Positions 1 to 64,000 of a stretch of DNA of 64,000 nucleotides are shown one piece after another. Position 1 is the stretch's first letter. Every line of letters begins with the position of its first letter. The notes under the pieces were generated by a model. The model worked only from the letters and a program-made list of their open reading frames with translations. It searched no databases and was not told the origin of the DNA. The stretch comes from Hydrogenispora ethanolica. Lineage in GTDB: Bacteria > Bacillota > UBA4882 > UBA8346. The translations under genes and the position numbers were made by a program. The DNA is taken from positions 54,709-118,708 of the forward strand of contig NZ_SLUN01000018.1 in assembly GCF_004340685.1 (NCBI RefSeq), written 5' to 3'.

Positions 1-406
1 GCATCGCTTTTTTGGTTTGGATGCGCTCAGTGATATCCAATCCGATAATGATGAATTGACACTTTCCGTTCCTACTCTTTGATTTTGATTTATACCACTC
101 GATTTCCCGTATGGAGCCATCCTTCAACATAATAGGACTCTGATGATAACTGTATGAAGATTTGGATTCTAAAAATGACCGACGATTCTCTTCCCGGTCG
201 CTTTCTCGAAAAAACAGGGTGAACCAATCTTGGTCCTTAACTTCTTCCAAAGAATAGCCTGACAGTTTCTCCATCAGCGAATTGAAACGGATAATCTTTC
301 CTGTCCGATCAATTACAACAATAATGATTTGGGCAATATTAATGAGTGTTTCCGCAAAATCTTTTTCTTTACGCAAATCATCCTCAATTTGTTTTTGGTG
401 GTTCAT
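1..406 (-). CDS. PAS domain protein, partial; ATG at 406 on the minus strand, gene runs off the window start
   Basis: Reverse-complement translation from the ATG at 404-406 gives MNHQKQIEDDLRKEKDFAETLINIAQIIIVVIDRTGKIIRFNSLMEKLSGYSLEEVKDQDWF..., which has PAS-like character. No stop codon occurs within the window, so it is absent from the ORF track. Confidence 0.5.
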   Translation of the reverse strand, partial: MNHQKQIEDDLRKEKDFAETLINIAQIIIVVIDRTGKIIRFNSLMEKLSGYSLEEVKDQDWFTLFFRESDREENRRSFLESKSSYSYHQSPIMLKDGSIREIEWYKSKSKSRNGKCQFIIIGLDITERIQTKKAM

Positions 407-802
407 ATTTGGGTTAAATATGAGTTCAGGCCTCCGCGTTCCATGGTATCCAGCATCGTACACGATTCACAGCAGTTTGAGGTAGACTTCGATCCCATTT
501 AATTCCGTCAACAAATCAAAAAAATAGATTTTACCCTTTTATTGGCGAAAAAACGGTATTCGAACCAACATCAACAAAAAAGGGATGAAATCTCCTTTTC
601 ATATTCGACAATCATCAAATCTTCCCCTTCGAAAAAATACCGTTGTTTGGGGTATCTTTTACGTAATATTCTTACATCTAGCATGCTGAAACAATCGACA
701 CAGCTTCCGAAATGGTTATAAATGTATATTTTGTAATAATACGTCTTATTTTTATATTCGACTAAAATTTCCTTTTTATAATAGGGTATAACCCTACCTT
801 TA

Positions 803-834
803 AATAAAAAACACCCTACATTGAGGATGTTTTT
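803..834 (-). terminator. Candidate rho-independent terminator downstream of the LuxR-type regulator gene
   Basis: On the minus strand AAAACATCCT-caatgt-AGGGTGTTTT is followed by TTTTTTATTT. It lies in the AT-rich intergenic region 407-897. Confidence 0.4.
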
Positions 835-897
835 CATTGCTGCGGCAATGAGAGAGTCTTATGCGAAAACAAGCTTACTTTTTATCCGTTATTTTCG

Positions 898-1563
898 TCA
901 ATGAATTGTATCCAAAAATACTACATTATGTTTGATGGCGATTCGTACCAGACCGGCAGTGTCATGCACATTCAGTTTACTCATCATTCTGGCCCGGTGT
1001 TTCTCAACGGTTTTAACAGTAATATTTAGCAATGAAGCTATCGAGTTGTTGGTATGGCCTTCCGCTACCAATTGTAGGACTTCCATTTCCCGCGAAGAAA
1101 GAATCGTATCCAGTTCGGTTTCGGTATTCGAGGCAGTAGGATTAAAAATCTCGGAAATTAATGGGGCAGAAACAATGGGAGTGATAAAAATCTCGCCTCG
1201 TTTCGCCGCCTTAATCGCTAATATGAGTTCTTCAGTCACCGAACGTTTCAATAAATAACCTTTAGCTCCATTGCGCAGGGATTGTCGGACAAGGGACAGA
1301 TCCGAATACATGGACAGCACGATAACTCGGGTTGGGACATCGAGCATCTTGATCTTTTGAATGGCTTGGGTCCCATTCAATCGTGGCATGGCAATATCCA
1401 TCAGCACCACATCCGGTACCAACTTCATCACCATATCCACTGCCATCTGTCCGTCCTCAGCTTCGCCTACAACCTTGATACCAGTTTCTTTCTCTAACAA
1501 AGCTTTTATTCCTTGCCGCACCAAGTGATGGTCTTCGGCAATGAGGACACTAACCATGATCAT
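898..1563 (-). CDS. Two-component response regulator, NarL/FixJ (LuxR) family: REC domain plus LuxR-type HTH
   Basis: N-terminal receiver (VLIAEDHHLVRQG...VLMDIAMP). C-terminal LuxR-type HTH (SSREMEVLQLVAEGHTNNSIASLLNITVKTVEKHRARMMSKL). Confidence 0.85.
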   Translation of the reverse strand: MIMVSVLIAEDHHLVRQGIKALLEKETGIKVVGEAEDGQMAVDMVMKLVPDVVLMDIAMPRLNGTQAIQKIKMLDVPTRVIVLSMYSDLSLVRQSLRNGAKGYLLKRSVTEELILAIKAAKRGEIFITPIVSAPLISEIFNPTASNTETELDTILSSREMEVLQLVAEGHTNNSIASLLNITVKTVEKHRARMMSKLNVHDTAGLVRIAIKHNVVFLDTIH

Positions 1564-1644
1564 CCTCCAGGGTAGTCATCGCAGGGATTGTTCTCTTTCT
1601 CGATTGGATATACAATTTTTGAAATGCGACTCATATTATTCTAC

Positions 1645-1672
1645 AGGAAATAAACAGCCCTTCAGGGCTGTT
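1645..1672 (-). terminator. Candidate terminator after the CheY-like regulator gene
   Basis: Perfect hairpin AACAGCCCT-tc-AGGGCTGTT at 1653-1672, followed on the minus strand by TTATTTCCTG. Confidence 0.35.
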
Positions 1673-1748
1673 GGCTGCTTGATGGGTAATTTTATCCTCT
1701 AATTTGGAAAGGTCGACACGAGACTCATCCCACATGCTATGGTTCAAT

Positions 1749-2159
1749 CTAAATATTGTTGTGGGTCATGAGCAAACCCAATTTCCGCATGACTTCCAAT
1801 AATTTCCCCGTATCGATTGGTTTGGCGGCATAAGCTTCGCAACCGGTGTCAAAGGCCTCAAAGACATTATTAGGCTCATTCAAGGCCGTTGTCATAATCA
1901 CCTTGACCCGGTTTTGGTCCGGAATGCCTCGTTGGTTCTCAATTCCGCGAATCGTCTTTAAGGCTTTATAGCCGTCCACTTTGGGCATCATAATATCCAT
2001 ACAGATTAAATCATAGGGTTGACCTTCATCCCAAGCCATCAAGAAAGCTTCCACTGCTTCCATGCCATTCACAGTGATATCGCAATCACCGTACATTGTT
2101 AAAAACTTAAATAAAAATTTTCTGCTGGCTAAATCGTCCTCAACAATCATAATCCGCAT
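1749..2159 (-). CDS. Single-domain CheY-like response regulator
   Basis: 136 aa; MRIMIVEDD...DLICMDIMMPKVDGY...KVIMTTA receiver signature. Confidence 0.85.
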   Translation of the reverse strand: MRIMIVEDDLASRKFLFKFLTMYGDCDITVNGMEAVEAFLMAWDEGQPYDLICMDIMMPKVDGYKALKTIRGIENQRGIPDQNRVKVIMTTALNEPNNVFEAFDTGCEAYAAKPIDTGKLLEVMRKLGLLMTHNNI

Positions 2160-2240
2160 GGTGAGAACCCCCTTTCATTTATCACAGCGCAACATTCAAT
2201 CATTATGTGTCAAACCAATTCGAGCAAGCGGAATCGCCTC

Positions 2241-5200
2241 TTATTCAGCTCTATGTAAATACTGCTCCAGTTTATCATAGCACTCTTTAATTTCAAGACA
2301 TTGTTCTTTTCGCACTGCCATTTCCATCTTAAAGGCAAGTTGCTTCAAGATATCATCCTTTTCGTTAACGGCAGCTACTTTTAAATGATGAGCGATGTCT
2401 TCCATAGTTGCATAATCTTCATGATTAAAAGCAGCCTCGAAATTTAGGAGAAACCGCTTCTTACTGTCATCCGGTTGGATTTTTTCTGGTTCCCATTCTT
2501 TTGAAAGGTCTTCCGCCTCGGAATTTTTCTGGTATTTTGCCGCTTCAACGAAACAGAGTTCAGCAATGTTTTTTGAAAGGTCGTAGATGGAAACCGGTTT
2601 GGTAACCAAGCCATCCATGCCTGCAGCCAGAAACTTTTTGGTATCGTCCGAAAAGGCATGCGCCGTTAAAGCTATAATTGGGATGTGCCCTCCGGCTTCC
2701 GCTTCCAGTTCTCGGATTCGGCGGGTCGTTTCCATGCCTCCCATGCCCGGCATTTGGATGTCCATCAAAATAAGATTATAACTGTTTCGTGTCAATTTAT
2801 GGAGAGCCTCTATCCCTTCCGTGGCGACATCGACTTTTATCCCAATGCGCTGTAACATCTTCGCAACGGTTGCCTGATTAATCGGATCGTCCTCCACTAG
2901 CAGCACATGCAACTGTGCCGAGCCGAGGTCAAGATAATCGGGAAGGCTGGCTTTCTGGGGCGGTGAGTCTTGAGCATCAAGCGTAACCGGAACAGAAAAA
3001 TAAAAAGTACTGCCCCGATCTTTTTCACTGTATACCCCAATTTCTCCGCCCATCATGTTTACCAACCGTTTGGCAATCGCAAGTCCCAGGCCGGTCCCGC
3101 CGAAACGGCGCGTAATTGATCCATCCACTTGGCTGAATGTTTGAAATAGGCGATTCATTTCAGACTGTTCGATTCCTATTCCGGTATCACTGACTTCAAA
3201 CCGAAGAAACACACTATCATTCCGGTCATAACTATGATAGACTGCTAGCGTTACCATCCCAGTCTCAGTAAACTTCACCGCATTGGATAGCAGATTATTC
3301 AGCACCTGTAGCAGGCGGAGCGGCGCACCGATTAAGGAACGTGGGGTTCGGGGGTTGACCTCAACGGTTAACTCCAATCCTTTTTTTAAAGCACTTGAGA
3401 GATGGGCTTTGAGCGCCTTATGAACTAATTCATCCAAATCAAAAGGAATGAGTTCGATTTCAAGTTTCCCTGCTTCAATTTTAGAGAAATCAAGGATATC
3501 ATTTATTACATTCAATAAAGTCCCGGCACAATTCTTGGCAATCAAAAGGTTTTCACGCTGGTCCCGCTCCAGGCTAGTTAAAAGAGTCAAATCGATCATT
3601 CCCGTAATTCCGTTCAGTGGCGTCCTGATCTCATGACTCATATTGGCCAGGAATTCCGTTTTAGCCCGATTCGCTGCCTCGGCGGTCTCTTTCGCCTGTT
3701 TCATTTCGGCCTCAGCCTGTTTACGCCCGCTGATGTCGGATATTACGACCGCAAAATAACCCGGCTGCGGACTATATGCCGAAATGGATACCCAGCCGCT
3801 GCTCAGTTCCGATTGAGAAGTATCCAGTTTAATACTCTCACCTGTAAGTGCCACCATCCCAAAGATGCGAATCCGCTCCGCAACAATCGGCGCCGATTCG
3901 GGGATTATCTCCGTAAGGCGTTTACCGATCAACTGTTCTCGATTCCAGCCCGTCAATTTTTCGAAAGCAGCATTCACTTCTAAAAAAACATAATCTATTG
4001 GATTTTGTTGCTCGTCAAATACAACTTGATGGTAAGCAAAACCATCCGACATATTGGCAAATAAAGAAGAATATTTTTCTTGACTCGCCCGCAGTTGAGC
4101 TTCGGCATTTTTCCTATACGTAATATCGCGCGCAATGCCGGTGCTTCCTACAATCCGTCCATCTTCCGCAAAGATTGGAGTTTTGATGACTTCAAACCAG
4201 CGTTCATCACCGCCACGCACCCTGATTTTTTCTTCCGATCCAAATTGCCGGCCAAAATATACCACTTCACCATCGCCGTTCATTAAACTTTTGGCAAGCT
4301 GCTCCGGCCACAACTCAGTGTCTGTCTTCCCGACAACTGCTTCGGGGTGAACTCCCAGCAAAGAGCCGAACCTTTCATTTACGGCAATATAATGTCCCTC
4401 TTCATTTTTCAACCAAGCTAAATCGGGGATATTATTCAAAATTGCCTGTTGAAGTCGCTCTTTTTCCAAGACCAACTCCTCTATTCGCTTAATACGAGTT
4501 ATATCCCGAAATACGACGACTACTCCAAGGACAGTATCGGTTTGATTTTGTATCGGAGCGTTACTCGCAGATATGTAACGAATTGTCCGGTCTCTGGCCA
4601 CTAATGCCGTATGTTTTGGAAGTCCCACCTTCGTCCGGTTCTCAAAAGCTATTTGCATGGGATCAGTGACCGGTAGCCCCGTTTTGTAATTGATGATTTT
4701 AAAAATCACATTGGCGGGTTGATGAATGGCTTCCTCCAGCGTCCAGCCAGTCAATTCCTCAGCAACTTTATTAATAAAAATAACATTCAATCGATCATCG
4801 GTTACAATTAATCCATCTCCGATAGAATCCAATAAAGAATGTATCGGTTCCTTATTTGAACGAGTGTGATGACTACCTGATTTTAAGCGATTTCGTAGCA
4901 AAGATTCTCGTAATGCATGTTGAAGTACTCTCGAACGATGCGGAAGCTGATTTGGAAAAAAACAATCATAATAAGAGAATGAAAACTGAAAATTCTCAGC
5001 TTGCAAATTCCTACTCAATAAGAGCACAATTGCCTCTACTGCGTCTTTTACGAGTGGAGAGAGCAACGAATCGTCGGGAAAAAGATCGATATTCAGCACT
5101 ATCAAATCCCAAAGGCGATTGGAAATTGCGCTTTTTAAAGCCGAATTATCATCCACCTGGTACACCGTTATGGTAATACCTTCTTGAGCAGCTGCTTCAG

Positions 5201-5261
5201 CCACTCTATCCGCATCATTTTTTTGGTCGCTGGCGATTAAAACCTGCAAAACTTCAAACAC
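2241..5261 (-). CDS. Soluble multi-PAS hybrid sensor histidine kinase (pseudo-receiver / PAS x3-4 / HisKA / HATPase / REC / Hpt-like C-terminus), module Che-B
   Basis: H-box ANMSHEIRTPLNGITGMIDL. HATPase G-boxes (DTGIGI, GGTGLGLAI). Receiver HVLLVEDDPINQ...LILMDIQMPGMGG. C-terminal HHLKVAAVNEK resembles the Hpt HxLKGxxxN motif. No transmembrane segment. Confidence 0.85.
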   Translation of the reverse strand: MFEVLQVLIASDQKNDADRVAEAAAQEGITITVYQVDDNSALKSAISNRLWDLIVLNIDLFPDDSLLSPLVKDAVEAIVLLLSRNLQAENFQFSFSYYDCFFPNQLPHRSRVLQHALRESLLRNRLKSGSHHTRSNKEPIHSLLDSIGDGLIVTDDRLNVIFINKVAEELTGWTLEEAIHQPANVIFKIINYKTGLPVTDPMQIAFENRTKVGLPKHTALVARDRTIRYISASNAPIQNQTDTVLGVVVVFRDITRIKRIEELVLEKERLQQAILNNIPDLAWLKNEEGHYIAVNERFGSLLGVHPEAVVGKTDTELWPEQLAKSLMNGDGEVVYFGRQFGSEEKIRVRGGDERWFEVIKTPIFAEDGRIVGSTGIARDITYRKNAEAQLRASQEKYSSLFANMSDGFAYHQVVFDEQQNPIDYVFLEVNAAFEKLTGWNREQLIGKRLTEIIPESAPIVAERIRIFGMVALTGESIKLDTSQSELSSGWVSISAYSPQPGYFAVVISDISGRKQAEAEMKQAKETAEAANRAKTEFLANMSHEIRTPLNGITGMIDLTLLTSLERDQRENLLIAKNCAGTLLNVINDILDFSKIEAGKLEIELIPFDLDELVHKALKAHLSSALKKGLELTVEVNPRTPRSLIGAPLRLLQVLNNLLSNAVKFTETGMVTLAVYHSYDRNDSVFLRFEVSDTGIGIEQSEMNRLFQTFSQVDGSITRRFGGTGLGLAIAKRLVNMMGGEIGVYSEKDRGSTFYFSVPVTLDAQDSPPQKASLPDYLDLGSAQLHVLLVEDDPINQATVAKMLQRIGIKVDVATEGIEALHKLTRNSYNLILMDIQMPGMGGMETTRRIRELEAEAGGHIPIIALTAHAFSDDTKKFLAAGMDGLVTKPVSIYDLSKNIAELCFVEAAKYQKNSEAEDLSKEWEPEKIQPDDSKKRFLLNFEAAFNHEDYATMEDIAHHLKVAAVNEKDDILKQLAFKMEMAVRKEQCLEIKECYDKLEQYLHRAE

Positions 5262-5297
5262 GGCTTCACCTTCCGCTTTGAGTTCCCAAACCCATGT

Positions 5298-6329
5298 CTA
5301 TAGGTTGTTGACACAGGTTTCGATCGCTTTCGCCATCTCTCCTAGCGGTACCTGCCTCTCCACTGCGCCGATTTCAAAAGCGACCCGCGGCATACCATAC
5401 ACCACACTGGTACTCTCATCCTGACCGAGAGTCCGACTCCCCTTTTTACGCATTTCAAGCAATCCTTTGGCGCCATCATACCCCATCCCTGTAAGAATAA
5501 CCCCCACCGAATTCTTACCAGCGTGATCTGCGACGGAGTGAAACAAAACATCGACCGAGGGACAATGTCCGTTCACCTTGTCCCCTTTAAAGCATTCAAT
5601 AAAATAAGATTCGCCGCCTCTTTTAATTTTCATTTGAAAATCCCCTGGCGCAATCAAAACCCGCCCCGGAAATACACGGTCGCCGTTTTCCGCTTCTTTT
5701 ACCTCGACTTGACAAGAGTTATTCAACCGTTCAGCATACATTCTGGTAAAAACCGGCGGCATATGTTGAACCACAACCGTTCCTGGCATATTGCGCGGAA
5801 AAGCCTGCAAAATATGGGATAAAGCTTCGGTTCCCCCGGTTGAGGCTCCGATGGCGATTAGTTTATCGGGCCGACCTTGAATCACATTCTTTACTTCATG
5901 GAACTTGGGGTCATGCTTCCAACTTCCTACCTTAGCAATCGAAGCAATTTTAATCTTTACAATCAGTTCGTTAATGAGTGATTCCATGCTACGACCAATG
6001 GAAGTATCCGGTTTGGTTACAAAATCAACTGCTCCAGCTTTGAGCGCTTCAAAAACGCTATCGCTCACAGCACTAACCATTACTACTGGTAAAGGATATT
6101 GGGGCATCAACTGTTTTAAGAAATCGATCCCGTTCAATTTCGGCATTTCAACGTCTAAAGTCAAAACTTGCGGCTGCAAGGCAATGATTTTTTCCTTAGC
6201 TTCATACGCATCGCTCGCTGTCCCCACAACCTGAATTCCTGAATCCGCCGCGAGACCTTGAACTAAGGTTTCCCGAAAAACCAAGGAATCATCAACGACC
6301 AAGACTTTAATCCGCTGTTTGATTGTCAC
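5298..6329 (-). CDS. cheB: Chemotaxis protein-glutamate methylesterase CheB (REC + CheB methylesterase), module Che-B
   Basis: KVLVVDDSLVFRE receiver; GASTGGTEAL and the catalytic region of the CheB family. Confidence 0.9.
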   Translation of the reverse strand: MTIKQRIKVLVVDDSLVFRETLVQGLAADSGIQVVGTASDAYEAKEKIIALQPQVLTLDVEMPKLNGIDFLKQLMPQYPLPVVMVSAVSDSVFEALKAGAVDFVTKPDTSIGRSMESLINELIVKIKIASIAKVGSWKHDPKFHEVKNVIQGRPDKLIAIGASTGGTEALSHILQAFPRNMPGTVVVQHMPPVFTRMYAERLNNSCQVEVKEAENGDRVFPGRVLIAPGDFQMKIKRGGESYFIECFKGDKVNGHCPSVDVLFHSVADHAGKNSVGVILTGMGYDGAKGLLEMRKKGSRTLGQDESTSVVYGMPRVAFEIGAVERQVPLGEMAKAIETCVNNL

Positions 6330-6334
6330 TGGCT

Positions 6335-7165
6335 TTATTCCTTTCTATAGACCGAAGGACGAATATATTTGTAAGCGGTTTCCTCTCGCCGTAAGGATTC
6401 CGAAAGACCGATAAATAAATACCCGCCCGGTTCAGTATGATCATAAAAACGATTCACAAGTTGCCGACGAGTCTCAGAGTCGAAATAGATCATAACATTA
6501 CGGCAGAAAATGACCTGAAATCTCTTTTTAAATGGAAATACTTGATTCATCAGATTAAACTGCCGGAAAATTACATTTTCCCGAATTTCCTCAACAACAT
6601 GACTCGAATCGGAGTCATGTTTTTTGAAGTATTTTCGTCTCCATTCTTCTGGCAAGACCTGTAATTGTTCGTTGGTATATATCCCTTGTGTCGCAGTCTC
6701 TAAGACTTTTTCCGAAATATCCGTAGCTAAAATACGACTATCCCATAACTTTTGTTCCATCCCGAGAAAGTCTGCGATAATCATTGCCAAAGTATAAGGT
6801 TCTTCTCCACTAGAGCATCCTGCACTCCAGATTCGTAAATCTTTATTGGAAGCGGTCTTTTTTAAACATGGGAGCACTTGAGTTTGAAAGTAATTAAAAT
6901 GTTCTTTCTCCCTCAAAAAAAAAGTATGATTGGTCGTAATCCGATTAATTAATGTTGTAATCGCTTTTCCCGTTTGATCAGCTTTCACATATTTTATATA
7001 TTCCGAAAAAGAATTGAGATTTTTTTCTGCTAAAATATGCTGTAGCCTTCCGGTTACCAACGTTTTTTTTTCAAATAAATTAATACCATAATTGTTTTTG
7101 ATAAAACCAACAAGCTCAACGAACTCATCTTCGTTAATTGAAACCATGATCAAGCCCCACCACAA
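6335..7165 (-). CDS. cheR: Chemotaxis protein methyltransferase CheR, module Che-B
   Basis: SAM-dependent methyltransferase CheR signature ([19 protein letters not shown]...[10 protein letters not shown]). Confidence 0.9.
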   Translation of the reverse strand: MWWGLIMVSINEDEFVELVGFIKNNYGINLFEKKTLVTGRLQHILAEKNLNSFSEYIKYVKADQTGKAITTLINRITTNHTFFLREKEHFNYFQTQVLPCLKKTASNKDLRIWSAGCSSGEEPYTLAMIIADFLGMEQKLWDSRILATDISEKVLETATQGIYTNEQLQVLPEEWRRKYFKKHDSDSSHVVEEIRENVIFRQFNLMNQVFPFKKRFQVIFCRNVMIYFDSETRRQLVNRFYDHTEPGGYLFIGLSESLRREETAYKYIRPSVYRKE

Positions 7166-7222
7166 TTATAACGTATTACGTCGGGTTGTTTTCACTTTTA
7201 TTTAATAACGAGAAAAATCAAC

Positions 7223-7726
7223 TTAAGAAAGCTCGGCCAAGTTTTTAACTTCATCATCGTTAAGTAATTTTTTGCAGTCCAACAACAGTTTTACTTGATT
7301 TCCTATTTTGCCCAACCCTTTAATGTATCGGGTCTGAAATCCAGTGCTGGGATCGGGAGGAGGCACAATTTCTTCTTCCGGTATCGTAACAACCTCAAGT
7401 ACCTTATCAACGATCAAACCAATCGTAATTTCTTCTATATCAACTACAATAATGCAAGTCCGCTCATTATACTCCAGAAAATCTTTCTTAAATCGAATTC
7501 TTACGTCCATCACCGGAATGATTTTGCCTCGTAAATTAATAATTCCCTTGATATAATCCGGAAGTTCGGGTACCTGTGTAATCGCTTGAATGCCGATAAT
7601 CTCCGTAACAAATTTTATCTCTATTCCATAATCTTCTTTTCCGATAGAGAACGTCAGAAACCGCCCTTTTTGCGTATCTTCTTGCAATTCCATTGATTCA
7701 TCGACCATTCCAATCATTTCTACCAC
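7223..7726 (-). CDS. cheW: Chemotaxis coupling protein CheW, module Che-B
   Basis: 167 aa; CheW-like domain (FLTFSIGKEDYGIEI...[15 protein letters not shown]). Confidence 0.9.
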   Translation of the reverse strand: MVEMIGMVDESMELQEDTQKGRFLTFSIGKEDYGIEIKFVTEIIGIQAITQVPELPDYIKGIINLRGKIIPVMDVRIRFKKDFLEYNERTCIIVVDIEEITIGLIVDKVLEVVTIPEEEIVPPPDPSTGFQTRYIKGLGKIGNQVKLLLDCKKLLNDDEVKNLAELS

Positions 7727-7789
7727 CTCTTGTTTTTAAGTCCAATTATTTTTAACGTCATAGAACGAATGGAGACCTCTCAAAAGACT

Positions 7790-9841
7790 TCAATAATGCA
7801 AAAACCCCGCTACATCCAAAATCAAACTAATACTGCCGTCCCCCAATAGAGTACAACCCGCAACCCCACTTACTTTCTTAATGTACCGTGGAAGATTCTT
7901 CACCACCACTTGCTGTTCGCCCAGTAATTGATCAGCAAATAAACAAATTACTTTTTGATCATTTTCCACCATCACAATAATTCCTTCCGATAATTCTTCT
8001 ACAACGGTAGGAATTTTATAAAATTGATGCAGTCGGAGAATGGGATGGCATTGCCCGCGAAGCAGGATCATTTCATTTCCATCCGGGTCATGAATAATGT
8101 CTTCACTTTTTACTCGAAATGACTCTCGAATGGTTGTCGTTGGAACAGTAAAAAGCGATTCTCCCACTTGAATCGACATTCCATTAATAATTGCTAAAGT
8201 CAACGGAATCTTTAATGAAATTACAGTTCCCATTCCCGGTGTGCTATCAATGAAAACGGTTCCGCCTACCTTCTCAATGTTCTTCACGACTACATCCATG
8301 CCTACACCGCGACCCGAAAATTCCGTTACCTTTTCCTTGGTCGAAAATCCTGGCAAAAGAATAAATGAATAAATTTCGCGATCCGTTAATTCGCTTTCAG
8401 GCTTAAAGACCAATCCATTTTCTTGAGCTTTAGCCAAAATCTTTTCTTTGTTTAATCCGCGACCGTCATCCTGAACAATGATCCACACTTCATTTCCGGA
8501 GTTTTTCGCTTCCAATGTTATTTTTGCTGTTTCCGGTTTCCCTTTCGCCAGACGTTCATTGGGAGGTTCTATACCATGATCAATCGAATTTCGGATTAAA
8601 TGCATCAGCGGATCAGATAGATTTTCAATGATATTCTTATCAACTTCAGTTTCTTCACCGATTAGCGCAAGCTCAACATCTTTATTAAGCTTGTGAGACA
8701 TATCCCTTACTATCCTCTGCATTTTTAGGAATGTATTCGTCAACGGAACCATTCGGATGGACATTACGATATCCTGCAATTCATTCGTGATTTTCCGAAG
8801 TTGTCCAGAGGCTTTATGATAGTTTTCCAGCGGTAAGTTTTCTAGTTCCGGATGATGAGTCACCATTGCTTCGGCAATCACCAACTCTGCAACCAGATCC
8901 ATTAATTTATCCAGTTTATCGACATTAACGTTGATAAATTTCTGGGTTACCGAATTAAGAACATGGTTTTTCTCAGCCTCTCCACCATGCTTCGTTTCAT
9001 TTGGATGAGAATTGCCCGTATCATTACTGGACGCATCTTTTTGGATCTTTGATATCGCGGGAGTATCGATATCCGGAAGAATGGTCACTTCTTTGAGAAA
9101 CGGCGTCTTATTTAGAAAATCACGAAGCTCTTCAGGAGTGAGCTGACTCTGTATCAAAATATGCAGACCGTTCTTGCGGATCTCCCCAATTGTATCCTGA
9201 TCGTCGATGATAACCTCAGGACTGGTTTCGACTACCTCCGCTTTCTCTTTTAACTGATACAAAAGGGTGAAGGCTCGAACATCCTCCATTTCACAGCCTT
9301 CCATAAAACAAAGTTCGATCCGGAAACGGTTTTGATTATCCTTTTTTTCTGCATTCTGGTCGGAACCAATATAAAACTTTTGCGATTCTGCCTTTTTTGT
9401 ATCATTTTTGTTTTCAGGAGGCGCTCCTGACGCATCGGATTTCAATGTTGCCAAAAACTCTTTAATCGTTTGGATTAACCCGGATGAATCTCCGTCGGGT
9501 TCTTCTCCGTTTTGAAGCTTGTTAATCTCATTTTTGGTAAAATCAACCCCAGCCAAGACTAAATCGCTCAATTTCATATAATCTACCTGGCTTGGCTTTT
9601 CCTCGCGTAAAAAATAAAAGAGATCTTCGATCGCATGAGCTAAATTCGAAATATTATTAAATAGCATCATGGCCGAGGAACCTTTAATGGTGTGCATGAT
9701 TCGGAAAATTTCATTAATCGATGAGTCAAACCCATTGCCTTGTTCACTATTGAGAATAAGTTGTTCCAGCTGCTCAATGAGTTGTGTGGTTTCAAAAATG
9801 AACAAATCCAACATGGGTTCCCGCTCAAAACTGCTCCCCAT
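7790..9841 (-). CDS. cheA: Chemotaxis histidine kinase CheA, module Che-B
   Basis: Hpt P1 (HTIKGSSAMM), dimerisation domain, HATPase (GRGVGMDVV) and a C-terminal CheW-like P5 domain. Confidence 0.9.
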   Translation of the reverse strand: MGSSFEREPMLDLFIFETTQLIEQLEQLILNSEQGNGFDSSINEIFRIMHTIKGSSAMMLFNNISNLAHAIEDLFYFLREEKPSQVDYMKLSDLVLAGVDFTKNEINKLQNGEEPDGDSSGLIQTIKEFLATLKSDASGAPPENKNDTKKAESQKFYIGSDQNAEKKDNQNRFRIELCFMEGCEMEDVRAFTLLYQLKEKAEVVETSPEVIIDDQDTIGEIRKNGLHILIQSQLTPEELRDFLNKTPFLKEVTILPDIDTPAISKIQKDASSNDTGNSHPNETKHGGEAEKNHVLNSVTQKFINVNVDKLDKLMDLVAELVIAEAMVTHHPELENLPLENYHKASGQLRKITNELQDIVMSIRMVPLTNTFLKMQRIVRDMSHKLNKDVELALIGEETEVDKNIIENLSDPLMHLIRNSIDHGIEPPNERLAKGKPETAKITLEAKNSGNEVWIIVQDDGRGLNKEKILAKAQENGLVFKPESELTDREIYSFILLPGFSTKEKVTEFSGRGVGMDVVVKNIEKVGGTVFIDSTPGMGTVISLKIPLTLAIINGMSIQVGESLFTVPTTTIRESFRVKSEDIIHDPDGNEMILLRGQCHPILRLHQFYKIPTVVEELSEGIIVMVENDQKVICLFADQLLGEQQVVVKNLPRYIKKVSGVAGCTLLGDGSISLILDVAGFLHY

Positions 9842-9912
9842 TTAGTTCACTCCTTATTTTAGCGAATTTACCGAATAAAATCCGGGCGGCCGCTGCTGAA
9901 ACATCGGTCGTC

Positions 9913-9936
9913 CGGATTAACGAATTTTTTAATCCG
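9913..9936. promoter_or_regulatory. Perfect 8-bp-arm palindrome CGGATTAA-N8-TTAATCCG in the cheA(Che-B) upstream region; candidate operator
   Basis: Seen directly. It lies in the 330-bp intergenic region between the hybrid kinase stop (10173) and the cheA start (9841). AATCCGG-like sequences recur three times nearby. Confidence 0.3.
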
Positions 9937-10172
9937 CAGGCCTGACTAATCAGCATCCTTGCCGAACAGGTTTTCTAAATATTATATCGACGTTACCTGT
10001 ATAATCTTAATAGCTTTATAGTTTTTCCTAAAGATCGTTTTTACATAGTAATGGCCAATATTGCTTATTCCGTATCAGACTTTGAAATAAACTCGCTTCA
10101 TGATATAGCATAATACGAAGACCACCGGATGATATATGTTACGAGCTAGAACAATTCCTACCTATCACCGAT

Positions 10173-13100
10173 TTAAGATGGTAACTCTTCTACCAATCTT
10201 TTTTCAATCCATTTCAACTCTGAAACTAACCTAACCAGTAAGGGTTCAGCATCAATAAACTGACTTTCTCGAATCACCGATTCCAATTGAAGTGCCAATT
10301 CTTGCGCGCTAACGGCTCCAAAATTGGAAATCGCTCCTCTAACACTATGTACCTTTTGATATAAGAGATTATCATCCCTTGCGTCGAAGGCGCTCCAAAG
10401 TCCATCAATCATTGTAGGGAGAACCTTCAAAAAATCTTTGATTAACTCTGCGAGCAACTGCGAATCGTTACTCAGATTTTCGCGGAGCGAATTCAGATCA
10501 ATAATACTCTCATTGGAAGAGCCCTGCGTCATATTACGGGTGATGACACGATATAAATCATTCATTTTTATTGGCTTTGCGAGGTAATCGTCCATCCCGG
10601 CCGCTAGGCATCGCTCGCGATCTCCTTTTAACGCATGAGCAGTCATGGCGATAATTGGAATATGTCTGTTGATACTCATTTCTTTTTGCCGAATTATCGA
10701 GGTAGTCTCAAATCCGTCAAGCTCCGGCATCTGCACATCCATCAAAATCAAGTCAAACTGACCGTGTTCCCAAAGAGTCAGACATTCTTTCCCATTAACA
10801 GCTGTAGTGACTCGCCAGCCTCGATTACGCAATAAAGTCTCAGCCAGTTTTTGATTGACAATGTTATCTTCCGCCAGTAAAATACGGAGCGTCGTCGGAG
10901 ATTGAAGCGGACCGTTGTTAATTTTCGCTTGAGGTAATGTCGTTTCCCCGGCTTGTCTCAACTCGCGAGTCTCACTTTCCTCAAGGCCGCGTTGGTATAT
11001 TAAATGTGCCATCATTTGAATCAGCTCCCCTTGTCGGACCGGTTTAACAAGATAACTTTCGATTCCTAATTTCCGACAGCGCGCCAAATCACCTTGAACC
11101 GCATCCGAGGTAAGCATCATGATGATTGTGTTTCTTAATTCCGGCTGACTTTTAATGGTTTCAGCCACAGCAAATCCATCCATCTCCGGCATATTCACAT
11201 CCAAAAGTACAAAATGATATGGAATTCCATAAATGGCGGCATTTTGCAATAAAGCTAATCCTTCAACTCCATTAGCGGCCAAACTCACGGAAAACCCTAA
11301 ATTTCGTAAAATATCTTTAAGTATCAAGCGGTTGGTCTCATTATCATCAATTATCAATGTTTTAATGGAGCCATTAAAATGAACGGATTGGGATATCACC
11401 TTCGTTTGAACGAGAGGGGGCATATACGGAATTTCAAATTGAAAGGTGCTACCCTCGCCAGGCGTACTTTTCACTTGAATATGGCCGTTCATCATCTCCA
11501 CTAAGTGTTTGGAGATCGCAAGGCCCAATCCGGTTCCACCGTATTTTCGCGAAATGGAGCCATCCACTTGACTAAAACTTTTGAAAAGGCGGTCCATTTT
11601 CTCCGCTGGAATTCCGATCCCGGTATCACGAACTGTAAAGGCGATCCTTCCAGGAGTTGACTCTCCCCAACCAATCTTGACTACGACCTCACCTTGAGCG
11701 GTAAATTTTACCGCATTGCCAATAAGATTGGTCAATATTTGGCTTATTCTTCCTGGATCTCCATGAAGAACCGGCGGAAGCGATGAATCGATCTGATACG
11801 ATAATTCAATCCGTTTTTGATGGGCTGTCACTGCCAACGTCTCCACTGTTTTTTCGATCATCTCTCGCAAGTTAAAATCGACAGTTTCAAGCTCCAGCTG
11901 ACCAGCTTCTATCTTTGAAAAATCGAGAATGTCATTGATAATCTCCAGTAATAAATCGGCAGAATTCTTAACCATTTGCAGATAATCCCGCTGTTCTCTG
12001 TCGAGTTCAGTTTGCAACGCCAATTCAGTCATTCCGATGATGCCATTCATCGGGGTCCGAATCTCATGACTCATATTCGCCAGGAATTCACTTTTCGCCC
12101 GATTAGCTGCTTCAGCGGCATTTTTGGCCATCTCTAAGGCTTGCTCCGTCTCCTTACGCTCAGTGATATCAATAAAACTCTCAACTCCGCCTATAATTTT
12201 TCCATCCGGGTCTCTGAGCAAGTCAGCACTTTTTAAGACCGTCATCCACTGCCCGTTTTTTTTCCGCATCCTGCATTCGATGGACATCACCGGTTTTGGA
12301 ACATCCGGACAATAAAGGCCGCATGCTCCCTTAACACATGGAGTTGGCGCAAACATGCGACAAGGTTTACCGATTACTTCCTGGGGTGAGAATCCGGTGA
12401 GTTCAGCCGCAACATCGTTAAAACTGGTAATCATTCCTTCTGAATCCACCGAAAAAACGGCGCTTGGTGTCACTCGGCATAACAATTCGAGCCATTCTTT
12501 GGTTCGGCGCAATTCATCCTGGGCTTCTTTTCGTTCTGTGATATCGTGAATGATCGAATATAAGAGATTACGCTGGTTGACCTTGATCGGGCCACTATAG
12601 ACTTCCACTTCGCGAATCTCGCCGCTTGCCAATCGATGTTTAAAAATAAACAGCCTTTTTTCCAGTTTGACGACTCGCTTCATTTCTGAACGAATTTCTG
12701 CGAGAGAAAGTACATTAATATCCATAATGTTTAAAGTTTTGAGAACAGATTTGCTAAATCCATAAAACTCAGCAGCTGCCGCATTCCCGTCGACAATTGC
12801 GCCAGTATCTGGATCAATCAATAACATCACCGAATTATTCATTTCAAAAAGGCTGTTATAACGAGCCTCGCTTTCAAGCAATGCTTGTTCAAAATGTTTT
12901 CGTGCCGTAATATCTCTAACAATTGACAAAGAACCTGGAGTCCCGGGGTCTAGCCGGACTGCTGTTGAAGCTACTTCTACATCAATGGCGTTCTCTGCAA
13001 AGTTCACATATTTCATCTCGACTAAAGGCGTACTGTTTCCCAATATCTCCAGTTCCATTAAACGCTGTTGGGTAAGTTGATAAAAGTCTGGATGTACAAA

Positions 13101-13718
13101 TTCATAAATTGATTTACCGTATACCTGTTCTTTTTTTTCAAATCCTAAAAGTCTCAAGAAACCCTGATTGGCATAGACAATCTTCCCTTGAGATTGGGCA
13201 AAGAAAGCATCGGGCAAGTTTTCCACAAACCGGTGATAACGGTTCTCGCTCTCTTGCTTTGTCCATTGCTCGCATAGGCTAACCTCAAAACAGTCGAAAA
13301 AGCGCTCAATCAACTGAATATAAGCTGCGGCATTTTCTGGCAGCTCCTCTGTAGTGCCGATGAACTCCAAATAGCTTCGGCGGAAGCACTTCAGTAAAGC
13401 CAGAAGAATCGGAAAAGGAACTTGGAAGGTATAAACATTCTGTTCATCGCACATTTCAGAACTCACGGAATCCACGGTATTTTGAAATACAGGATCCATG
13501 CTGAAACCGCTTCGATTCTGCCATGCCAGAATCAACTTTTGCGACAAGCGAGGAACTGAGATGAGATCATCTTTTTGAAGAATAAGAAGGGCATCAGACA
13601 AGTGATTTTCTACAGCGTGCGCAGTAATCCGCTGAATAAGCCAATTTTCTTTATGATGCAATGCTTCCGCAAAATTCATCTTCAATTCCTCCCCCCGGTA
13701 AATAATTGTGGGATTCAT
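10173..13718 (-). CDS. Soluble multi-PAS hybrid sensor histidine kinase (PAS x3-4 / HisKA / HATPase / REC / REC / Hpt), co-transcribed downstream of cheB, module Che-A
   Basis: H-box ANMSHEIRTPMNGIIGM. HATPase (DTGIGI, GGTGLGLAI). Two receivers (LIIDDNETN...LLDVNMPEMDG; ILLAEDNIVNQ...ILMDVQMPELDG). C-terminal Hpt (HSVRGAISNFGA). Only a 13-bp gap to the cheB stop. Confidence 0.88.
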   Translation of the reverse strand: MNPTIIYRGEELKMNFAEALHHKENWLIQRITAHAVENHLSDALLILQKDDLISVPRLSQKLILAWQNRSGFSMDPVFQNTVDSVSSEMCDEQNVYTFQVPFPILLALLKCFRRSYLEFIGTTEELPENAAAYIQLIERFFDCFEVSLCEQWTKQESENRYHRFVENLPDAFFAQSQGKIVYANQGFLRLLGFEKKEQVYGKSIYEFVHPDFYQLTQQRLMELEILGNSTPLVEMKYVNFAENAIDVEVASTAVRLDPGTPGSLSIVRDITARKHFEQALLESEARYNSLFEMNNSVMLLIDPDTGAIVDGNAAAAEFYGFSKSVLKTLNIMDINVLSLAEIRSEMKRVVKLEKRLFIFKHRLASGEIREVEVYSGPIKVNQRNLLYSIIHDITERKEAQDELRRTKEWLELLCRVTPSAVFSVDSEGMITSFNDVAAELTGFSPQEVIGKPCRMFAPTPCVKGACGLYCPDVPKPVMSIECRMRKKNGQWMTVLKSADLLRDPDGKIIGGVESFIDITERKETEQALEMAKNAAEAANRAKSEFLANMSHEIRTPMNGIIGMTELALQTELDREQRDYLQMVKNSADLLLEIINDILDFSKIEAGQLELETVDFNLREMIEKTVETLAVTAHQKRIELSYQIDSSLPPVLHGDPGRISQILTNLIGNAVKFTAQGEVVVKIGWGESTPGRIAFTVRDTGIGIPAEKMDRLFKSFSQVDGSISRKYGGTGLGLAISKHLVEMMNGHIQVKSTPGEGSTFQFEIPYMPPLVQTKVISQSVHFNGSIKTLIIDDNETNRLILKDILRNLGFSVSLAANGVEGLALLQNAAIYGIPYHFVLLDVNMPEMDGFAVAETIKSQPELRNTIIMMLTSDAVQGDLARCRKLGIESYLVKPVRQGELIQMMAHLIYQRGLEESETRELRQAGETTLPQAKINNGPLQSPTTLRILLAEDNIVNQKLAETLLRNRGWRVTTAVNGKECLTLWEHGQFDLILMDVQMPELDGFETTSIIRQKEMSINRHIPIIAMTAHALKGDRERCLAAGMDDYLAKPIKMNDLYRVITRNMTQGSSNESIIDLNSLRENLSNDSQLLAELIKDFLKVLPTMIDGLWSAFDARDDNLLYQKVHSVRGAISNFGAVSAQELALQLESVIRESQFIDAEPLLVRLVSELKWIEKRLVEELPS

Positions 13719-13731
13719 TGCATTTCCATGC

Positions 13732-14784
13732 TTATCGATTACACGCCTCTACGAGGGCATGAGGAATCTCCGATAATGGCAGAATTCGAGAAACCGCACC
13801 AATAACAGCTGCCTCTTTGGGCATCCCATAAACCACGCTACTTGCTTCGTCCTGAGCGATGGTATAGGCGCCGGCCTTTTTCATCGCTAATAATCCCGTA
13901 GCGCCGTCTTTTCCCATTCCAGTAAGAATCGTTCCCACTGCATTCGCTCCGGCGTATTTGGCGACCGACTGAAACAGTACTTCAACCGACGGTCGTTGAT
14001 GAAAGACGAGCGGGCCGTCTTTGACCTCAACGTAATAATTGGCGCCGCTCCGTTTGAGGACCAAATGCTTATTTCCCGGAGCAATGAGCGCTTTCCCGGG
14101 TGTCACCGGTTCCTGATCCTCGGCTTCCTTCACTCGGATCCGGCATTGACTATCTAGCCTATCGGCAAAAGCTTTTGTAAAAAATTCCGGCATATGCTGA
14201 ACTATCAAAATTGGATGCATATCCGCAGGCAATTGAGTCAACAAAGCCTTCAAGGCCTCCGTGCCGCCCGTGGAGGCTCCGATTGCCAATATCTTAAAGG
14301 TGGTTTTCAGTAATGCGTTGTTGAATTGGTACTTCTGAGAGACTGCTTCCGAACGATTGAATTGCGTCGCAGAAATTGAAAATTTTCGCAGGCCGGCCAC
14401 TGCCTTAATTTTGTCGATCAATTGCGCGCTCATATCTTGCACCGAATAGGAAGAACCCGGCTTGGCAATAACTTCGGCTGCACCTAAATCTAAAGCGCGC
14501 AAGGCTACTTGCCCTCCTTTTTCAGCCAGGGAACTCACGATAATTACCGGCATCGGATGATAACGCATCAGTTTTTCCAAAAAGGTCAAGCCATCCATCT
14601 TTGGCATTTCGATATCCAATAGCAGTACATCGGGGTTCAACTGTACTATTTTGTCCCGGGCGATAAAAGGGTCGGGCGCTGTCCCGACTATCTCCAGCTC
14701 GGGATCTTTGGCTAGTTCGGTGCTGAAAACTTTCCGAACCATGGCTGAATCATCAACAATCAATACCTTAATCTTCCCTGCCAT
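13732..14784 (-). CDS. cheB: CheB methylesterase/response regulator, module Che-A
   Basis: KVLIVDDSAMVRK receiver; GASTGGTEAL CheB catalytic domain. Confidence 0.9.
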   Translation of the reverse strand: MAGKIKVLIVDDSAMVRKVFSTELAKDPELEIVGTAPDPFIARDKIVQLNPDVLLLDIEMPKMDGLTFLEKLMRYHPMPVIIVSSLAEKGGQVALRALDLGAAEVIAKPGSSYSVQDMSAQLIDKIKAVAGLRKFSISATQFNRSEAVSQKYQFNNALLKTTFKILAIGASTGGTEALKALLTQLPADMHPILIVQHMPEFFTKAFADRLDSQCRIRVKEAEDQEPVTPGKALIAPGNKHLVLKRSGANYYVEVKDGPLVFHQRPSVEVLFQSVAKYAGANAVGTILTGMGKDGATGLLAMKKAGAYTIAQDEASSVVYGMPKEAAVIGAVSRILPLSEIPHALVEACNR

Positions 14785-14785
14785 G

Positions 14786-15259
14786 TTATTTATACCAGTC
14801 GCTTTCCCACGCTTTATTTACTTTTGAAATGAAGATCTCTCCGGTAACAGTATTAAAGATAACTTTTCGGCTGATTGGACCGCCCGTATCCCGCGTGGCA
14901 ATCTCAATCCGATGCTTCTGTAAAATTTCTTCCGCAATCTTCGCATTCTCATTTCCAATCATGGAATTGAGGTGCAAATGCTGACCTCCGCCAACGATAT
15001 GCGCTTTCAATCCGGATCTTTCCGCGCCCATCTTCCGGAATAGGTGAATCATATAGGGAATGGAAAGATCCCCAAACCGCGCATTGCGTTCACCGCGTAA
15101 CGATCTGGCAAATAGGTAATGATTCATCCCGCCGATCCGTGGCGCCTCGCTCCAGATACAGACCGCTACGCAAGATCCGAGGACCGTCTGGATCAAATAC
15201 GGCTCAGGGGTTACAAAAATGAAGCCAGGCTGGAGAAAATAACTATTGAACCCTTCCAT
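14786..15259 (-). CDS. cheD: Chemoreceptor glutamine deamidase CheD
   Basis: 157 aa; LGSCVAVCIW CheD signature. Confidence 0.85.
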   Translation of the reverse strand: MEGFNSYFLQPGFIFVTPEPYLIQTVLGSCVAVCIWSEAPRIGGMNHYLFARSLRGERNARFGDLSIPYMIHLFRKMGAERSGLKAHIVGGGQHLHLNSMIGNENAKIAEEILQKHRIEIATRDTGGPISRKVIFNTVTGEIFISKVNKAWESDWYK

Positions 15260-15265
15260 ACCTAT

Positions 15266-15661
15266 TTAGTCGATCAATTGCATCTCGCGCAATTGCTGTA
15301 ACAGTTTGACTCGCTCAATCGGTTTTACGAGATAAGCCTCGCATTGTTCCTGAAATGCCTGCTTGATATTTTCATGATCATGCAAAGCGGTGGTCATAAT
15401 AATCTTGGCGCCATCTCCCCAATCGACGCTCATCTCCCGTTCAATCGCACGAATCGTCTTTAGAACCTCCTGTCCGCCCAGTTCCGGCATCATGATGTCC
15501 AAACAAATTAATTGGTATGGACTCTTTTCCTGCCAGGCAAGGCGGAACGCTTCGATCGCTTCCTTACCATTTACAGCAATGTCGCAAGGACCATAGGGCG
15601 CCAGAATGATCTGGAGCAAGCGACGGCTGACAAAATCATCTTCGACGATCAAGGTTTTCAT
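15266..15661 (-). CDS. cheY: CheY-like response regulator, module Che-A
   Basis: 131 aa; LIVEDD...LICLDIMMPELGG...IIMTTA receiver. Confidence 0.85.
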   Translation of the reverse strand: MKTLIVEDDFVSRRLLQIILAPYGPCDIAVNGKEAIEAFRLAWQEKSPYQLICLDIMMPELGGQEVLKTIRAIEREMSVDWGDGAKIIMTTALHDHENIKQAFQEQCEAYLVKPIERVKLLQQLREMQLID

Positions 15662-15708
15662 GATTCACACTCCCCGTAAAATGGCGCGATGAGTACTTCG
15701 CTACGCCG

Positions 15709-18351
15709 TCAGTTTTCAATTTTGAATAAATTCTCAACGTCCAGGATCATTGCCAGTTTCCCGTCGCCAAGGATAGAAACTCCGGAGGCGAATTTCTGTT
15801 CCTTAAATTCTCGATCGAGCGGCTTGACCACGACTTCCTTCCGGCCGGAAATGCCAGCGATCGGCAATGCCTTCTGGTGCTTATCCATTTCCAGTATGAT
15901 CACCAAACTATTCTCCGGTAAATGGTCCGGCTCCGCGACCCCAAAAGCTTTCGCAATCGGCACCACTGGCAGCACTTCATCCCGGACCTTAAAAAAGGCC
16001 CGTTTCCCTTTGATGAATATCCACTGCTCAGGACGGGGTTGAATAATCTGCTTTACATTCAAAGTCGGGATCACGCAGCGATAACCAAAAATCTCAGCGA
16101 TAATTCCATTTAGAGCTGCAAAATTGATGGGAATCTTGAGAATGAAGGTGCAACCCTTGGCCGGAAAGTTTCGCACTTCGATTTTGCCGCCGATCCGCGC
16201 CATTTCGGTCTTGACGACATCGAGACCGACTCCCCGGCCGGAGATATGGTTCACCTTTTCCGCCGTAGAAAAGCCGGGCAAAAAGATGAAGTCGACAATC
16301 TCCTCATCCCGGTATTTTTTGGCGGGATCGGCCAAGCCTTTTTCAATGGCTTTGGTGAGGATCCTTTCAAGCGACAAACCCCGTCCATCATCGGAAATCT
16401 CAATATAAATGTTGCCTTTTTTGTTATAGGCCTGAATTTTAACTTCTCCTTGCGGCGGTTTCCCGAGCTGGATTCTTTCCGCCTCGCTTTCAATCCCATG
16501 AGAGATCGAATTCTTGACCATGTGGAGCAATGGGTCCTGGATCTTCTCGGCGACACCGCGATCGATCTCCGTATCCTCTCCCAGCGCCAGATAGTTTACA
16601 TTTTTTCCAAGTTCATTAATGGCATCGCGCGCCACCCGGTTAATCTTTTGAAATGTCGCCTTTAACGAAACCATCCGCATCGACATGGACTGACTCTGAA
16701 GATCCTTGATCAGCCTTTCCATCCGTAACACTTTATTGACCAGTTCATCATTGGCATTAAAACGTTGCAACGCGGACTGTTCAATCTGTGCTTGCAATAT
16801 CAGCAGTTCACCAATTTTATCGACCATACCGTCGATCTTGTAGGTAGGGATGCGGGCAAATTCAGTTCCGGAAATTCCATTCAACCCATTGCGTTTGTTG
16901 GGTTCCGATGCCCGAGCGGGTTGACCCGGAGCTTCCGTTGGAGAACCTTTCCCCTCGCTCGGCTCATCCGAGGCATCCGGGACCAGGAGCGGCTGACGAT
17001 TGGCTTCCTGCTTTATGAACTGCTTTGCTGCTGGCGGCTCTTGGAGATTCGCCGTCGCAATCACGGCTTCGGCCGAAGAAACGCCCTTCGTACCCGATTC
17101 CAAGTCCTGCAGATGTTGTTCAATTTTCTTGGATAACTCCGGACCCGCTTGCTCGGATGTTTCCGTGATCAGCTGTCTGATCAGCTCGCCCGATATCAAA
17201 AGTCGTTCCAGTACAATTTGGTCAGTTTGGTGTTCCGCCTTCCGGATCTGATTCAAAAACCGCTTGGTATGATCGGTGATCTTTTTCACTGAGCCAAAAC
17301 CGATAAACCCCGCCAGACCGCCGATGGTATGAAACAGCCGGTAAATCCGGTAAAGAATCTCGGCGTTTCCCACGGGTCCTGCCAATTCCGACAGGCTAAG
17401 CTCTATTTTGCCAAGATACTCTTGCATTTCCGCCAAAAAATCCGCCCGAAATTCCCGGTCAATCTCAATTACTTGCGCAGGCCCGGCCGGTCCGTCAATA
17501 ATTTCCGCAACGAGTTGATCCACCTCATCCGACTCATTTGTGCCCTCCGCTTTTCGCTCCTGGGAAGTGACCAGGCGGAACGGATTGACGCTAGGAATGG
17601 TTCCAAAATTGGCTGGCAGGGGTTGAACTGAAACAATGATCTCCGTTTCGATAGCCAACGATTGAAGAATAGCGGCATCTTGCGATTGCGAAGCCAAAAT
17701 TACTACCAATTGTTCCGGCTCGTAGAGAAGATTACCCTCTTTAACCGCAGGCACTTCCGGGTCAGCCTTCAGCAATACTCCCTGATTCTCCAAGATCTGA
17801 TAAACAATCAGTGCCCTCACGGAGACAAGTTGCGTTTCCGGTTTAAAGGTAATTTGAACCTGATACAGCGAGTATCCTTGCGCTGCCAAATCCTGCGCTT
17901 GTTGGATGAGCTCCGGAGAGTCGAGAAACATTGGCTTTTCTATCCCGGATTGGGGCATTTCAAGTGGCTGCTGATTCGCCTGGATGATCTCGTGCAGATG
18001 CTTCATAATCTGATCCGACTTGAAATCGCCTTCATCCCCATTTTGAATCACCGATTCTAAACAATTCAGGAGAAAATCATGACAAACAAAGAGGAGCTCC
18101 ACCAGTTTGGCATCAACCTTAAGCTTTCCATCCCGAACATCATGTAATACATCCTCCATGCCATGGGCCATATTCTCCATCTTCATCAAGCCCATCATGG
18201 CGGAGGATCCTTTCATGGTGTGAACCACCCGAAAGATCTCATTGATGATTTCCTTGTTCTCCGGGTCCTTTTCAAGCTCCATCAAAGAATCATTCAGAAT
18301 ATCCAGGTGTTCCCTGGTTTCTCCGACAAATATCTCCGCCAGTTCACTCAT
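15709..18351 (-). CDS. cheA: Chemotaxis histidine kinase CheA (long form, 880 aa), module Che-A
   Basis: Hpt (HTMKGSSAMM), a long P2/linker, a second Hpt-like HTIGGLAGFIGF segment, HATPase (GRGVGLDVV), C-terminal CheW-like domain. Confidence 0.9.
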   Translation of the reverse strand: MSELAEIFVGETREHLDILNDSLMELEKDPENKEIINEIFRVVHTMKGSSAMMGLMKMENMAHGMEDVLHDVRDGKLKVDAKLVELLFVCHDFLLNCLESVIQNGDEGDFKSDQIMKHLHEIIQANQQPLEMPQSGIEKPMFLDSPELIQQAQDLAAQGYSLYQVQITFKPETQLVSVRALIVYQILENQGVLLKADPEVPAVKEGNLLYEPEQLVVILASQSQDAAILQSLAIETEIIVSVQPLPANFGTIPSVNPFRLVTSQERKAEGTNESDEVDQLVAEIIDGPAGPAQVIEIDREFRADFLAEMQEYLGKIELSLSELAGPVGNAEILYRIYRLFHTIGGLAGFIGFGSVKKITDHTKRFLNQIRKAEHQTDQIVLERLLISGELIRQLITETSEQAGPELSKKIEQHLQDLESGTKGVSSAEAVIATANLQEPPAAKQFIKQEANRQPLLVPDASDEPSEGKGSPTEAPGQPARASEPNKRNGLNGISGTEFARIPTYKIDGMVDKIGELLILQAQIEQSALQRFNANDELVNKVLRMERLIKDLQSQSMSMRMVSLKATFQKINRVARDAINELGKNVNYLALGEDTEIDRGVAEKIQDPLLHMVKNSISHGIESEAERIQLGKPPQGEVKIQAYNKKGNIYIEISDDGRGLSLERILTKAIEKGLADPAKKYRDEEIVDFIFLPGFSTAEKVNHISGRGVGLDVVKTEMARIGGKIEVRNFPAKGCTFILKIPINFAALNGIIAEIFGYRCVIPTLNVKQIIQPRPEQWIFIKGKRAFFKVRDEVLPVVPIAKAFGVAEPDHLPENSLVIILEMDKHQKALPIAGISGRKEVVVKPLDREFKEQKFASGVSILGDGKLAMILDVENLFKIEN

Positions 18352-18554
18352 GGGGTGAACCTCCTTTAATTAACAAATTTGCAACATCTCGATAGGATGG
18401 AATAAACTTTCCTTGCAACTTTTTGCATTCCTAAAGCCGAACGCAAACGAAATCCAAAACGGCATTATTTCATCCTATTCCTGCGGTATTGAGTTGAATG
18501 AAATCCCTCAATTTTACCATCATGTCCTGCTTTCGGGACTTGATGCATCCCAAT

Positions 18555-19412
18555 TCAACTAATGTACCGCCCGCCGGCCTTCGTATTCTTCCGGTAGATG
18601 GTCGGTTGCAAATACTGAAAATGATGTCGCTTATTGGTCAGACTTTCGGAATGGCCGATAAAAAACAGGCCGCCCGGGATTAAAACATCGTAAAAACGAT
18701 TTACCAAATCTTGCTGGGTCTGCGGATCAAAATAAATCATTACATTCCGGCAAAAAATCATGTCAAACTTATTTTGAAACGGAAAATGATCCATCAAATT
18801 AAACTGGCGAAAGGTAATCAAGTCTTTTATTTCCTGGGTAACCTTCCAGGCATCGCGCTGCCGGCTAAAATAACGCTGCAAATAATAGGGATTGATCACC
18901 GCCACATCTGCCGCGTTGTAAACGCCTCGTTGAGCGGCGACCAAAACCCGGTGACTCAAATCGGTGGCTAAGATTTTAACCTGGATCGCCGCCGGCAAGG
19001 TTTCCCGCAATACCATCGCCAGCGTATAAGGTTCTTCCCCGGTGGAACAACCGGCGCTCCAAACCCGGATCATCCCTTCCTTCTGAATCCGCGGATTGAG
19101 ATCCATGATATTTTGCAGCTGTTTTTGAATAAACTCAAAATGGTGATTTTCACGAAAAAAATCAGTCTTATTAATCGTGATCTCATCGGAAAAACGGACC
19201 CAGTCTTCAGGTTTCCCGTCCCGCGTCAAACGTTGATAATACTCATCGTATGACGCGATCCCCTGCTGGCGCATTAACTTATCCAATTTCGTTTTCAGCA
19301 TTTCTTTCTTGACCGATTGAATATGGATCCCCAACTGGTCATAGATTAGCCGGCTGAATTTTTGAAATTGCCCTTCATTCAAATGATTCGTTGGGTCCAT
19401 ATCAAAAATCAC
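18555..19412 (-). CDS. cheR: CheR methyltransferase, module Che-A
   Basis: [18 protein letters not shown]...[10 protein letters not shown]. Confidence 0.9.
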
Positions 19413-21036
19413 TCAGATCGTCTTTTAACGGGATGACTTGTTCGGGATCCACAATTTGCGTCGTCTTTTTGGAAAACGAGTTTTTCTCGGCAGTATCCTG
19501 AAGCATCTTTCCCGGAGCGGAGTTCCCGCCAGACTTCGGCCGTTGCAAAGAAGGCTTGGCGGCCAAACGCTCCGTCGGGTAACCCGCATCGGCGGCGGCG
19601 AGGCCGTCCACCAATCCTTTGAGCTGCTGTACAATTTCCCGGGTATTATAGACTTGGGCATTGAGTTCTTCGGCGGCGGAAGCGCTTTCCTCGGCTCCCG
19701 CTGCATTGGACATGGTGACCGTCTCCATCTGGGCAATGGCCTTATTCACCTGCATAATCCCCTGAGACTGCTCTTGACTGGCGACCACGATCTCTTCCAT
19801 CAATTCATTCACTTTTTTGGCTTGTTGAGTAATGGAGACCAGCGCCTCTTGAACCCGCTCGGAAACGGTCACGCCCTTGGCAGCCAATTCAATATTGTTT
19901 TCAATGATGGCAGCGGTATCTTTAGCCGCCTGGGCGCTGCGCTGAGCCAGATTCCGGACCTCCTCGGCCACGACGGCGAATCCCATGCCGGCTTCCCCGG
20001 CGCGCGCCGCTTCCACAGCCGCATTCAGGGCTAGAATATTGGTCTGAAAGGCAATCTCATCGATGACCTTAATAATCTTGGCAATCTGGTCGCTGGAGCG
20101 TTTTAACTCGTTCATCGAAGTCATCATCTGCTCCATCTCGTGGTTGCCGCGTTCCGCAAATTCAATGGTCTGCTTGGACAACAAACCCGCCTGGTGAGTA
20201 TTTTCCGAGTTCTGCTGGACCATCGAGGATGTCTGTTCCAGCGTAGTGGATGTTTCCTGGATCGCGGCGGCCTGTTCCGAGCTGCCTTCCGCCAATTGCT
20301 GGCTGGTGGAGGAGAGTTGAGTGGAAGCTGCGGCAATTTGGGTCGCACTCTCGGAAAGACTGTCCACGCTATTTTTGATGGACTTGCTAATGGAGGTACT
20401 TAGGAAATAGCCCAATCCCAAAGATAATAAAAGTCCCAGCGCAATGCTGATAACAATGATGATCGAAGTAGTTCTTTGTTGGTTATCCGCAGCGCTGCTT
20501 TCGTTCTTTGCCGCTTGCCGATTCATGGCAATCAGCTTCGCCAGTATTTCCTCGGATTTTAGAAAATTCTGGCGGGCAATCGTATAGGAGATCTCCAGCG
20601 CTTTCTGTTTTGAAGCGGTAGTATTCAAAAGAGCTTGCTCAACTACTTGTTCATGACTTTCTTTCCAAATACTCCATACCGATTGCAAAGCCACCCATAG
20701 TTCTCGTTCCCCTTTCAATGAAATGAGCGGCTCGTATTCTTTCGAACATTGCTCGATGCGTTTCCAAATCGTCGTCATCCGGTTCTTCTGAAACTCCATC
20801 TCATCCCGGTTGGGTGCAATCAGCATTGAACGCTCGGCTGCCAGAATACTATTCATTCCCGATTCGATCGTCAAGAGGTTTTGAACGGAAGGAAGCATAT
20901 TATTACTGATCTGATTTAAATTTTCACCGACCCTCTGGAGACCACCCCATCCGATGATTCCTAAGACAAGCGTGATTAAAGAGACCAATAGAAAACTAAG
21001 GATCAATTTGGCACTGAGTTTCAATCGTTTAAGCAT
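19402..21036 (-). CDS. mcp: Methyl-accepting chemotaxis protein: 2 TM, periplasmic 4HB-like sensor, HAMP, MA domain
   Basis: Two hydrophobic segments flank a periplasmic domain of about 150 aa. The C-terminus carries the conserved MCP signalling hairpin (...[29 protein letters not shown]...). It overlaps cheW by 8 nt and cheR by 11 nt, consistent with translational coupling. Confidence 0.88.
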
Positions 21037-21526
21037 TTTCGACCACTCCTTTAGTTTCTTTTAAACTGGTCAGCTCTTCCTGAGCCAACATTTGATCCAT
21101 TTCCAGCAAGACAATCACTTTATTTTTTAACTTCCCGATCCCGGTCATGAATTTGCCGTCAATGACGCTGTCGTATTGCTCGGGGGGTTCGACATCGCCA
21201 GCCTGGACATTGACAACTTCTAAGACCATATCCACCACGAGGCCGAAGAGCCGTTGCTGGCCGCCGGATTGAATCTCCACCACGATAATGCAAGTCCGGT
21301 CGGAATACAGCTGTTCGGGAAGGCCGAACTTCAAGCGCAGGTCGACGACAGGCACGATTTTACCGCGCAGGTTAATGATTCCTTTGATAAACACGGGGGT
21401 TTTAGGGATCGGTGTGATCTCCATCATTCCGATGATCTCTCTAACTTGCCGAATCGGGATTCCATACCCTTCGTTCCCCAGGCCGAAGGTCAGATATTTT
21501 CCTCCGTTCATCTCGCTCTCCTCCAA
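21029..21526 (-). CDS. cheW: CheW coupling protein, module Che-A
   Basis: 165 aa CheW domain ([16 protein letters not shown]...[15 protein letters not shown]). Confidence 0.9.
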
Positions 21527-21698
21527 CTTTTTTCATAACCCACATTCTCATTCGCTTCACTACATCCCGACTGAGTAGCTAAAAAATGCTTTTCCCCTTC
21601 CCTCCCATGTCCAATTTGTTCTTCTGTGTTTCGGATAATGATTCATTGGAATATATTAAATGAAATATATTTCCTGGTAGATAATGATATTTGTATAT

Positions 21699-21725
21699 TT
21701 ATCGGCAGAGGAAGCCAGAACTTTA
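21699..21725 (-). promoter_or_regulatory. Sigma-D (sigma-28/FliA)-type promoter for the Che-A operon: TAAA-N15-GCCGATAA
   Basis: On the minus strand TTAAAG-gttctggcttcctct-GCCGATAA, compared with the consensus TAAA-N15-GCCGATAT. About 165 nt upstream of cheW. Confidence 0.5.
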
Positions 21726-21841
21726 ATGAATTATGCAATCGGTTCCGGGATCCCTTGACCCGACTGCATTTTGGGTTATGAACCATCATTTCTCTCCGGA
21801 ATAAATTGAAGCGGCGGATGAGGATTCCTTGGGGGGAATGG

Positions 21842-22102
21842 AAGACGGATCTTCAATCATCCAAGACCGAGCTTGAATAACGAAAGATCGATCTTCAACC
21901 ATCCAAGATCGATCTTGAATAACCGAAGATTGATCTTCAATCATCCAAGATTGATCTTGAGCGACTGAAGATCGATCTCCAACCATCCAAGATCGATCTT
22001 GAGTAACTGAAGATTGATCTTCAACCATCAAAGATCGATCTTGAATGACTGAAGATCGACCTTCAATTACCAAAGATCGATCTTGAACGGTTGAAGACTG
22101 AT
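21842..22102. repeat. Tandem array of about 12 x 21 bp (alternating half-units gatcgatcttcaaccatccaa / gatcgatcttgaataaccgaa, so a 42-bp super-period), extremely GATC-rich
   Basis: Read directly from the sequence. Seventeen GATC tetramers lie in about 260 bp, most as overlapping GATCGATC. There are no spacers, so this is not a CRISPR array. The array sits between the ybaK stop and the Che-A sigma-D promoter. Confidence 0.9.
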
Positions 22103-22195
22103 TTTAACGACATCACGCTCCTGGCGGGACCAGCGCGGATTTAGCGGCTACCTTTTCATAATTGGCCTCCGTTCCCGAAGGTCGAATCCTGCGGT

Positions 22196-22675
22196 TCACT
22201 CAATCCCAACCCGGACCGGAACCGGATGCAACACCCGGATCAGATCTTCCGGTTTGATACTCACCAGATAACCCCTTTTTCCGCCATTTATGTAGAGCAA
22301 CGGCAAGGCCAGGATGCTCTCCTCCACATACACCGGGAGCTGCTTACGGGTTCCAAAAGGCGAGGTTCCTCCGACCAGATATCCGGTATGTTTGGTGGCG
22401 GTCTCCGGCGTGCAGGGATGAATGCTCTTTACCCCGAGCACCCGGGCCAATTCCTTGGTGGAGACTTGCCGGTCGCCATGCATCAGTATCAATAACGGAT
22501 GGCGCTCCTCGTCCTCCATGACCAGCGTTTTGACGGTGCTGTGCTCATCGATGCCCAGTTCCCTGGCGGCAACCTCGGTGCCGCCCTTCTCTTCATACGC
22601 ATAAAGATGATCGGCGAAGGCCACCTTGGCCGCTCGTAATTGCCGAACTGCGGTTGTAACCGGCGTTTTTTCCAT
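22196..22675 (-). CDS. ybaK: Cys-tRNA(Pro)/aminoacyl-tRNA deacylase YbaK. The start is placed at the internal ATG 22675, which has a GGAGTG RBS; the ORF track extends to 22762.
   Basis: MEKTPVTTAVRQLRAAKV...GGTSPFG...INGGKRG match the YbaK/EbsC family. Confidence 0.75.
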   Translation of the reverse strand: MEKTPVTTAVRQLRAAKVAFADHLYAYEEKGGTEVAARELGIDEHSTVKTLVMEDEERHPLLILMHGDRQVSTKELARVLGVKSIHPCTPETATKHTGYLVGGTSPFGTRKQLPVYVEESILALPLLYINGGKRGYLVSIKPEDLIRVLHPVPVRVGIE

Positions 22676-22897
22676 CTTACGATTCACTCCAGTCTGTATC
22701 ATTGGCAGCGGGTGACCCCGTCCCAACCCTCCGTGTACCTGAGAGAATTCGCGATCCGCCAAAAGCTTCCTGCGTTTTTCCGGCGCGGTCGGGTTAAAAA
22801 AAGTTAACGATCAACTTTTATCAGTGACGGCAGGTTAATCCGGTCGCATACCGAAATAATTATGACAAAATTCAAATCATACCTCGAGGTGACCATT

Positions 22898-23461
22898 ATG
22901 AAGTCTGCCCTGTTTGTGGTCGACGTGCAAAATGATTTTTGCCCGGGCGGCAGTCTGGCGGTGGCCGGGGGCGATCAGGTCGTTCCCGTCATCAACCGCT
23001 TACTCCCCCGCTTCGACACCGTGGTGTATACCCGGGACTGGCATCCCGCCAACCATATCAGTTTCGCCGCGCAGCCTCAATTCATCGATCAATCCTGGCC
23101 GGTCCATTGCGTCGCGGGAACTCCCGGCGCGGCCTTTCACCCCGGACTGCAGGTCAGGGAAGACGCCATCATTGTCAATAAAGCGACTGCCGTCGCTCAG
23201 GAGGCCTATAGCGCTTTCCAAGGAACCGATTTAGCGGAGCGGCTGCGGAGCCTGGGTGTGGATACGCTATACCTCACCGGCCTGGCGACCGATTATTGCG
23301 TCAAAGCCACCGCCCGCGACGGATTGCGGGAAGGCTTCCGGGTGCTGGTTATCCGCGATGCCGTCCGGGGAGTGGATGTGCCGCCGGGATCGGCCGATCA
23401 GGCCCTGGCGGAAATGGCCCGGGCCGGAGCCGAAATTATCACCGCGGCCGAGGTGAAATAA
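22898..23461 (+). CDS. pncA: Nicotinamidase/pyrazinamidase (isochorismatase family)
   Basis: MKSALFVVDVQNDFCPGGSLAV...CVKATARD. GAGGTGA RBS 5 nt before the ATG at 22898. Confidence 0.85.
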   Translation: MKSALFVVDVQNDFCPGGSLAVAGGDQVVPVINRLLPRFDTVVYTRDWHPANHISFAAQPQFIDQSWPVHCVAGTPGAAFHPGLQVREDAIIVNKATAVAQEAYSAFQGTDLAERLRSLGVDTLYLTGLATDYCVKATARDGLREGFRVLVIRDAVRGVDVPPGSADQALAEMARAGAEIITAAEVK

Positions 23462-24955
23462 GTGGAAAACCTGTCGGATACCGCTGCCGGCTGGGGGGAG
23501 CGTAGAGACTCCGCCCTACTGACCGATTACTATGAAATCACCATGCTTTATGGCTTCTGGAAGTACGGCCGGCACGAGCAGCAAGCCTGTTTCGAATATT
23601 TCTTCCGTTCGTTGCCGCCTCATAACGGTTTCGCCCTCAGCGCCGGCCTGGAACAGTTCCTCGACTTTTTGCGCCATTTTGCGTTCAATCCAAGCGATCT
23701 GGCGTACCTGGGCCAACAAGGCTTCGAACCCGAGTTTCTGGAGTATCTGGCCCATTTCAAACCCGATTTCGACCTGTGGGCCGTTCCCGAAGGTTCGGTG
23801 GTCTTTCCCAATGAACCCTTGATCCGGGTCGAAGGCCCGCTCGGCTTCTTGCAACTGTTGGAAACCATCCTCTTGAACTCATTAAACTATCCGACCCTGG
23901 TGGCTACCAAAGCGGCCCGGGTCTGTTATGCCGCAGAAGGAGATCCGGTGATGGAGTTCGGCCTGCGCCGCGCCCAGGGCCCGGACGGCGGACTGAGCGG
24001 CGCCCGGGCCGCCATCATCGGCGGTTGCGTCGGAACCTCCAATGTGCTCGCCGGCAAACTCTACGGCGCCAAAATCCTGGGAACCCACGCCCATAGCTGG
24101 GTGATGAGCTTCGAGAGTGAAACCGAGGCCTTTCGCGCCTATGCCAAGGCTTTCCCCAACAATATCACGCTCTTGGTCGATACCTACGATCCGGTCAACA
24201 GCGGAATTCCCAACGCCATCACAGTCTTTCGGGAACTGCGGGCCCAGGGGCTGAATCCGCGCGGCTCGATCCGGCTCGACTCCGGCGACCTGGCCAAACT
24301 TTCCAAAGAAGCCTGGCGGCTCTTTCGCGAGGCCGGCTTCGAAAATCCGTCGATTGTAGCCTCCAATGAACTGGATGAAGACCTGATCGCCGACCTGAAA
24401 CGGCAGGGCGCCAAGATCAACTCCTGGGGCGTGGGCACCAATCTGATCACCTCCCGCGACTATCCGGCCCTGGGCGGAGTCTACAAACTGGTCGCCATTC
24501 ACGAAGCGGGCGGCTGGGAGCCGCGGATCAAGATCTCCGGCAACATCACCAAGATCACCGATCCGGGCCGGAAACGGATCATCCGCTATTACGACCATGA
24601 AAACCATCCGCTGGCCGACCTTCTCTATCTCGAAGGCGAACCGGTCCAGCAAGGCCGGGTCAAGGCTTACGATCGGGAAAATCTGCAAAAAGAGATCACG
24701 TTCCGGGCCGATCATTATACGGAACTTTCCCAAAAAATGGCCGAAGGCGGAAAATTTACGGTCGCTCCCGTATCCTTGCCGGAGCTGCAGGCGCGGGCCC
24801 AGGCCAATCTGACCTGTTTTCCCGATGAATATCGCCGGCTGCGCTACCCGCAGACCTACGACGTCTTCCTCTCTCCCGAAGCCGCCCGGGTGAAACACAC
24901 CTTGCTGGAGGCGAACGGTTTTTACCGCACCGAGGCGGCTGGCAAGGAAGAATAA
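23462..24955 (+). CDS. pncB: Nicotinate phosphoribosyltransferase
   Basis: NAPRTase family over the full length (LDFLRHFAF...GTHAHSWVMSF...). GTG start immediately after the pncA stop. Confidence 0.85.
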   Translation: MENLSDTAAGWGERRDSALLTDYYEITMLYGFWKYGRHEQQACFEYFFRSLPPHNGFALSAGLEQFLDFLRHFAFNPSDLAYLGQQGFEPEFLEYLAHFKPDFDLWAVPEGSVVFPNEPLIRVEGPLGFLQLLETILLNSLNYPTLVATKAARVCYAAEGDPVMEFGLRRAQGPDGGLSGARAAIIGGCVGTSNVLAGKLYGAKILGTHAHSWVMSFESETEAFRAYAKAFPNNITLLVDTYDPVNSGIPNAITVFRELRAQGLNPRGSIRLDSGDLAKLSKEAWRLFREAGFENPSIVASNELDEDLIADLKRQGAKINSWGVGTNLITSRDYPALGGVYKLVAIHEAGGWEPRIKISGNITKITDPGRKRIIRYYDHENHPLADLLYLEGEPVQQGRVKAYDRENLQKEITFRADHYTELSQKMAEGGKFTVAPVSLPELQARAQANLTCFPDEYRRLRYPQTYDVFLSPEAARVKHTLLEANGFYRTEAAGKEE

Positions 24956-24972
24956 GGCTGGTTGCCAGATTC

Positions 24973-25006
24973 AAAAACCCGGGTCAAAGAAAGGCCCGGG
25001 TTTTTT
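24973..25006 (+). terminator. Rho-independent terminator after pncB
   Basis: AAAAACCCGGG-tcaaagaaagg-CCCGGGTTTTTT. Confidence 0.7.
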
Positions 25007-25194
25007 AGTTCGGAACGCGAACCAACGAATATCTTATGGAAACGGTTGGAATCGCGTAAATTTTTATGAAAGCGTCTTTTCAATTTCGGGCGTTCGCGCG
25101 ATAATAATAATGAAAGAAAATTTTCAGGCACTCTCATGCCGATAGTGTCGGGCCGACACTAACAGTGCAGTCCGTCCGGCGGAAGGAAACTACG

Positions 25195-25779
25195 ATGCGC
25201 ATTCGCTTGACCTTATGTTTATTTCTCATGATCGCGGCGGTCCTCGCCATTCCTCACCGGGCGCAAGCCGCAACCTTCTCCGCCGATCTGACGGTGACCC
25301 AAAACGGGCGGGCACACTCCGGCAAGATCTACGTCCGGGACAATGCCATCCGCCAGGAATTGCGGCTTAAAAACGAGGTTCAGATCACCATCATCCGGCT
25401 CGACCAGAAACTCGTCTGGACGCTTCAGACCGCCAACCGGACCTTCCTGGAGACCGCTTACCTCGGCACCCAGACCGATCTCCAGTCCTACGGCATCAAA
25501 ACCGAGGATATCCGGGAAACCAGGACCATCGGCATTGAACAGCTGAATGGCTACCGCTGCACCGTGATTCAATACCGCTTCAATGACCCCAAGATCATGA
25601 TGACTCAATGGATAGCGACCAAACTCAATTTCACCATCAAGACGGAAATCCATGGCGTCAAAGGTTTCAATCTGACGCAAGAGCTTAAAAACATCGTCGA
25701 AACTCCGGCCGCAGACACCGTCTTCGAGATCCCGGCCGGCTATCAAAAGATCTCTTTTACCTCCCCCGACACGCCCTAA
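25195..25779 (+). CDS. Secreted hypothetical protein (signal peptide MRIRLTLCLFLMIAAVLAIPHRAQA)
   Basis: N-terminal signal peptide with an AQA cleavage motif. I recognise no conserved catalytic motif. The perfect palindrome GTGTCGG-G-CCGACAC at 25145-25159 lies just upstream. Confidence 0.6.
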   Translation: MRIRLTLCLFLMIAAVLAIPHRAQAATFSADLTVTQNGRAHSGKIYVRDNAIRQELRLKNEVQITIIRLDQKLVWTLQTANRTFLETAYLGTQTDLQSYGIKTEDIRETRTIGIEQLNGYRCTVIQYRFNDPKIMMTQWIATKLNFTIKTEIHGVKGFNLTQELKNIVETPAADTVFEIPAGYQKISFTSPDTP

Positions 25780-25895
25780 AAACCCGGTACACCGGAACAC
25801 GCCGCGGGACTTCCAAATGGTTTCCTCAAATCTTCATGCAAAAACAAAACCGCCTCCCTGCGACGGCGGTTTTCCTGTTGGCTTTTCGGAGTAGC

Positions 25896-26993
25896 TTAAT
25901 GATGGAGATAATTTTCCCGAGCAGCCTGATAGTGCGGGGTGCAGGATTCTTCGATATCCACCCGGACCGGAGTCTCCTGCTCCATCGATTCAATGATCGC
26001 CAGCACGGTCCGGGCGTCGCCCAGCTCCAGCTCCGGGGTGACCGCGATCGCTTCTTCGCCGATGTAGGCCTTGTAAAAATTGAGCAGTTCATTATAGTAG
26101 CCCCGTTGCGGCCGGTAGGGGATCTGCTTGGAATTGCCGTCATTCAGGGTGAGATTGATGACGCCGCAGTCCCGCTCTTCCTGGTAGATCTCGCCTTTCT
26201 GGCCGATGATCCGCCAGCCGACTAAAGGCCGCTGAATCTCCTTGCCGCCGGCGTAGAAGACATAGCTGCCGGTGAAGCCGCTCTGGAAGCGGAAGATGAC
26301 GTGGACCACGGTATACTGCTCGGGCGTGACCGGTTTTTGCTGCCCATACGCCATCAGCTCGTCAATCGCTCCGAAGACGTGGCGAATCGCCGCGATATCG
26401 TGCACCGCCGTATCGTAAAAGATCCCGCCCGGGAAATCGGGATGTTGCCGCCACTCCTTGGCCGGGAAGGCGTCCTTCCGCATATCGTCGGGGTAGTTGA
26501 GCACCCGGTTCCAGAGGAAGTAATCCACCTCGCCGATCTGGCCTTGCCGCACCAGATCCCGGATGAGATTGGGATCTTCGTTATACCGGTAATTCTCGGC
26601 GATCAACATCGGGATCCGGTATTTTTGGGGAAGCGCCGCGCATTTTTCGGCCTGTTCCAACGTTGGCGCCAGCGGCTTCTCCAAAATGATCCCTTTTCCG
26701 GTCCCGGCGATCTGCTGGGCGATCGCCTCGGCAACCGTAAAATTCAAACCGATTGGCACCATGATGTCGATCACCTGTACGTCGTCACGCCCCGCCAGCT
26801 GCCGGTAATCGGTGTATACGTCCTGATCGGACAGTCCCAAACGTTTCGCCCAATTCTGGGCTTTCGCCCGATCTTCGTCACAAACGGCCACGATCTGATA
26901 TTCCTCGGCCAACTCCTGGTAGGCCGGATAATGCAACCGTTCCAGAGCCATTCCGGTTCCGATGATTCCCACCTTCAAACGTTCCATCAGCAT
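25896..26993 (-). CDS. Gfo/Idh/MocA family NAD(P)-dependent oxidoreductase
   Basis: N-terminal Rossmann motif VGIIGTGMALERLHYPAY plus the family C-terminal domain. Confidence 0.8.
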   Translation of the reverse strand: MLMERLKVGIIGTGMALERLHYPAYQELAEEYQIVAVCDEDRAKAQNWAKRLGLSDQDVYTDYRQLAGRDDVQVIDIMVPIGLNFTVAEAIAQQIAGTGKGIILEKPLAPTLEQAEKCAALPQKYRIPMLIAENYRYNEDPNLIRDLVRQGQIGEVDYFLWNRVLNYPDDMRKDAFPAKEWRQHPDFPGGIFYDTAVHDIAAIRHVFGAIDELMAYGQQKPVTPEQYTVVHVIFRFQSGFTGSYVFYAGGKEIQRPLVGWRIIGQKGEIYQEERDCGVINLTLNDGNSKQIPYRPQRGYYNELLNFYKAYIGEEAIAVTPELELGDARTVLAIIESMEQETPVRVDIEESCTPHYQAARENYLHH

Positions 26994-27094
26994 CCCCCGT
27001 ATCTGTTCAAGTGATAAACTTATTATTCGTCCCTGAACGGTGAATATACGGCAAATCGGCCAATCGGCTTACAATTTTTCCATATTTGGGATTT

Positions 27095-27235
27095 CCTAAA
27101 AAAGCTGTGATTAACCCGGCTAAAAAGCCGGGAAGAGCCACAGCGATTGCTTGAAGCAAGTGATAAAGGCGTTTTTAGACTTTTTATAGGTCGAATCGAT
27201 TGGGAAGAGACTTATCACCTGGCTTTTGAAACCAA
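27095..27235 (-). promoter_or_regulatory. Copy B of a conserved nested-hairpin element (core 27104-27171), located downstream of argG and upstream of the oxidoreductase gene
   Basis: About 90% identical to copy A over roughly 68 nt. It shares copy A's outer stem, inner hairpin and U tract (detailed under copy A). It carries compensatory changes in the inner hairpin (CCCGGCU-UUUU-AGCCGGG here, CCGGCU-UUUGU-AGCCGG in copy A) and has the upstream inverted-repeat arm GTGATAA. Confidence 0.55.
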
Positions 27236-27293
27236 AAAAAGCAAGCCCGAGGTTCGGACCTGCTTCTTCGCAATTTTAGCCAGTGATAGCTTC

Positions 27294-28505
27294 TTATTTT
27301 TTCAGGCTCTGGTCCAGCGACGCCTGGACCTTGAGGGGCAACCCGAACAGGTTGATGAAACCCTCGGCGTCTTTCTGATTGTAGACCTGGTCCGCGCCAA
27401 AGGTCGCCAGTTTCTCCTGGTAAAGCGAGTACGGCGATTTCCGGCCGACAGTCTGAACCGAACCTTTGAACAATTTTACCTTGATGCTGCCGCTCACCCG
27501 CTCCTGAGTTTGATCGATAAAGGCGTCGAGCGCCTGGCGGAGCGGGGTGAACCATTGGCCGAAGTAAACCAGCTCGGCATAGCGCCCGGCGACCATCTGT
27601 TTGTAATGCAGGGTATCCCGATCCAGGGTGATGGTCTCCAGGGCGTGATGCGCCTCATACAGCACCGTGCCGGCGGGTGTCTCGTAGACGCCGCGCGATT
27701 TCATGCCCACCAACCGGTTCTCGACGATATCGACCCGGCCCACGCCGTGCCGGCCGGCGATCTCATTCAGCTTGAAGATCAGCGCGACCGGGTCGTAACC
27801 CTGGCCGTTGATCGCCACCGGGACGCCCTTCTCGAAGTCGATGGTCAGGATCTCCGGTTGATCCGGAGCCTGTTCCGGAGAGGCGGTGAGGATGAACATA
27901 TCCTCGTTATACTCGTTCCAGGGATCTTCCAAAATGCCCCCCTCGTAGCTGATGTGCCAGAGGTTGCGGTCCATCGAATAAGGTTTGGCCTTGGAGACCG
28001 GAACGGGAATCCCTCGCGCCTCGGCATAATCAATCTCCTCGTCGCGCGATTTGATATCCCATTCCCGCCAGGGGGCGATGATCTTCAGGTCCGGCTTCAA
28101 AGCCTTGAAGGTCAACTCGAAGCGGACCTGATCGTTGCCTTTACCGGTGGCGCCGTGAGCGACCGCATCGGCTCCCTCTTTGATGGCGATCTCCACCTGC
28201 CGTTTGGCGATGACCGGCCGGGCAATGGAAGTCCCCAGCAAGTAACGGTTCTCATAGATCGCTCCGGACTTGATCATCGGGAAGACAAAATCCCGCACCA
28301 GTTCTTCCTTGAGATCTTCAATATAAATCTTGCTGGCCCCGGTCTTGATGGCCTTTTCATTTAACGGTTCCAACTCTTCCTCTTGGCCGACATCCGCCGC
28401 GTACGCGATCACTTCGCAACCATAATTCTCTTTCAGCCAGGGGATGATGATTGAGGTATCCAAACCGCCCGAATACGCCAGAACCACCTTGTTTAATTTT
28501 TCCAT
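27294..28505 (-). CDS. argG: Argininosuccinate synthase. The start is placed at the ATG 28505, preceded by GGAGGAG; the ORF track extends to 28568.
   Basis: [35 protein letters not shown] and the full-length ArgG family. Confidence 0.9.
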
Positions 28506-28577
28506 CATGACTCCTCCGTTCGTTTTAACGATAAAAGCAAACCTTGGTTCAGAAATTGATTTTAGCACCGTTTATAT

Positions 28578-29765
28578 TCAGGAAAACTCCCGCAATACCT
28601 GCTTCATGATGGCCAAAGCTTCATCCAGTTCAGCCGGAGGGATATTCAAGGCCGGCAAGATGCGGATGGCGGTATCGGTGACTGCGTTGACCACCAACCC
28701 CCGCTCCAGACATTTCAGCATCACCGGTTTACTGGGGATATTCAGATCGAGAGCCAGCATCATGCCGATGCCCCGCGAACCTTTGATCACCGGAAGCTCT
28801 TTCCGCCATTCTTCCCAGGTATCTTGGATATGGCGGCCCTTGCGGATGACTTCGGCCATGAGGCCGGGCTCCTGCAGCAGATCGAGTACGGCCAGGCCGG
28901 CGGCGAAGGCCATGGCGCCTCCACCTATTGTCGTGCTGTGATCACCCGGCTCGAAAAGATTGGCCCGTTCGTCCACGAGCAATGCTCCGCAGGGGATTCC
29001 GCCGCCCAAAGTTTTGGCGACGGTGATCACATCCGGACGGAAGTGGAAATGTTCGTAGGCAAAATACTTGCCGGTCCGGCCGAAGCCGGTCTGAACCTCA
29101 TCCACCATCACCAGCACCCGCCGCTCACGGCAGAATGCGACCAACCCGGCGATGAACTCGGGATCGGCCGGGACCACGCCGCCTTCACCCTGCACCAATT
29201 CGATGAGAATGGCGCAACTCTGGTCGCCGATCGCCGTCTTCCAGGCGTCGAGGTCATTCATGGGAGCGTAGACAAAGCCCCGCACCACCGGTTGAAAACT
29301 GGCCTGATACTTCGGCTGCCCCGTCGCGGACAACGCGCCGAAGGTCCGGCCGTGAAACGAATCCCGGGCGGTGACGATCTGATACTTGCCGTCCAAATGG
29401 ACCTTGCCATACTTGCGGGCCAGCTTCAGCGCGGCTTCGTTGGCCTCGGCGCCGCTATTGGAGAAGAAGACCTGCTGAAAACCTGTTAATTTGGTCAAAG
29501 CCGCCGCCAGCTTAACCTGTTCCTCCAGATAAAAGTAGTTGGAGACATGGATAATCTTCCCGGCCTGGCGCACCAATGCTTCCGTGATGGCCGGATGGGA
29601 ATGGCCGAAATTATGGACCGAGATCCCGGTCAAAAGATCGAGATACTCCTTGCCATCCGCATCCCATAGGCGCGACCCCTCGCCCCGGGTGAAGACCACC
29701 GGCAACCGGCCGACGTTTTTCATCACCGCCGGCTGCCCCAGCTCGAGCAAGCTGGAATTCGACAT
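28578..29765 (-). CDS. argD: Acetylornithine aminotransferase. The start is placed at the ATG 29765; the ORF track extension to 30032 reads through the leader element.
   Basis: Class III aminotransferase (PVVFTRGEGSRLWDADGKEYLD...). The internal start MSNSSLL is consistent with ArgD length. Confidence 0.85.
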   Translation of the reverse strand: MSNSSLLELGQPAVMKNVGRLPVVFTRGEGSRLWDADGKEYLDLLTGISVHNFGHSHPAITEALVRQAGKIIHVSNYFYLEEQVKLAAALTKLTGFQQVFFSNSGAEANEAALKLARKYGKVHLDGKYQIVTARDSFHGRTFGALSATGQPKYQASFQPVVRGFVYAPMNDLDAWKTAIGDQSCAILIELVQGEGGVVPADPEFIAGLVAFCRERRVLVMVDEVQTGFGRTGKYFAYEHFHFRPDVITVAKTLGGGIPCGALLVDERANLFEPGDHSTTIGGGAMAFAAGLAVLDLLQEPGLMAEVIRKGRHIQDTWEEWRKELPVIKGSRGIGMMLALDLNIPSKPVMLKCLERGLVVNAVTDTAIRILPALNIPPAELDEALAIMKQVLREFS

Positions 29766-29780
29766 CACAATACACCTGCC

Positions 29781-29911
29781 TTTTAAAAGAGCTGTGATCA
29801 GTCCGGCTACAAAAGCCGGAAGGGTCACAGCGATTGCTTCATGCAAGTGATAAAGTCGATTCAATCTTTTTGCAAGACAACTTCCGGTTCGAAAGACTTT
29901 ATCACATGGCT
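29781..29911 (-). promoter_or_regulatory. Copy A of the conserved nested-hairpin element (core 29791-29868), between the argB stop and the argD start; candidate attenuator or riboregulator
   Basis: In the minus sense there is an 11-bp perfect inverted repeat, GUGAUAAAGUC...(27 nt)...GACUUUAUCAC. It is followed by a UUGC-loop-GCAA hairpin. Then comes a terminator-like nested stem, GCUGUGA(ccCUUCCGGCU-UUUGU-AGCCGGac)UCACAGC, and then UCUUUUAAAA. The argD ATG lies 26 nt downstream. Confidence 0.55.
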
Positions 29912-30796
29912 TTACTGAACGACCATGGTTCCGATTCCCTGGTCGGTCAAGATCTCCAATAACATGGAGTGCATCAGGCGGCCGTCGATAATATGAGTCC
30001 GGTTCACGCCATGGTTTAGCGCGGTGATACAAGCCTGAACCTTCGGGATCATGCCGCCTTCGATCTGACCCCGGTTAATCATTTCATAAGCATGTTCAAC
30101 TTGCAAAGCGGAGATAAGCGAGGATTTATCCTCATAATTTTCGAAGATCCCTTCCACATCAGTCAGCATGATCAATTTTTCCGCCCGCAGCGCGGCGGCC
30201 AGTTCCCCGGCGGCCGTGTCGGCGTTGATGTTATAGCTGACCCCATCCTCACCGACGCCAATCGACGAGATGACCGGGATATAGTTATTGGCAATCAACT
30301 GGTCAATGATGGTGGTATCGATCCCGGTCACTTCCCCCACGAAGCCGACATCGGGGATTTCTCCTTGAAAATCTGCGGGCATAGTGGGCTGGGTCTTTTT
30401 CGCCCTGATTAAATTGGCATCCTGTCCGGAGAGACCGACCGCTTTCCCGCCGATCAGGTTCAACTTGGCGACGATCTCCTTATTCAGTTTGCCGACCAAC
30501 ACCATCTGCACGATCTCCATGGTCTCGGCGTCGGTAACCCGCAGGCCCTGAACAAACTGGGCTTTCTTCCCCACCCGGTTCAACATCTGGGTGATCTCCG
30601 GCCCGCCGCCGTGGATCACGACCGGATTGACCCCGAGAAACTTCATCAACACAATATCCTGCATGACGCCTTGTTTTAAGGATTCGTTGATCATGGCGTT
30701 ACCGCCATATTTGATGACAAACGTCTTACCGTAAAAAGTCCGGATATAGGGGATCGCTTCCACCAGCACCCCGGCTTTGGCAATAATCTGGTCCAT
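29912..30796 (-). CDS. argB: Acetylglutamate kinase. The start is placed at the ATG 30796, which has an AAGGAGGTG RBS.
   Basis: AAK family (IKYGGNAM...GGGPEI...). Confidence 0.88.
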   Translation of the reverse strand: MDQIIAKAGVLVEAIPYIRTFYGKTFVIKYGGNAMINESLKQGVMQDIVLMKFLGVNPVVIHGGGPEITQMLNRVGKKAQFVQGLRVTDAETMEIVQMVLVGKLNKEIVAKLNLIGGKAVGLSGQDANLIRAKKTQPTMPADFQGEIPDVGFVGEVTGIDTTIIDQLIANNYIPVISSIGVGEDGVSYNINADTAAGELAAALRAEKLIMLTDVEGIFENYEDKSSLISALQVEHAYEMINRGQIEGGMIPKVQACITALNHGVNRTHIIDGRLMHSMLLEILTDQGIGTMVVQ

Positions 30797-30897
30797 TCCG
30801 GCCACCTCCTTCTCTAAAATACAAACGTTCAAATCAACACTGCGTCGCAATCCACCGGGGCGTTCAAAAACGGATTGTGACATACATCGTCACTGTT

Positions 30898-32097
30898 TCA
30901 AGTCCGGTAACTGCCGTTGATTTTGACATAATCATAACTGAGGTCACAGGTCCAGACGCTGGCCTCAGCCGATCCGGCGCCGAGGTTGACCGTGATTAAC
31001 AGTTCGGACTGTTCAAGGACGCGTTTGGCCCGCGCTTCATCGAACACCAAACCGCAGCCATTCTCGCAGACCAGCAAGTCGCCGAGATAAATCCGGACCC
31101 GGCCGGGCTCAAAGGTCACTCCCGAATAACCGGCGGCCGCCAGGATCCGGCCCCAGTTGGCATCCTCACCGAAGAGCGCCGTCTTGACCAGGTTGGAGGT
31201 GGCGATGGATTTGGCGATGGTCACCGCTTCAGATTCGGTAGCGGCCCCGGTTACTTTGATTTCTACCAGCTTGGTAGCACCTTCGCCGTCCCGGGCCATT
31301 TGGCGCGCCAAATCCTGGCAGACCGTGATCAGACCTTCCAGGAACAACTGATATTCCGGCCCGTCGGTCTCCAGTGACGCATTACCGGCCTTGCCGTTAG
31401 CGAGGATTAACAGGCAGTCGTTGGTGCTGGTATCGCCATCCACCGTCACCCGGTTGAAAGAAAGATCGCCGGCCCGCCGCAACGCCCGTTTAAGCATCGC
31501 CGCATCGATGGCGATATCCGTAGTAACCACGCCGAGCATCGTCGCCATATTCGGATGGATCATCCCCGAACCTTTGGCCATGCCGCCGATATGGACCGTC
31601 CGGCCATCCAGTTCGAACTCCACCGCGGCCTCCTTGGGAAAGGTGTCCGTGGTCATAATCGCCTGGGCTGCAGCTCTGCCCCCTTCAGCGCTGATGAATT
31701 CCGGTCGCCCGGCCAAGGTCTGTTGAATCTTTGTCATCGGCAAGGAAACGCCGATCACTCCGGTGGAAGCCACCAGCACCGCATCGGATGGGATTCCTAA
31801 GAAGTCCGCGGCCGCCCTAGCCATTGCTTCGGCAGTCGCCGTGCCATCCGGAACACAGGCGTTGGCATTGCCGCTATTCAGGATCACTGCTTGAGCGGTA
31901 TCGTTTCGCAACTGCTGTTTCGAAAAGACGACCGGAGCCGCCTGCACCACATTGGTAGTGAAAATGCCGGCCGCCACCGCCGGAGCCTCGGAATAAACCA
32001 ACGCCAGATCCGGTTGACCATTCTTCTTAATTCCACAGGCGATCCCGCCCGCCTGAAACCCAGCCGCTACAGTCACGCCGCCAGAAATCTTTTGCAT
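30898..32097 (-). CDS. argJ: Bifunctional ornithine acetyltransferase / N-acetylglutamate synthase
   Basis: ArgJ family, including the [10 protein letters not shown] self-cleavage region. GGAGGTGG RBS. Confidence 0.9.
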
Positions 32098-32110
32098 GAT
32101 GCCACCTCCA

Positions 32111-33151
32111 TTACGGGTACACCGGCCATTGCACCAGACTCATGGTCTCCGGGAGATCACACATGATGTTCATATTCTGGATGGCCTGGCCGGAAGCGCC
32201 CTTGATCATATTGTCAATCACTGAGACTACGATTAGTTGCCGGGTCCGCGGGTCTACCCGTACCGCAATATGGCAACAGTTTGTGCCGGTTACATTTTTC
32301 AACTCCGGCAACTGGGGTTCACGGACAATTTTGATGAACGGCTCGCCCTGGTACGCTTCGGCGAGCATCGATTCGACCTCGGCAGTGTTCATTGTTTTGG
32401 TGAGACTCAGGTGAAGCGTACTCAGAATCCCCCGCGCTACCGGAAGTAGATGCGGGGTGAACGATACCGCGACCTCTTTTCCGGCCAACCGGGAAAGCTC
32501 CTGCTCGATTTCAGGGGTATGCCGATGAGTGGCGACACCATAGGCTTTAAAGTTGCCAAACAACTCCGGGAAGTGATAAGCCACTTCCGCTTTGCGGCCG
32601 GCGCCGGAGACGCCCGATTTGGCATCAATGATAATCCGGTCGGGATCGACCACGCCTGCTTTCAGCAACGGGCACAGGGGTAAAATGACACTCGTCGGAT
32701 AGCAACCGGGATTTCCGACCACTTGGGCTTCACGGATCTCTTTGCGGTAAAGTTCCGGTAGGCCATAGGCCGCCAGCTTCGTCATTTCTCTCGCGCAATG
32801 CTCTTTTTTGTACCATGCCTCATAAATCCGGTAATCACGGAACCGGAAATCGGCCCCCAGATCGATTACTTTTTGTCCCTTCTCCAGCAACGCGGGAGCC
32901 AAAGCCATGGCCACGCCATGCGGAACGGCCAGAAAGACCAGATCGCAGCCATCCACCGCATCCGCCGAGTCGGACCCGTTGAAAACCGGTCCATTCCACC
33001 CCGTGAAGCTGGCAAAGACCTCTTCCAGTTTCTTCCCTTCATGCGTCCGGGAGGTAATGGCGGCGACTTCCACCTTCGGATGCTGCGCCAGAATCCGAAG
33101 CAACTCACCTCCGGTATAACCGGACGCTCCGATAATTCCTACTTTAATCAT
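32111..33151 (-). CDS. argC: N-acetyl-gamma-glutamyl-phosphate reductase. The start is placed at the ATG 33151; the track start at 33175 is TTG.
   Basis: MIKVGIIGASGYTGGELLR Rossmann motif; ArgC family. Confidence 0.88.
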   Translation of the reverse strand: MIKVGIIGASGYTGGELLRILAQHPKVEVAAITSRTHEGKKLEEVFASFTGWNGPVFNGSDSADAVDGCDLVFLAVPHGVAMALAPALLEKGQKVIDLGADFRFRDYRIYEAWYKKEHCAREMTKLAAYGLPELYRKEIREAQVVGNPGCYPTSVILPLCPLLKAGVVDPDRIIIDAKSGVSGAGRKAEVAYHFPELFGNFKAYGVATHRHTPEIEQELSRLAGKEVAVSFTPHLLPVARGILSTLHLSLTKTMNTAEVESMLAEAYQGEPFIKIVREPQLPELKNVTGTNCCHIAVRVDPRTRQLIVVSVIDNMIKGASGQAIQNMNIMCDLPETMSLVQWPVYP

Positions 33152-33450
33152 TTCGCTCGACCTCTTCTGGTTCAAATTACCAGGCTTTATTTAATAATTA
33201 TACATAGGATGCGAATAACACGCAAGCCAATATCCAATAATATTTCTTAAATATTGGTGAACCAGATTTAATGGTAATGTATAATTATACTTAAAGTCTG
33301 ATTTTTAATCCCCGATAAGAATATATTTTGAAATTGTCGCAGTGATTATGTGGAATCTACGATAGATATTGCCAAAGGAGGTAATGAAACGACATCCTCC
33401 TTCCCACATGGAAAGGAGGATGTCGTTTCATTTGGATGAATGGCAGCTTG

Positions 33451-34644
33451 TTATTTCCCCAATGCCTTTTTGAACTCTTTATTCAATAAAGGCAGGATCT
33501 CCAGAACATCCCCGACAATCCCGAAAGTCGCGATCTTAAAGATGGGGGCATCCGGGTTTTTATTAATGGCAATAATGATATCCGATGATTGCATGCCGGC
33601 CATATGCTGAATGGCGCCATGAATACCACATGCAAAATAGACCTTGGGACCTACGGTCTTGCCGGTCTGGCCGACCTGATGCGAATAAGGAACCCATCCC
33701 GCATCCACTGCCGCCCGCGAAGCACCCACCGCCGCACCCAGCGTTTCCGCCAGTTCCTCCACAAGTGCAAAATTTTTGGGATCGCATAATCCCCGGCCGC
33801 CGGAGACGATGATATTGGCCTCTTCCAGGTTGACCGCAGGCCCAACCTCATTGACGACTTCCAGGATTTTCGCCCGAACATCCCAAACATTGTGAGAGAG
33901 ATCAACGGACACGACCTCGCCGGTTCTTGCCGAGGCGGCCGGCAGCGGTTTGAAGACCTTCGGCCGGACGGTCGCCATCTGCGGCCGATGATTCGGACAG
34001 AGAATCGTAGCCATCAGATTGCCGCCAAAAGCCGGCCGGGTCTGTAACAGATTCTTTTCGGCAACATCCACTTCCAAACCAGTACAATCCGCGGTCAAAC
34101 CAGTACCCAACCGGGCTGCCACTTTCGGAGCTAACGAACGGCCGGTCGCTGTCGCTCCCATCAAAATAATATTCGGTCGCTCTTGACGGGCAAGATCGAC
34201 GATTACCTGCGCATAGGGATCTTCGAGAAAACTCTCTAGTTCCGGCGCTTCAGCCAGCAGAACTTTATCGGCACCCTGGGCGATCAGTTGTTGCGCTATC
34301 CCGGCGACCTCTTTGCCGAGCAGCAAAGCAACCAGCGGTTCGCCAAGCTGATCCGCAAGTTTCCGCCCTTCGCCCAAGAGCTCAAAGGCCACATTCGCCA
34401 ACTTGCCCTGGCGTTGTTCCGCAAAAACCCACACCCCGCGGTAGAGCGTCTTATCAATCGTGATCTCCTGCTCGCGCTGGATTTCGATGGCTTGAAACTT
34501 GCAAGCCGAGACGCATGAACCGCAAAAATTACAGCCATCTTTGATGACCGCTTTTTTGTCAACGAGCTCAATGATGCCAAAAGGGCAGCTGGATATGCAG
34601 ATTTTACAGCCCAAACATTTATCGACATGAACTTTGATACCCAT
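33451..34644 (-). CDS. etfA: Electron transfer flavoprotein alpha subunit with an N-terminal 2x[4Fe-4S] ferredoxin domain
   Basis: CLGCKICISSCPF...CNFCGSCVSACKF ferredoxin motifs followed by the EtfA FAD-binding domain. Confidence 0.88.
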   Translation of the reverse strand: MGIKVHVDKCLGCKICISSCPFGIIELVDKKAVIKDGCNFCGSCVSACKFQAIEIQREQEITIDKTLYRGVWVFAEQRQGKLANVAFELLGEGRKLADQLGEPLVALLLGKEVAGIAQQLIAQGADKVLLAEAPELESFLEDPYAQVIVDLARQERPNIILMGATATGRSLAPKVAARLGTGLTADCTGLEVDVAEKNLLQTRPAFGGNLMATILCPNHRPQMATVRPKVFKPLPAASARTGEVVSVDLSHNVWDVRAKILEVVNEVGPAVNLEEANIIVSGGRGLCDPKNFALVEELAETLGAAVGASRAAVDAGWVPYSHQVGQTGKTVGPKVYFACGIHGAIQHMAGMQSSDIIIAINKNPDAPIFKIATFGIVGDVLEILPLLNKEFKKALGK

Positions 34645-34691
34645 GATAATCCTCCTATCCGATTTCGTAAAAAAGGAGCGACTGCGGCGGA

Positions 34692-35480
34692 TCAGACTAT
34701 CTTCCTGCCGACGATGGCATCAACCAAAGCTTGAACCTGCTCCTCGGGAGTACCTTCAAAGACTTGCCCCTGGCATTTGAGCTCGGGAATGAAAATCCGT
34801 TTTACCCACGTAGGCGAGCCTTTCAACCCAATCTTGGCTGGATCGGCATCGATCATTGCCGCAGTCCAAGTGGTAATCACTGCTTTCTTGGCGCGCATCA
34901 TCCCTTTGAGGGACGGCAGCCGGGGTTCATTGATCTCCTTTACCACGGTGATCAATGCTGGCAAAGGGATCTGAACCCGCTCATAACCTTCTTCATTCAT
35001 CCGCTCGGCGATCAAATGGTCAGCCGCGATCTCATTCACTTTTTTGACATAGGTTAGATGGGGGATGCCCAAATTTTCAGCGATTTCCGGACCGACTTGG
35101 GCGGTGTCGCCATCAATGGCTTGCTTGCCGCATAGAATCAATCCGACCTCTCCGATCTTGGCAATCCCTTTGGCTAAGGCATGAGCCGTGGCGAGCGTGT
35201 CCGAACCGGCAAAAGCCCGATCCGACAACAGAATTGCATCATCGGCTCCCATGCCGATTAACTCCCGTAATGATTCGGCGGCTTGTGGGGGACCCATCGA
35301 TAATACGGTGACCGTCCCGCCTAGTTTCTCTTTGATTCGGATGGCTTCTTCCACAGCGTACATATCAAACGGATTGATAATGCTGGCGACTCCCTCCCGA
35401 ACCAAAGTATTCGTTTCGGGATTAATCTTGACTTCGGTGGTTTCCGGAACCTGTTTGACACAAACGACAATCTTCACCAA
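34692..35480 (-). CDS. etfB: Electron transfer flavoprotein beta subunit
   Basis: MVKIVVCVKQVPETTEVKINPETNTLVREG is an EtfB hallmark. Confidence 0.9.
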   Translation of the reverse strand: MVKIVVCVKQVPETTEVKINPETNTLVREGVASIINPFDMYAVEEAIRIKEKLGGTVTVLSMGPPQAAESLRELIGMGADDAILLSDRAFAGSDTLATAHALAKGIAKIGEVGLILCGKQAIDGDTAQVGPEIAENLGIPHLTYVKKVNEIAADHLIAERMNEEGYERVQIPLPALITVVKEINEPRLPSLKGMMRAKKAVITTWTAAMIDADPAKIGLKGSPTWVKRIFIPELKCQGQVFEGTPEEQVQALVDAIVGRKIV

Positions 35481-35522
35481 TATCTCCTCCTTATGACGGC
35501 AGGAAAAATAAATCCCCGACCT

Positions 35523-35548
35523 AAAAAAGCGCCCCCGCGGGCGCTTGA
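35523..35548 (-). terminator. GC-rich hairpin plus T6 immediately after the acd stop; candidate terminator or partial attenuator before etfBA
   Basis: Minus strand AAGCGCCC-gcgg-GGGCGCTT followed by TTTTTT, 10 nt after the acyl-CoA dehydrogenase stop. Confidence 0.55.
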
Positions 35549-35555
35549 TAAAGGC

Positions 35556-36713
35556 TTATTTTGAAGCGTATTCCTTAATCAGTTCCAGGGCGATGATGTT
35601 GCGCTGAATCTGGTTGGTCCCTTCGTAAATCTGGGTAATTTTAGCGTCGCGCATCATTTTTTCAACCGGATACTCTTTCATATAACCATACCCGCCTAAA
35701 ACCTGAACGGCATCGACCGTAACCTTCATGGCGACGTCAGAGGCGAATAGTTTGGCCATGGCCGATTCCTTGGAGAAGTTCTTGGCGCCGGCATCAATCA
35801 TCCGCGCAGTGGCATAAACCAGTGCCCGGGCCGCTTCCAACTGAGTGGCCATGTCCGCCAGCATATGTTGGATTGCTTGAAAGGACGAGATGGGTTGTCC
35901 GAATTGAACCCGTTGTTTGGCGTATTTGACCGCTGCGTCCAACGCTCCCTGGGCAATACCGATGGCTTGGGCGCCGATCCCGGGCCGGGTCCGGTCAAAC
36001 GTACGCATGGTGGCAATGAAGCCAATGCCTTCTTTCCCTCCGAGCAAATTCTCTTTGGGGATTCGGCAATTGTCGAAGATCAGTTCGCGAGTAGCCGAAG
36101 CGCGGATACCCATCTTATTCTCTTTTTTCCCGAACGAGAAACCGGGAGTCCCTTTTTCGACGATAAAGGCGCTGATGCCGCGAGGCCCTTTCTGTTTATT
36201 GGTCACCGCCATCACAGTATAGATTTCGGCTTCCCCGCCATTGGTGATCCACTGTTTCGTTCCATTTAAGACATATTCGTTGCCATCGAGCACTGCCGTG
36301 GTTTCCATGGCGGCCGGGTCGCTACCGGCATTCGCCTCCGTAGCGCCAAAGGCGGCTAACTTTTTCCCGGAGGCAATCAAAGGGAGGTATTTCTTTTTCT
36401 GCTCGTCTGTACCCAGGACCAGAATGGGCATGCAACCCAGTCCCGAGGCGGCATAGCTGACCGCCACACCGCTGCAAGCCCGCGAAAGCTCTTCCACCAC
36501 CAGGCATTGCTCGAAAACTCCGCCACCCAGTCCGCCGTATTCTTCCGGCAGATAGACTCCGAACAAATCCGCTTCCGCAATAATCTTCATCAGATCCCAG
36601 GGAAACTCTCCGGTCTCATCCAATTCCAACGCCCGCGGCGCGATTTTCTCAACCGCGATTCGTCGCGCTAAATCTCGAATCATCTCTTGTTCTTCAGTCA
36701 GAAAGTAATCCAA
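35556..36713 (-). CDS. Acyl-CoA (butyryl-CoA-type) dehydrogenase. The start is probably the TTG at 36713, which has a GGAGAGGTGA RBS; the ORF track extends to 36773.
   Basis: ACAD family (…YLTEEQEMIRDLARR…, with the C-terminal QIYEGTNQIQRNIIA). Confidence 0.85.
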   Translation of the reverse strand: MDYFLTEEQEMIRDLARRIAVEKIAPRALELDETGEFPWDLMKIIAEADLFGVYLPEEYGGLGGGVFEQCLVVEELSRACSGVAVSYAASGLGCMPILVLGTDEQKKKYLPLIASGKKLAAFGATEANAGSDPAAMETTAVLDGNEYVLNGTKQWITNGGEAEIYTVMAVTNKQKGPRGISAFIVEKGTPGFSFGKKENKMGIRASATRELIFDNCRIPKENLLGGKEGIGFIATMRTFDRTRPGIGAQAIGIAQGALDAAVKYAKQRVQFGQPISSFQAIQHMLADMATQLEAARALVYATARMIDAGAKNFSKESAMAKLFASDVAMKVTVDAVQVLGGYGYMKEYPVEKMMRDAKITQIYEGTNQIQRNIIALELIKEYASK

Positions 36714-36888
36714 ACCGGTCACCTCTCCGTTATGTTTTGTAAAATTTACGATATTATTGAATAAAAATTGCAAATTAGTTTCAGTCTAACATACCCGTTG
36801 AAACCTTGTCAAGCCGCCGCGCTGGCGCGGTTTGCGGAGGTCATCCCTCCATAACCGACCCTCATTCCGGATACCTGGTAAATAATTA

Positions 36889-37812
36889 CTATACTCGAAT
36901 CCGGCTCTCCCAAAGTTTGTGCATCCATAACCATTGTTCCGGATAATGCGTCACGACTTCTTGTACCATCCCGATATAGTAAGCGGTGTTGGCGACCAGA
37001 TCCTCGGCATAGTCTCCAGTCTTGGAGAGTTCAATCTCTTCCGATATGACCACGCGATAGCGGTTTCCTTCCTCCCGTACCAAGTAAGCGAAGATGACCG
37101 GCGCCCCGGTTTTGAGTGCAAATTCGGCCGCACCGGGCGGTAACGATGCAGTCCTGCCAAAAACTTGGACCCGAACCCCTCTTTGGCCGGCCTGCGATTG
37201 ATCAATGAGGAACGGCACGATTTCATTATTGCGAAGTGCCAACACTATCTGGCGTAAAAACCTTTCTCGCGGAACCACTTTTATCCCTGCGGATTGGCGT
37301 TTCGCCTGGATAACCCGGTCCACCAAGGGATTAGTTTGCGTTTTTACCAGCGGAGTCAAGGGATACCCCAGGGCCGAGAGGGCCAAACCGAGCAATTCCC
37401 AGTTGCCAAGATGCGCCACGATCAAAATGGCTCCTTTTCTCTGTGCCAGCACTTGTCGGAGATTGGCTTCGCCGCTGATCGTCACCCGCTTTCGCAAGGC
37501 GTCAAAACCCCGGGAATAAAAGTAAAAGAATTCGCTACCCACCTGCCCGATATTTTCCCACACTTTACAGGCCAATTCGTTTACATTGATCCCGGTCAGA
37601 AACCCTTGACCCTGCGCTTCGCGAATATTCTCAATCGTCAATTGACGTCTGGAGGTGAGAACTTGGTATGCCATTTTTCCGAGCTGTTTACCCACCCAGC
37701 AACTCCAGGAGAACGGCATGATCCTGGTGAACCAAAGAAAAGCTTGTAAAGCGAAGAATTCCAGCCAATTCTTTAAATCCCTGTTCTTTTTCGGCATATT
37801 ATTTTTCCTCAC
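36889..37812 (-). CDS. Lipid A biosynthesis lauroyl/myristoyl acyltransferase (LpxL/HtrB family)
   Basis: HLGNWELLG catalytic HX4-type motif region of the LpxL/LpxM acyltransferases. Confidence 0.7.
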   Translation of the reverse strand: MRKNNMPKKNRDLKNWLEFFALQAFLWFTRIMPFSWSCWVGKQLGKMAYQVLTSRRQLTIENIREAQGQGFLTGINVNELACKVWENIGQVGSEFFYFYSRGFDALRKRVTISGEANLRQVLAQRKGAILIVAHLGNWELLGLALSALGYPLTPLVKTQTNPLVDRVIQAKRQSAGIKVVPRERFLRQIVLALRNNEIVPFLIDQSQAGQRGVRVQVFGRTASLPPGAAEFALKTGAPVIFAYLVREEGNRYRVVISEEIELSKTGDYAEDLVANTAYYIGMVQEVVTHYPEQWLWMHKLWESRIRV

Positions 37813-38825
37813 GGCTTCATTCCGGTTAATCCTTTAATGATGTCGTGCAAGTGGATAATTCCGATCGCCACACCCTCTGTATCGATGACTGGCAGGACCG
37901 TAATGTTTTTGGCCTCCATTACATGCATCGCCTCTGCGGCCAACTTCTCCGGTCCGATGGAACGCGGATTTCTGGTCATCACCCGTTCAACTGGCAGGGT
38001 CAATGGATTGTCATGATTCTTCAATATCCGGCGCAAATCGCCATCAGTAATGATCCCGGCCAATCTTCCCCGTTCCCCGACGATCACCGCCGCGCCGTGG
38101 TTACCGTGGGAAGTCATGACGATGACGGCGTCCTTCACGGTTTTATCGAGCGGAATGACCGGATTCATCTCGCCGGTATGCATCAGCTTATCCACTGTCA
38201 GCAAGAGTTTCCGGCCCAGTGAACCGCCAGGATGATACAGCGCGAAATCCTCCGGTGTAAAATTGCGGGTCTTCAGCAACACCACTGCCAATGCATCCCC
38301 CAATGCCAGGGTTGCCGTAGTGCTGGCGGTAGGAGCCAAACCGAGCGGGCAGGCCTCTTTTTCAACTTGCACCATGAGTACCAGATCGCTGTTTTGCGCA
38401 AGGGAAGAGTCCCGATTCCCTGTTATGCTGATGATGGGAGTCCCGATAATTTTTAAGGTCGGCAGGATCGCCAGCACCTCATCCACCTCTCCGCTACTGG
38501 AGATGGCAATAACGATATCGCTTGGCGTGACCATCCCCAAATCCCCGTGGACTGCTTCACCGGGATGCAGAAAAAATGATGGCGTCCCCGTGCTGGCAAG
38601 GGTCGCGGCAATTTTTCGTCCAATCAGCCCGGATTTCCCCATTCCGGTGACCACGATCCGTCCGCTGCAATTCAGGATCAATTCCACTGCTCGGGCAAAA
38701 CTATCGTCCAATTCCTCGGCAATCGTCTTGACTGCTTCGGCCTCAATTCGTAATACTTCTTTGGCCTGTTCGAGGTATCCTGTTACGCAGCGGGATTCGG
38801 TAAGTTCTTTCATCTCTCGGATCAT
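37809..38825 (-). CDS. kdsD: Arabinose-5-phosphate isomerase (SIS + tandem CBS)
   Basis: SIS domain ([11 protein letters not shown]) plus two CBS domains; overlaps kdsA by 4 nt. Confidence 0.85.
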
Positions 38826-39634
38826 AGCTCATCCTTTACGATTGCATCAATTTTTAGGCAGGTTCGCAGCAAGGCTTCTAATTTCGATAACTCGACCATG
38901 TTGGGTCCATCGGATTTCGCACAGTCGGGATTGTCATGGACTTCCAGGAAGAGCCCGTCCACCCCGGTAGCGACCGCAGCGCGGCAAAGATACGGAACCA
39001 TCCGGCGATCCCCGCCGGTGGCTTTGCCCAGCCCGCCCGGTTCCTGAACGCTATGGGTTCCATCAAAAACCACAGGGACACCCAACGAGCGCATCAACGG
39101 CAAGGCGCGCATGTCCACCACCAGCCGATTATAACCGAAGGAAACGCCCCGTTCAGTCAATATGACCTGCTGATTTCCGGTATAACGAACTTTTTCGATG
39201 GCATTCTTCATGTCCTGGGGAGCACTGAATTGTGCTTTCTTAATGTTAATAATCCGTCCCGTCTGAGCGGCCGCCACGATTAAATCGGTCTGGCGCGAGA
39301 GAAAAGCCGGGATCTGAATGATATCGAGGACTTCAGCCGCCTTCTCAACTTGGCTCACTTCATGAATGTCCGAGAGGATGGGCAGTCCCAGTTCAGTTTT
39401 GATCGTTTTTAATATCGCGAGGCCACGCTCCAGCCCCGGACCGCGAAACGAATCCACCGCCGTTCGATTGGCTTTGTCAAAAGAAGCCTTGAATACGAAG
39501 CGGATGCCAACCGCTGCGGCAATCTTCTGCAATTCCACAGCCATCCCCATGGCATGCTCTTCCGATTCGATCACGCAAGGACCGGCTATCAAAAAGAATT
39601 GTTTCGATAATAAGTTTTCCAGCGTTGCAAACAC
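38822..39634 (-). CDS. kdsA: 3-deoxy-8-phosphooctulonate synthase
   Basis: KdsA/DAHP synthase I family over its full length. Confidence 0.88.
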
Positions 39635-39650
39635 GAGGGTTCCTCCCGCA

Positions 39651-40391
39651 TCAAATAATCTTTTGTTCCAGTATCGCCCGGACCCGCTCCAGATCGGCGG
39701 GAGTGTCGACCCCTACCGAATCTTGGGCCACTTCCACGACTTTAATTCGATATCCGTAGGATAAAACCCGCAATTGCTCCAACGATTCAGTCAATTCGAT
39801 GGTAGTCTGCGGCAATTCGACGTATTTTAACAGGAACTCGCGGCGATAACCGTACAGCCCGACATGTTTCCAGTATTGAGCCATCTCGGCTTTACGGGGA
39901 TAAGGAATCGGCGAACGTGAAAAATAAAGCGCATATCCCTCTTCATCTGTAACGACTTTAACCACCGAAGGTTCCTCAATCTGCGCCGGTTCGGTCAAAC
40001 GAACCTTGGCGGTGGACATCGGCAGGGTCATGTCAGCGACCAGCGGCTGGATGATTGAATCAATGACTTCGCCGCGGATTAACGGTTCATCGCCCTGAAT
40101 ATTGATGATTAGATCCGCATCATGCCTGCGCGCAACCTCCGCCAGCCGGTCGGTTCCGGTTGGATGGTCCGCCGCGGTTAACTCCACCGTTCCCCCAAAT
40201 TGCCGTACCGCATCGCAGATTCGCTGGTCATCGGTGGCGACCAGTACTTCATCGAGAAGCGAAGCGGTCTTCGCGCTCTCATACACCCATTGAATCATGG
40301 GCTTTCCCACAATATCCAATAACGGTTTGCCCGGCAACCGGGTTGATTGATATCGGGCCGGTATTACCCCTAAAACTTTCATGAGTCCCAA
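39651..40391 (-). CDS. kdsB: 3-deoxy-manno-octulosonate cytidylyltransferase (CMP-Kdo synthetase)
   Basis: [17 protein letters not shown] nucleotidyltransferase motif. Confidence 0.88.
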
Positions 40392-40396
40392 CCTTT

Positions 40397-41521
40397 CTAC
40401 TGAATTCGGGCGTCAATCTGCGATAAAATCTGCGGATTTCTCACACTAAACTCCAGAGTAAGCAATAGCAGTTCGATTTCGGCCCGTTGAAAAAGTTCCG
40501 TAAACCGTTCCAGCTTCACTCCATCCTTCGCCGTTACGACGATCTCGGTGATCGCCGTTTCCCGCAACTCCGCTATCAAAGACTCCATCTCTTCCGGAGT
40601 CCAGGAATGGTGATCGGGATAAACCTTGGTGAAGGCGAGCTCTGCTCCGAGTCCGGTCAAGGAGTCAAAGAACTGTTGCGGATTGCCGATGGCGGTGACC
40701 GCTCCGCAACGGCGGCCCTCTAAGAATGAAACCGCCGCTGCCGGGGATGGCTCATCCGACCATTCGCTCAGCTTCACAATCTCGGGCGGAAGCGGCTCCA
40801 CCAAACCGACTTGCAATTCGGGATTTTCCCGGATTAACCGGTCGGTCAGACGTTCCAACTCCACCTGATCTACCCGCTCAAGGCGAGTCAGGAAAACTGC
40901 CTGAGCCCGGGATAATCCGCTTAGCGGTTCCCGTAAAATCCCCCTGGGGATCAGCCGTCCGTTGCCAAAAGGATTACTGGCGTCCATGACCACAATGTCG
41001 TAGTCCCGCTGCAGCTTCCAATATTGAAAACCGTCATCCAGCACAAAACAGTCGATCGTCGGATCGCACTGCAATGCGGCCTGTCCCATTCGCAAACGGT
41101 CCCTTCCCACCGACACGCGTGTTCCCGGCAGCAGCTTGGCCAATAAATAGGGTTCATCGCCGGTGAGGCCCGGCTGTAAATTGGAGAGCTCGTCACTGCA
41201 AAATACTAAGCCTTCCTTTTGGGCCACGCCCCCGTATCCCCGGGTCAAGATCGCCGGGTTTCGGCCGCCCGCCCGGAGCCAGCGCACCAGCCAAACCACG
41301 GTGGGAGTCTTTCCGGTGCCTCCGGCCACCAGATTGCCGACACTAATCACCGGTACCGGCAAACTGCGGGAACGCGTGAGCGCCCGGTTTAAGCCCAACA
41401 AAAGGCGGTATAGCCCTTCCAATCCGGTCAGCAGCAGCCGCACCGCTCCGGCCAGCGGACCTTGCTCCGTCCCCGAGACGACTCGATATAAATAATCCAG
41501 AATGGGTTGCTCCCGCCTCAC
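40397..41521 (-). CDS. lpxK: Tetraacyldisaccharide 4'-kinase
   Basis: P-loop VISVGNLVAGGTGKTP. Confidence 0.85.
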   Translation of the reverse strand: MRREQPILDYLYRVVSGTEQGPLAGAVRLLLTGLEGLYRLLLGLNRALTRSRSLPVPVISVGNLVAGGTGKTPTVVWLVRWLRAGGRNPAILTRGYGGVAQKEGLVFCSDELSNLQPGLTGDEPYLLAKLLPGTRVSVGRDRLRMGQAALQCDPTIDCFVLDDGFQYWKLQRDYDIVVMDASNPFGNGRLIPRGILREPLSGLSRAQAVFLTRLERVDQVELERLTDRLIRENPELQVGLVEPLPPEIVKLSEWSDEPSPAAAVSFLEGRRCGAVTAIGNPQQFFDSLTGLGAELAFTKVYPDHHSWTPEEMESLIAELRETAITEIVVTAKDGVKLERFTELFQRAEIELLLLTLEFSVRNPQILSQIDARIQ

Positions 41522-42813
41522 GAACCGCTCCTCACCAGATCGGCCAGCAAGCGGACTGTCTTTTCGGCCGCCCCCTGGTTCGACAGTACCGCCTGGCGTC
41601 CCGCCAGCGCCCGGCGGCGATAGAGCGCCCGGTCGGCGGTAAGTTCCTTGATGGCCTGCACCAAACCGTCGGCATCATTCACCGTAAAACCGGCGTCAAA
41701 CGCTTCCAATAGCTCCTTCATCTCCTGCTGGGCATGCATGTACGGGCCATAGATGACCGGCTTGGCCTGCACTGCCGCCTCCAGGATATTATGACCGCCG
41801 ATATCGACCAGGCTTCCTCCGACGAAGATCACCTCGGCCAGGGCATACGCCAAACTTAACTCGCCGAAGGTATCCAGGAGCAAAATCTGGGGCGATTCAT
41901 CGGATGATTGGGCAGTGCGCCGGGTAAACGAAAAACCGGAAGTCTTCAAAAGTCCGCTCACTGCTTCGGCCCGGTCCGGATGGCGCGGCGCCAGGATCAG
42001 ATAGTACGGCCGCTCTTTGAGTAATTCCCGATAGGCCTGGAGGACTTGCTCCTCCTCGCCGGGGTGGGTGCTGGCAGCCGTAAAGATGGGTATTTCCGGC
42101 TTCCAGTGGTATTGCTCCAGGAAGGCGGCCAGCTTATCCGGATGGAAAGTCGGGTAATCCTGATCAAACTTGGCGTTTCCGGCGACCACGATCTTCTCGA
42201 GCGGCGCGCCCAAAGTGCCGATGCGATTGGCGTCTTCCGCCGATTGCATGGCGAGAAGATCGAGCTGTCCCAGAACAGTTTTTAAAAAAGGAGCCACTTT
42301 CAAATATCTTCCGTAGGACCGGTTGCTGATCCTGCCATTCACCATCGCGATCTTGGCCCCGGCTTTGCGGCAGTAACGGATGGCATTGGGCCAAATCTCC
42401 GTTTCCACCATAATGAACAACCGCGGTTTGATCCGTTTCACAAAACGTCGGCTAAAAAACGGAAAATCGAATGGGAAATAAGTAATCGGGAGCGTATCTC
42501 CCAATAACTTTTGGGCCATTGCCTGGCCTGTCGGCGTGGTGGTCGTAAAGACCACCTGGTACTCGGGCAATATTTTCCGGATCTGATTGACGATGCAGTT
42601 TGCCACCACGGTTTCGCCCACCGAGACGGCTTGCACCCAAATCACCGGCTGAGGGCCGAGCTTTCGCAGGAAATCCGGCGTCATGTTATGAAAATACGGC
42701 AAAACGGGCCTTTTTAAAATGATATTGCGAATAATGAAATAGGGCCAGAAAAAAATCCCCGCCAATATCAGCAAACCGTTATAAAGGAGATAACTTACGC
42801 TCTGCCTAGCCAT
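41518..42813 (-). CDS. waaA: 3-deoxy-D-manno-octulosonic acid (Kdo) transferase
   Basis: KdtA/WaaA family glycosyltransferase; overlaps lpxK by 4 nt. Confidence 0.85.
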   Translation of the reverse strand: MARQSVSYLLYNGLLILAGIFFWPYFIIRNIILKRPVLPYFHNMTPDFLRKLGPQPVIWVQAVSVGETVVANCIVNQIRKILPEYQVVFTTTTPTGQAMAQKLLGDTLPITYFPFDFPFFSRRFVKRIKPRLFIMVETEIWPNAIRYCRKAGAKIAMVNGRISNRSYGRYLKVAPFLKTVLGQLDLLAMQSAEDANRIGTLGAPLEKIVVAGNAKFDQDYPTFHPDKLAAFLEQYHWKPEIPIFTAASTHPGEEEQVLQAYRELLKERPYYLILAPRHPDRAEAVSGLLKTSGFSFTRRTAQSSDESPQILLLDTFGELSLAYALAEVIFVGGSLVDIGGHNILEAAVQAKPVIYGPYMHAQQEMKELLEAFDAGFTVNDADGLVQAIKELTADRALYRRRALAGRQAVLSNQGAAEKTVRLLADLVRSGS

Positions 42814-43481
42814 TGCTGCAAAATCTCCTCTCCCCGCCGGTTCGCCTCATGAATGGCATCCCTGAGCCGTTGCTGTTCCAGCGCCAGCTGTTCCTCTGTC
42901 AGCTTCGCGGTTACAAAGATGGGTTCGCCGAAATAAGCCACGCACCGGGCAAATGGTTTCGGAATCACAAACTGATCCCAGCTTCGTTTCATCACCCATT
43001 TGCGATCGAAAACGAATGCCACCGGAATCAGCGGCGCGCCGGTTTTTTGGGCCAAATAAATGCCGCCCGGCTCGATATGGTAGAGCGGACCGCGCGGCCC
43101 ATCGGGAGTCAACGCCACTCCCGCGCCTTCCCGCAACACCCGGAGCAATTCAATCAACCCGCGCACCGCGCCTTTTGAGGTGGAACCCCGGATTATCCGC
43201 CAACCGAAACGGCTCATGATGGAGCTGGAATAATCACCATCCCGGCTCAAACTGGACAAAATATAATAGCCGCAACCGCGAAAGAAACAGAAACCCAACA
43301 TTTGCTGGCCGTGCCATGAATTGAGGATGAATCCTTGCTTGCCGTGAAACTGTTCCAACTGTTCGCGGCCGATCACCCGATACCGCAGGGTCCTCCCGAG
43401 CAACGCGACCAGCCAGAAGCCAACGCTGACAATCGCTTGGGTTGTAAACTTTTTTTTCAGTTGTCTGGTAAACCGCCCCAT
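42795..43481 (-). CDS. DUF374-type lysophospholipid-acyltransferase-like protein, of the kind often encoded beside waaA
   Basis: Family-level resemblance. Overlaps the waaA start. Confidence 0.6.
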   Translation of the reverse strand: MGRFTRQLKKKFTTQAIVSVGFWLVALLGRTLRYRVIGREQLEQFHGKQGFILNSWHGQQMLGFCFFRGCGYYILSSLSRDGDYSSSIMSRFGWRIIRGSTSKGAVRGLIELLRVLREGAGVALTPDGPRGPLYHIEPGGIYLAQKTGAPLIPVAFVFDRKWVMKRSWDQFVIPKPFARCVAYFGEPIFVTAKLTEEQLALEQQRLRDAIHEANRRGEEILQQWLGRA

Positions 43482-43895
43482 TAAGCCGTCCTTTACTGGA
43501 AATGCACAGCGTACGCTAAAAAAATAAAACCCTTCCGCAGAGCTGTACCAAAACCGCCATCATTCAATATCGGATTTCCTTTCAATTCCATCGGCGGCCA
43601 TTCTTATTCTACCATATTCATTTCACAATGTTAAGAACCGAGTTGCTTTGAGCTAAGTTGGAACTGACCCGGAGGCAGCGCTGCGGTCCCGCCGCGCCGC
43701 TCACCGGATACTGCTATTATTGTCAGCAAAAACAACATTTTCATGAATCAAAATTTGTCCCGCTGCTGTTTTTTCGGGCAAAGGACTTGTCCCTGGCGTA
43801 CCCGCCGGATAGCGGCGGCCCGATTTTCGGGTTATTCCGGGTTCGCCGTGACCACGGTCGAGGGCTTCAACGGTTACCACCCGGCGGCCCGGGCA

Positions 43896-44504
43896 TTAGC
43901 GGAGGAACCGGCCGATCGGTCCGTTTTTGTAGATCAGGTCCCGAACCTCCGGATAGCCGATCGCCAACTCCGGCACGCTTCCTTGTGCCGGGGTGTCTTC
44001 CGGCAGCGGAAACACCAAGATAAGGGCGGTCTCCGTCATATAGAACTCCTGGCGTTTCAGGACCCCGCCAAATTCGGCGACCGTCTCATCATCGCCCGCG
44101 TTCAACGTTTGACGGATCAGGCCATTTAGCCGGGACACATAATCGCAATCATCATTGAAGAGATCCTCGAATTTAAAAAGGTCGCCGCTGTGCAGATCGA
44201 AGGTCAATCCCTTGACCGCTATGGTCCGGAGGGCGTCTCCCGGCACATTGCCGGTCCCCTCCAGGCGGAGGCTGAGAATGCCTTTGGCGTTTAGCTTCAC
44301 CTGATAGCCGCCGGCGACCTCCCGCGTCAGCTCCGGCGCGTACCCCTGGTCGCGGATGAGATGCCGTACTTTCCTGGTGATGGCTTCATTCATCTGCTTG
44401 AGAACCCGTTTCTCCTGCGGACCCTCGATCTCGGGATAGCTGAAATTCAAGCCCGGTTTGGCGACCCGTTTTGGAAAGATCCGGGCCACCGCTTCTTCTC
44501 CCAT
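43896..44504 (-). CDS. Hypothetical protein, possibly DUF3298/DUF4163-like
   Basis: 202-aa ORF with a good coding look; weak family recognition only. Confidence 0.45.
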   Translation of the reverse strand: MGEEAVARIFPKRVAKPGLNFSYPEIEGPQEKRVLKQMNEAITRKVRHLIRDQGYAPELTREVAGGYQVKLNAKGILSLRLEGTGNVPGDALRTIAVKGLTFDLHSGDLFKFEDLFNDDCDYVSRLNGLIRQTLNAGDDETVAEFGGVLKRQEFYMTETALILVFPLPEDTPAQGSVPELAIGYPEVRDLIYKNGPIGRFLR

Positions 44505-44964
44505 GTTCGCTCTCCCTCCCGTTCAATAGCCTATTCAGTGGCGGAGAAAGTTGTGCCATCGTCCCAGGGAAAGAAGTATTCTTTTTGCAAGTTGAATCGC
44601 CGCTCCGGCCGCTTTCAGCCAATTTTCAGAAACATGTTTTATACTCGTATCTGTCAAACGAAGCATGCTACGGCGGGTGTTTCATATCCGAAATTATAAT
44701 GCCGGATAAAGCGGGATACTGCTTGTATTGAATCCCATCCGGTTACGTTGAACTTGGAGCCGTTCCTGAGTATTGAGATTGCGGACATGAGCCGTGGGTC
44801 GTGGACGTGGAGTTTCTGCGCTCGAAGTCTCGATGAAAGGTAACGTAGCCCCGGTTTTGGTAAAGCATTCGTTTCTGTACCCGTTCCAAGCTGAACCGGC
44901 TGGAAGGAAAACTCGACCCGAAGATTGAAGATATGGCATGGTAATATATTGAAGGAGAAATATC

Positions 44965-45333
44965 ATGAGCTTATGGGTGATTCAGATTATTATCTCCATA
45001 GCGCTGGGAGTAGCCGGACAACTGCTCTTTAAAGAAGGCGCTGCCCGGTTGGATGTATCGCTTTCCGGGGCAGCCGGGGTCTTTCCATTGCTGTGGCGCA
45101 TGTTTGCCGAACCTTTGATCTTCATCGGTCTGGTCTGCTATGGAGTCTCCACTGTCTTTTGGATATTAGTCTTGAAACAGAAGAACTTATCCATGGTTTA
45201 TCCGTTGATCGCCAGCAGCTACATTTTGGTGGTATTCTTTTCGTGGCTGTTCCGGCATGAAACAGTCGCGCCGTCGCGTTGGGTGGGAGCGTTGATCATC
45301 ACGGTCGGCGTCTGGCTGATCGCCCGGGGTTGA
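44965..45333 (+). CDS. Small 4-TM membrane protein, EamA/SMR-like (ArnE/ArnF-type flippase subunit-like)
   Basis: 122 aa; four hydrophobic helices. GAAGGAG RBS. Confidence 0.6.
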   Translation: MSLWVIQIIISIALGVAGQLLFKEGAARLDVSLSGAAGVFPLLWRMFAEPLIFIGLVCYGVSTVFWILVLKQKNLSMVYPLIASSYILVVFFSWLFRHETVAPSRWVGALIITVGVWLIARG

Positions 45334-45369
45334 CAGTCCTTTCGAAACATCATACCCTCATTTTGCGGA

Positions 45370-45668
45370 CGGGGCGTCTCCGGAGCCGGTCGCCACAGTT
45401 GCTTCCATGAAGGATAATTCTATGGCGATGACCGCCATGGTTCATTCCGTAACAGAAGAGCCAATGGCGACGATCGCCGTCGTTCCTTTTGCGGTTCAGG
45501 TAACTATGGCGACGACTGCCGTTGTTCATTCGACGATTGAAGAGCCCACGGCAGTATTGCCGCCGTTCGTTTTGCGGTTCAGGTAACAATGGCGGCGACC
45601 GCCATTACTTATTCCGTAACACGGAATGGGATAGCGGCCGTCGCCACAGTTTTGTTTGAAGTTCGCGA
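45370..45668. repeat. About 3.5 tandem copies of an approximately 83-bp repeat, each containing ATGGCG..CGCCAT-type palindromes, in the convergent intergenic region between the arnE-like gene and aroK
   Basis: Units at 45422-45505, 45506-45588 and 45589-45668, plus a partial unit at 45377-45421. The motif TTTGCGGTTCAGGTAAC[T/A]ATGGCG is repeated. Confidence 0.8.
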
Positions 45669-45886
45669 TCTTTCATTAATCCCTGTCATTCATCCTTGGC
45701 GGCGTCCCGCGGGATCTGGTTCCGGACAACAAAAAACACGATGACCTATCGTGCCTTCTGCACTCTTTGTAATGAAACATACCGGTTCAAAGGGTGTTCA
45801 CGCGCTGCGGCCAAAATACGGCACACCAACCCCGCAGCCATCGAACCCTCGATAGCCGTTCCCGGTTTGGGCATCGCAAGGACGTC

Positions 45887-46432
45887 TCATGGACGAGTCG
45901 GGTCCTGGGACGCAAGCAGCGGTTTTAGCAAATCACTAATCTTAAAGATCAGTTCATCGACTGACAGGCCGTCACATGGCATGGTCAGATCGGCATTGGC
46001 CTCGTATAACGGAATCCGCTCGTGGTACAAATCCACCAGCTGCTGACCCTCGGCCAGCGCAATCCCCCGGCTGGCCATGTTTTGAATCCGTTGTTCGATC
46101 GCGGGATAGGACAGTTGCAAATAGACCAGAATGCTGTCCCGTCGCAGCTGTTCGATGGCGGGCGCGCTATAGATGACACTCCCGCCGGTGGCGATCACCG
46201 TATCCGCGACCCGGATCTGCTGGACTACGGCCGCCTCAATCTGAAGAAACTCGACCACGCCATCCTGATCGATGATGGATTGCAATAACCGGCCTTCCCG
46301 TTGCTGAATGATCAGATCGGTATCGAGAAAGGCCATCCCCAAATGTTTGGCCAGCAATACTCCTAACGTGCTCTTGCCGGAACCGGGCATGCCGATAAAG
46401 ACGATGTTTTTTCCGTTCATATCTTCCCTCAT
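45887..46432 (-). CDS. aroK: Shikimate kinase
   Basis: NIVFIGMPGSGKSTLG Walker A. Confidence 0.88.
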   Translation of the reverse strand: MREDMNGKNIVFIGMPGSGKSTLGVLLAKHLGMAFLDTDLIIQQREGRLLQSIIDQDGVVEFLQIEAAVVQQIRVADTVIATGGSVIYSAPAIEQLRRDSILVYLQLSYPAIEQRIQNMASRGIALAEGQQLVDLYHERIPLYEANADLTMPCDGLSVDELIFKISDLLKPLLASQDPTRP

Positions 46433-46704
46433 TGATTTCAGAGAATTGCATCATGATTGGGCAAAAAAATTTATAAGAATAAGGCAATTCTCTCATTGTT
46501 CACGATGATCAATAATTGGCCGGCATTCGAAAATATCCTACAGATTTCGAGCGATGTTCGCTGAATTTAATCCATTCTTAACCTTTTGCCGAATATCACT
46601 TGACGGCGGGCCAAAGGAGTCCATCCCTACCAGGCAAAAATATAGCGCCGCAAGTGGTTCGCGGCGCCTTTTCTCGCTACGGATTGAACCGGGGCTGCAA
46701 GTGC

Positions 46705-47856
46705 TCAAGGACGACGCGCTGCTCCGGCCAAAAAGAATTTGAGGGAACGGGCGGTCGCTTCGCGGATCAACCGTTGGGAATCGGCCAGGGCTTCCTCCAA
46801 GGTCATCGGGCGGCTGATGATCGAAGTGACCGCGGTGATGCCACTTTGGTATACCTGTTCATAACCGGCGCCCAGCGAACCGGCGATGCCGATCACGGGA
46901 ACCCCGGCCGCCCCGGCCAATTTTCCAACGCCGCTGATGGTCTTGCCGAAAGCGGACTGGAAATCGATCCGGCCCTCTCCGGTCAGCACCAGTTGCGCGT
47001 CTTGCAACTGCTTTTCAAATTGAGTGACTTCCATCACGAGTTCGATCCCCGACGTCAGCCGGGCATTCAGGAAAGCGACTAAGCCGCCCCCCAAGCCGCC
47101 GGCCGCGCCCGCTCCGGGCAGCCACTGAATATCCTGGCCCAACTCTTCCCGCACCCGCTCCGCCAACCGTTCCAAACCGGCATCCAACTGCGCCACCATC
47201 TCCGGAGTCGCTCCTTTTTGCGGTCCGTAAACGGCGGCTGCGCCTTCGGGACCGGTTAACGGATTGGTCACATCGCAAGCCACCAAAAATTCGGTCGATG
47301 CGATCCGCGGATCGAGCCCGCTGCGCTCGATCCGCGCCAGGCGGCCCAGATCCCCTCCGCCTTCCTTCAATTCCAGGCCGGCGGCGTCCAGAAAACGGAC
47401 TCCCAATGCCTTCGCCATTCCGGTCCCGCCATCATTGGTGGCGCTGCCGCCAATCCCCAGAATAATCTTTTTGACGCCTAAGTCAAGCGCGGCGCGGATC
47501 AATTGCCCCGTTCCATAGGTGGAGGTGATCAAAGGGTTCTTTTCCGCCTCGCTCAAGAGTGGCAGGCCCGATGCCGCCGCCATCTCGATGATCGCCGCGC
47601 TCCGGTCGCCGGTCAAGCCAAAAAAGGAACGGATTTCCCGGCCCAACGGATCCCGGGCCGGGCACGGAATGATCTCCCCGGCGGTCGCCGTAACTACTGC
47701 TTCAACCGTTCCCTCGCCGCCGTCCGCCATGGGCATTTTGACAACGGCCGCATCGGGAATGAGCGCGGCGATGCCGTCGGCCATCGCCTTGCAGACTTGC
47801 GGCGCGGTTAAGCTGCCTTTAAAAGAATCCGGGGCCAGTATTATCTTCATCATCAT
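46705..47856 (-). CDS. glxK: Glycerate kinase
   Basis: MKIILAPDSFKGSLTA...; glycerate kinase family over its full length. Confidence 0.85.
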   Translation of the reverse strand: MMMKIILAPDSFKGSLTAPQVCKAMADGIAALIPDAAVVKMPMADGGEGTVEAVVTATAGEIIPCPARDPLGREIRSFFGLTGDRSAAIIEMAAASGLPLLSEAEKNPLITSTYGTGQLIRAALDLGVKKIILGIGGSATNDGGTGMAKALGVRFLDAAGLELKEGGGDLGRLARIERSGLDPRIASTEFLVACDVTNPLTGPEGAAAVYGPQKGATPEMVAQLDAGLERLAERVREELGQDIQWLPGAGAAGGLGGGLVAFLNARLTSGIELVMEVTQFEKQLQDAQLVLTGEGRIDFQSAFGKTISGVGKLAGAAGVPVIGIAGSLGAGYEQVYQSGITAVTSIISRPMTLEEALADSQRLIREATARSLKFFLAGAARRP

Positions 47857-47892
47857 CTTCCTTTGCTGAAAGCTGTTGTTTGGGCCAATCTT

Positions 47893-48894
47893 TCACATCG
47901 CCAAAACCTGTTTCCAGATGGCTTCATCCACGGGGATTCCCTGCTCCAGATTTTCGTTGCGGGTTTGCAGCGTTCGCTCGCCGGGATAATAAATCCGCTC
48001 CCCCTCCCGCAGCGGCTCGGACTGGTGAATATGATCGATCAATCGCATGATCGTCCCGCGCACCGCCTCCGGATCCGGCAGCACCGATAAGTCAAAGGCC
48101 AAAAAAACCTGGGACAAAGCGTATTCGCTCTCCAAGCGGCCGATCTCAGCCGTGGAATTGCCGCCGGAAAGAACTGTCGCCACCAAGTCCAGTAAGAAGG
48201 AGAGCCCGGAACCTTTCCAATACCCGATTGGCAATCCCAACAGAGTTTCACTGATTGCTTCCGGATCCCGGGTGATCTTTCCCTCTTTGTCAAAGCCGCC
48301 GTCGAACGGCAACATTTCATGGCGCCGTTGGTAAATTTCGACCTTTCCCATGGAAAACTGGGATAGGGCCATATCCAAAACAATATGTCCTGCCGCGCGC
48401 GGCACAGCCAATACCAAAGGATTATTCCCCAAACGGCGCTCCCGCCCTCCCCAGACGGGCATATTCGGCGTGGTATTGCTCCAGCAGATTCCGATGCATT
48501 CCGCTTCTGCCGCTTGCCATCCATAAGTACCGCCGCGCATCCAATGGTTCGTGTTTTTCAGTGCCACGCAGCCCATGCCATTCTCCCGGGCCTGCTGAAT
48601 CGCACGATTCATGGCAAATTGAGCATTCAAGCTGCCCGGTCCCAAGTGCCCATCCCAGCGCTCCCAGGTTCCGAAACGTTGTACGAGTTCCGGTTGGGCA
48701 TCCATGGCGATGTACCCTTTTTGGATGTATTCGATAAACCGCGGAAACCGGTTCAATCCGTGAGAGTACACCCCGTCACGGCTATTATCGGCGAAAATTT
48801 TGGCGCAGGCGCCCGCCCGCTCTATCTCAAACCCTTGTCTGCAAAGCACCCGGGTGAGCTGTTCGACCATCTCGGCGTAATTGACCCGTTTCAT
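47893..48894 (-). CDS. Ldh_2 family (malate/L-lactate dehydrogenase type 2) oxidoreductase
   Basis: Family resemblance (…GVYSHGLNRFPRF…). Confidence 0.7.
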   Translation of the reverse strand: MKRVNYAEMVEQLTRVLCRQGFEIERAGACAKIFADNSRDGVYSHGLNRFPRFIEYIQKGYIAMDAQPELVQRFGTWERWDGHLGPGSLNAQFAMNRAIQQARENGMGCVALKNTNHWMRGGTYGWQAAEAECIGICWSNTTPNMPVWGGRERRLGNNPLVLAVPRAAGHIVLDMALSQFSMGKVEIYQRRHEMLPFDGGFDKEGKITRDPEAISETLLGLPIGYWKGSGLSFLLDLVATVLSGGNSTAEIGRLESEYALSQVFLAFDLSVLPDPEAVRGTIMRLIDHIHQSEPLREGERIYYPGERTLQTRNENLEQGIPVDEAIWKQVLAM

Positions 48895-49006
48895 CGAAGC
48901 CTCCTTAAAAAAACTTTTCTGGTTTTAAATAGTATTTCCGCATAAAATACGAAAAACCAGAAGCTTCCCGCTACTGGTTATTACTGAAGATGGATTAAAA
49001 CCCGCA

Positions 49007-49231
49007 TCATTTTTTAAACAATCGATCCAATTTTTCGAGATTCGGCTGGCTCAAAGCAGCTAACTGATTTTCCTTCTGAATCTCCCGATAGACCTCTTCC
49101 CGGTGCACCGCAACTTCACGAGGAGCGGTAATCCCTAGCTTGACTTGGTCGCCTTTCACATCCACGATGGTAATCTTGACGTCATCGCCGACCATGATAC
49201 TCTCATTCAACTTACGGGTTAATACCAACAT
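49007..49231 (-). CDS. csrA: Carbon storage regulator CsrA
   Basis: [34 protein letters not shown]. Confidence 0.92.
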
Positions 49232-49320
49232 CAGGGATCCTCCTTGACTTGTGGAGATTCATGTCTCAAATATATACCTTGATATTTTCTCCGAAAGTAA
49301 GAAAATCCCTTTTTTTTCTT

Positions 49321-49791
49321 TCAGCGGACCGCTGTTTTTTTGTGGATTGACGTATCGCTGGATGTGAACAGCGGATGCCTCAGCTGGTATGCTGGATGGT
49401 GAAGGATGATCTGCTTGCCCATCCGCGATGAGAGGCCAACGATAATGGGCGCCGCCAGATTCACTGTTGCCTGGCTGATATCGGCGGGAAGCACCACCAC
49501 CGCGTACGTAACCGCCTCGGCGGGAGACGCGAGACCGATCTCCGCCGCATCCTCATCGGAGATTTCGAAGGAGAATCCCGGCGCAACCTGATTGAACTCA
49601 ATGAGGATAAGAGCCAGTTCCGGCTGTTCTATGGATTGGAGAATGAAAAAAGGCGAATCTTCCTTATAATGCATGATGGTATACACGTGACGGCTTTCAA
49701 ACCCCGGCAATCCATTTTTAAACGTAATGCAGTCGGCTTCCGAAATCTCTTGCGGTCCGAAAAATTTGGTTTCGATTTGCATCAGGCTCAT
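49321..49791 (-). CDS. fliW: Flagellar assembly factor FliW
   Basis: FliW family; located immediately upstream of csrA, as in Bacillus. Confidence 0.88.
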   Translation of the reverse strand: MSLMQIETKFFGPQEISEADCITFKNGLPGFESRHVYTIMHYKEDSPFFILQSIEQPELALILIEFNQVAPGFSFEISDEDAAEIGLASPAEAVTYAVVVLPADISQATVNLAAPIIVGLSSRMGKQIILHHPAYQLRHPLFTSSDTSIHKKTAVR

Positions 49792-50037
49792 CCTTCCTCT
49801 GACATCAATTCATTCATTTGAATATCCCACTCATGATCATCGGAAAATTCCAATAAACCTTTATATGAAAAATGACACAATTTCAAAAAAATGTAAAGGA
49901 ATGTAAAATTATTTCAAATACAATAAAGAAGACGCCGTATGTCGTCTTCTTATGAATAAATTATAACATGATCGTCTCACATTATGGAATATATTTTAAA
50001 ATAAATTTCCCAATTCAAAACGGCCGTTTCAAAAACA

Positions 50038-52350
50038 TTAGTCCAAATAATCCAGCAACGTCTTGGGAATCAGCTGCCCGGAAATCTGCAACGCCGCGTC
50101 ATAGGCTGCTTGCTGCGTCTTTAATTCCATGACAATCCGGGCGTATTCAGTATCATTGATAGTACTCATCATCGAGGTTAGATAATCCTCCACCCCCGAC
50201 ATTCGCGTGATTCCGCTCTCCAGCCGGTTAACCTTGGTTCCGATTTGGCTCTGCGCCACCAGCACTTTTTGTTGATCCTGTTTGAATAGGCGAATGTCTT
50301 CATCGCCCAATGCGTCCAAATCGCCGGTTCGCAAATCCTGACTGAATTTGCGGAGATTGGTAAAGATGGAATCGAATATATCAGCCCCTACCTGGTTGAC
50401 ACCCAAGCTAACGCCCACGTTAATCTCATAATTGAGGGAACCGTAATCCCCTTCATAATTGGGCCTTGCCTGATCGGAATGGTCGCCGCTGATAAAGCCC
50501 ATCTTATCCAGGATATCCGCGCTGGAACCCGATTCCAGTTTGATCGGCAATGTTTTATTCGCGCCGCTCGGATCCTGATAAACCAGACTCAATTGATTGT
50601 CCGAATTCACGCTCACTTTGATGTTGGCATAATCGCCGCCGATATTCTGAATCTTCTTTTCCAATTGGGCTGCGAACTCCGTCAGAGAATAGGTTCCGCT
50701 ATCCAAGCTGATCTCGTAGGAGGTCCCCTGGCCCAGGCTTATCTTGAAACGATTATCCTCATTGGCAAAATAGTTGGCGTTGATGGAATACTTGGAACTG
50801 GCATCCGGAAGCGTATTTAAGGGGCTGTCCAATTTGGCGTAATATTTGCCCGCCACCGAATCATATTCGACACTCTTGATAGTCCGGGTCTGGCCCTGAC
50901 CGGCTCCGTCGGTAATGGTGATCGGCATTCCCATGTAAAAACTGGTCGTTATGGCATTGGAATCTAAGTAAATCTTATCCGAATCCGCGCTCGCCGCACT
51001 GACAGTCCCTTCCAACGGAGGGCTCAGGGAATACACCGAAGTGGCATCCGGCAAGGGTACTGACCAGGAACCACTCAAGGCAGCCTCTTTGGTCGTTCCG
51101 TCATAACCGGTAATGGTCTGCGTCTGGCCTGCCCCCGGACCGCTGACAATCGTGATGGTCCAGTTTTTATAAAAATCAGCCGTAGCCGTCGCATCGGAAG
51201 TCAATGTAACGGAGCTCCCGGTAGCCGAGGCAACCTGTCCGGTCAAGGGATATTTGCCCAATACCGTAACCGGGGAACTAATGCTCGTTCCGACCAATTG
51301 ACGGGTCGTGGCCTGATCGGCGAAGCCCAGCTGTCCGAGGGTACTGTCAACAACGTCATAGGTGGAAGTGGCGCTTACAGCCGTATTGCAAGCTTCATCC
51401 AACGTCGCGGTTCGGGTCGCTCCGTCATAGGAGACGATCTTACGGGTTTCAAGCGTTCCATCGCTGTTTTTGAAAGTAACGGTGTTGCCGGTATAAAAAT
51501 CATCCGTAGCATCCGCGGAAGAATCCAATACAATCGTCGGGGGAGTCCCCGCCGGAGCGCTGGCCGCTTGCACATTCCCGCTTGCAGTCACGGCGTTCCG
51601 GAGCACCACCGTATGGGTTTTTCCATCCGGCGGAGTCGTTCCGGCATAAAAAGTTATCTTGTTATCAGGCGTCATTTTAACGGAAACCGGTACCGCAAAA
51701 CCAGCGACATCGAGTTGTTTTTGAATCGCTTTCGTCAAGTCGTTCAGCGTTTTACCGGAAGTTCCGTCATAGACGCCGTAAGATTCAACCGGCAAAACGA
51801 TGGTTTTCACGGTGCCGTCATCCAATTGCAGTTGAAATCGGTTATTGGAGGCATCGATGACAATCGGTTGATCGTGAAGATCGAGGGGATTTCCCGAAAC
51901 GCTAACCCGCAGATTGTAAGGAATGCTTGTAACATCGGTGCCGGCAAAGATATATCGATTATCGATATTGGTATTGGCGACTTCCATAATCCCGGAACAA
52001 ATTTGATCGATTTCTTCGGCAATGGCAATTCGTTGTTCATCGGAGAGCGTGCTGTTGGCGCCTCTCTCTAATAACTCGTAGGCACGCTGTAAATACTCAT
52101 CTACGCTTTGAAGCGCCTTGTCCGCCGAATTAAGCCAGGTCCTGGCCTCTTGCGAGTTATTCGTATACTGTTTAATCTGGTAAATGCTGCTGTTCATCAA
52201 CATGGTACGCGCTGTGCCGATGGGATCATCCGACGGTCGCTGGATCACGACTCCGCTGGCATACTGGGAGCTTTTTTTCTGGATTTCCGCTTCCCGGCTC
52301 ATGATATCCGACAAAAAGCTTAAAGAGTTCATTCGGCTGGTAACACGCAT
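50038..52350 (-). CDS. flgL: Flagellar hook-associated protein 3 FlgL, unusually long (770 aa) with a triplicated central insert
   Basis: Flagellin-type N-terminal and C-terminal helices. The central region carries three repeats of about 55 aa of the form A[TD]xDFYxGxTxT...G[AQ]GQTxTI..YD at roughly residues 278-335, 385-443 and 462-525. Confidence 0.8.
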   Translation of the reverse strand: MRVTSRMNSLSFLSDIMSREAEIQKKSSQYASGVVIQRPSDDPIGTARTMLMNSSIYQIKQYTNNSQEARTWLNSADKALQSVDEYLQRAYELLERGANSTLSDEQRIAIAEEIDQICSGIMEVANTNIDNRYIFAGTDVTSIPYNLRVSVSGNPLDLHDQPIVIDASNNRFQLQLDDGTVKTIVLPVESYGVYDGTSGKTLNDLTKAIQKQLDVAGFAVPVSVKMTPDNKITFYAGTTPPDGKTHTVVLRNAVTASGNVQAASAPAGTPPTIVLDSSADATDDFYTGNTVTFKNSDGTLETRKIVSYDGATRTATLDEACNTAVSATSTYDVVDSTLGQLGFADQATTRQLVGTSISSPVTVLGKYPLTGQVASATGSSVTLTSDATATADFYKNWTITIVSGPGAGQTQTITGYDGTTKEAALSGSWSVPLPDATSVYSLSPPLEGTVSAASADSDKIYLDSNAITTSFYMGMPITITDGAGQGQTRTIKSVEYDSVAGKYYAKLDSPLNTLPDASSKYSINANYFANEDNRFKISLGQGTSYEISLDSGTYSLTEFAAQLEKKIQNIGGDYANIKVSVNSDNQLSLVYQDPSGANKTLPIKLESGSSADILDKMGFISGDHSDQARPNYEGDYGSLNYEINVGVSLGVNQVGADIFDSIFTNLRKFSQDLRTGDLDALGDEDIRLFKQDQQKVLVAQSQIGTKVNRLESGITRMSGVEDYLTSMMSTINDTEYARIVMELKTQQAAYDAALQISGQLIPKTLLDYLD

Positions 52351-52366
52351 GTCAGATCGCCCCTTT

Positions 52367-53779
52367 TCAGACTTTCAGCCGGTTAATAATGACGTCCAAT
52401 AATTCATCCATCGTGGTGATCACTTTGGATGCAGCATCAAAGGCATGGTTGAAGATTAGCGAATTAGCAGTCTCTTCATTCATTGAAACACCCGAAACGG
52501 ACTCCCGTTTTTGATTCAAGCTCGTCACCAAGAGATTTTGATTCTTCACCCGGCTCTGGGCACTTGCGGAATCGACCCCCAGCTTCGCTACAACTCCCGC
52601 AAAAAACTCACCGATTGTCGCGGTTTTACCGTTAAACAATTTTTGCTGGAAGATTCCGGCCATTTTGTCCGAATTGCCGGAATCACCGGAGGCTCCGGTG
52701 GCGGAAGCCGCAATTTTGCTGGAATTAAGTTGAATATCGGCGGAAACGCCAATGTCGGCCGCTCCGGTACCCGTAAAAAACATTCCTCCGGGCTTTCCTT
52801 CCAGATCAAAACCCTGTTGGTGCTGTTTATTCATCTCCGTAATCAACGTACTGGTTAATGTGTCCAAATCCGCCATCATATTCGGCAGGGCCGTATCCCG
52901 AATATCCAGCAATCCCTTGAGCATACCGTTGGAAACGGAGATTTTACTGGAAGCCGGGTCGGCGACTCCTTTCCAGGTAATATCGGAGATGGTCGGATCG
53001 GCCGGGTTCGGCGTCGTGGTCAGCTGATTATACTCAACCCCGCTGACTAATGTTCCTCCGCCCAATGTCACCGTGGCGCGGTTTTGCTGATCGAAGGAAA
53101 CCCGGATATTTACCAGTTCCGAAAGCTTTTCCAACACAATATCCCGCTGATCCAAGAGGTCGTTGGGTTGATCGCCTTGGATGGTGACTTTACCGATTTG
53201 ATCATTGAGATCAGCCAATTGCGTAGCATAGTTATTGATGGTTTTCACCGTGTCTTGAACCTGCTTGTCCACCGTGGAACGGAGATTTTTCAAGTCGTTA
53301 TACGTTTGCTTGATATAATCGGTTAACGTTACGGCGGTTGAAGCCACGATATCGCGAGTAGAGGGATCTGCGGCCTTGCTGCCCTGTAAATCTTGTAACG
53401 ATTTCCAAAAAGCATCCAGAGTCGACTGGATACCGGTTTTCGAGGGTTCGTTCATGATTCGCTCGATTTGATCGAGCAAATCGTTTTGCGAATTCCAATA
53501 GTTGAGCGTAGACGTTTCCTTCCGGATCTGTTCGTCGAGCAGTAGATCGCGAATCCGGTTGATCGAAGCAACGTCCACCCCGGTCCCGAGTTGCCCGGCA
53601 GATATCTCGGCGTTAGCGGAAGGATATGAGAAAGGATCGGTTGCGACAATATTCGCCACTTGTCTCGTATAACCAGGCGTTCCGGCATTCACCATATTAT
53701 GACTGATTACATCCAATGCCTTTTGCGCCGCCATCAAACCCCGCTTGCCAATTTCCACTCCAAAAAAAGTCGAAGACAT
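52367..53779 (-). CDS. flgK: Flagellar hook-associated protein 1 FlgK
   Basis: MSSTFFGVEIGKRGLMAAQKALDVISHNMVNAGTPGYTRQ. Confidence 0.9.
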   Translation of the reverse strand: MSSTFFGVEIGKRGLMAAQKALDVISHNMVNAGTPGYTRQVANIVATDPFSYPSANAEISAGQLGTGVDVASINRIRDLLLDEQIRKETSTLNYWNSQNDLLDQIERIMNEPSKTGIQSTLDAFWKSLQDLQGSKAADPSTRDIVASTAVTLTDYIKQTYNDLKNLRSTVDKQVQDTVKTINNYATQLADLNDQIGKVTIQGDQPNDLLDQRDIVLEKLSELVNIRVSFDQQNRATVTLGGGTLVSGVEYNQLTTTPNPADPTISDITWKGVADPASSKISVSNGMLKGLLDIRDTALPNMMADLDTLTSTLITEMNKQHQQGFDLEGKPGGMFFTGTGAADIGVSADIQLNSSKIAASATGASGDSGNSDKMAGIFQQKLFNGKTATIGEFFAGVVAKLGVDSASAQSRVKNQNLLVTSLNQKRESVSGVSMNEETANSLIFNHAFDAASKVITTMDELLDVIINRLKV

Positions 53780-53784
53780 CCTTG

Positions 53785-54240
53785 TCACCCCTTGAAATCA
53801 AGAATATTCACTTTATTCTGGCCCGTCATCAACTTTCCCGTCGGATTATAAGTTCCCGTATCATCATCCATGGAAGTCCAGGCATTAATGGTAAACCGGA
53901 CTAAACTCAAAAAATCCTGCAGGATAATTTGGTTGAATTCATTCTCTTCCTTAATCTCCAAGACCAGCTTTTTCATCTGGGCAATATACGATGCAACGGG
54001 TTCCGGAATTGCGGAGCCGTTTTTCGCACTGGAAATAAAAATCTGTGTCTGCTCCGAGCAGACACTTTGAATTTCTTTTAACTTTTTTGCAGCGGCCTCT
54101 TCGCGGAGAACGATATCATTCAATTGTGACAGATTATCATTCAGTAATGCGGCTTTTTTGGCTAAAGCGAGACCTTTCAATTCTTGCAACAGTTCAATTT
54201 CTTGGCCCAAAAGCAATTCAAATTCTTGGGCATCAGACAT
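53785..54240 (-). CDS. flgN: FlgN-like flagellar chaperone
   Basis: Position between flgM and flgK; coiled-coil FlgN family. Confidence 0.7.
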   Translation of the reverse strand: MSDAQEFELLLGQEIELLQELKGLALAKKAALLNDNLSQLNDIVLREEAAAKKLKEIQSVCSEQTQIFISSAKNGSAIPEPVASYIAQMKKLVLEIKEENEFNQIILQDFLSLVRFTINAWTSMDDDTGTYNPTGKLMTGQNKVNILDFKG

Positions 54241-54246
54241 CTACGC

Positions 54247-54558
54247 TTACCTCCCGGCAAGTTCATCCACGAGGCTCCGGTTGATCATTTTCTGGGCGAT
54301 TTCGTCCCCCGTCACATGATATCGGCCGTCCTGGATGAGTTCTTTTAATTCACTTACTTTATCGGCACGAATATCCGGAGACTTTAGTACCTGTTCTTTG
54401 ATGAGGTTTAACTCCTGCACTTTATTGGAGAGCAACAGCACATCGGCGCGGGGCATGGATGAATTGTCAGCGAAAGCGATCCGCCTCGAATAATGGTAAC
54501 AACTGTTGAGTTGCAGCACCGTTTGGACTTGTTTATTTGAAATAATCATCCTAACCAC
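54247..54558 (-). CDS. flgM: Anti-sigma-28 factor FlgM. GTG at 54558; alternative ATG at 54549.
   Basis: C-terminal FlgM signature (…KVSELKELIQDGRYHVTGDEIAQKM…). Confidence 0.85.
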   Translation of the reverse strand: MVRMIISNKQVQTVLQLNSCYHYSRRIAFADNSSMPRADVLLLSNKVQELNLIKEQVLKSPDIRADKVSELKELIQDGRYHVTGDEIAQKMINRSLVDELAGR

Positions 54559-54583
54559 CCCGTTATAAAAGCATTATAATATA

Positions 54584-54610
54584 TTATCGTCAACTCCGAG
54601 GAAAACTTTA
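54584..54610 (-). promoter_or_regulatory. Sigma-D-type promoter upstream of flgM: TAAA-N15-GACGATAA
   Basis: On the minus strand CTAAAG-ttttcctcggagtt-GACGATAA. It matches the known sigma-D dependence of flgM in Bacillus. Confidence 0.5.
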
Positions 54611-54670
54611 GAACCTTTCTGCCCGAAAATACATTTTTTGCAAAGTCTCTCCTTCATTCCAAACGAAATA

Positions 54671-54910
54671 TTAGAGATTGGGTTTCTTAAAAGTTGTTTC
54701 CAATCGTCCCTCACGCAAGAATCTTGAAATCACCCGGACATCCACTCCAGTCGCTTTACTTACTTCCGGAACCGTGGTGTTTGGGTGCCCGTAAATAAAC
54801 TCGCGCACTTTTTCAAACTCCGTTTGCTCCTGAAGGAAACAATTATTGCAAATTTCAACTCCGACAAAATTGAAAATTTTGCCGCAGCGCTTGCAATTCC
54901 TTATTTCCAT
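54671..54910 (-). CDS. Flagellar operon zinc-ribbon protein (YvyF/TIGR03826-like)
   Basis: CKRCGKIFNFVGVEICNNC zinc ribbon. Same position as B. subtilis yvyF, between comFC and flgM. Confidence 0.75.
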   Translation of the reverse strand: MEIRNCKRCGKIFNFVGVEICNNCFLQEQTEFEKVREFIYGHPNTTVPEVSKATGVDVRVISRFLREGRLETTFKKPNL

Positions 54911-54913
54911 AAA

Positions 54914-55702
54914 TTAACCCCCTGCTTTGGAACCAAACCACTGGGAGTCGATGACCCCGGCTGCCAGGGTCAGGACTTTAACGTCTCGCGCACCGCCTCG
55001 TAATAAAACCCGGGCTGCTTCGGAAGCGGTGGCTCCGGTTGTCAAAATATCGTCGATCAGCAAAACTCTGGCGCCCGTCAACCCACTGTGGTCAACCACC
55101 CGGAAAGCTCCGCTGATATTCGCAAACCGTTCTTCTTTGTCTAAGGCGTTCTGTGATTCGGTTAGTTTTTCTCTCATCATTATACTGTATGTTGAACGAA
55201 TTCCCAAATAGTTTCGGAGCGGATTAGCCAGTAATTCGGCCTGATTATAGCCGCGAAGCATCATTTTTTGGCTGTGAATCGGAATTGAAACAATCCGGTC
55301 GATTTTTCGTACAAACTCCGAATGAAGTTTCGCCCATTCCACCAGCAGCTCTCCCAGAGCCGGACCCAAATCCGGCCGGTAGCGATATTTCAGCTCCGCC
55401 AAATACTCGCGGAGCGCCCCTTCATAAAGCGCTACGGAACGGGCTTGCGAAAAATAATATTGATTCCGTTCACATTGGGAACACTGCCGAGCATGAGCGA
55501 CCGCTAATCGTAACGGCCGTCCGCAACGTTCGCAGATCGGCGGAACGATTAACGCTATCCGCTGGAGGCAGCGTCTTCCCAGCCCCCGCTGGATGCTCTC
55601 TTCCTGATGACAGACGGGGCAAAGTTGCCGCGGTGGAAAGATCAGCTCCGCAATTCCGGAGCCGAGCGATTGATACCATTTTTTTGCTTCTTTTTTTATC
55701 AT
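54914..55702 (-). CDS. comFC: Competence protein ComFC (phosphoribosyltransferase domain)
   Basis: N-terminal Cys clusters; PRTase motif VLLIDDILTTGAT. Confidence 0.8.
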   Translation of the reverse strand: MIKKEAKKWYQSLGSGIAELIFPPRQLCPVCHQEESIQRGLGRRCLQRIALIVPPICERCGRPLRLAVAHARQCSQCERNQYYFSQARSVALYEGALREYLAELKYRYRPDLGPALGELLVEWAKLHSEFVRKIDRIVSIPIHSQKMMLRGYNQAELLANPLRNYLGIRSTYSIMMREKLTESQNALDKEERFANISGAFRVVDHSGLTGARVLLIDDILTTGATASEAARVLLRGGARDVKVLTLAAGVIDSQWFGSKAGG

Positions 55703-55889
55703 CGACCGCCCCTCTTGAAAAATTTATGAGACCTTAGACCCAATTTTTTAATGAATATCCAAGAAACCCTTAATGAATCGACCATAAAACCATAAGCTGG
55801 CGAATATTGGATGAGATCTCCAGCCTTCACGAAGCAACGGGGTGAATAGTTTTTACTCCTGATATCAACGCCCCCAGGCCTCGATGTTT

Positions 55890-57629
55890 TTAAGAAGATT
55901 CATCCAAGAACCCCAATTGATATCCCGCCTCATTCATCCGCGATATCCAGGTGACCGCCTCATGCATCGCCCGGCTTTGCCGTTTGCCGGCGAAGCAGAC
56001 TTGAGCGGCTTCGCCCATTCTCCCGACCCGTCCCGCGATCTGAACCAGGGTCCGGCAATCGAAGATTGCTTCATCATCAGCGTTTAAAACCACTACATCC
56101 AAGTTTGGAATCGTAATTCCCCGCTCAAAGACCGTGGAAACGACCAGAAAATCATGAGCGCCATCCAACAAGGCTGCTTTGGCCTCCAGCCGGCCGGGCG
56201 TCCGCGCATGAACATATTTTCCCTTCAATGTCCGGCTTTGTGCCCAATCACAAAGCGCCCGGCCGAATTGTTCCACCTCGCGGACGGTGGGGAGAAATAC
56301 TAACAGCTTGCGGCCGTTTGAATGGAGGGCCTCCAGCTTTTCCCGGAGAAAGGGCGGCGGTTGCCAATCTTTCCGTCCGACCGGATTCAGGGCAGTCCGC
56401 AAGATCTGCGGGACAATCAAGGGCCGGCGGTGCGGCCGCGCCGGGATCTCCACCACCGGGATCTCTCCTCTCGCGGCCCGCGCCCGCAATTCCCGATCCG
56501 GAGTAGCGGTCATCATCACCAGCTTGCCTTGGGGTTTCAAGGCCCGGCGCACCGCAAAATGCAACATTTCACTTCCGAAATACGGAAATGCATCCTCTTC
56601 ATCGAGAATAATCAAGTCGAAGGCTTGATAGAACCGCAAACACTGATGAGTGGTGGCGAGGACCAGGGACGACTCCTCGTAACGCCCGCCGCTGCCGCCA
56701 TACAGCGCCACCAATGTCTGTGCGGGGAAAGCCTTTTGAAAACGCGGCTCGAGCTCTTGAACAACATCCTTGCGGGGCACCGCGAAAAGAACCCGGCCTC
56801 CCGCGCTCAACACTTTGGCAACTGCTCCGAAGCTGACCTCCGTCTTGCCGCCGCCGCACACCGCCCAAACCAGAAACTGCCGCTCCCCGCCATCCAAAAA
56901 CTGTTCCAATGCGGACGAAGCCCTTTTTTGCGGCGGAGTCAGCTCAAAATCGAAATGAGGAAGAATCGCCTCTTCCGCCACGGGCTCCTCGGAACGCGGC
57001 TGGGAATACAGTGGCAAGCAACTCTTGGCAACTCCCATGCTCCGGCAATGAGGACAGGTATAACACCGGGAATTGCCGCAAAAATAACAATCATCCTCCA
57101 GGATACCTGTCGTTGCGCCACAACGCCGGCAGAAAGGGAGGCCCAGCCGGTCCACGCTGACTGCCGCCTCGCGGCGGACCCGGGAATGAAAATACAAATA
57201 TTGCATCCAATCTTCGGGATTCCAAGGAACTTCCAGTCCCTTGGCGGCGATCAACTCCGGCAGTTCGGTACCGAGCAGGATCCTTCCCTGAAGGAGCCCG
57301 GTCAAATCCGGAAAATCCAAACTCTCAGGGCGAAGTTCCGCCAGGGATAGCTTTACCGGAGGCAATATCCTATGCGGCTGAATGGTTTGAACGGCGCGCT
57401 TCACCATCCGGAAAAACAGGCCGGATTTCAGTTTCAAGCCGGGGGTCGACAGCTGCTCCAGGACCCATTCCGCCAGATATAACGGGAGGGGCGGCTTGAT
57501 AATCTGTAGCGCAGTGAACCCCTCCTCCGCCAAAAAATAAGCGTCGATCCGGGGATTGCTGCTCAACGATACTCGAAAACGGCCTTCGTCGCTTTCGGCC
57601 AAATACAGGAAATATTTCGGCGCGAGCAA
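55890..57629 (-). CDS. comFA: ComFA-like DEAD/DEAH-box helicase (competence DNA-uptake ATPase); the true start may be internal
   Basis: Zinc-finger Cys cluster, Walker A (VCGGGKTE), DEED box and helicase C-terminal domain. About 110 aa of N-terminal extension relative to typical ComFA. Confidence 0.75.
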   Translation of the reverse strand: MLAPKYFLYLAESDEGRFRVSLSSNPRIDAYFLAEEGFTALQIIKPPLPLYLAEWVLEQLSTPGLKLKSGLFFRMVKRAVQTIQPHRILPPVKLSLAELRPESLDFPDLTGLLQGRILLGTELPELIAAKGLEVPWNPEDWMQYLYFHSRVRREAAVSVDRLGLPFCRRCGATTGILEDDCYFCGNSRCYTCPHCRSMGVAKSCLPLYSQPRSEEPVAEEAILPHFDFELTPPQKRASSALEQFLDGGERQFLVWAVCGGGKTEVSFGAVAKVLSAGGRVLFAVPRKDVVQELEPRFQKAFPAQTLVALYGGSGGRYEESSLVLATTHQCLRFYQAFDLIILDEEDAFPYFGSEMLHFAVRRALKPQGKLVMMTATPDRELRARAARGEIPVVEIPARPHRRPLIVPQILRTALNPVGRKDWQPPPFLREKLEALHSNGRKLLVFLPTVREVEQFGRALCDWAQSRTLKGKYVHARTPGRLEAKAALLDGAHDFLVVSTVFERGITIPNLDVVVLNADDEAIFDCRTLVQIAGRVGRMGEAAQVCFAGKRQSRAMHEAVTWISRMNEAGYQLGFLDESS

Positions 57630-57669
57630 CTCCTCACCTCATCCGTTCCCACGGCGCGCCGCCAGTCGT

Positions 57670-59856
57670 TTATAAAAACGCCATCCGCAGCCTCTCCTGC
57701 AACAGCGAAAGACGCTCCTCGATCCGGTTGTTCTTTATGGCGATGGCCAGGGCTTTTTTGGTTCCGATCAGCACCACCATTTTTTTGGCGCGGGTAACCG
57801 CCGTATATAACAGATTCCGCTGCAGCATCAGAAAATGCTGGGTGGTCACAGGCATCACAATCACCGGATACTCGTTGCCCTGGCTCTTATGGACCGACAT
57901 CGCATAGGCCAGGACCAACTGGTCAAGCTCCTCCGCTTCATAGAGGACGGTCCGCTCTCCTTCAACCTCGGGAAAAACTACTGTCATGCTGCGCTCTTCA
58001 GCGTCAATCCGCCGGATTCGCCCGATATCCCCGTTATAAACCTGCTTTTGGTAGTCATTCTTGAGTTGCATCACCTTGTCGCCGATCCGGAATGAGACAG
58101 CGCCGTTTTTGAGCTCGGGTTTATCGGCGGCGGCCGGGTTCAAGGCCGCCTGCAGCACCTGATTGAGATTCTCGACGCCGGTGATGGTCCGGCGCATCGG
58201 AGTCAGAACTTGAATATCCTCGATCGGGTCGCAGTGCAGATACTCGGGCAGCCGGGTCTTGACCAACCCCGGCAGAACCGTGGTGATATGCTCGGGATTG
58301 TCATCCTCGATAAAGAAAAAGTCATCGTTTTTGGCCAGGTATGGAAATTGACCCTGATTGATTTTATGGGCATTGGCTACGATCATGCTGCCGCCGGCCT
58401 GGCGAAAGATAGTATTCAACCGGACCGTCGGTACCGCGGCCGACCGGATCAGATCCCGCAACACCGAGCCGGGCCCCACCGACGGGAGCTGATCGACATC
58501 GCCGACCAGAACCAGCCGGGTGCCGGGTTGGACCGCTTTCAGCAAATGATAGAAAAGGAGCAGGTCCACCATGGAAAACTCGTCGATGATCAATACATCC
58601 GCATCCAACGGCTCTTTTTCATTCATCTGAAAATGGCCGGGCGCGCCGTTGGCGCCGCCGTAGCCGAGCAGACGGTGAATGGTTTTGGTGGGGGTATGCG
58701 TGGACTCGGCCAAACGTTTGGCGGCCCGCCCGGTCGGCGCCGCCAGCAGCACGTCCAAACCGTTGTCTTTGAATAATTCGACGACGGCCCGGATAATGGT
58801 GGTCTTGCCAGTCCCGGGACCGCCGGTGATCACCAGCAACCCGCTGTCCAGCGCCATCCCCACCGCTTGCCGTTGCCCGTCGGCCAGCTTCACCTGGTGG
58901 TGCGCCTCGTAACCGGCCAACCATCCCGCAAGTTCCAGTTCGACTTCCTGCGGCGGGGTCTGCAGCATCTCGCGCAGCTTGGCTGTTACGCCGGTTTCGC
59001 TATAGTAAAAAGGCGCCAGATAGAGAATGTTCCGCTCCTGATACCGTTCGCGGAAGATCTCCTTATCAGCGATGAGATCTTCCAAGCCGCCCACTAACTG
59101 CAATTCATTGACGTTTAACTCCGCTGCGGCTTGCGTAAGAAAATCGTTTTCATGAGCGAACACATGGCCTTCGCTGCAATGCTCGTTCAATCGATACCGG
59201 AGCCCGGCCCGGATCCGGTACGGCGAATCTTCCTTGATCCCGACTTTGCGGGCAATCTGGTCGGCGATCTTGAATCCGATCCCAAAGACCTCGTCGGCCA
59301 GGCGATACGGGTTCTCTTTCACGATGGCAATAGCCGCGTTGCGATAGGCCCGGTAAATCTTCAAGGCGTAAGCCGGACTGACTCCCACGCCCTGCAAGAA
59401 GACCATAATCTGCTCAATGGCGGAATGATCCGCCAGGCCCCGGGCGATCCGCTCCGCCTTATTCTCGCTGATTCCGGAGATCTCAGTCAGGCGCAACGGG
59501 TCGCTCTGAATGATCTCCAGTGAAGCGAGGCCGAACTTCTGGACGATCTTCTTGGCGGTGACCGGACCGACCCCCTTGATCAAGCCACTGGACAGGTAAC
59601 GTTCGATCCCCAGCAATGTCTGGGGAACCACCTGCCGCCATTGCTCAATCTGAAATTGCTGGCCATACTCCTTGTGATGAGTCCAGTTGCCGGTCAGTTG
59701 AAGCACTTCTCCGTTGAACAGCGGCGGCAGATTGCCGACCGCCGTGACCGGTCCGCCGGAATTGGCTTTCAGACGGACGACGGTATAACCATTCTCCGGG
59801 TTGCAAAAAACGACTTGTTCGACTGTTCCTTCCAGTTCCGTCCGGGTATCCGCCAT
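57670..59856 (-). CDS. recD2: RecD2-type SF1B 5'-3' DNA helicase
   Basis: N-terminal OB/HhH region and Walker A GGPGTGKTT. Confidence 0.85.
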   Translation of the reverse strand: MADTRTELEGTVEQVVFCNPENGYTVVRLKANSGGPVTAVGNLPPLFNGEVLQLTGNWTHHKEYGQQFQIEQWRQVVPQTLLGIERYLSSGLIKGVGPVTAKKIVQKFGLASLEIIQSDPLRLTEISGISENKAERIARGLADHSAIEQIMVFLQGVGVSPAYALKIYRAYRNAAIAIVKENPYRLADEVFGIGFKIADQIARKVGIKEDSPYRIRAGLRYRLNEHCSEGHVFAHENDFLTQAAAELNVNELQLVGGLEDLIADKEIFRERYQERNILYLAPFYYSETGVTAKLREMLQTPPQEVELELAGWLAGYEAHHQVKLADGQRQAVGMALDSGLLVITGGPGTGKTTIIRAVVELFKDNGLDVLLAAPTGRAAKRLAESTHTPTKTIHRLLGYGGANGAPGHFQMNEKEPLDADVLIIDEFSMVDLLLFYHLLKAVQPGTRLVLVGDVDQLPSVGPGSVLRDLIRSAAVPTVRLNTIFRQAGGSMIVANAHKINQGQFPYLAKNDDFFFIEDDNPEHITTVLPGLVKTRLPEYLHCDPIEDIQVLTPMRRTITGVENLNQVLQAALNPAAADKPELKNGAVSFRIGDKVMQLKNDYQKQVYNGDIGRIRRIDAEERSMTVVFPEVEGERTVLYEAEELDQLVLAYAMSVHKSQGNEYPVIVMPVTTQHFLMLQRNLLYTAVTRAKKMVVLIGTKKALAIAIKNNRIEERLSLLQERLRMAFL

Positions 59857-60035
59857 CTCGACTCCATTTCATCCATTCACTATAGTATTTTGCGAAAGCA
59901 TAAACGGCTTTGTTCGGTGAAGCGTTCGCGTTTTTCGCTCCAAACCCGTCAACGCTTTCGCAAAATGCTGTATCGGCAAAGGCAACCGTGCAATCAGCCG
60001 CGTCGTATCGAAAAACTGTAACATTGGCCGCGCAT

Positions 60036-60662
60036 TCAGGTATAATAGGCCAAACTTTGCAGGTCGAGGGTCACATCGGAATTCTGCACTTTGATTCCGG
60101 GCGGAGTCTTGATGGAAGCGGGCACAAAGTTTAAAAAAGAAGTGATCCCATTCTCCACGCAGGCATCGACAATCTCTTGAACATTGACCGCCGGAAAGGC
60201 CAGGATCATCATCTTGATATTCAATTCCCGGATCTTCACGGACAACTGGTCGATGTGGTAAATCTCCACTTCGGCGACTTTCCGGCCGACCTTCTTCTCA
60301 TCATTGTCGAATAACGCCACGATTTGCAATGGCTTATGAACCGGGCTCCGCTGATGATACCGCACCAGGGCGGCGCCGAGGTTTCCGGCGCCGATCAGCC
60401 CCACCCTTACTTCGCGGTCGAGTTTTAAGATCCGCCGCAACTCATCTTTTAAGGATACGGTGTGATACCCTACTCCCTGTTTTCCAAAGACTCCAAAATA
60501 AGAGAGGTCCTTACGCACTTGTACCGATGAGGTGCCCACCATCGTCGCCATTTGTTCGGAGGAGATGATGGGCAGCTCCGCCGGATCAATGACGCTCAAC
60601 ACCCGTAAATATAAAGGCAAACGCCGAATCACTACATCAGGTACTTTTTTATCGCGATTCAC
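60036..60662 (-). CDS. rex: Redox-sensing transcriptional repressor Rex
   Basis: IRRLPLYLRVL winged-helix N-terminus; Rossmann NADH-binding domain (GAGNLG). Confidence 0.9.
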   Translation of the reverse strand: MNRDKKVPDVVIRRLPLYLRVLSVIDPAELPIISSEQMATMVGTSSVQVRKDLSYFGVFGKQGVGYHTVSLKDELRRILKLDREVRVGLIGAGNLGAALVRYHQRSPVHKPLQIVALFDNDEKKVGRKVAEVEIYHIDQLSVKIRELNIKMMILAFPAVNVQEIVDACVENGITSFLNFVPASIKTPPGIKVQNSDVTLDLQSLAYYT

Positions 60663-61027
60663 AGGCCATTCTTTCCCTTCATTGTGGACTTCAACTTTTT
60701 TGGAATAAATTTTTTATGTTCTACATGAAATCCTTAATTTCCTCTTTATTCTACCGAATCGTTGCGATAAAGCGTTGTGATAAACCCCGGCCGAAGGCCG
60801 CGGCTTGAAGCAGACGTATTTGATCCCCGTTGATCCGCTCTCTTAATTCCCTTAATTTTACAATTATTATACCATGACGAACTGCAAATTTCATCTCTCG
60901 ATTCTCGAACAGCTTAGGATAGGCTTATTTTGTTCTCTCCGTTTTCAACCGGTTTCCAAGGCAGGAAATAACAGAAAATCGTGGAAATAAACCTGTAACG
61001 AACGACAGATACGAAAGGAGCCGAATC

Positions 61028-61609
61028 ATGGCGGAGTGGTGGAGCAACATCCCTGCTTTTGAGAGGATATTCTGGTATTTTGCCCTGCCGTTTACGGTTG
61101 TGTTGATCCTGCAACTCATTTTGACCTTTATCGGCCTGGAATGGCATGATGGCGGTTTTGAGGCTTCCCATGGCTTGGATGCCGGCCACGAGACTGATTT
61201 CCAGGCCGGGTTCCGCCTTTTTACGCTGCGCAATTTTATCATCTTTTTTACCGGATTCGGTTGGGCCGGCCTCTTTGCGATCCACGCCGGATTTGGCCAG
61301 ACGGTTACCATTCTATTCGCTTTTTTAGTCGGTCTCTTCCTGATGTTTGCCGTGGCCGGAATGTTTTATCTGATGACCCGGCTCACTCAAAGCGGCAATA
61401 TCAACCTCTCCAACGCCGCCCATAGTTCGGGGCGGGTCTATCTTCCCATTCCCGGCAACCGCTCCGGCATGGGCCAGGTCCAGATCACCGTTCAGGGTGC
61501 GATCCGGGAAGTCGATGCCATGACCGACGGCGAACCCCTGCCCACCGGAACCCCGATACAAGTCACGGAAGTGCTGAACGAGGAGGTTCTAATCGTCAAG
61601 AAGAATTGA
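61028..61609 (+). CDS. NfeD-family membrane protein (YuaF-like), partner of flotillin
   Basis: N-terminal TM helices plus a C-terminal OB-fold-like region; directly precedes the flotillin gene. Confidence 0.65.
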   Translation: MAEWWSNIPAFERIFWYFALPFTVVLILQLILTFIGLEWHDGGFEASHGLDAGHETDFQAGFRLFTLRNFIIFFTGFGWAGLFAIHAGFGQTVTILFAFLVGLFLMFAVAGMFYLMTRLTQSGNINLSNAAHSSGRVYLPIPGNRSGMGQVQITVQGAIREVDAMTDGEPLPTGTPIQVTEVLNEEVLIVKKN

Positions 61610-61657
61610 GCGGGAACCGAGGCGCCCGCCCGACCCGGAATCATTTCTAAGGAGGTC

Positions 61658-63058
61658 TTGCCCTTGTTGACCAGCCAATACCTGTTAGTGCTCGTCATCG
61701 TGAGCGTGGTCGTCGTCTTTGTGACCTTTTCTTCGGTTTTAAAACGCTATAAACGCTGTCCTTCGGATAAAATTCTGGTGGTCTACGGCCGGACCGGCAA
61801 ATCCAAGGACGGTACCGCCCGCTCGGCGACGTGCATTCACGGCGGAGCCGCCTTTATCTGGCCGGTGATCCAGGACTATCAATACCTGGATCTGACGCCG
61901 TTTTCGATCGAGGTCAATCTGACCAAGGCGCTCAGCAAACAGAATATCCGGGTCGATGTCCCTTCCCGGTTTACGGTGGGCATCTCCACCGAACAAGGGG
62001 TGATGACCAATGCCGCCGAGCGGCTGCTCGGCCTGAAGCTGGAAGTGATTCAGGATCTGGCCAAGGACATCATCTTCGGCCAGTTGCGGCTGGTCATCGC
62101 CACCATGGACATCGAGGAGATCAATTCCGACCGGGATAAATTCCTGGCCAATGTCTCCAACAACGTGGAAGCCGAGTTAAAAAAGATCGGCCTGAAGCTG
62201 ATCAACGTCAACGTAACCGATATCAAGGACGAATCCGGCTACATCGAGGCTCTTGGCAAGGAAGCGGCCGCCAAGGCCATCAACGACGCCAAGAAGAGCG
62301 TGGCCGAGAAAGACCGCGACGGCGCCATCGGCGAGGCCAACGCCCAACGCGACGAGCGGGTCCAGGTTTCCGAAGCCAACGCCCGGGCGGTGGAGGGCGA
62401 AAACCTGGCTAAAATTCTGATCGCCAATTCCGACGCCGACCGGCGCGAGAAGGAGGCCGAAGCCACCCGGAAGGCCACCGCGGCCGAGAAGATCCAATCC
62501 GCCAGGGCGCTTGAGGAAGCTTACAAGGCCGAGCAGGAAGCGGAACTGTCCCGTTCGGAGCGGGAACGGGCCACCCGGACGGCGGACATTCTGGTTCCGG
62601 CGGAAATCGACAAGGAGCAAGTGCAGATCGCGGCCGAGGCGGAAGCCGAAAAGACGCGGCGGATCGCCAAGGGCGAGGCGGACGCGATCTTGATGGAGAT
62701 GGAGGCGCGGGCCAGGGGACTCAATGAGATCCTGAGCAAACAGGCGGACGGCTTCCAAAAGATCGTGGCGGCGGCCGGGAACGACGCCACCAAAGCGGCG
62801 ATGCTGATGATCGCCGACAAGCTTCCGGAGATTGTCAAGATCCAGGTCGAGGCGGTCAAGAATCTCAAGATCGACAAAGTGACGGTCTGGGACTCGATGA
62901 GCCAGAACGGCGCGCCCACCACCGCCAATTTCCTCTCCGGCATGCTCAAGTCGATACCGCCGCTGGATGAGCTATTCAAAACCGCCGGACTGCAGTTGCC
63001 CAATTATTTGGCGGAACCCTTGAAAGAAACGGCGGCCGAAGCGGAAAAAGAAAAATAA
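61658..63058 (+). CDS. Flotillin-like SPFH/band-7 protein (FloT/YuaG-type)
   Basis: N-terminal TM, SPFH domain, and a long Ala/Glu-rich coiled-coil flotillin repeat region. Confidence 0.85.
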   Translation: MPLLTSQYLLVLVIVSVVVVFVTFSSVLKRYKRCPSDKILVVYGRTGKSKDGTARSATCIHGGAAFIWPVIQDYQYLDLTPFSIEVNLTKALSKQNIRVDVPSRFTVGISTEQGVMTNAAERLLGLKLEVIQDLAKDIIFGQLRLVIATMDIEEINSDRDKFLANVSNNVEAELKKIGLKLINVNVTDIKDESGYIEALGKEAAAKAINDAKKSVAEKDRDGAIGEANAQRDERVQVSEANARAVEGENLAKILIANSDADRREKEAEATRKATAAEKIQSARALEEAYKAEQEAELSRSERERATRTADILVPAEIDKEQVQIAAEAEAEKTRRIAKGEADAILMEMEARARGLNEILSKQADGFQKIVAAAGNDATKAAMLMIADKLPEIVKIQVEAVKNLKIDKVTVWDSMSQNGAPTTANFLSGMLKSIPPLDELFKTAGLQLPNYLAEPLKETAAEAEKEK

Positions 63059-63103
63059 TTTGCGTACGGCTGGCGGCGGACTGCGCTACAAAATTGAATC
63101 GAA

Positions 63104-63146
63104 AAATGGCTGGTTCTCGTGAAGAGAGCCAGCCATTTTCGTTTCT
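63104..63146 (+). terminator. Rho-independent terminator after the flotillin gene
   Basis: ATGGCTGGTTCTC-gtgaa-GAGAGCCAGCCAT followed by TTTTCGTTTC. Confidence 0.7.
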
Positions 63147-63199
63147 GTCAAAACCTTTTTAGCGCCATGGAACACCTAGGATCAATCGAACTTATCCCC

Positions 63200-63540
63200 G
63201 CGCAATGTTTATTTAAACTCTGTTTCGCTTTCGTCCTGTTTCCCGGAACCTCGGGGAAGCTTCCCGAAGCTTCATGGATGCTTCCCGAAAGATTGGTCCT
63301 CTTTCCCGGAGGTTTAGGGAAGCATCCCGAAGGATTGGTCCTATATCCCGAAGCCTTGGGGATGGTTCCCGGGGGCTCCGGGATGCTAGGATGAACCTTC
63401 GGGAAGAAAGGATCACAGGATCCTATGAAAGGATCATGGGATCCCTTACAAGGATGAAGACCATCCCTTACACGGATCCTTACATCCCTTACAAGGATCG
63501 CAAGATCCTTTGAAAGGATCGAAGCATCCTGGGCTTCCCC
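63200..63540. repeat. Low-complexity tract dense in short palindromes (GGGAAGCTTCCC, GAAGCTTC, GGATCC, AAGGATC/GATCCTT), abutting the IS3 end
   Basis: Seen directly. Four mutually overlapping ORFs on both strands (63119-63567) are open here, which fits non-coding low complexity. Confidence 0.7.
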
Positions 63541-63559
63541 CGAGAAACTAGACACCAAG

Positions 63560-64000
63560 TTAAGCACTTTTTCTTCGATTTTCGAAGTATTCCGGGGTCA
63601 TGCTACCAATTGAAGAATGACGGCGTTTACGATTGTAATCAATTTCGATATATTCAAAGATCTCACGTTTAGCCAAGACTCTGGAAAGATAGATCTTATC
63701 TTGAATACACTCAGTCTTCAGAGTGCTAAAAAAGCTTTCCATGGGGGCGTTATCCCAGCAGTTGCCCTTGCGGCTCATTGAGCAAATCATGCCATGTTTC
63801 GTTAAAATATCTTGGTAGGGATTACTGGCGTATTGAACACCGCGATCCGAATGATGCATCAAGCCTTTTTGAGGCTTACGATGCTTAATCGCCATCTTTA
63901 GGGCCGATATCGCCAAGTCGGCAGTCATCCTCTCGGACATGGCCCAACCAACGATTTTCCGGGAGTACAAATCCATGACAGCGGCTAAATATAACCAGCC
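63560..64000 (-). mobile_element. IS3-family transposase (OrfB, DDE/rve integrase core), partial; it continues beyond the window end
   Basis: …[10 protein letters not shown]…[12 protein letters not shown]… rve-domain motifs with a DDE-type C-terminus. Confidence 0.85.

Follow-up and report, generated by a model that had tools for sequence, protein, structure and literature searches.

Two chemosensory gene clusters, each with a soluble PAS hybrid kinase, in Hydrogenispora ethanolica

In a 64,000-nt stretch of the Hydrogenispora ethanolica genome (contig NZ_SLUN01000018.1; the whole stretch is referred to as the window), two chemosensory clusters, Che-A and Che-B, lie in tandem, and each is followed by a soluble hybrid kinase with an Hpt domain. 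How are these kinases connected to the chemosensory cores, and does a LuxR-type regulator behind Che-B make it a gene-regulatory pathway, as a sequence-only reading of the locus had proposed?

Organization of the locus

All 15 genes of that reading were found on the minus strand, at its positions and with its domains (Pfam). This confirmed the gene order and domain content of both modules, although the Hpt domain and pseudo-receiver of the second kinase, HK2, required profile comparisons. Both kinases are also soluble by prediction: neither HK1 nor HK2 showed a hydrophobic segment in a Kyte–Doolittle scan. Tight packing with overlapping stops and starts held for cheW1/mcp1 (−8 nt) and mcp1/cheR1 (−11 nt, depending on the start chosen) but not elsewhere. 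The gaps inside Che-B were 5–81 nt, and larger ones (185–490 nt) separated cheR1 from cheA1 (203 nt), HK1 from cheA2 (331 nt), REC136 from the LuxR gene (185 nt) and the LuxR gene from the next gene (~490 nt). The 331-nt spacer between the modules (9842–10172) contains a promoter-like site at 10010–9981 (TTAAGA-18-TATAAT, 10/12), a consensus match only, with a count not above that in shuffled sequences. We probably see three separable units on one strand: Che-A, Che-B and an accessory block (LuxR, a HisKA_3 kinase, cheY and cheD).

Che-A is probably a complete but rare chemosensory operon. It starts with cheW1 (21029–21526; Pfam CheW, E = 1e-38) and the transmembrane chemoreceptor gene mcp1 (19402–21036; Pfam 4HB_MCP_1 and MCPsignal). 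Mcp1 has a 4HB sensor, two TM segments (Kyte–Doolittle), no HAMP domain and a ~75-aa C-terminal tail; its signalling domain aligns gaplessly with E. coli Tsr 267–512 from about 10 residues past TM2, which places it in the 36H class. These genes are followed by cheR1 (18555–19412; Pfam CheR_N and CheR, E = 4e-66) and cheA1 (15709–18351), whose 880-aa product has the layout P1-P2-second Hpt-P3-P4-P5 (Pfam Hpt in two stretches, P2, H-kinase_dim, HATPase_c and CheW) and only five full-length homologues among the 5.8e9 proteins searched. Next come the single-domain receiver gene REC131 (15266–15661; Pfam Response_reg), the deamidase gene cheD1 (14786–15259; Pfam CheD, E = 8e-22, with a visible Cys/His motif), the methylesterase gene cheB1 (13732–14784; Pfam Response_reg and CheB_methylest) and the phosphorelay kinase gene HK1 (10173–13718; Pfam PASx3-HisKA-HATPase-REC-REC-Hpt). 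Positional orthologues of HK1 were found after cheB in L163 and L164. Its closest database relatives were generic hybrid kinases without che linkage (2/80 loci).

Che-B comprises cheA2 (7790–9841; P1–P5), cheW2 (7223–7726; Pfam CheW, E = 4e-37), cheR2 (6335–7165) and cheB2 (5298–6329), followed by HK2 (2241–5261) and the single-domain receiver gene REC136 (1749–2159), all recognized with Pfam. No mcp occurs among cheA2, cheW2 and cheR2 (gaps of 57–63 nt). HK2 shares 100% identity with a protein recorded for H. ethanolica. In HK2, Pfam detected PASx3-HisKA-HATPase-REC but matched Hpt only at E = 0.054, and the N-terminus was without a match. A profile of the HK2-family C-terminal tail matched the HPt structures 7c1i (E = 1.5e-5) and RcsD/YojN 1sr2 (E = 3e-3), with the histidine aligned, as well as the Hpt domain of HK1 (hhalign, E = 8e-5). 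This divergent Hpt type carries its own motif (AH.lK...AFKiElAaRkg); the histidine is absent in two of 21 family tails and moved by one residue in another two. The family N-terminus aligned with CheY (hhalign, E = 3.5e-5), and in HK2 the phospho-Asp is replaced by Asn and the beta5 Lys by Pro; it is a pseudo-receiver.

The two stand-alone receivers are 51% identical. REC131 matched all 24 REC136-family regions (median 48%), and canonical CheY gave no match to the REC131/REC136 family. On these comparisons we class both as one subfamily, REC13x, that is distinct from CheY.

Conservation of the kinase pairing

We mapped 80 CheA2-family metagenome loci, 27 of which were evaluable for the gene after cheB/cheD. 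CheA2 was 52–58% identical to these 80 loci and 55–57% identical to CheAs named by their sources as Acetivibrio, Ruminiclostridium, Anaeroselena and Anaerosolibacter. A hybrid kinase followed cheB/cheD in 15 of the 27 loci and a REC136-like gene followed in 17, with both in 14. The same cluster turned up in another three genome/MAG loci, namely L171, L173 (its CheA carries the name Ruminiclostridium cellobioparum) and L174 (Anaeroselena agilis). The junction of cheB and a hybrid kinase is thus a conserved feature, and a kinase with a small partner in a chemotaxis cluster recurs in many Clostridia. The kinase is missing from about half of the loci in the Che-B family and so is an accessory rather than a core part. 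Our literature search returned no study of this pairing of che cluster, soluble sensor kinase and small partner.

In Clostridia and Negativicutes the family gene order is cheY-cheA-cheW-mcp(36H)-cheR-cheB-(cheD), then a PAS hybrid kinase whose Hpt is divergent, then REC13x. Nine of 10 sampled kinases had the layout (PAS)n-HisKA-HATPase-REC plus a tail of ~110–130 aa; the exception (L128) was without a REC match. REC136 was 59–71% identical to the post-kinase gene of related clusters (62–90% in L168–L174), and the kinase stop and REC13x start overlapped or were 4–80 nt apart in L166, L169, L170, L171, L173 and L174. In H. ethanolica Che-A, and likewise in the family loci L088 and L099, the REC13x gene lies directly after cheA. 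Family MCPs were mostly gapless against Mcp1 and thus of the 36H class. The majority of orthologous clusters, among them L170, L171, L173, L174 and most metagenome loci, have their own MCP. In the other tandem genomes (L163/L168 and L164/L169), Che-B lacks one, as it does in H. ethanolica. Judged by these orthologues, Che-B corresponds to a cluster that is widespread in Clostridia and Negativicutes, minus the receptor gene.

The sequence-only reading was right that Che-A and Che-B are related systems of the same type, as both use 36H receptors, REC13x receivers and soluble kinases of the PAS-HisKA-HATPase-REC-Hpt layout; by these shared parts, Che-A is related to the Che-B family, though rare and divergent. 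The idea of an ancient module duplication, which that reading drew from the repeated junction, was not supported. Che-B proteins were 58–67% identical to orthologues in other organisms versus 33–51% to Che-A, and CheA2 ranked 24th among 121 CheA1 matches, so we rejected Che-A as a local, tandem duplicate of Che-B.

The LuxR regulator and the genes beyond the window edge

The last complete gene (898–1563) encodes a NarL/LuxR-family response regulator (Pfam REC and GerE HTH). Between it and REC136 lies a terminator-like hairpin (1653–1672, minus strand; 8-bp stem, five GC pairs, T-rich tail), which is weak evidence, the terminator count being not above that in shuffled sequences. The gene region runs ~4 kb past the left window edge. 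Positions 1–406 (minus strand) encode the PAS N-terminus of a PAS-GAF-HisKA_3-HATPase kinase that leaves the window (tblastn, 97.8% to the L082 kinase), and on the near-identical contig L082, where Pfam recognized HisKA_3, Response_reg and CheD, this kinase is followed by genes for a 118-aa CheY and a 174-aa CheD. The CheY product scored 125 bits against T. maritima CheY and is predicted to be canonical, of the T. maritima type. Since the HisKA_3 kinase, cheY and cheD follow LuxR past the edge, the description of Che-B as without cheY and cheD and ending in a transcription factor was an edge artefact; the absence of a receptor stood. An MCP and cheY simply encoded elsewhere, which the earlier reading had set against its own proposal, is largely what was found, with CheY and cheD 2.5–3.5 kb downstream.

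The LuxR gene was present in the H. ethanolica window and in L168 and absent in L169 and L170. It was co-present with the HisKA_3 kinase in these two genomes and co-absent in the two same-site relatives, where the entire LuxR-HisKA_3-cheY-cheD block is missing and the tRNA_edit/AsnC-LysE flanks, Che-B, HK2 and REC13x are kept. LuxR-like genes lie outside the conserved gene order of the Che-B family. HisKA_3 kinases are normal partners of NarL-type regulators. Family pairing rules and co-occurrence make LuxR more likely the partner of the adjoining HisKA_3 kinase than an output of Che-B.

Proposed working and alternatives

In our best explanation, 36H receptor arrays would control CheA1 and CheA2, with Che-B having to borrow Mcp1 or orphan 36H receptors, and the receptors would be adapted by CheR, CheB and CheD, whose catalytic motifs are intact. 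Each soluble PAS kinase may sense a cytoplasmic cue (redox, energy or metabolite). The domains and key residues for a His-Asp-His relay are present within each kinase, and the conserved, often overlapping adjacency suggests that the relay ends on the neighbouring REC13x. Since REC13x lies directly after cheA in Che-A and some relatives, it would be the likely point of convergence for receptor-controlled CheA and the PAS phosphorelay; counted against wiring of HK1 to REC131 is that cheD and cheB stand between them. Output would come from the single-domain receivers acting on other proteins, with the flagellar motor or the array itself as the most likely targets, and not through transcription. 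We assign a probability of roughly 55% to this explanation as a whole: three units, convergence of CheA and PAS phosphorelay on REC13x, and LuxR as the partner of the HisKA_3 kinase. That a phosphorelay feeds the Che core or is fed by it, as originally suggested, remains the best reading.

The originally favoured alternative, a Wsp/Frz/Che3-like ACF-type pathway in which CheA2 or the HK2 Hpt phosphorylates REC-LuxR and changes transcription, now appears quite unlikely. It draws on the missing Che-B receptor and on the position of LuxR, which in both H. ethanolica and its closest relative, L168, is encoded on the REC136 strand and lies 185 nt further downstream. Because Hpt domains phosphorylate NarL-family regulators in other systems (BvgS/BvgA, RcsD/RcsB and GacS/GacA), transfer from HK2 to LuxR is chemically plausible. 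However, the HisKA_3 kinase is the next gene after LuxR, both are gone from L169 and L170 where cheA2-cheB2-HK2-REC13x persists at the same chromosomal site, and neither the conserved family order nor L171, L173 or L174 has a LuxR at this place. The hairpin, the canonical cheY and cheD just downstream, and the lack in CheA1 and CheA2 of the C-terminal REC typical of WspE, FrzE and CheA3 also speak against it.

A sink, in which the kinases mainly drain phosphate from CheA-made REC13x~P or CheY~P through their Hpt/REC domains to hydrolysis, replacing a missing CheZ/CheC/CheX phosphatase at a rate gated by the PAS domains, is unlikely. Hpt relays are reversible, as in ArcB/ArcA signal decay, no cheZ, cheC or cheX was detected in Che-A, Che-B or the canonical family clusters, and the REC13x position after cheA fits, but the H-box and ATPase domain intact in HK1 and HK2 would be needless for a pure sink, and phosphatases may sit elsewhere in the genome. 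The REC domain of Rhodospirillum centenum CheA3 does act as a phosphate sink (PMC3868531). CheA3 also phosphorylates REC1 of CheS3 (PMC3868531), a precedent for a hierarchy in which CheA would phosphorylate a kinase receiver and switch the downstream kinase-REC13x pair on or off. In family members P0136, P0137 and P0141 the N-terminal receiver retains its Asp, and L171 has REC-PAS-HisKA-HATPase-REC-Hpt directly after cheD; against this very unlikely scheme, the HK2 receiver is degenerate, and HK1 and the majority of family kinases lack an N-terminal receiver altogether. That the kinase and REC13x are independent two-component systems that merely adjoin che genes, with Che-B a decaying receptor-less remnant, is highly improbable. 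Che-B has no mcp and the lowest GC of the region, the nearest HK1 relatives are not che-linked, and a close HK2 homologue (P0137) is an orphan, yet the pair sits beside cheB/cheD in many unrelated contigs and the three further genome/MAG loci, Che-B retains intact reading frames and catalytic motifs throughout, and Che-B proteins are 64–91% conserved across three related genomes (HK2, 46–66%).

The closest studied analogue is R. centenum Che3 (CheA3/CheS3/CheY3), a che cluster that likewise has a soluble PAS kinase bearing receivers, one degenerate, and a stand-alone partner receiver. It offers a precedent for connecting a Che cascade with a kinase-receiver pair encoded in the same cluster, with a phosphate flow departing from the E. 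coli CheA-to-CheY paradigm (PMC3868531). However, CheS3 belongs to the HWE kinases, carries two receivers at its N-terminus and lacks an Hpt, and CheA3 combines CheA and REC in a hybrid, whereas the H. ethanolica kinases are of the HisKA type with a C-terminal REC-Hpt, the CheAs lack REC, and the N-terminal receiver of HK2 cannot be phosphorylated; R. centenum belongs to the Alphaproteobacteria and H. ethanolica to the Bacillota.

The F7 class (P. aeruginosa Che2, V. cholerae cluster III, E. coli) also preferentially uses 36H receptors, per MiST3 (PMC6943060), and the Che-B family order cheY-cheA-cheW-mcp-cheR-(cheD/cheB) resembles stage 1–2 F7 clusters (PMC7184735), a likeness in gene order and receptor class. 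Unlike in F7, cheD comes after cheB, cheY is Thermotoga-type, and Aer2-like PAS-HAMP receptor, STAS and phosphatase genes are absent from the Che-B family. The chemosensory cores are combined with extra two-component parts as in Wsp, Frz and M. xanthus Che3, but in those CheA is a CheA-REC hybrid and/or the output regulator is conserved (WspR, FrzZ, CrdA), whereas CheA1 and CheA2 lack REC and LuxR is not conserved with Che-B. We know of no F7 system that carries a PAS hybrid kinase and extra receiver.

As in ArcB, BvgS, TorS and RcsC/RcsD, a single polypeptide combines HisKA-HATPase-REC-Hpt and has every phospho-acceptor residue, and the HK2-family tail matches the HPt domain of RcsD. In contrast to ArcB, BvgS, TorS and RcsC/RcsD, the kinases here are fully soluble, have PAS-only input, lie inside che operons and adjoin a single-domain receiver rather than a transcription factor. 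The accessory block resembles NarX/NarL, DesK/DesR and LiaS/LiaR in that a REC-GerE regulator adjoins a HisKA_3-HATPase kinase; unlike in those pairs, the kinase is a soluble protein that takes its input through PAS and GAF domains, and the genes are ~490 nt apart and followed by cheY and cheD.

Organisation of the two che modules

All 15 genes named by the sequence-only reading were found on the minus strand between positions 898 and 21526, and their domains were confirmed with Pfam. Che-A comprises, in order, cheW, mcp (4HB_MCP_1 plus MCPsignal), cheR, cheA, a 131-aa receiver (REC131), cheD and cheB, followed by the PAS hybrid kinase HK1. Che-B comprises cheA, cheW, cheR, cheB, the PAS hybrid kinase HK2, a 136-aa receiver (REC136) and a REC-GerE regulator (LuxR, 898-1563, minus strand). 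Below, the suffixes 1 and 2 mark the genes of Che-A and Che-B, respectively. By Pfam, Che-A encodes both a CheW and an MCP and Che-B encodes a CheW without an MCP; no second MCP besides Mcp1 was found across the 64-kb window. The pervasive gene overlaps described previously reduced to two, cheW1/mcp1 and mcp1/cheR1. Intergenic gaps in Che-B were 5-81 nt, and larger gaps separated cheR1 from cheA1 (203 nt), HK1 from cheA2 (331 nt) and REC136 from LuxR (185 nt), with about 490 nt following LuxR.

Both CheA proteins possessed P1 (Hpt), P3 dimerisation, P4 ATPase and P5 CheW-like domains according to Pfam, and their cores matched the E. coli and T. maritima CheA structures at E<1e-70. CheA2 (minus strand, 683 aa) follows a P1-P5 plan, and CheA1 (15709-18351, minus strand, 880 aa) has two Hpt stretches plus P2-P5. 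The second Hpt of CheA1, in which HTIGG stands where HT.KG is usual, lies after P2, giving the architecture P1-P2-P1'-P3-P4-P5. CheR1, CheR2, CheB1 and CheB2 were each recognised by Pfam at E<1e-60, and the GASTGG, QHMP and DG motifs and the receiver Asp were present in both CheB sequences. Judged by such motifs, the phospho-acceptor and catalytic sites of the two modules are all intact.

Mcp1 (19402-21036, minus strand) aligned to E. coli Tsr 267-512 without gaps and required gaps against the 44H receptor TM1143, which places it in the 36H class. The MCPs of the Che-B family (CheA2-type clusters of Clostridia and Negativicutes) were mostly gapless against Mcp1. Mcp1 has no HAMP domain, its signalling domain beginning about 10 residues past TM2. 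Its C-terminal tail of about 75 residues ends in DLSDF, which resembles, without matching, xWxxF, the pentapeptide that tethers CheR and CheB.

Bit scores against PDB structures were ambiguous as a guide to class F1 or F7: the CheA cores slightly favoured E. coli over T. maritima (336 vs. 311 for CheA2, 254 vs. 251 for CheA1), whereas CheY strongly favoured Thermotoga. In its 36H receptors and its gene order the Che-B family is similar to ancestral F7 clusters (PMC7184735; PMC6943060); its cheY is Thermotoga-like.

Soluble kinases and their dedicated receiver

HK1 (minus strand, after cheB1, 1181 aa) contains three PAS domains, HisKA, HATPase_c, two receivers and an Hpt domain (Pfam E=9e-8). 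In HK2 (minus strand, after cheB2, 1006 aa), Pfam detected three PAS domains, HisKA, HATPase_c and one receiver. Neither kinase has a hydrophobic segment, as compared with two in Mcp1. Residues 1-160 of HK1 and the N-terminal domain of HK2 had no usable Pfam match, and the C-terminal Hpt of HK2 was sub-threshold (E=0.054). Because Pfam failed at its termini, HK2 was analysed with family alignments and profile comparisons. The alignment of HK2-family C-terminal tails (A1) matched solved HPt domains (7c1i, E=1.5e-5; RcsD 1sr2, E=3e-3) with the His in register, and also matched the Hpt of HK1. The N-terminal alignment (A2) matched CheY at E=3.5e-5; HK2 itself has Asn for the phospho-Asp and Pro for the beta5 Lys, so that "pseudo-receiver" is the correct term. 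The earlier description of two soluble multi-PAS kinases, each with an Hpt domain and one with a pseudo-receiver, was therefore borne out, the Hpt of HK2 being recoverable by profile only. Since SHEIRTP H-boxes, DxxMP receiver motifs and the Hpt His are all present, both kinases read as soluble multi-PAS His-Asp-His relays. A genome scan with HK1 was uninformative about Che-A, yielding only generic hybrid kinases (29-50% identity) with a che gene nearby in two of 80 loci.

A metagenome scan with CheA2 yielded 80 loci at 52-58% identity, many of them from records named for digesters, bioreactors or fermentation. Mapping 18 proteins onto these loci gave a recurrent order of cheY (similar to the 118-aa receiver encoded beyond LuxR, see below), cheA, cheW, mcp, cheR, cheB, sometimes cheD, hybrid kinase, and a REC136-like receiver (59-71% identical to REC136). 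Among the 27 loci extending at least 4.5 kb beyond cheB, the kinase was present in 15, the receiver in 17, and both in 14. Nine of 10 sampled family kinases had a (PAS)n-HisKA-HATPase-REC architecture with a tail of 110-130 aa; the remaining one (L128) lacked a REC match. The tails share the motif AH.lK...AFKiElAaRkg. Some distant family kinases retain the Asp of the N-terminal receiver. The nine-gene cluster was also found in a MAG (L171), in L173, whose CheA is named Ruminiclostridium cellobioparum, and in Anaeroselena agilis (L174).

REC131 and REC136 belong to one subfamily, designated REC13x. REC131 matched all 24 REC136-family genes, and canonical CheY matched none of the 24; REC136 scored only about 50 bits against any solved receiver. 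By these sequence comparisons, REC13x is a distinct, conserved receiver, usually encoded next after the kinase and sometimes next after cheA.

A local tandem duplication as the origin of the two modules was rejected on sequence comparisons. Between the modules, protein identity is 33-51%; the median identity to Che-B-family orthologues is 58-67% for Che-B proteins and 38-48% for the same genes of Che-A. A collection of 5.8 billion proteins contained no more than five full-length homologues of CheA1 (70, 57, 57, 40 and 39% identity); the next-best matches of CheA1 were ordinary Lachnospiraceae CheAs at about 32%, and CheA2 ranked 24th of its 121 matches. Che-A therefore branches outside the entire Che-B family. 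Derived features common to both are the 36H MCP, the REC13x receiver and a PAS kinase with Hpt after cheB. The two modules are best described, from these sequences, as distant paralogues within one lineage. In L166, a Bacillota MAG with a Che-A-type cluster (40% identical), a PAS-HisKA-HATPase kinase gene overlaps the REC131 gene between cheA and cheB. Upstream of that cluster (L166 2008-6019) lie a second PAS hybrid kinase, a 130-aa receiver (REC130) and a PAS-GGDEF diguanylate cyclase, hinting that the REC13x subfamily may be linked to c-di-GMP signalling in some organisms.

The left edge and the chromosomal site

Two near-identical contigs, L081 and L082, found by exact-protein look-up, run beyond the left edge of the window. 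In L082, Pfam identified after LuxR a 529-aa PAS-GAF-HisKA_3-HATPase kinase, a 118-aa receiver and a 174-aa CheD, with AsnC, LysE, an SLH protein and an ECF sigma factor next after that cheD. The 118-aa receiver is a canonical CheY (125 bits against T. maritima CheY, 61 against E. coli CheY). The first 135 residues of the HisKA_3 kinase lie inside the window (406-2); Pfam E-values were 5e-19 for the GerE domain of LuxR and 6e-14 for HisKA_3. The observation that Che-B lacks cheD and cheY and ends in a transcription factor was thus an artefact of the window edge.

The proposal built on it, that LuxR is the output of Che-B in a gene-regulatory pathway of the ACF type (Wsp, Frz, Mx Che3), was not supported. 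LuxR was absent from L169, L170, L171, L173 and L174 and from the conserved order of the Che-B family; LuxR and the HisKA_3 kinase are both present in the window/L082 and in L168 and both missing in L169 and L170. In addition, WspE, FrzE and CheA3 are CheA proteins with a C-terminal receiver, and CheA1 and CheA2 have no Response_reg domain according to Pfam. A REC-GerE regulator and an adjacent HisKA_3 kinase that co-occur across genomes fit a NarL-type two-component system, and LuxR would be served by that kinase.

Between LuxR, the HisKA_3 kinase, cheY and cheD lie AT-rich spacers of unusual length, about 350-490 nt (window 407-897; L082 10667-13860), and each of these genes may have its own promoter. 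An Rfam scan of the whole window returned no family, and hence no riboswitch or sRNA in the long spacers; individual promoter and terminator predictions are weak hints only, as their counts did not exceed those in shuffled sequence.

The che site varies among relatives. The window and L163/L168 carry Che-A, Che-B and the LuxR-HisKA_3 kinase-cheY-cheD block, L164/L169 carry Che-A and Che-B only, and L170 carries Che-B only. Three of the four states sit between the same tRNA_edit gene and asnC-lysE. L168 lacks asnC-lysE; there the LuxR-HisKA_3-cheY-cheD block directly abuts the SLH gene, the flanks being tRNA_edit and SLH. Compared through the identity of their Che-B proteins, L170 resembles the window more than the tandem-bearing L164/L169 do. 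L170 encodes a 1013-aa MCP (4510-7551; 4HB-HAMP-PAS-HAMP-MCPsignal) at the cheA/cheW junction instead of cheW/cheR. As it differs from Mcp1 by a 14-residue indel, it probably belongs to another heptad class and was separately acquired. The missing mcp of Che-B in all three tandem genomes, a small sample, suggests that Che-B borrows Mcp1 or orphan 36H receptors.

GC content was 42-47% in the che region (window 1-22000; Che-B 42%, Che-A 47%) vs. 53.5% in the rest (22000-64000), and was 36-38% in cheW2 and cheR2. Despite this, a tRNA scan detected none, and neither a tRNA nor an integrase was found at the border of the GC-poor region; the signature of a tRNA-linked island is thus missing. That the low GC is due solely to recent horizontal acquisition was rejected because relatives share the site (L169 and L170 carry Che-B between tRNA_edit and AsnC/LysE) and the GC of their own che genes likewise falls below that of the flanks, more weakly (0-7 points, with no dip for Che-B in L169).

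Possible convergence on REC13x, and the host

We tentatively propose, with a probability of about 0.3, that many Clostridia and Negativicutes possess an undescribed chemosensory type in which a cytoplasmic PAS His-Asp-His relay and a receptor-controlled CheA converge on REC13x, so that gradients and energy or redox state are computed at one node; in Hydrogenispora, two tandem copies would share one HAMP-less 36H receptor. In the favoured reading of the mechanism, the relay would end on REC13x, which CheA probably phosphorylates as well, so that receptor input is integrated with cytoplasmic PAS input. The output would be protein-protein, on the motor or the array.

The closest studied system, by analogy, is R. 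centenum Che3, in which phosphate passes from CheA3 to REC1 of the PAS kinase CheS3, and CheS3 in turn phosphorylates CheY3 (PMC3868531). Here too, a sensor kinase and a stand-alone receiver lie inside each che cluster (HK1/REC131, HK2/REC136), and the pairing is kept in relatives. Che3 differs in its kinase class, in having no Hpt and in its CheA-REC fusion. Control of the kinase through its receiver domain, as in CheS3, would be an alternative to convergence on REC13x, but HK1 and HK2 lack a phosphorylatable N-terminal receiver as a CheA target: HK1 has no N-terminal receiver, and the Asn at the Asp site excludes this route for the HK2 N-terminus in H. ethanolica. Phosphate could also flow in reverse, the kinase acting as a sink that stands in for a phosphatase; no phosphatase is encoded in these clusters. 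A further rival holds that the kinases and che genes are merely neighbours.

We found no description in the literature of chemotaxis in Hydrogenispora or of clostridial che clusters that include Hpt hybrid kinases, and the clusters apparently represent a conserved, uncharacterised Che-pathway variant with an embedded phosphorelay. To our knowledge, chemosensory pathways beyond model Proteobacteria and Bacillus are mostly unstudied. The comparison defines a recurrent cluster type for anaerobic Bacillota (che genes, a PAS hybrid kinase with a divergent Hpt, and a dedicated receiver), which, being present in cultured genera, is genetically testable. It also corrects a tempting misreading, in which a transcription factor at the window edge was mistaken for the pathway output. 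Should convergence of CheA and the PAS relay on REC13x hold, this would be the second independent Che cascade wired to classical two-component relays, after R. centenum Che3, and would give strict anaerobes a way to perform energy or redox taxis.

HK2 and CheA2 are each 100% identical to a protein listed by NCBI under H. ethanolica, a Bacillota species of uncertain placement, and the remaining window content fits a flagellated diderm firmicute. LpxK and Kdo transferase (40397-42813, minus strand) and the SLH-domain protein just past the left edge (L082 15766-17028) are hallmarks of diderm, LPS-bearing Bacillota. At 49321-54240 (minus strand), about 28 kb from the che modules, lie late flagellar genes for FliW, FlgK, FlgN and a protein of 770 aa whose N-terminal domain is that of flagellin (FlgL or flagellin-like), which shows that the organism encodes flagella. 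Other genes in the window include argCJBD-argG and RecD2. An acyl-CoA dehydrogenase is encoded near an EtfA that begins with a 4Fe-4S ferredoxin domain (33451-36773, minus strand), a Bcd/Etf-like and possibly electron-bifurcating pair, and a Rex-like redox-sensing repressor (Put_DNA-bind_N plus CoA_binding) is encoded at 60036-60662 (minus strand).
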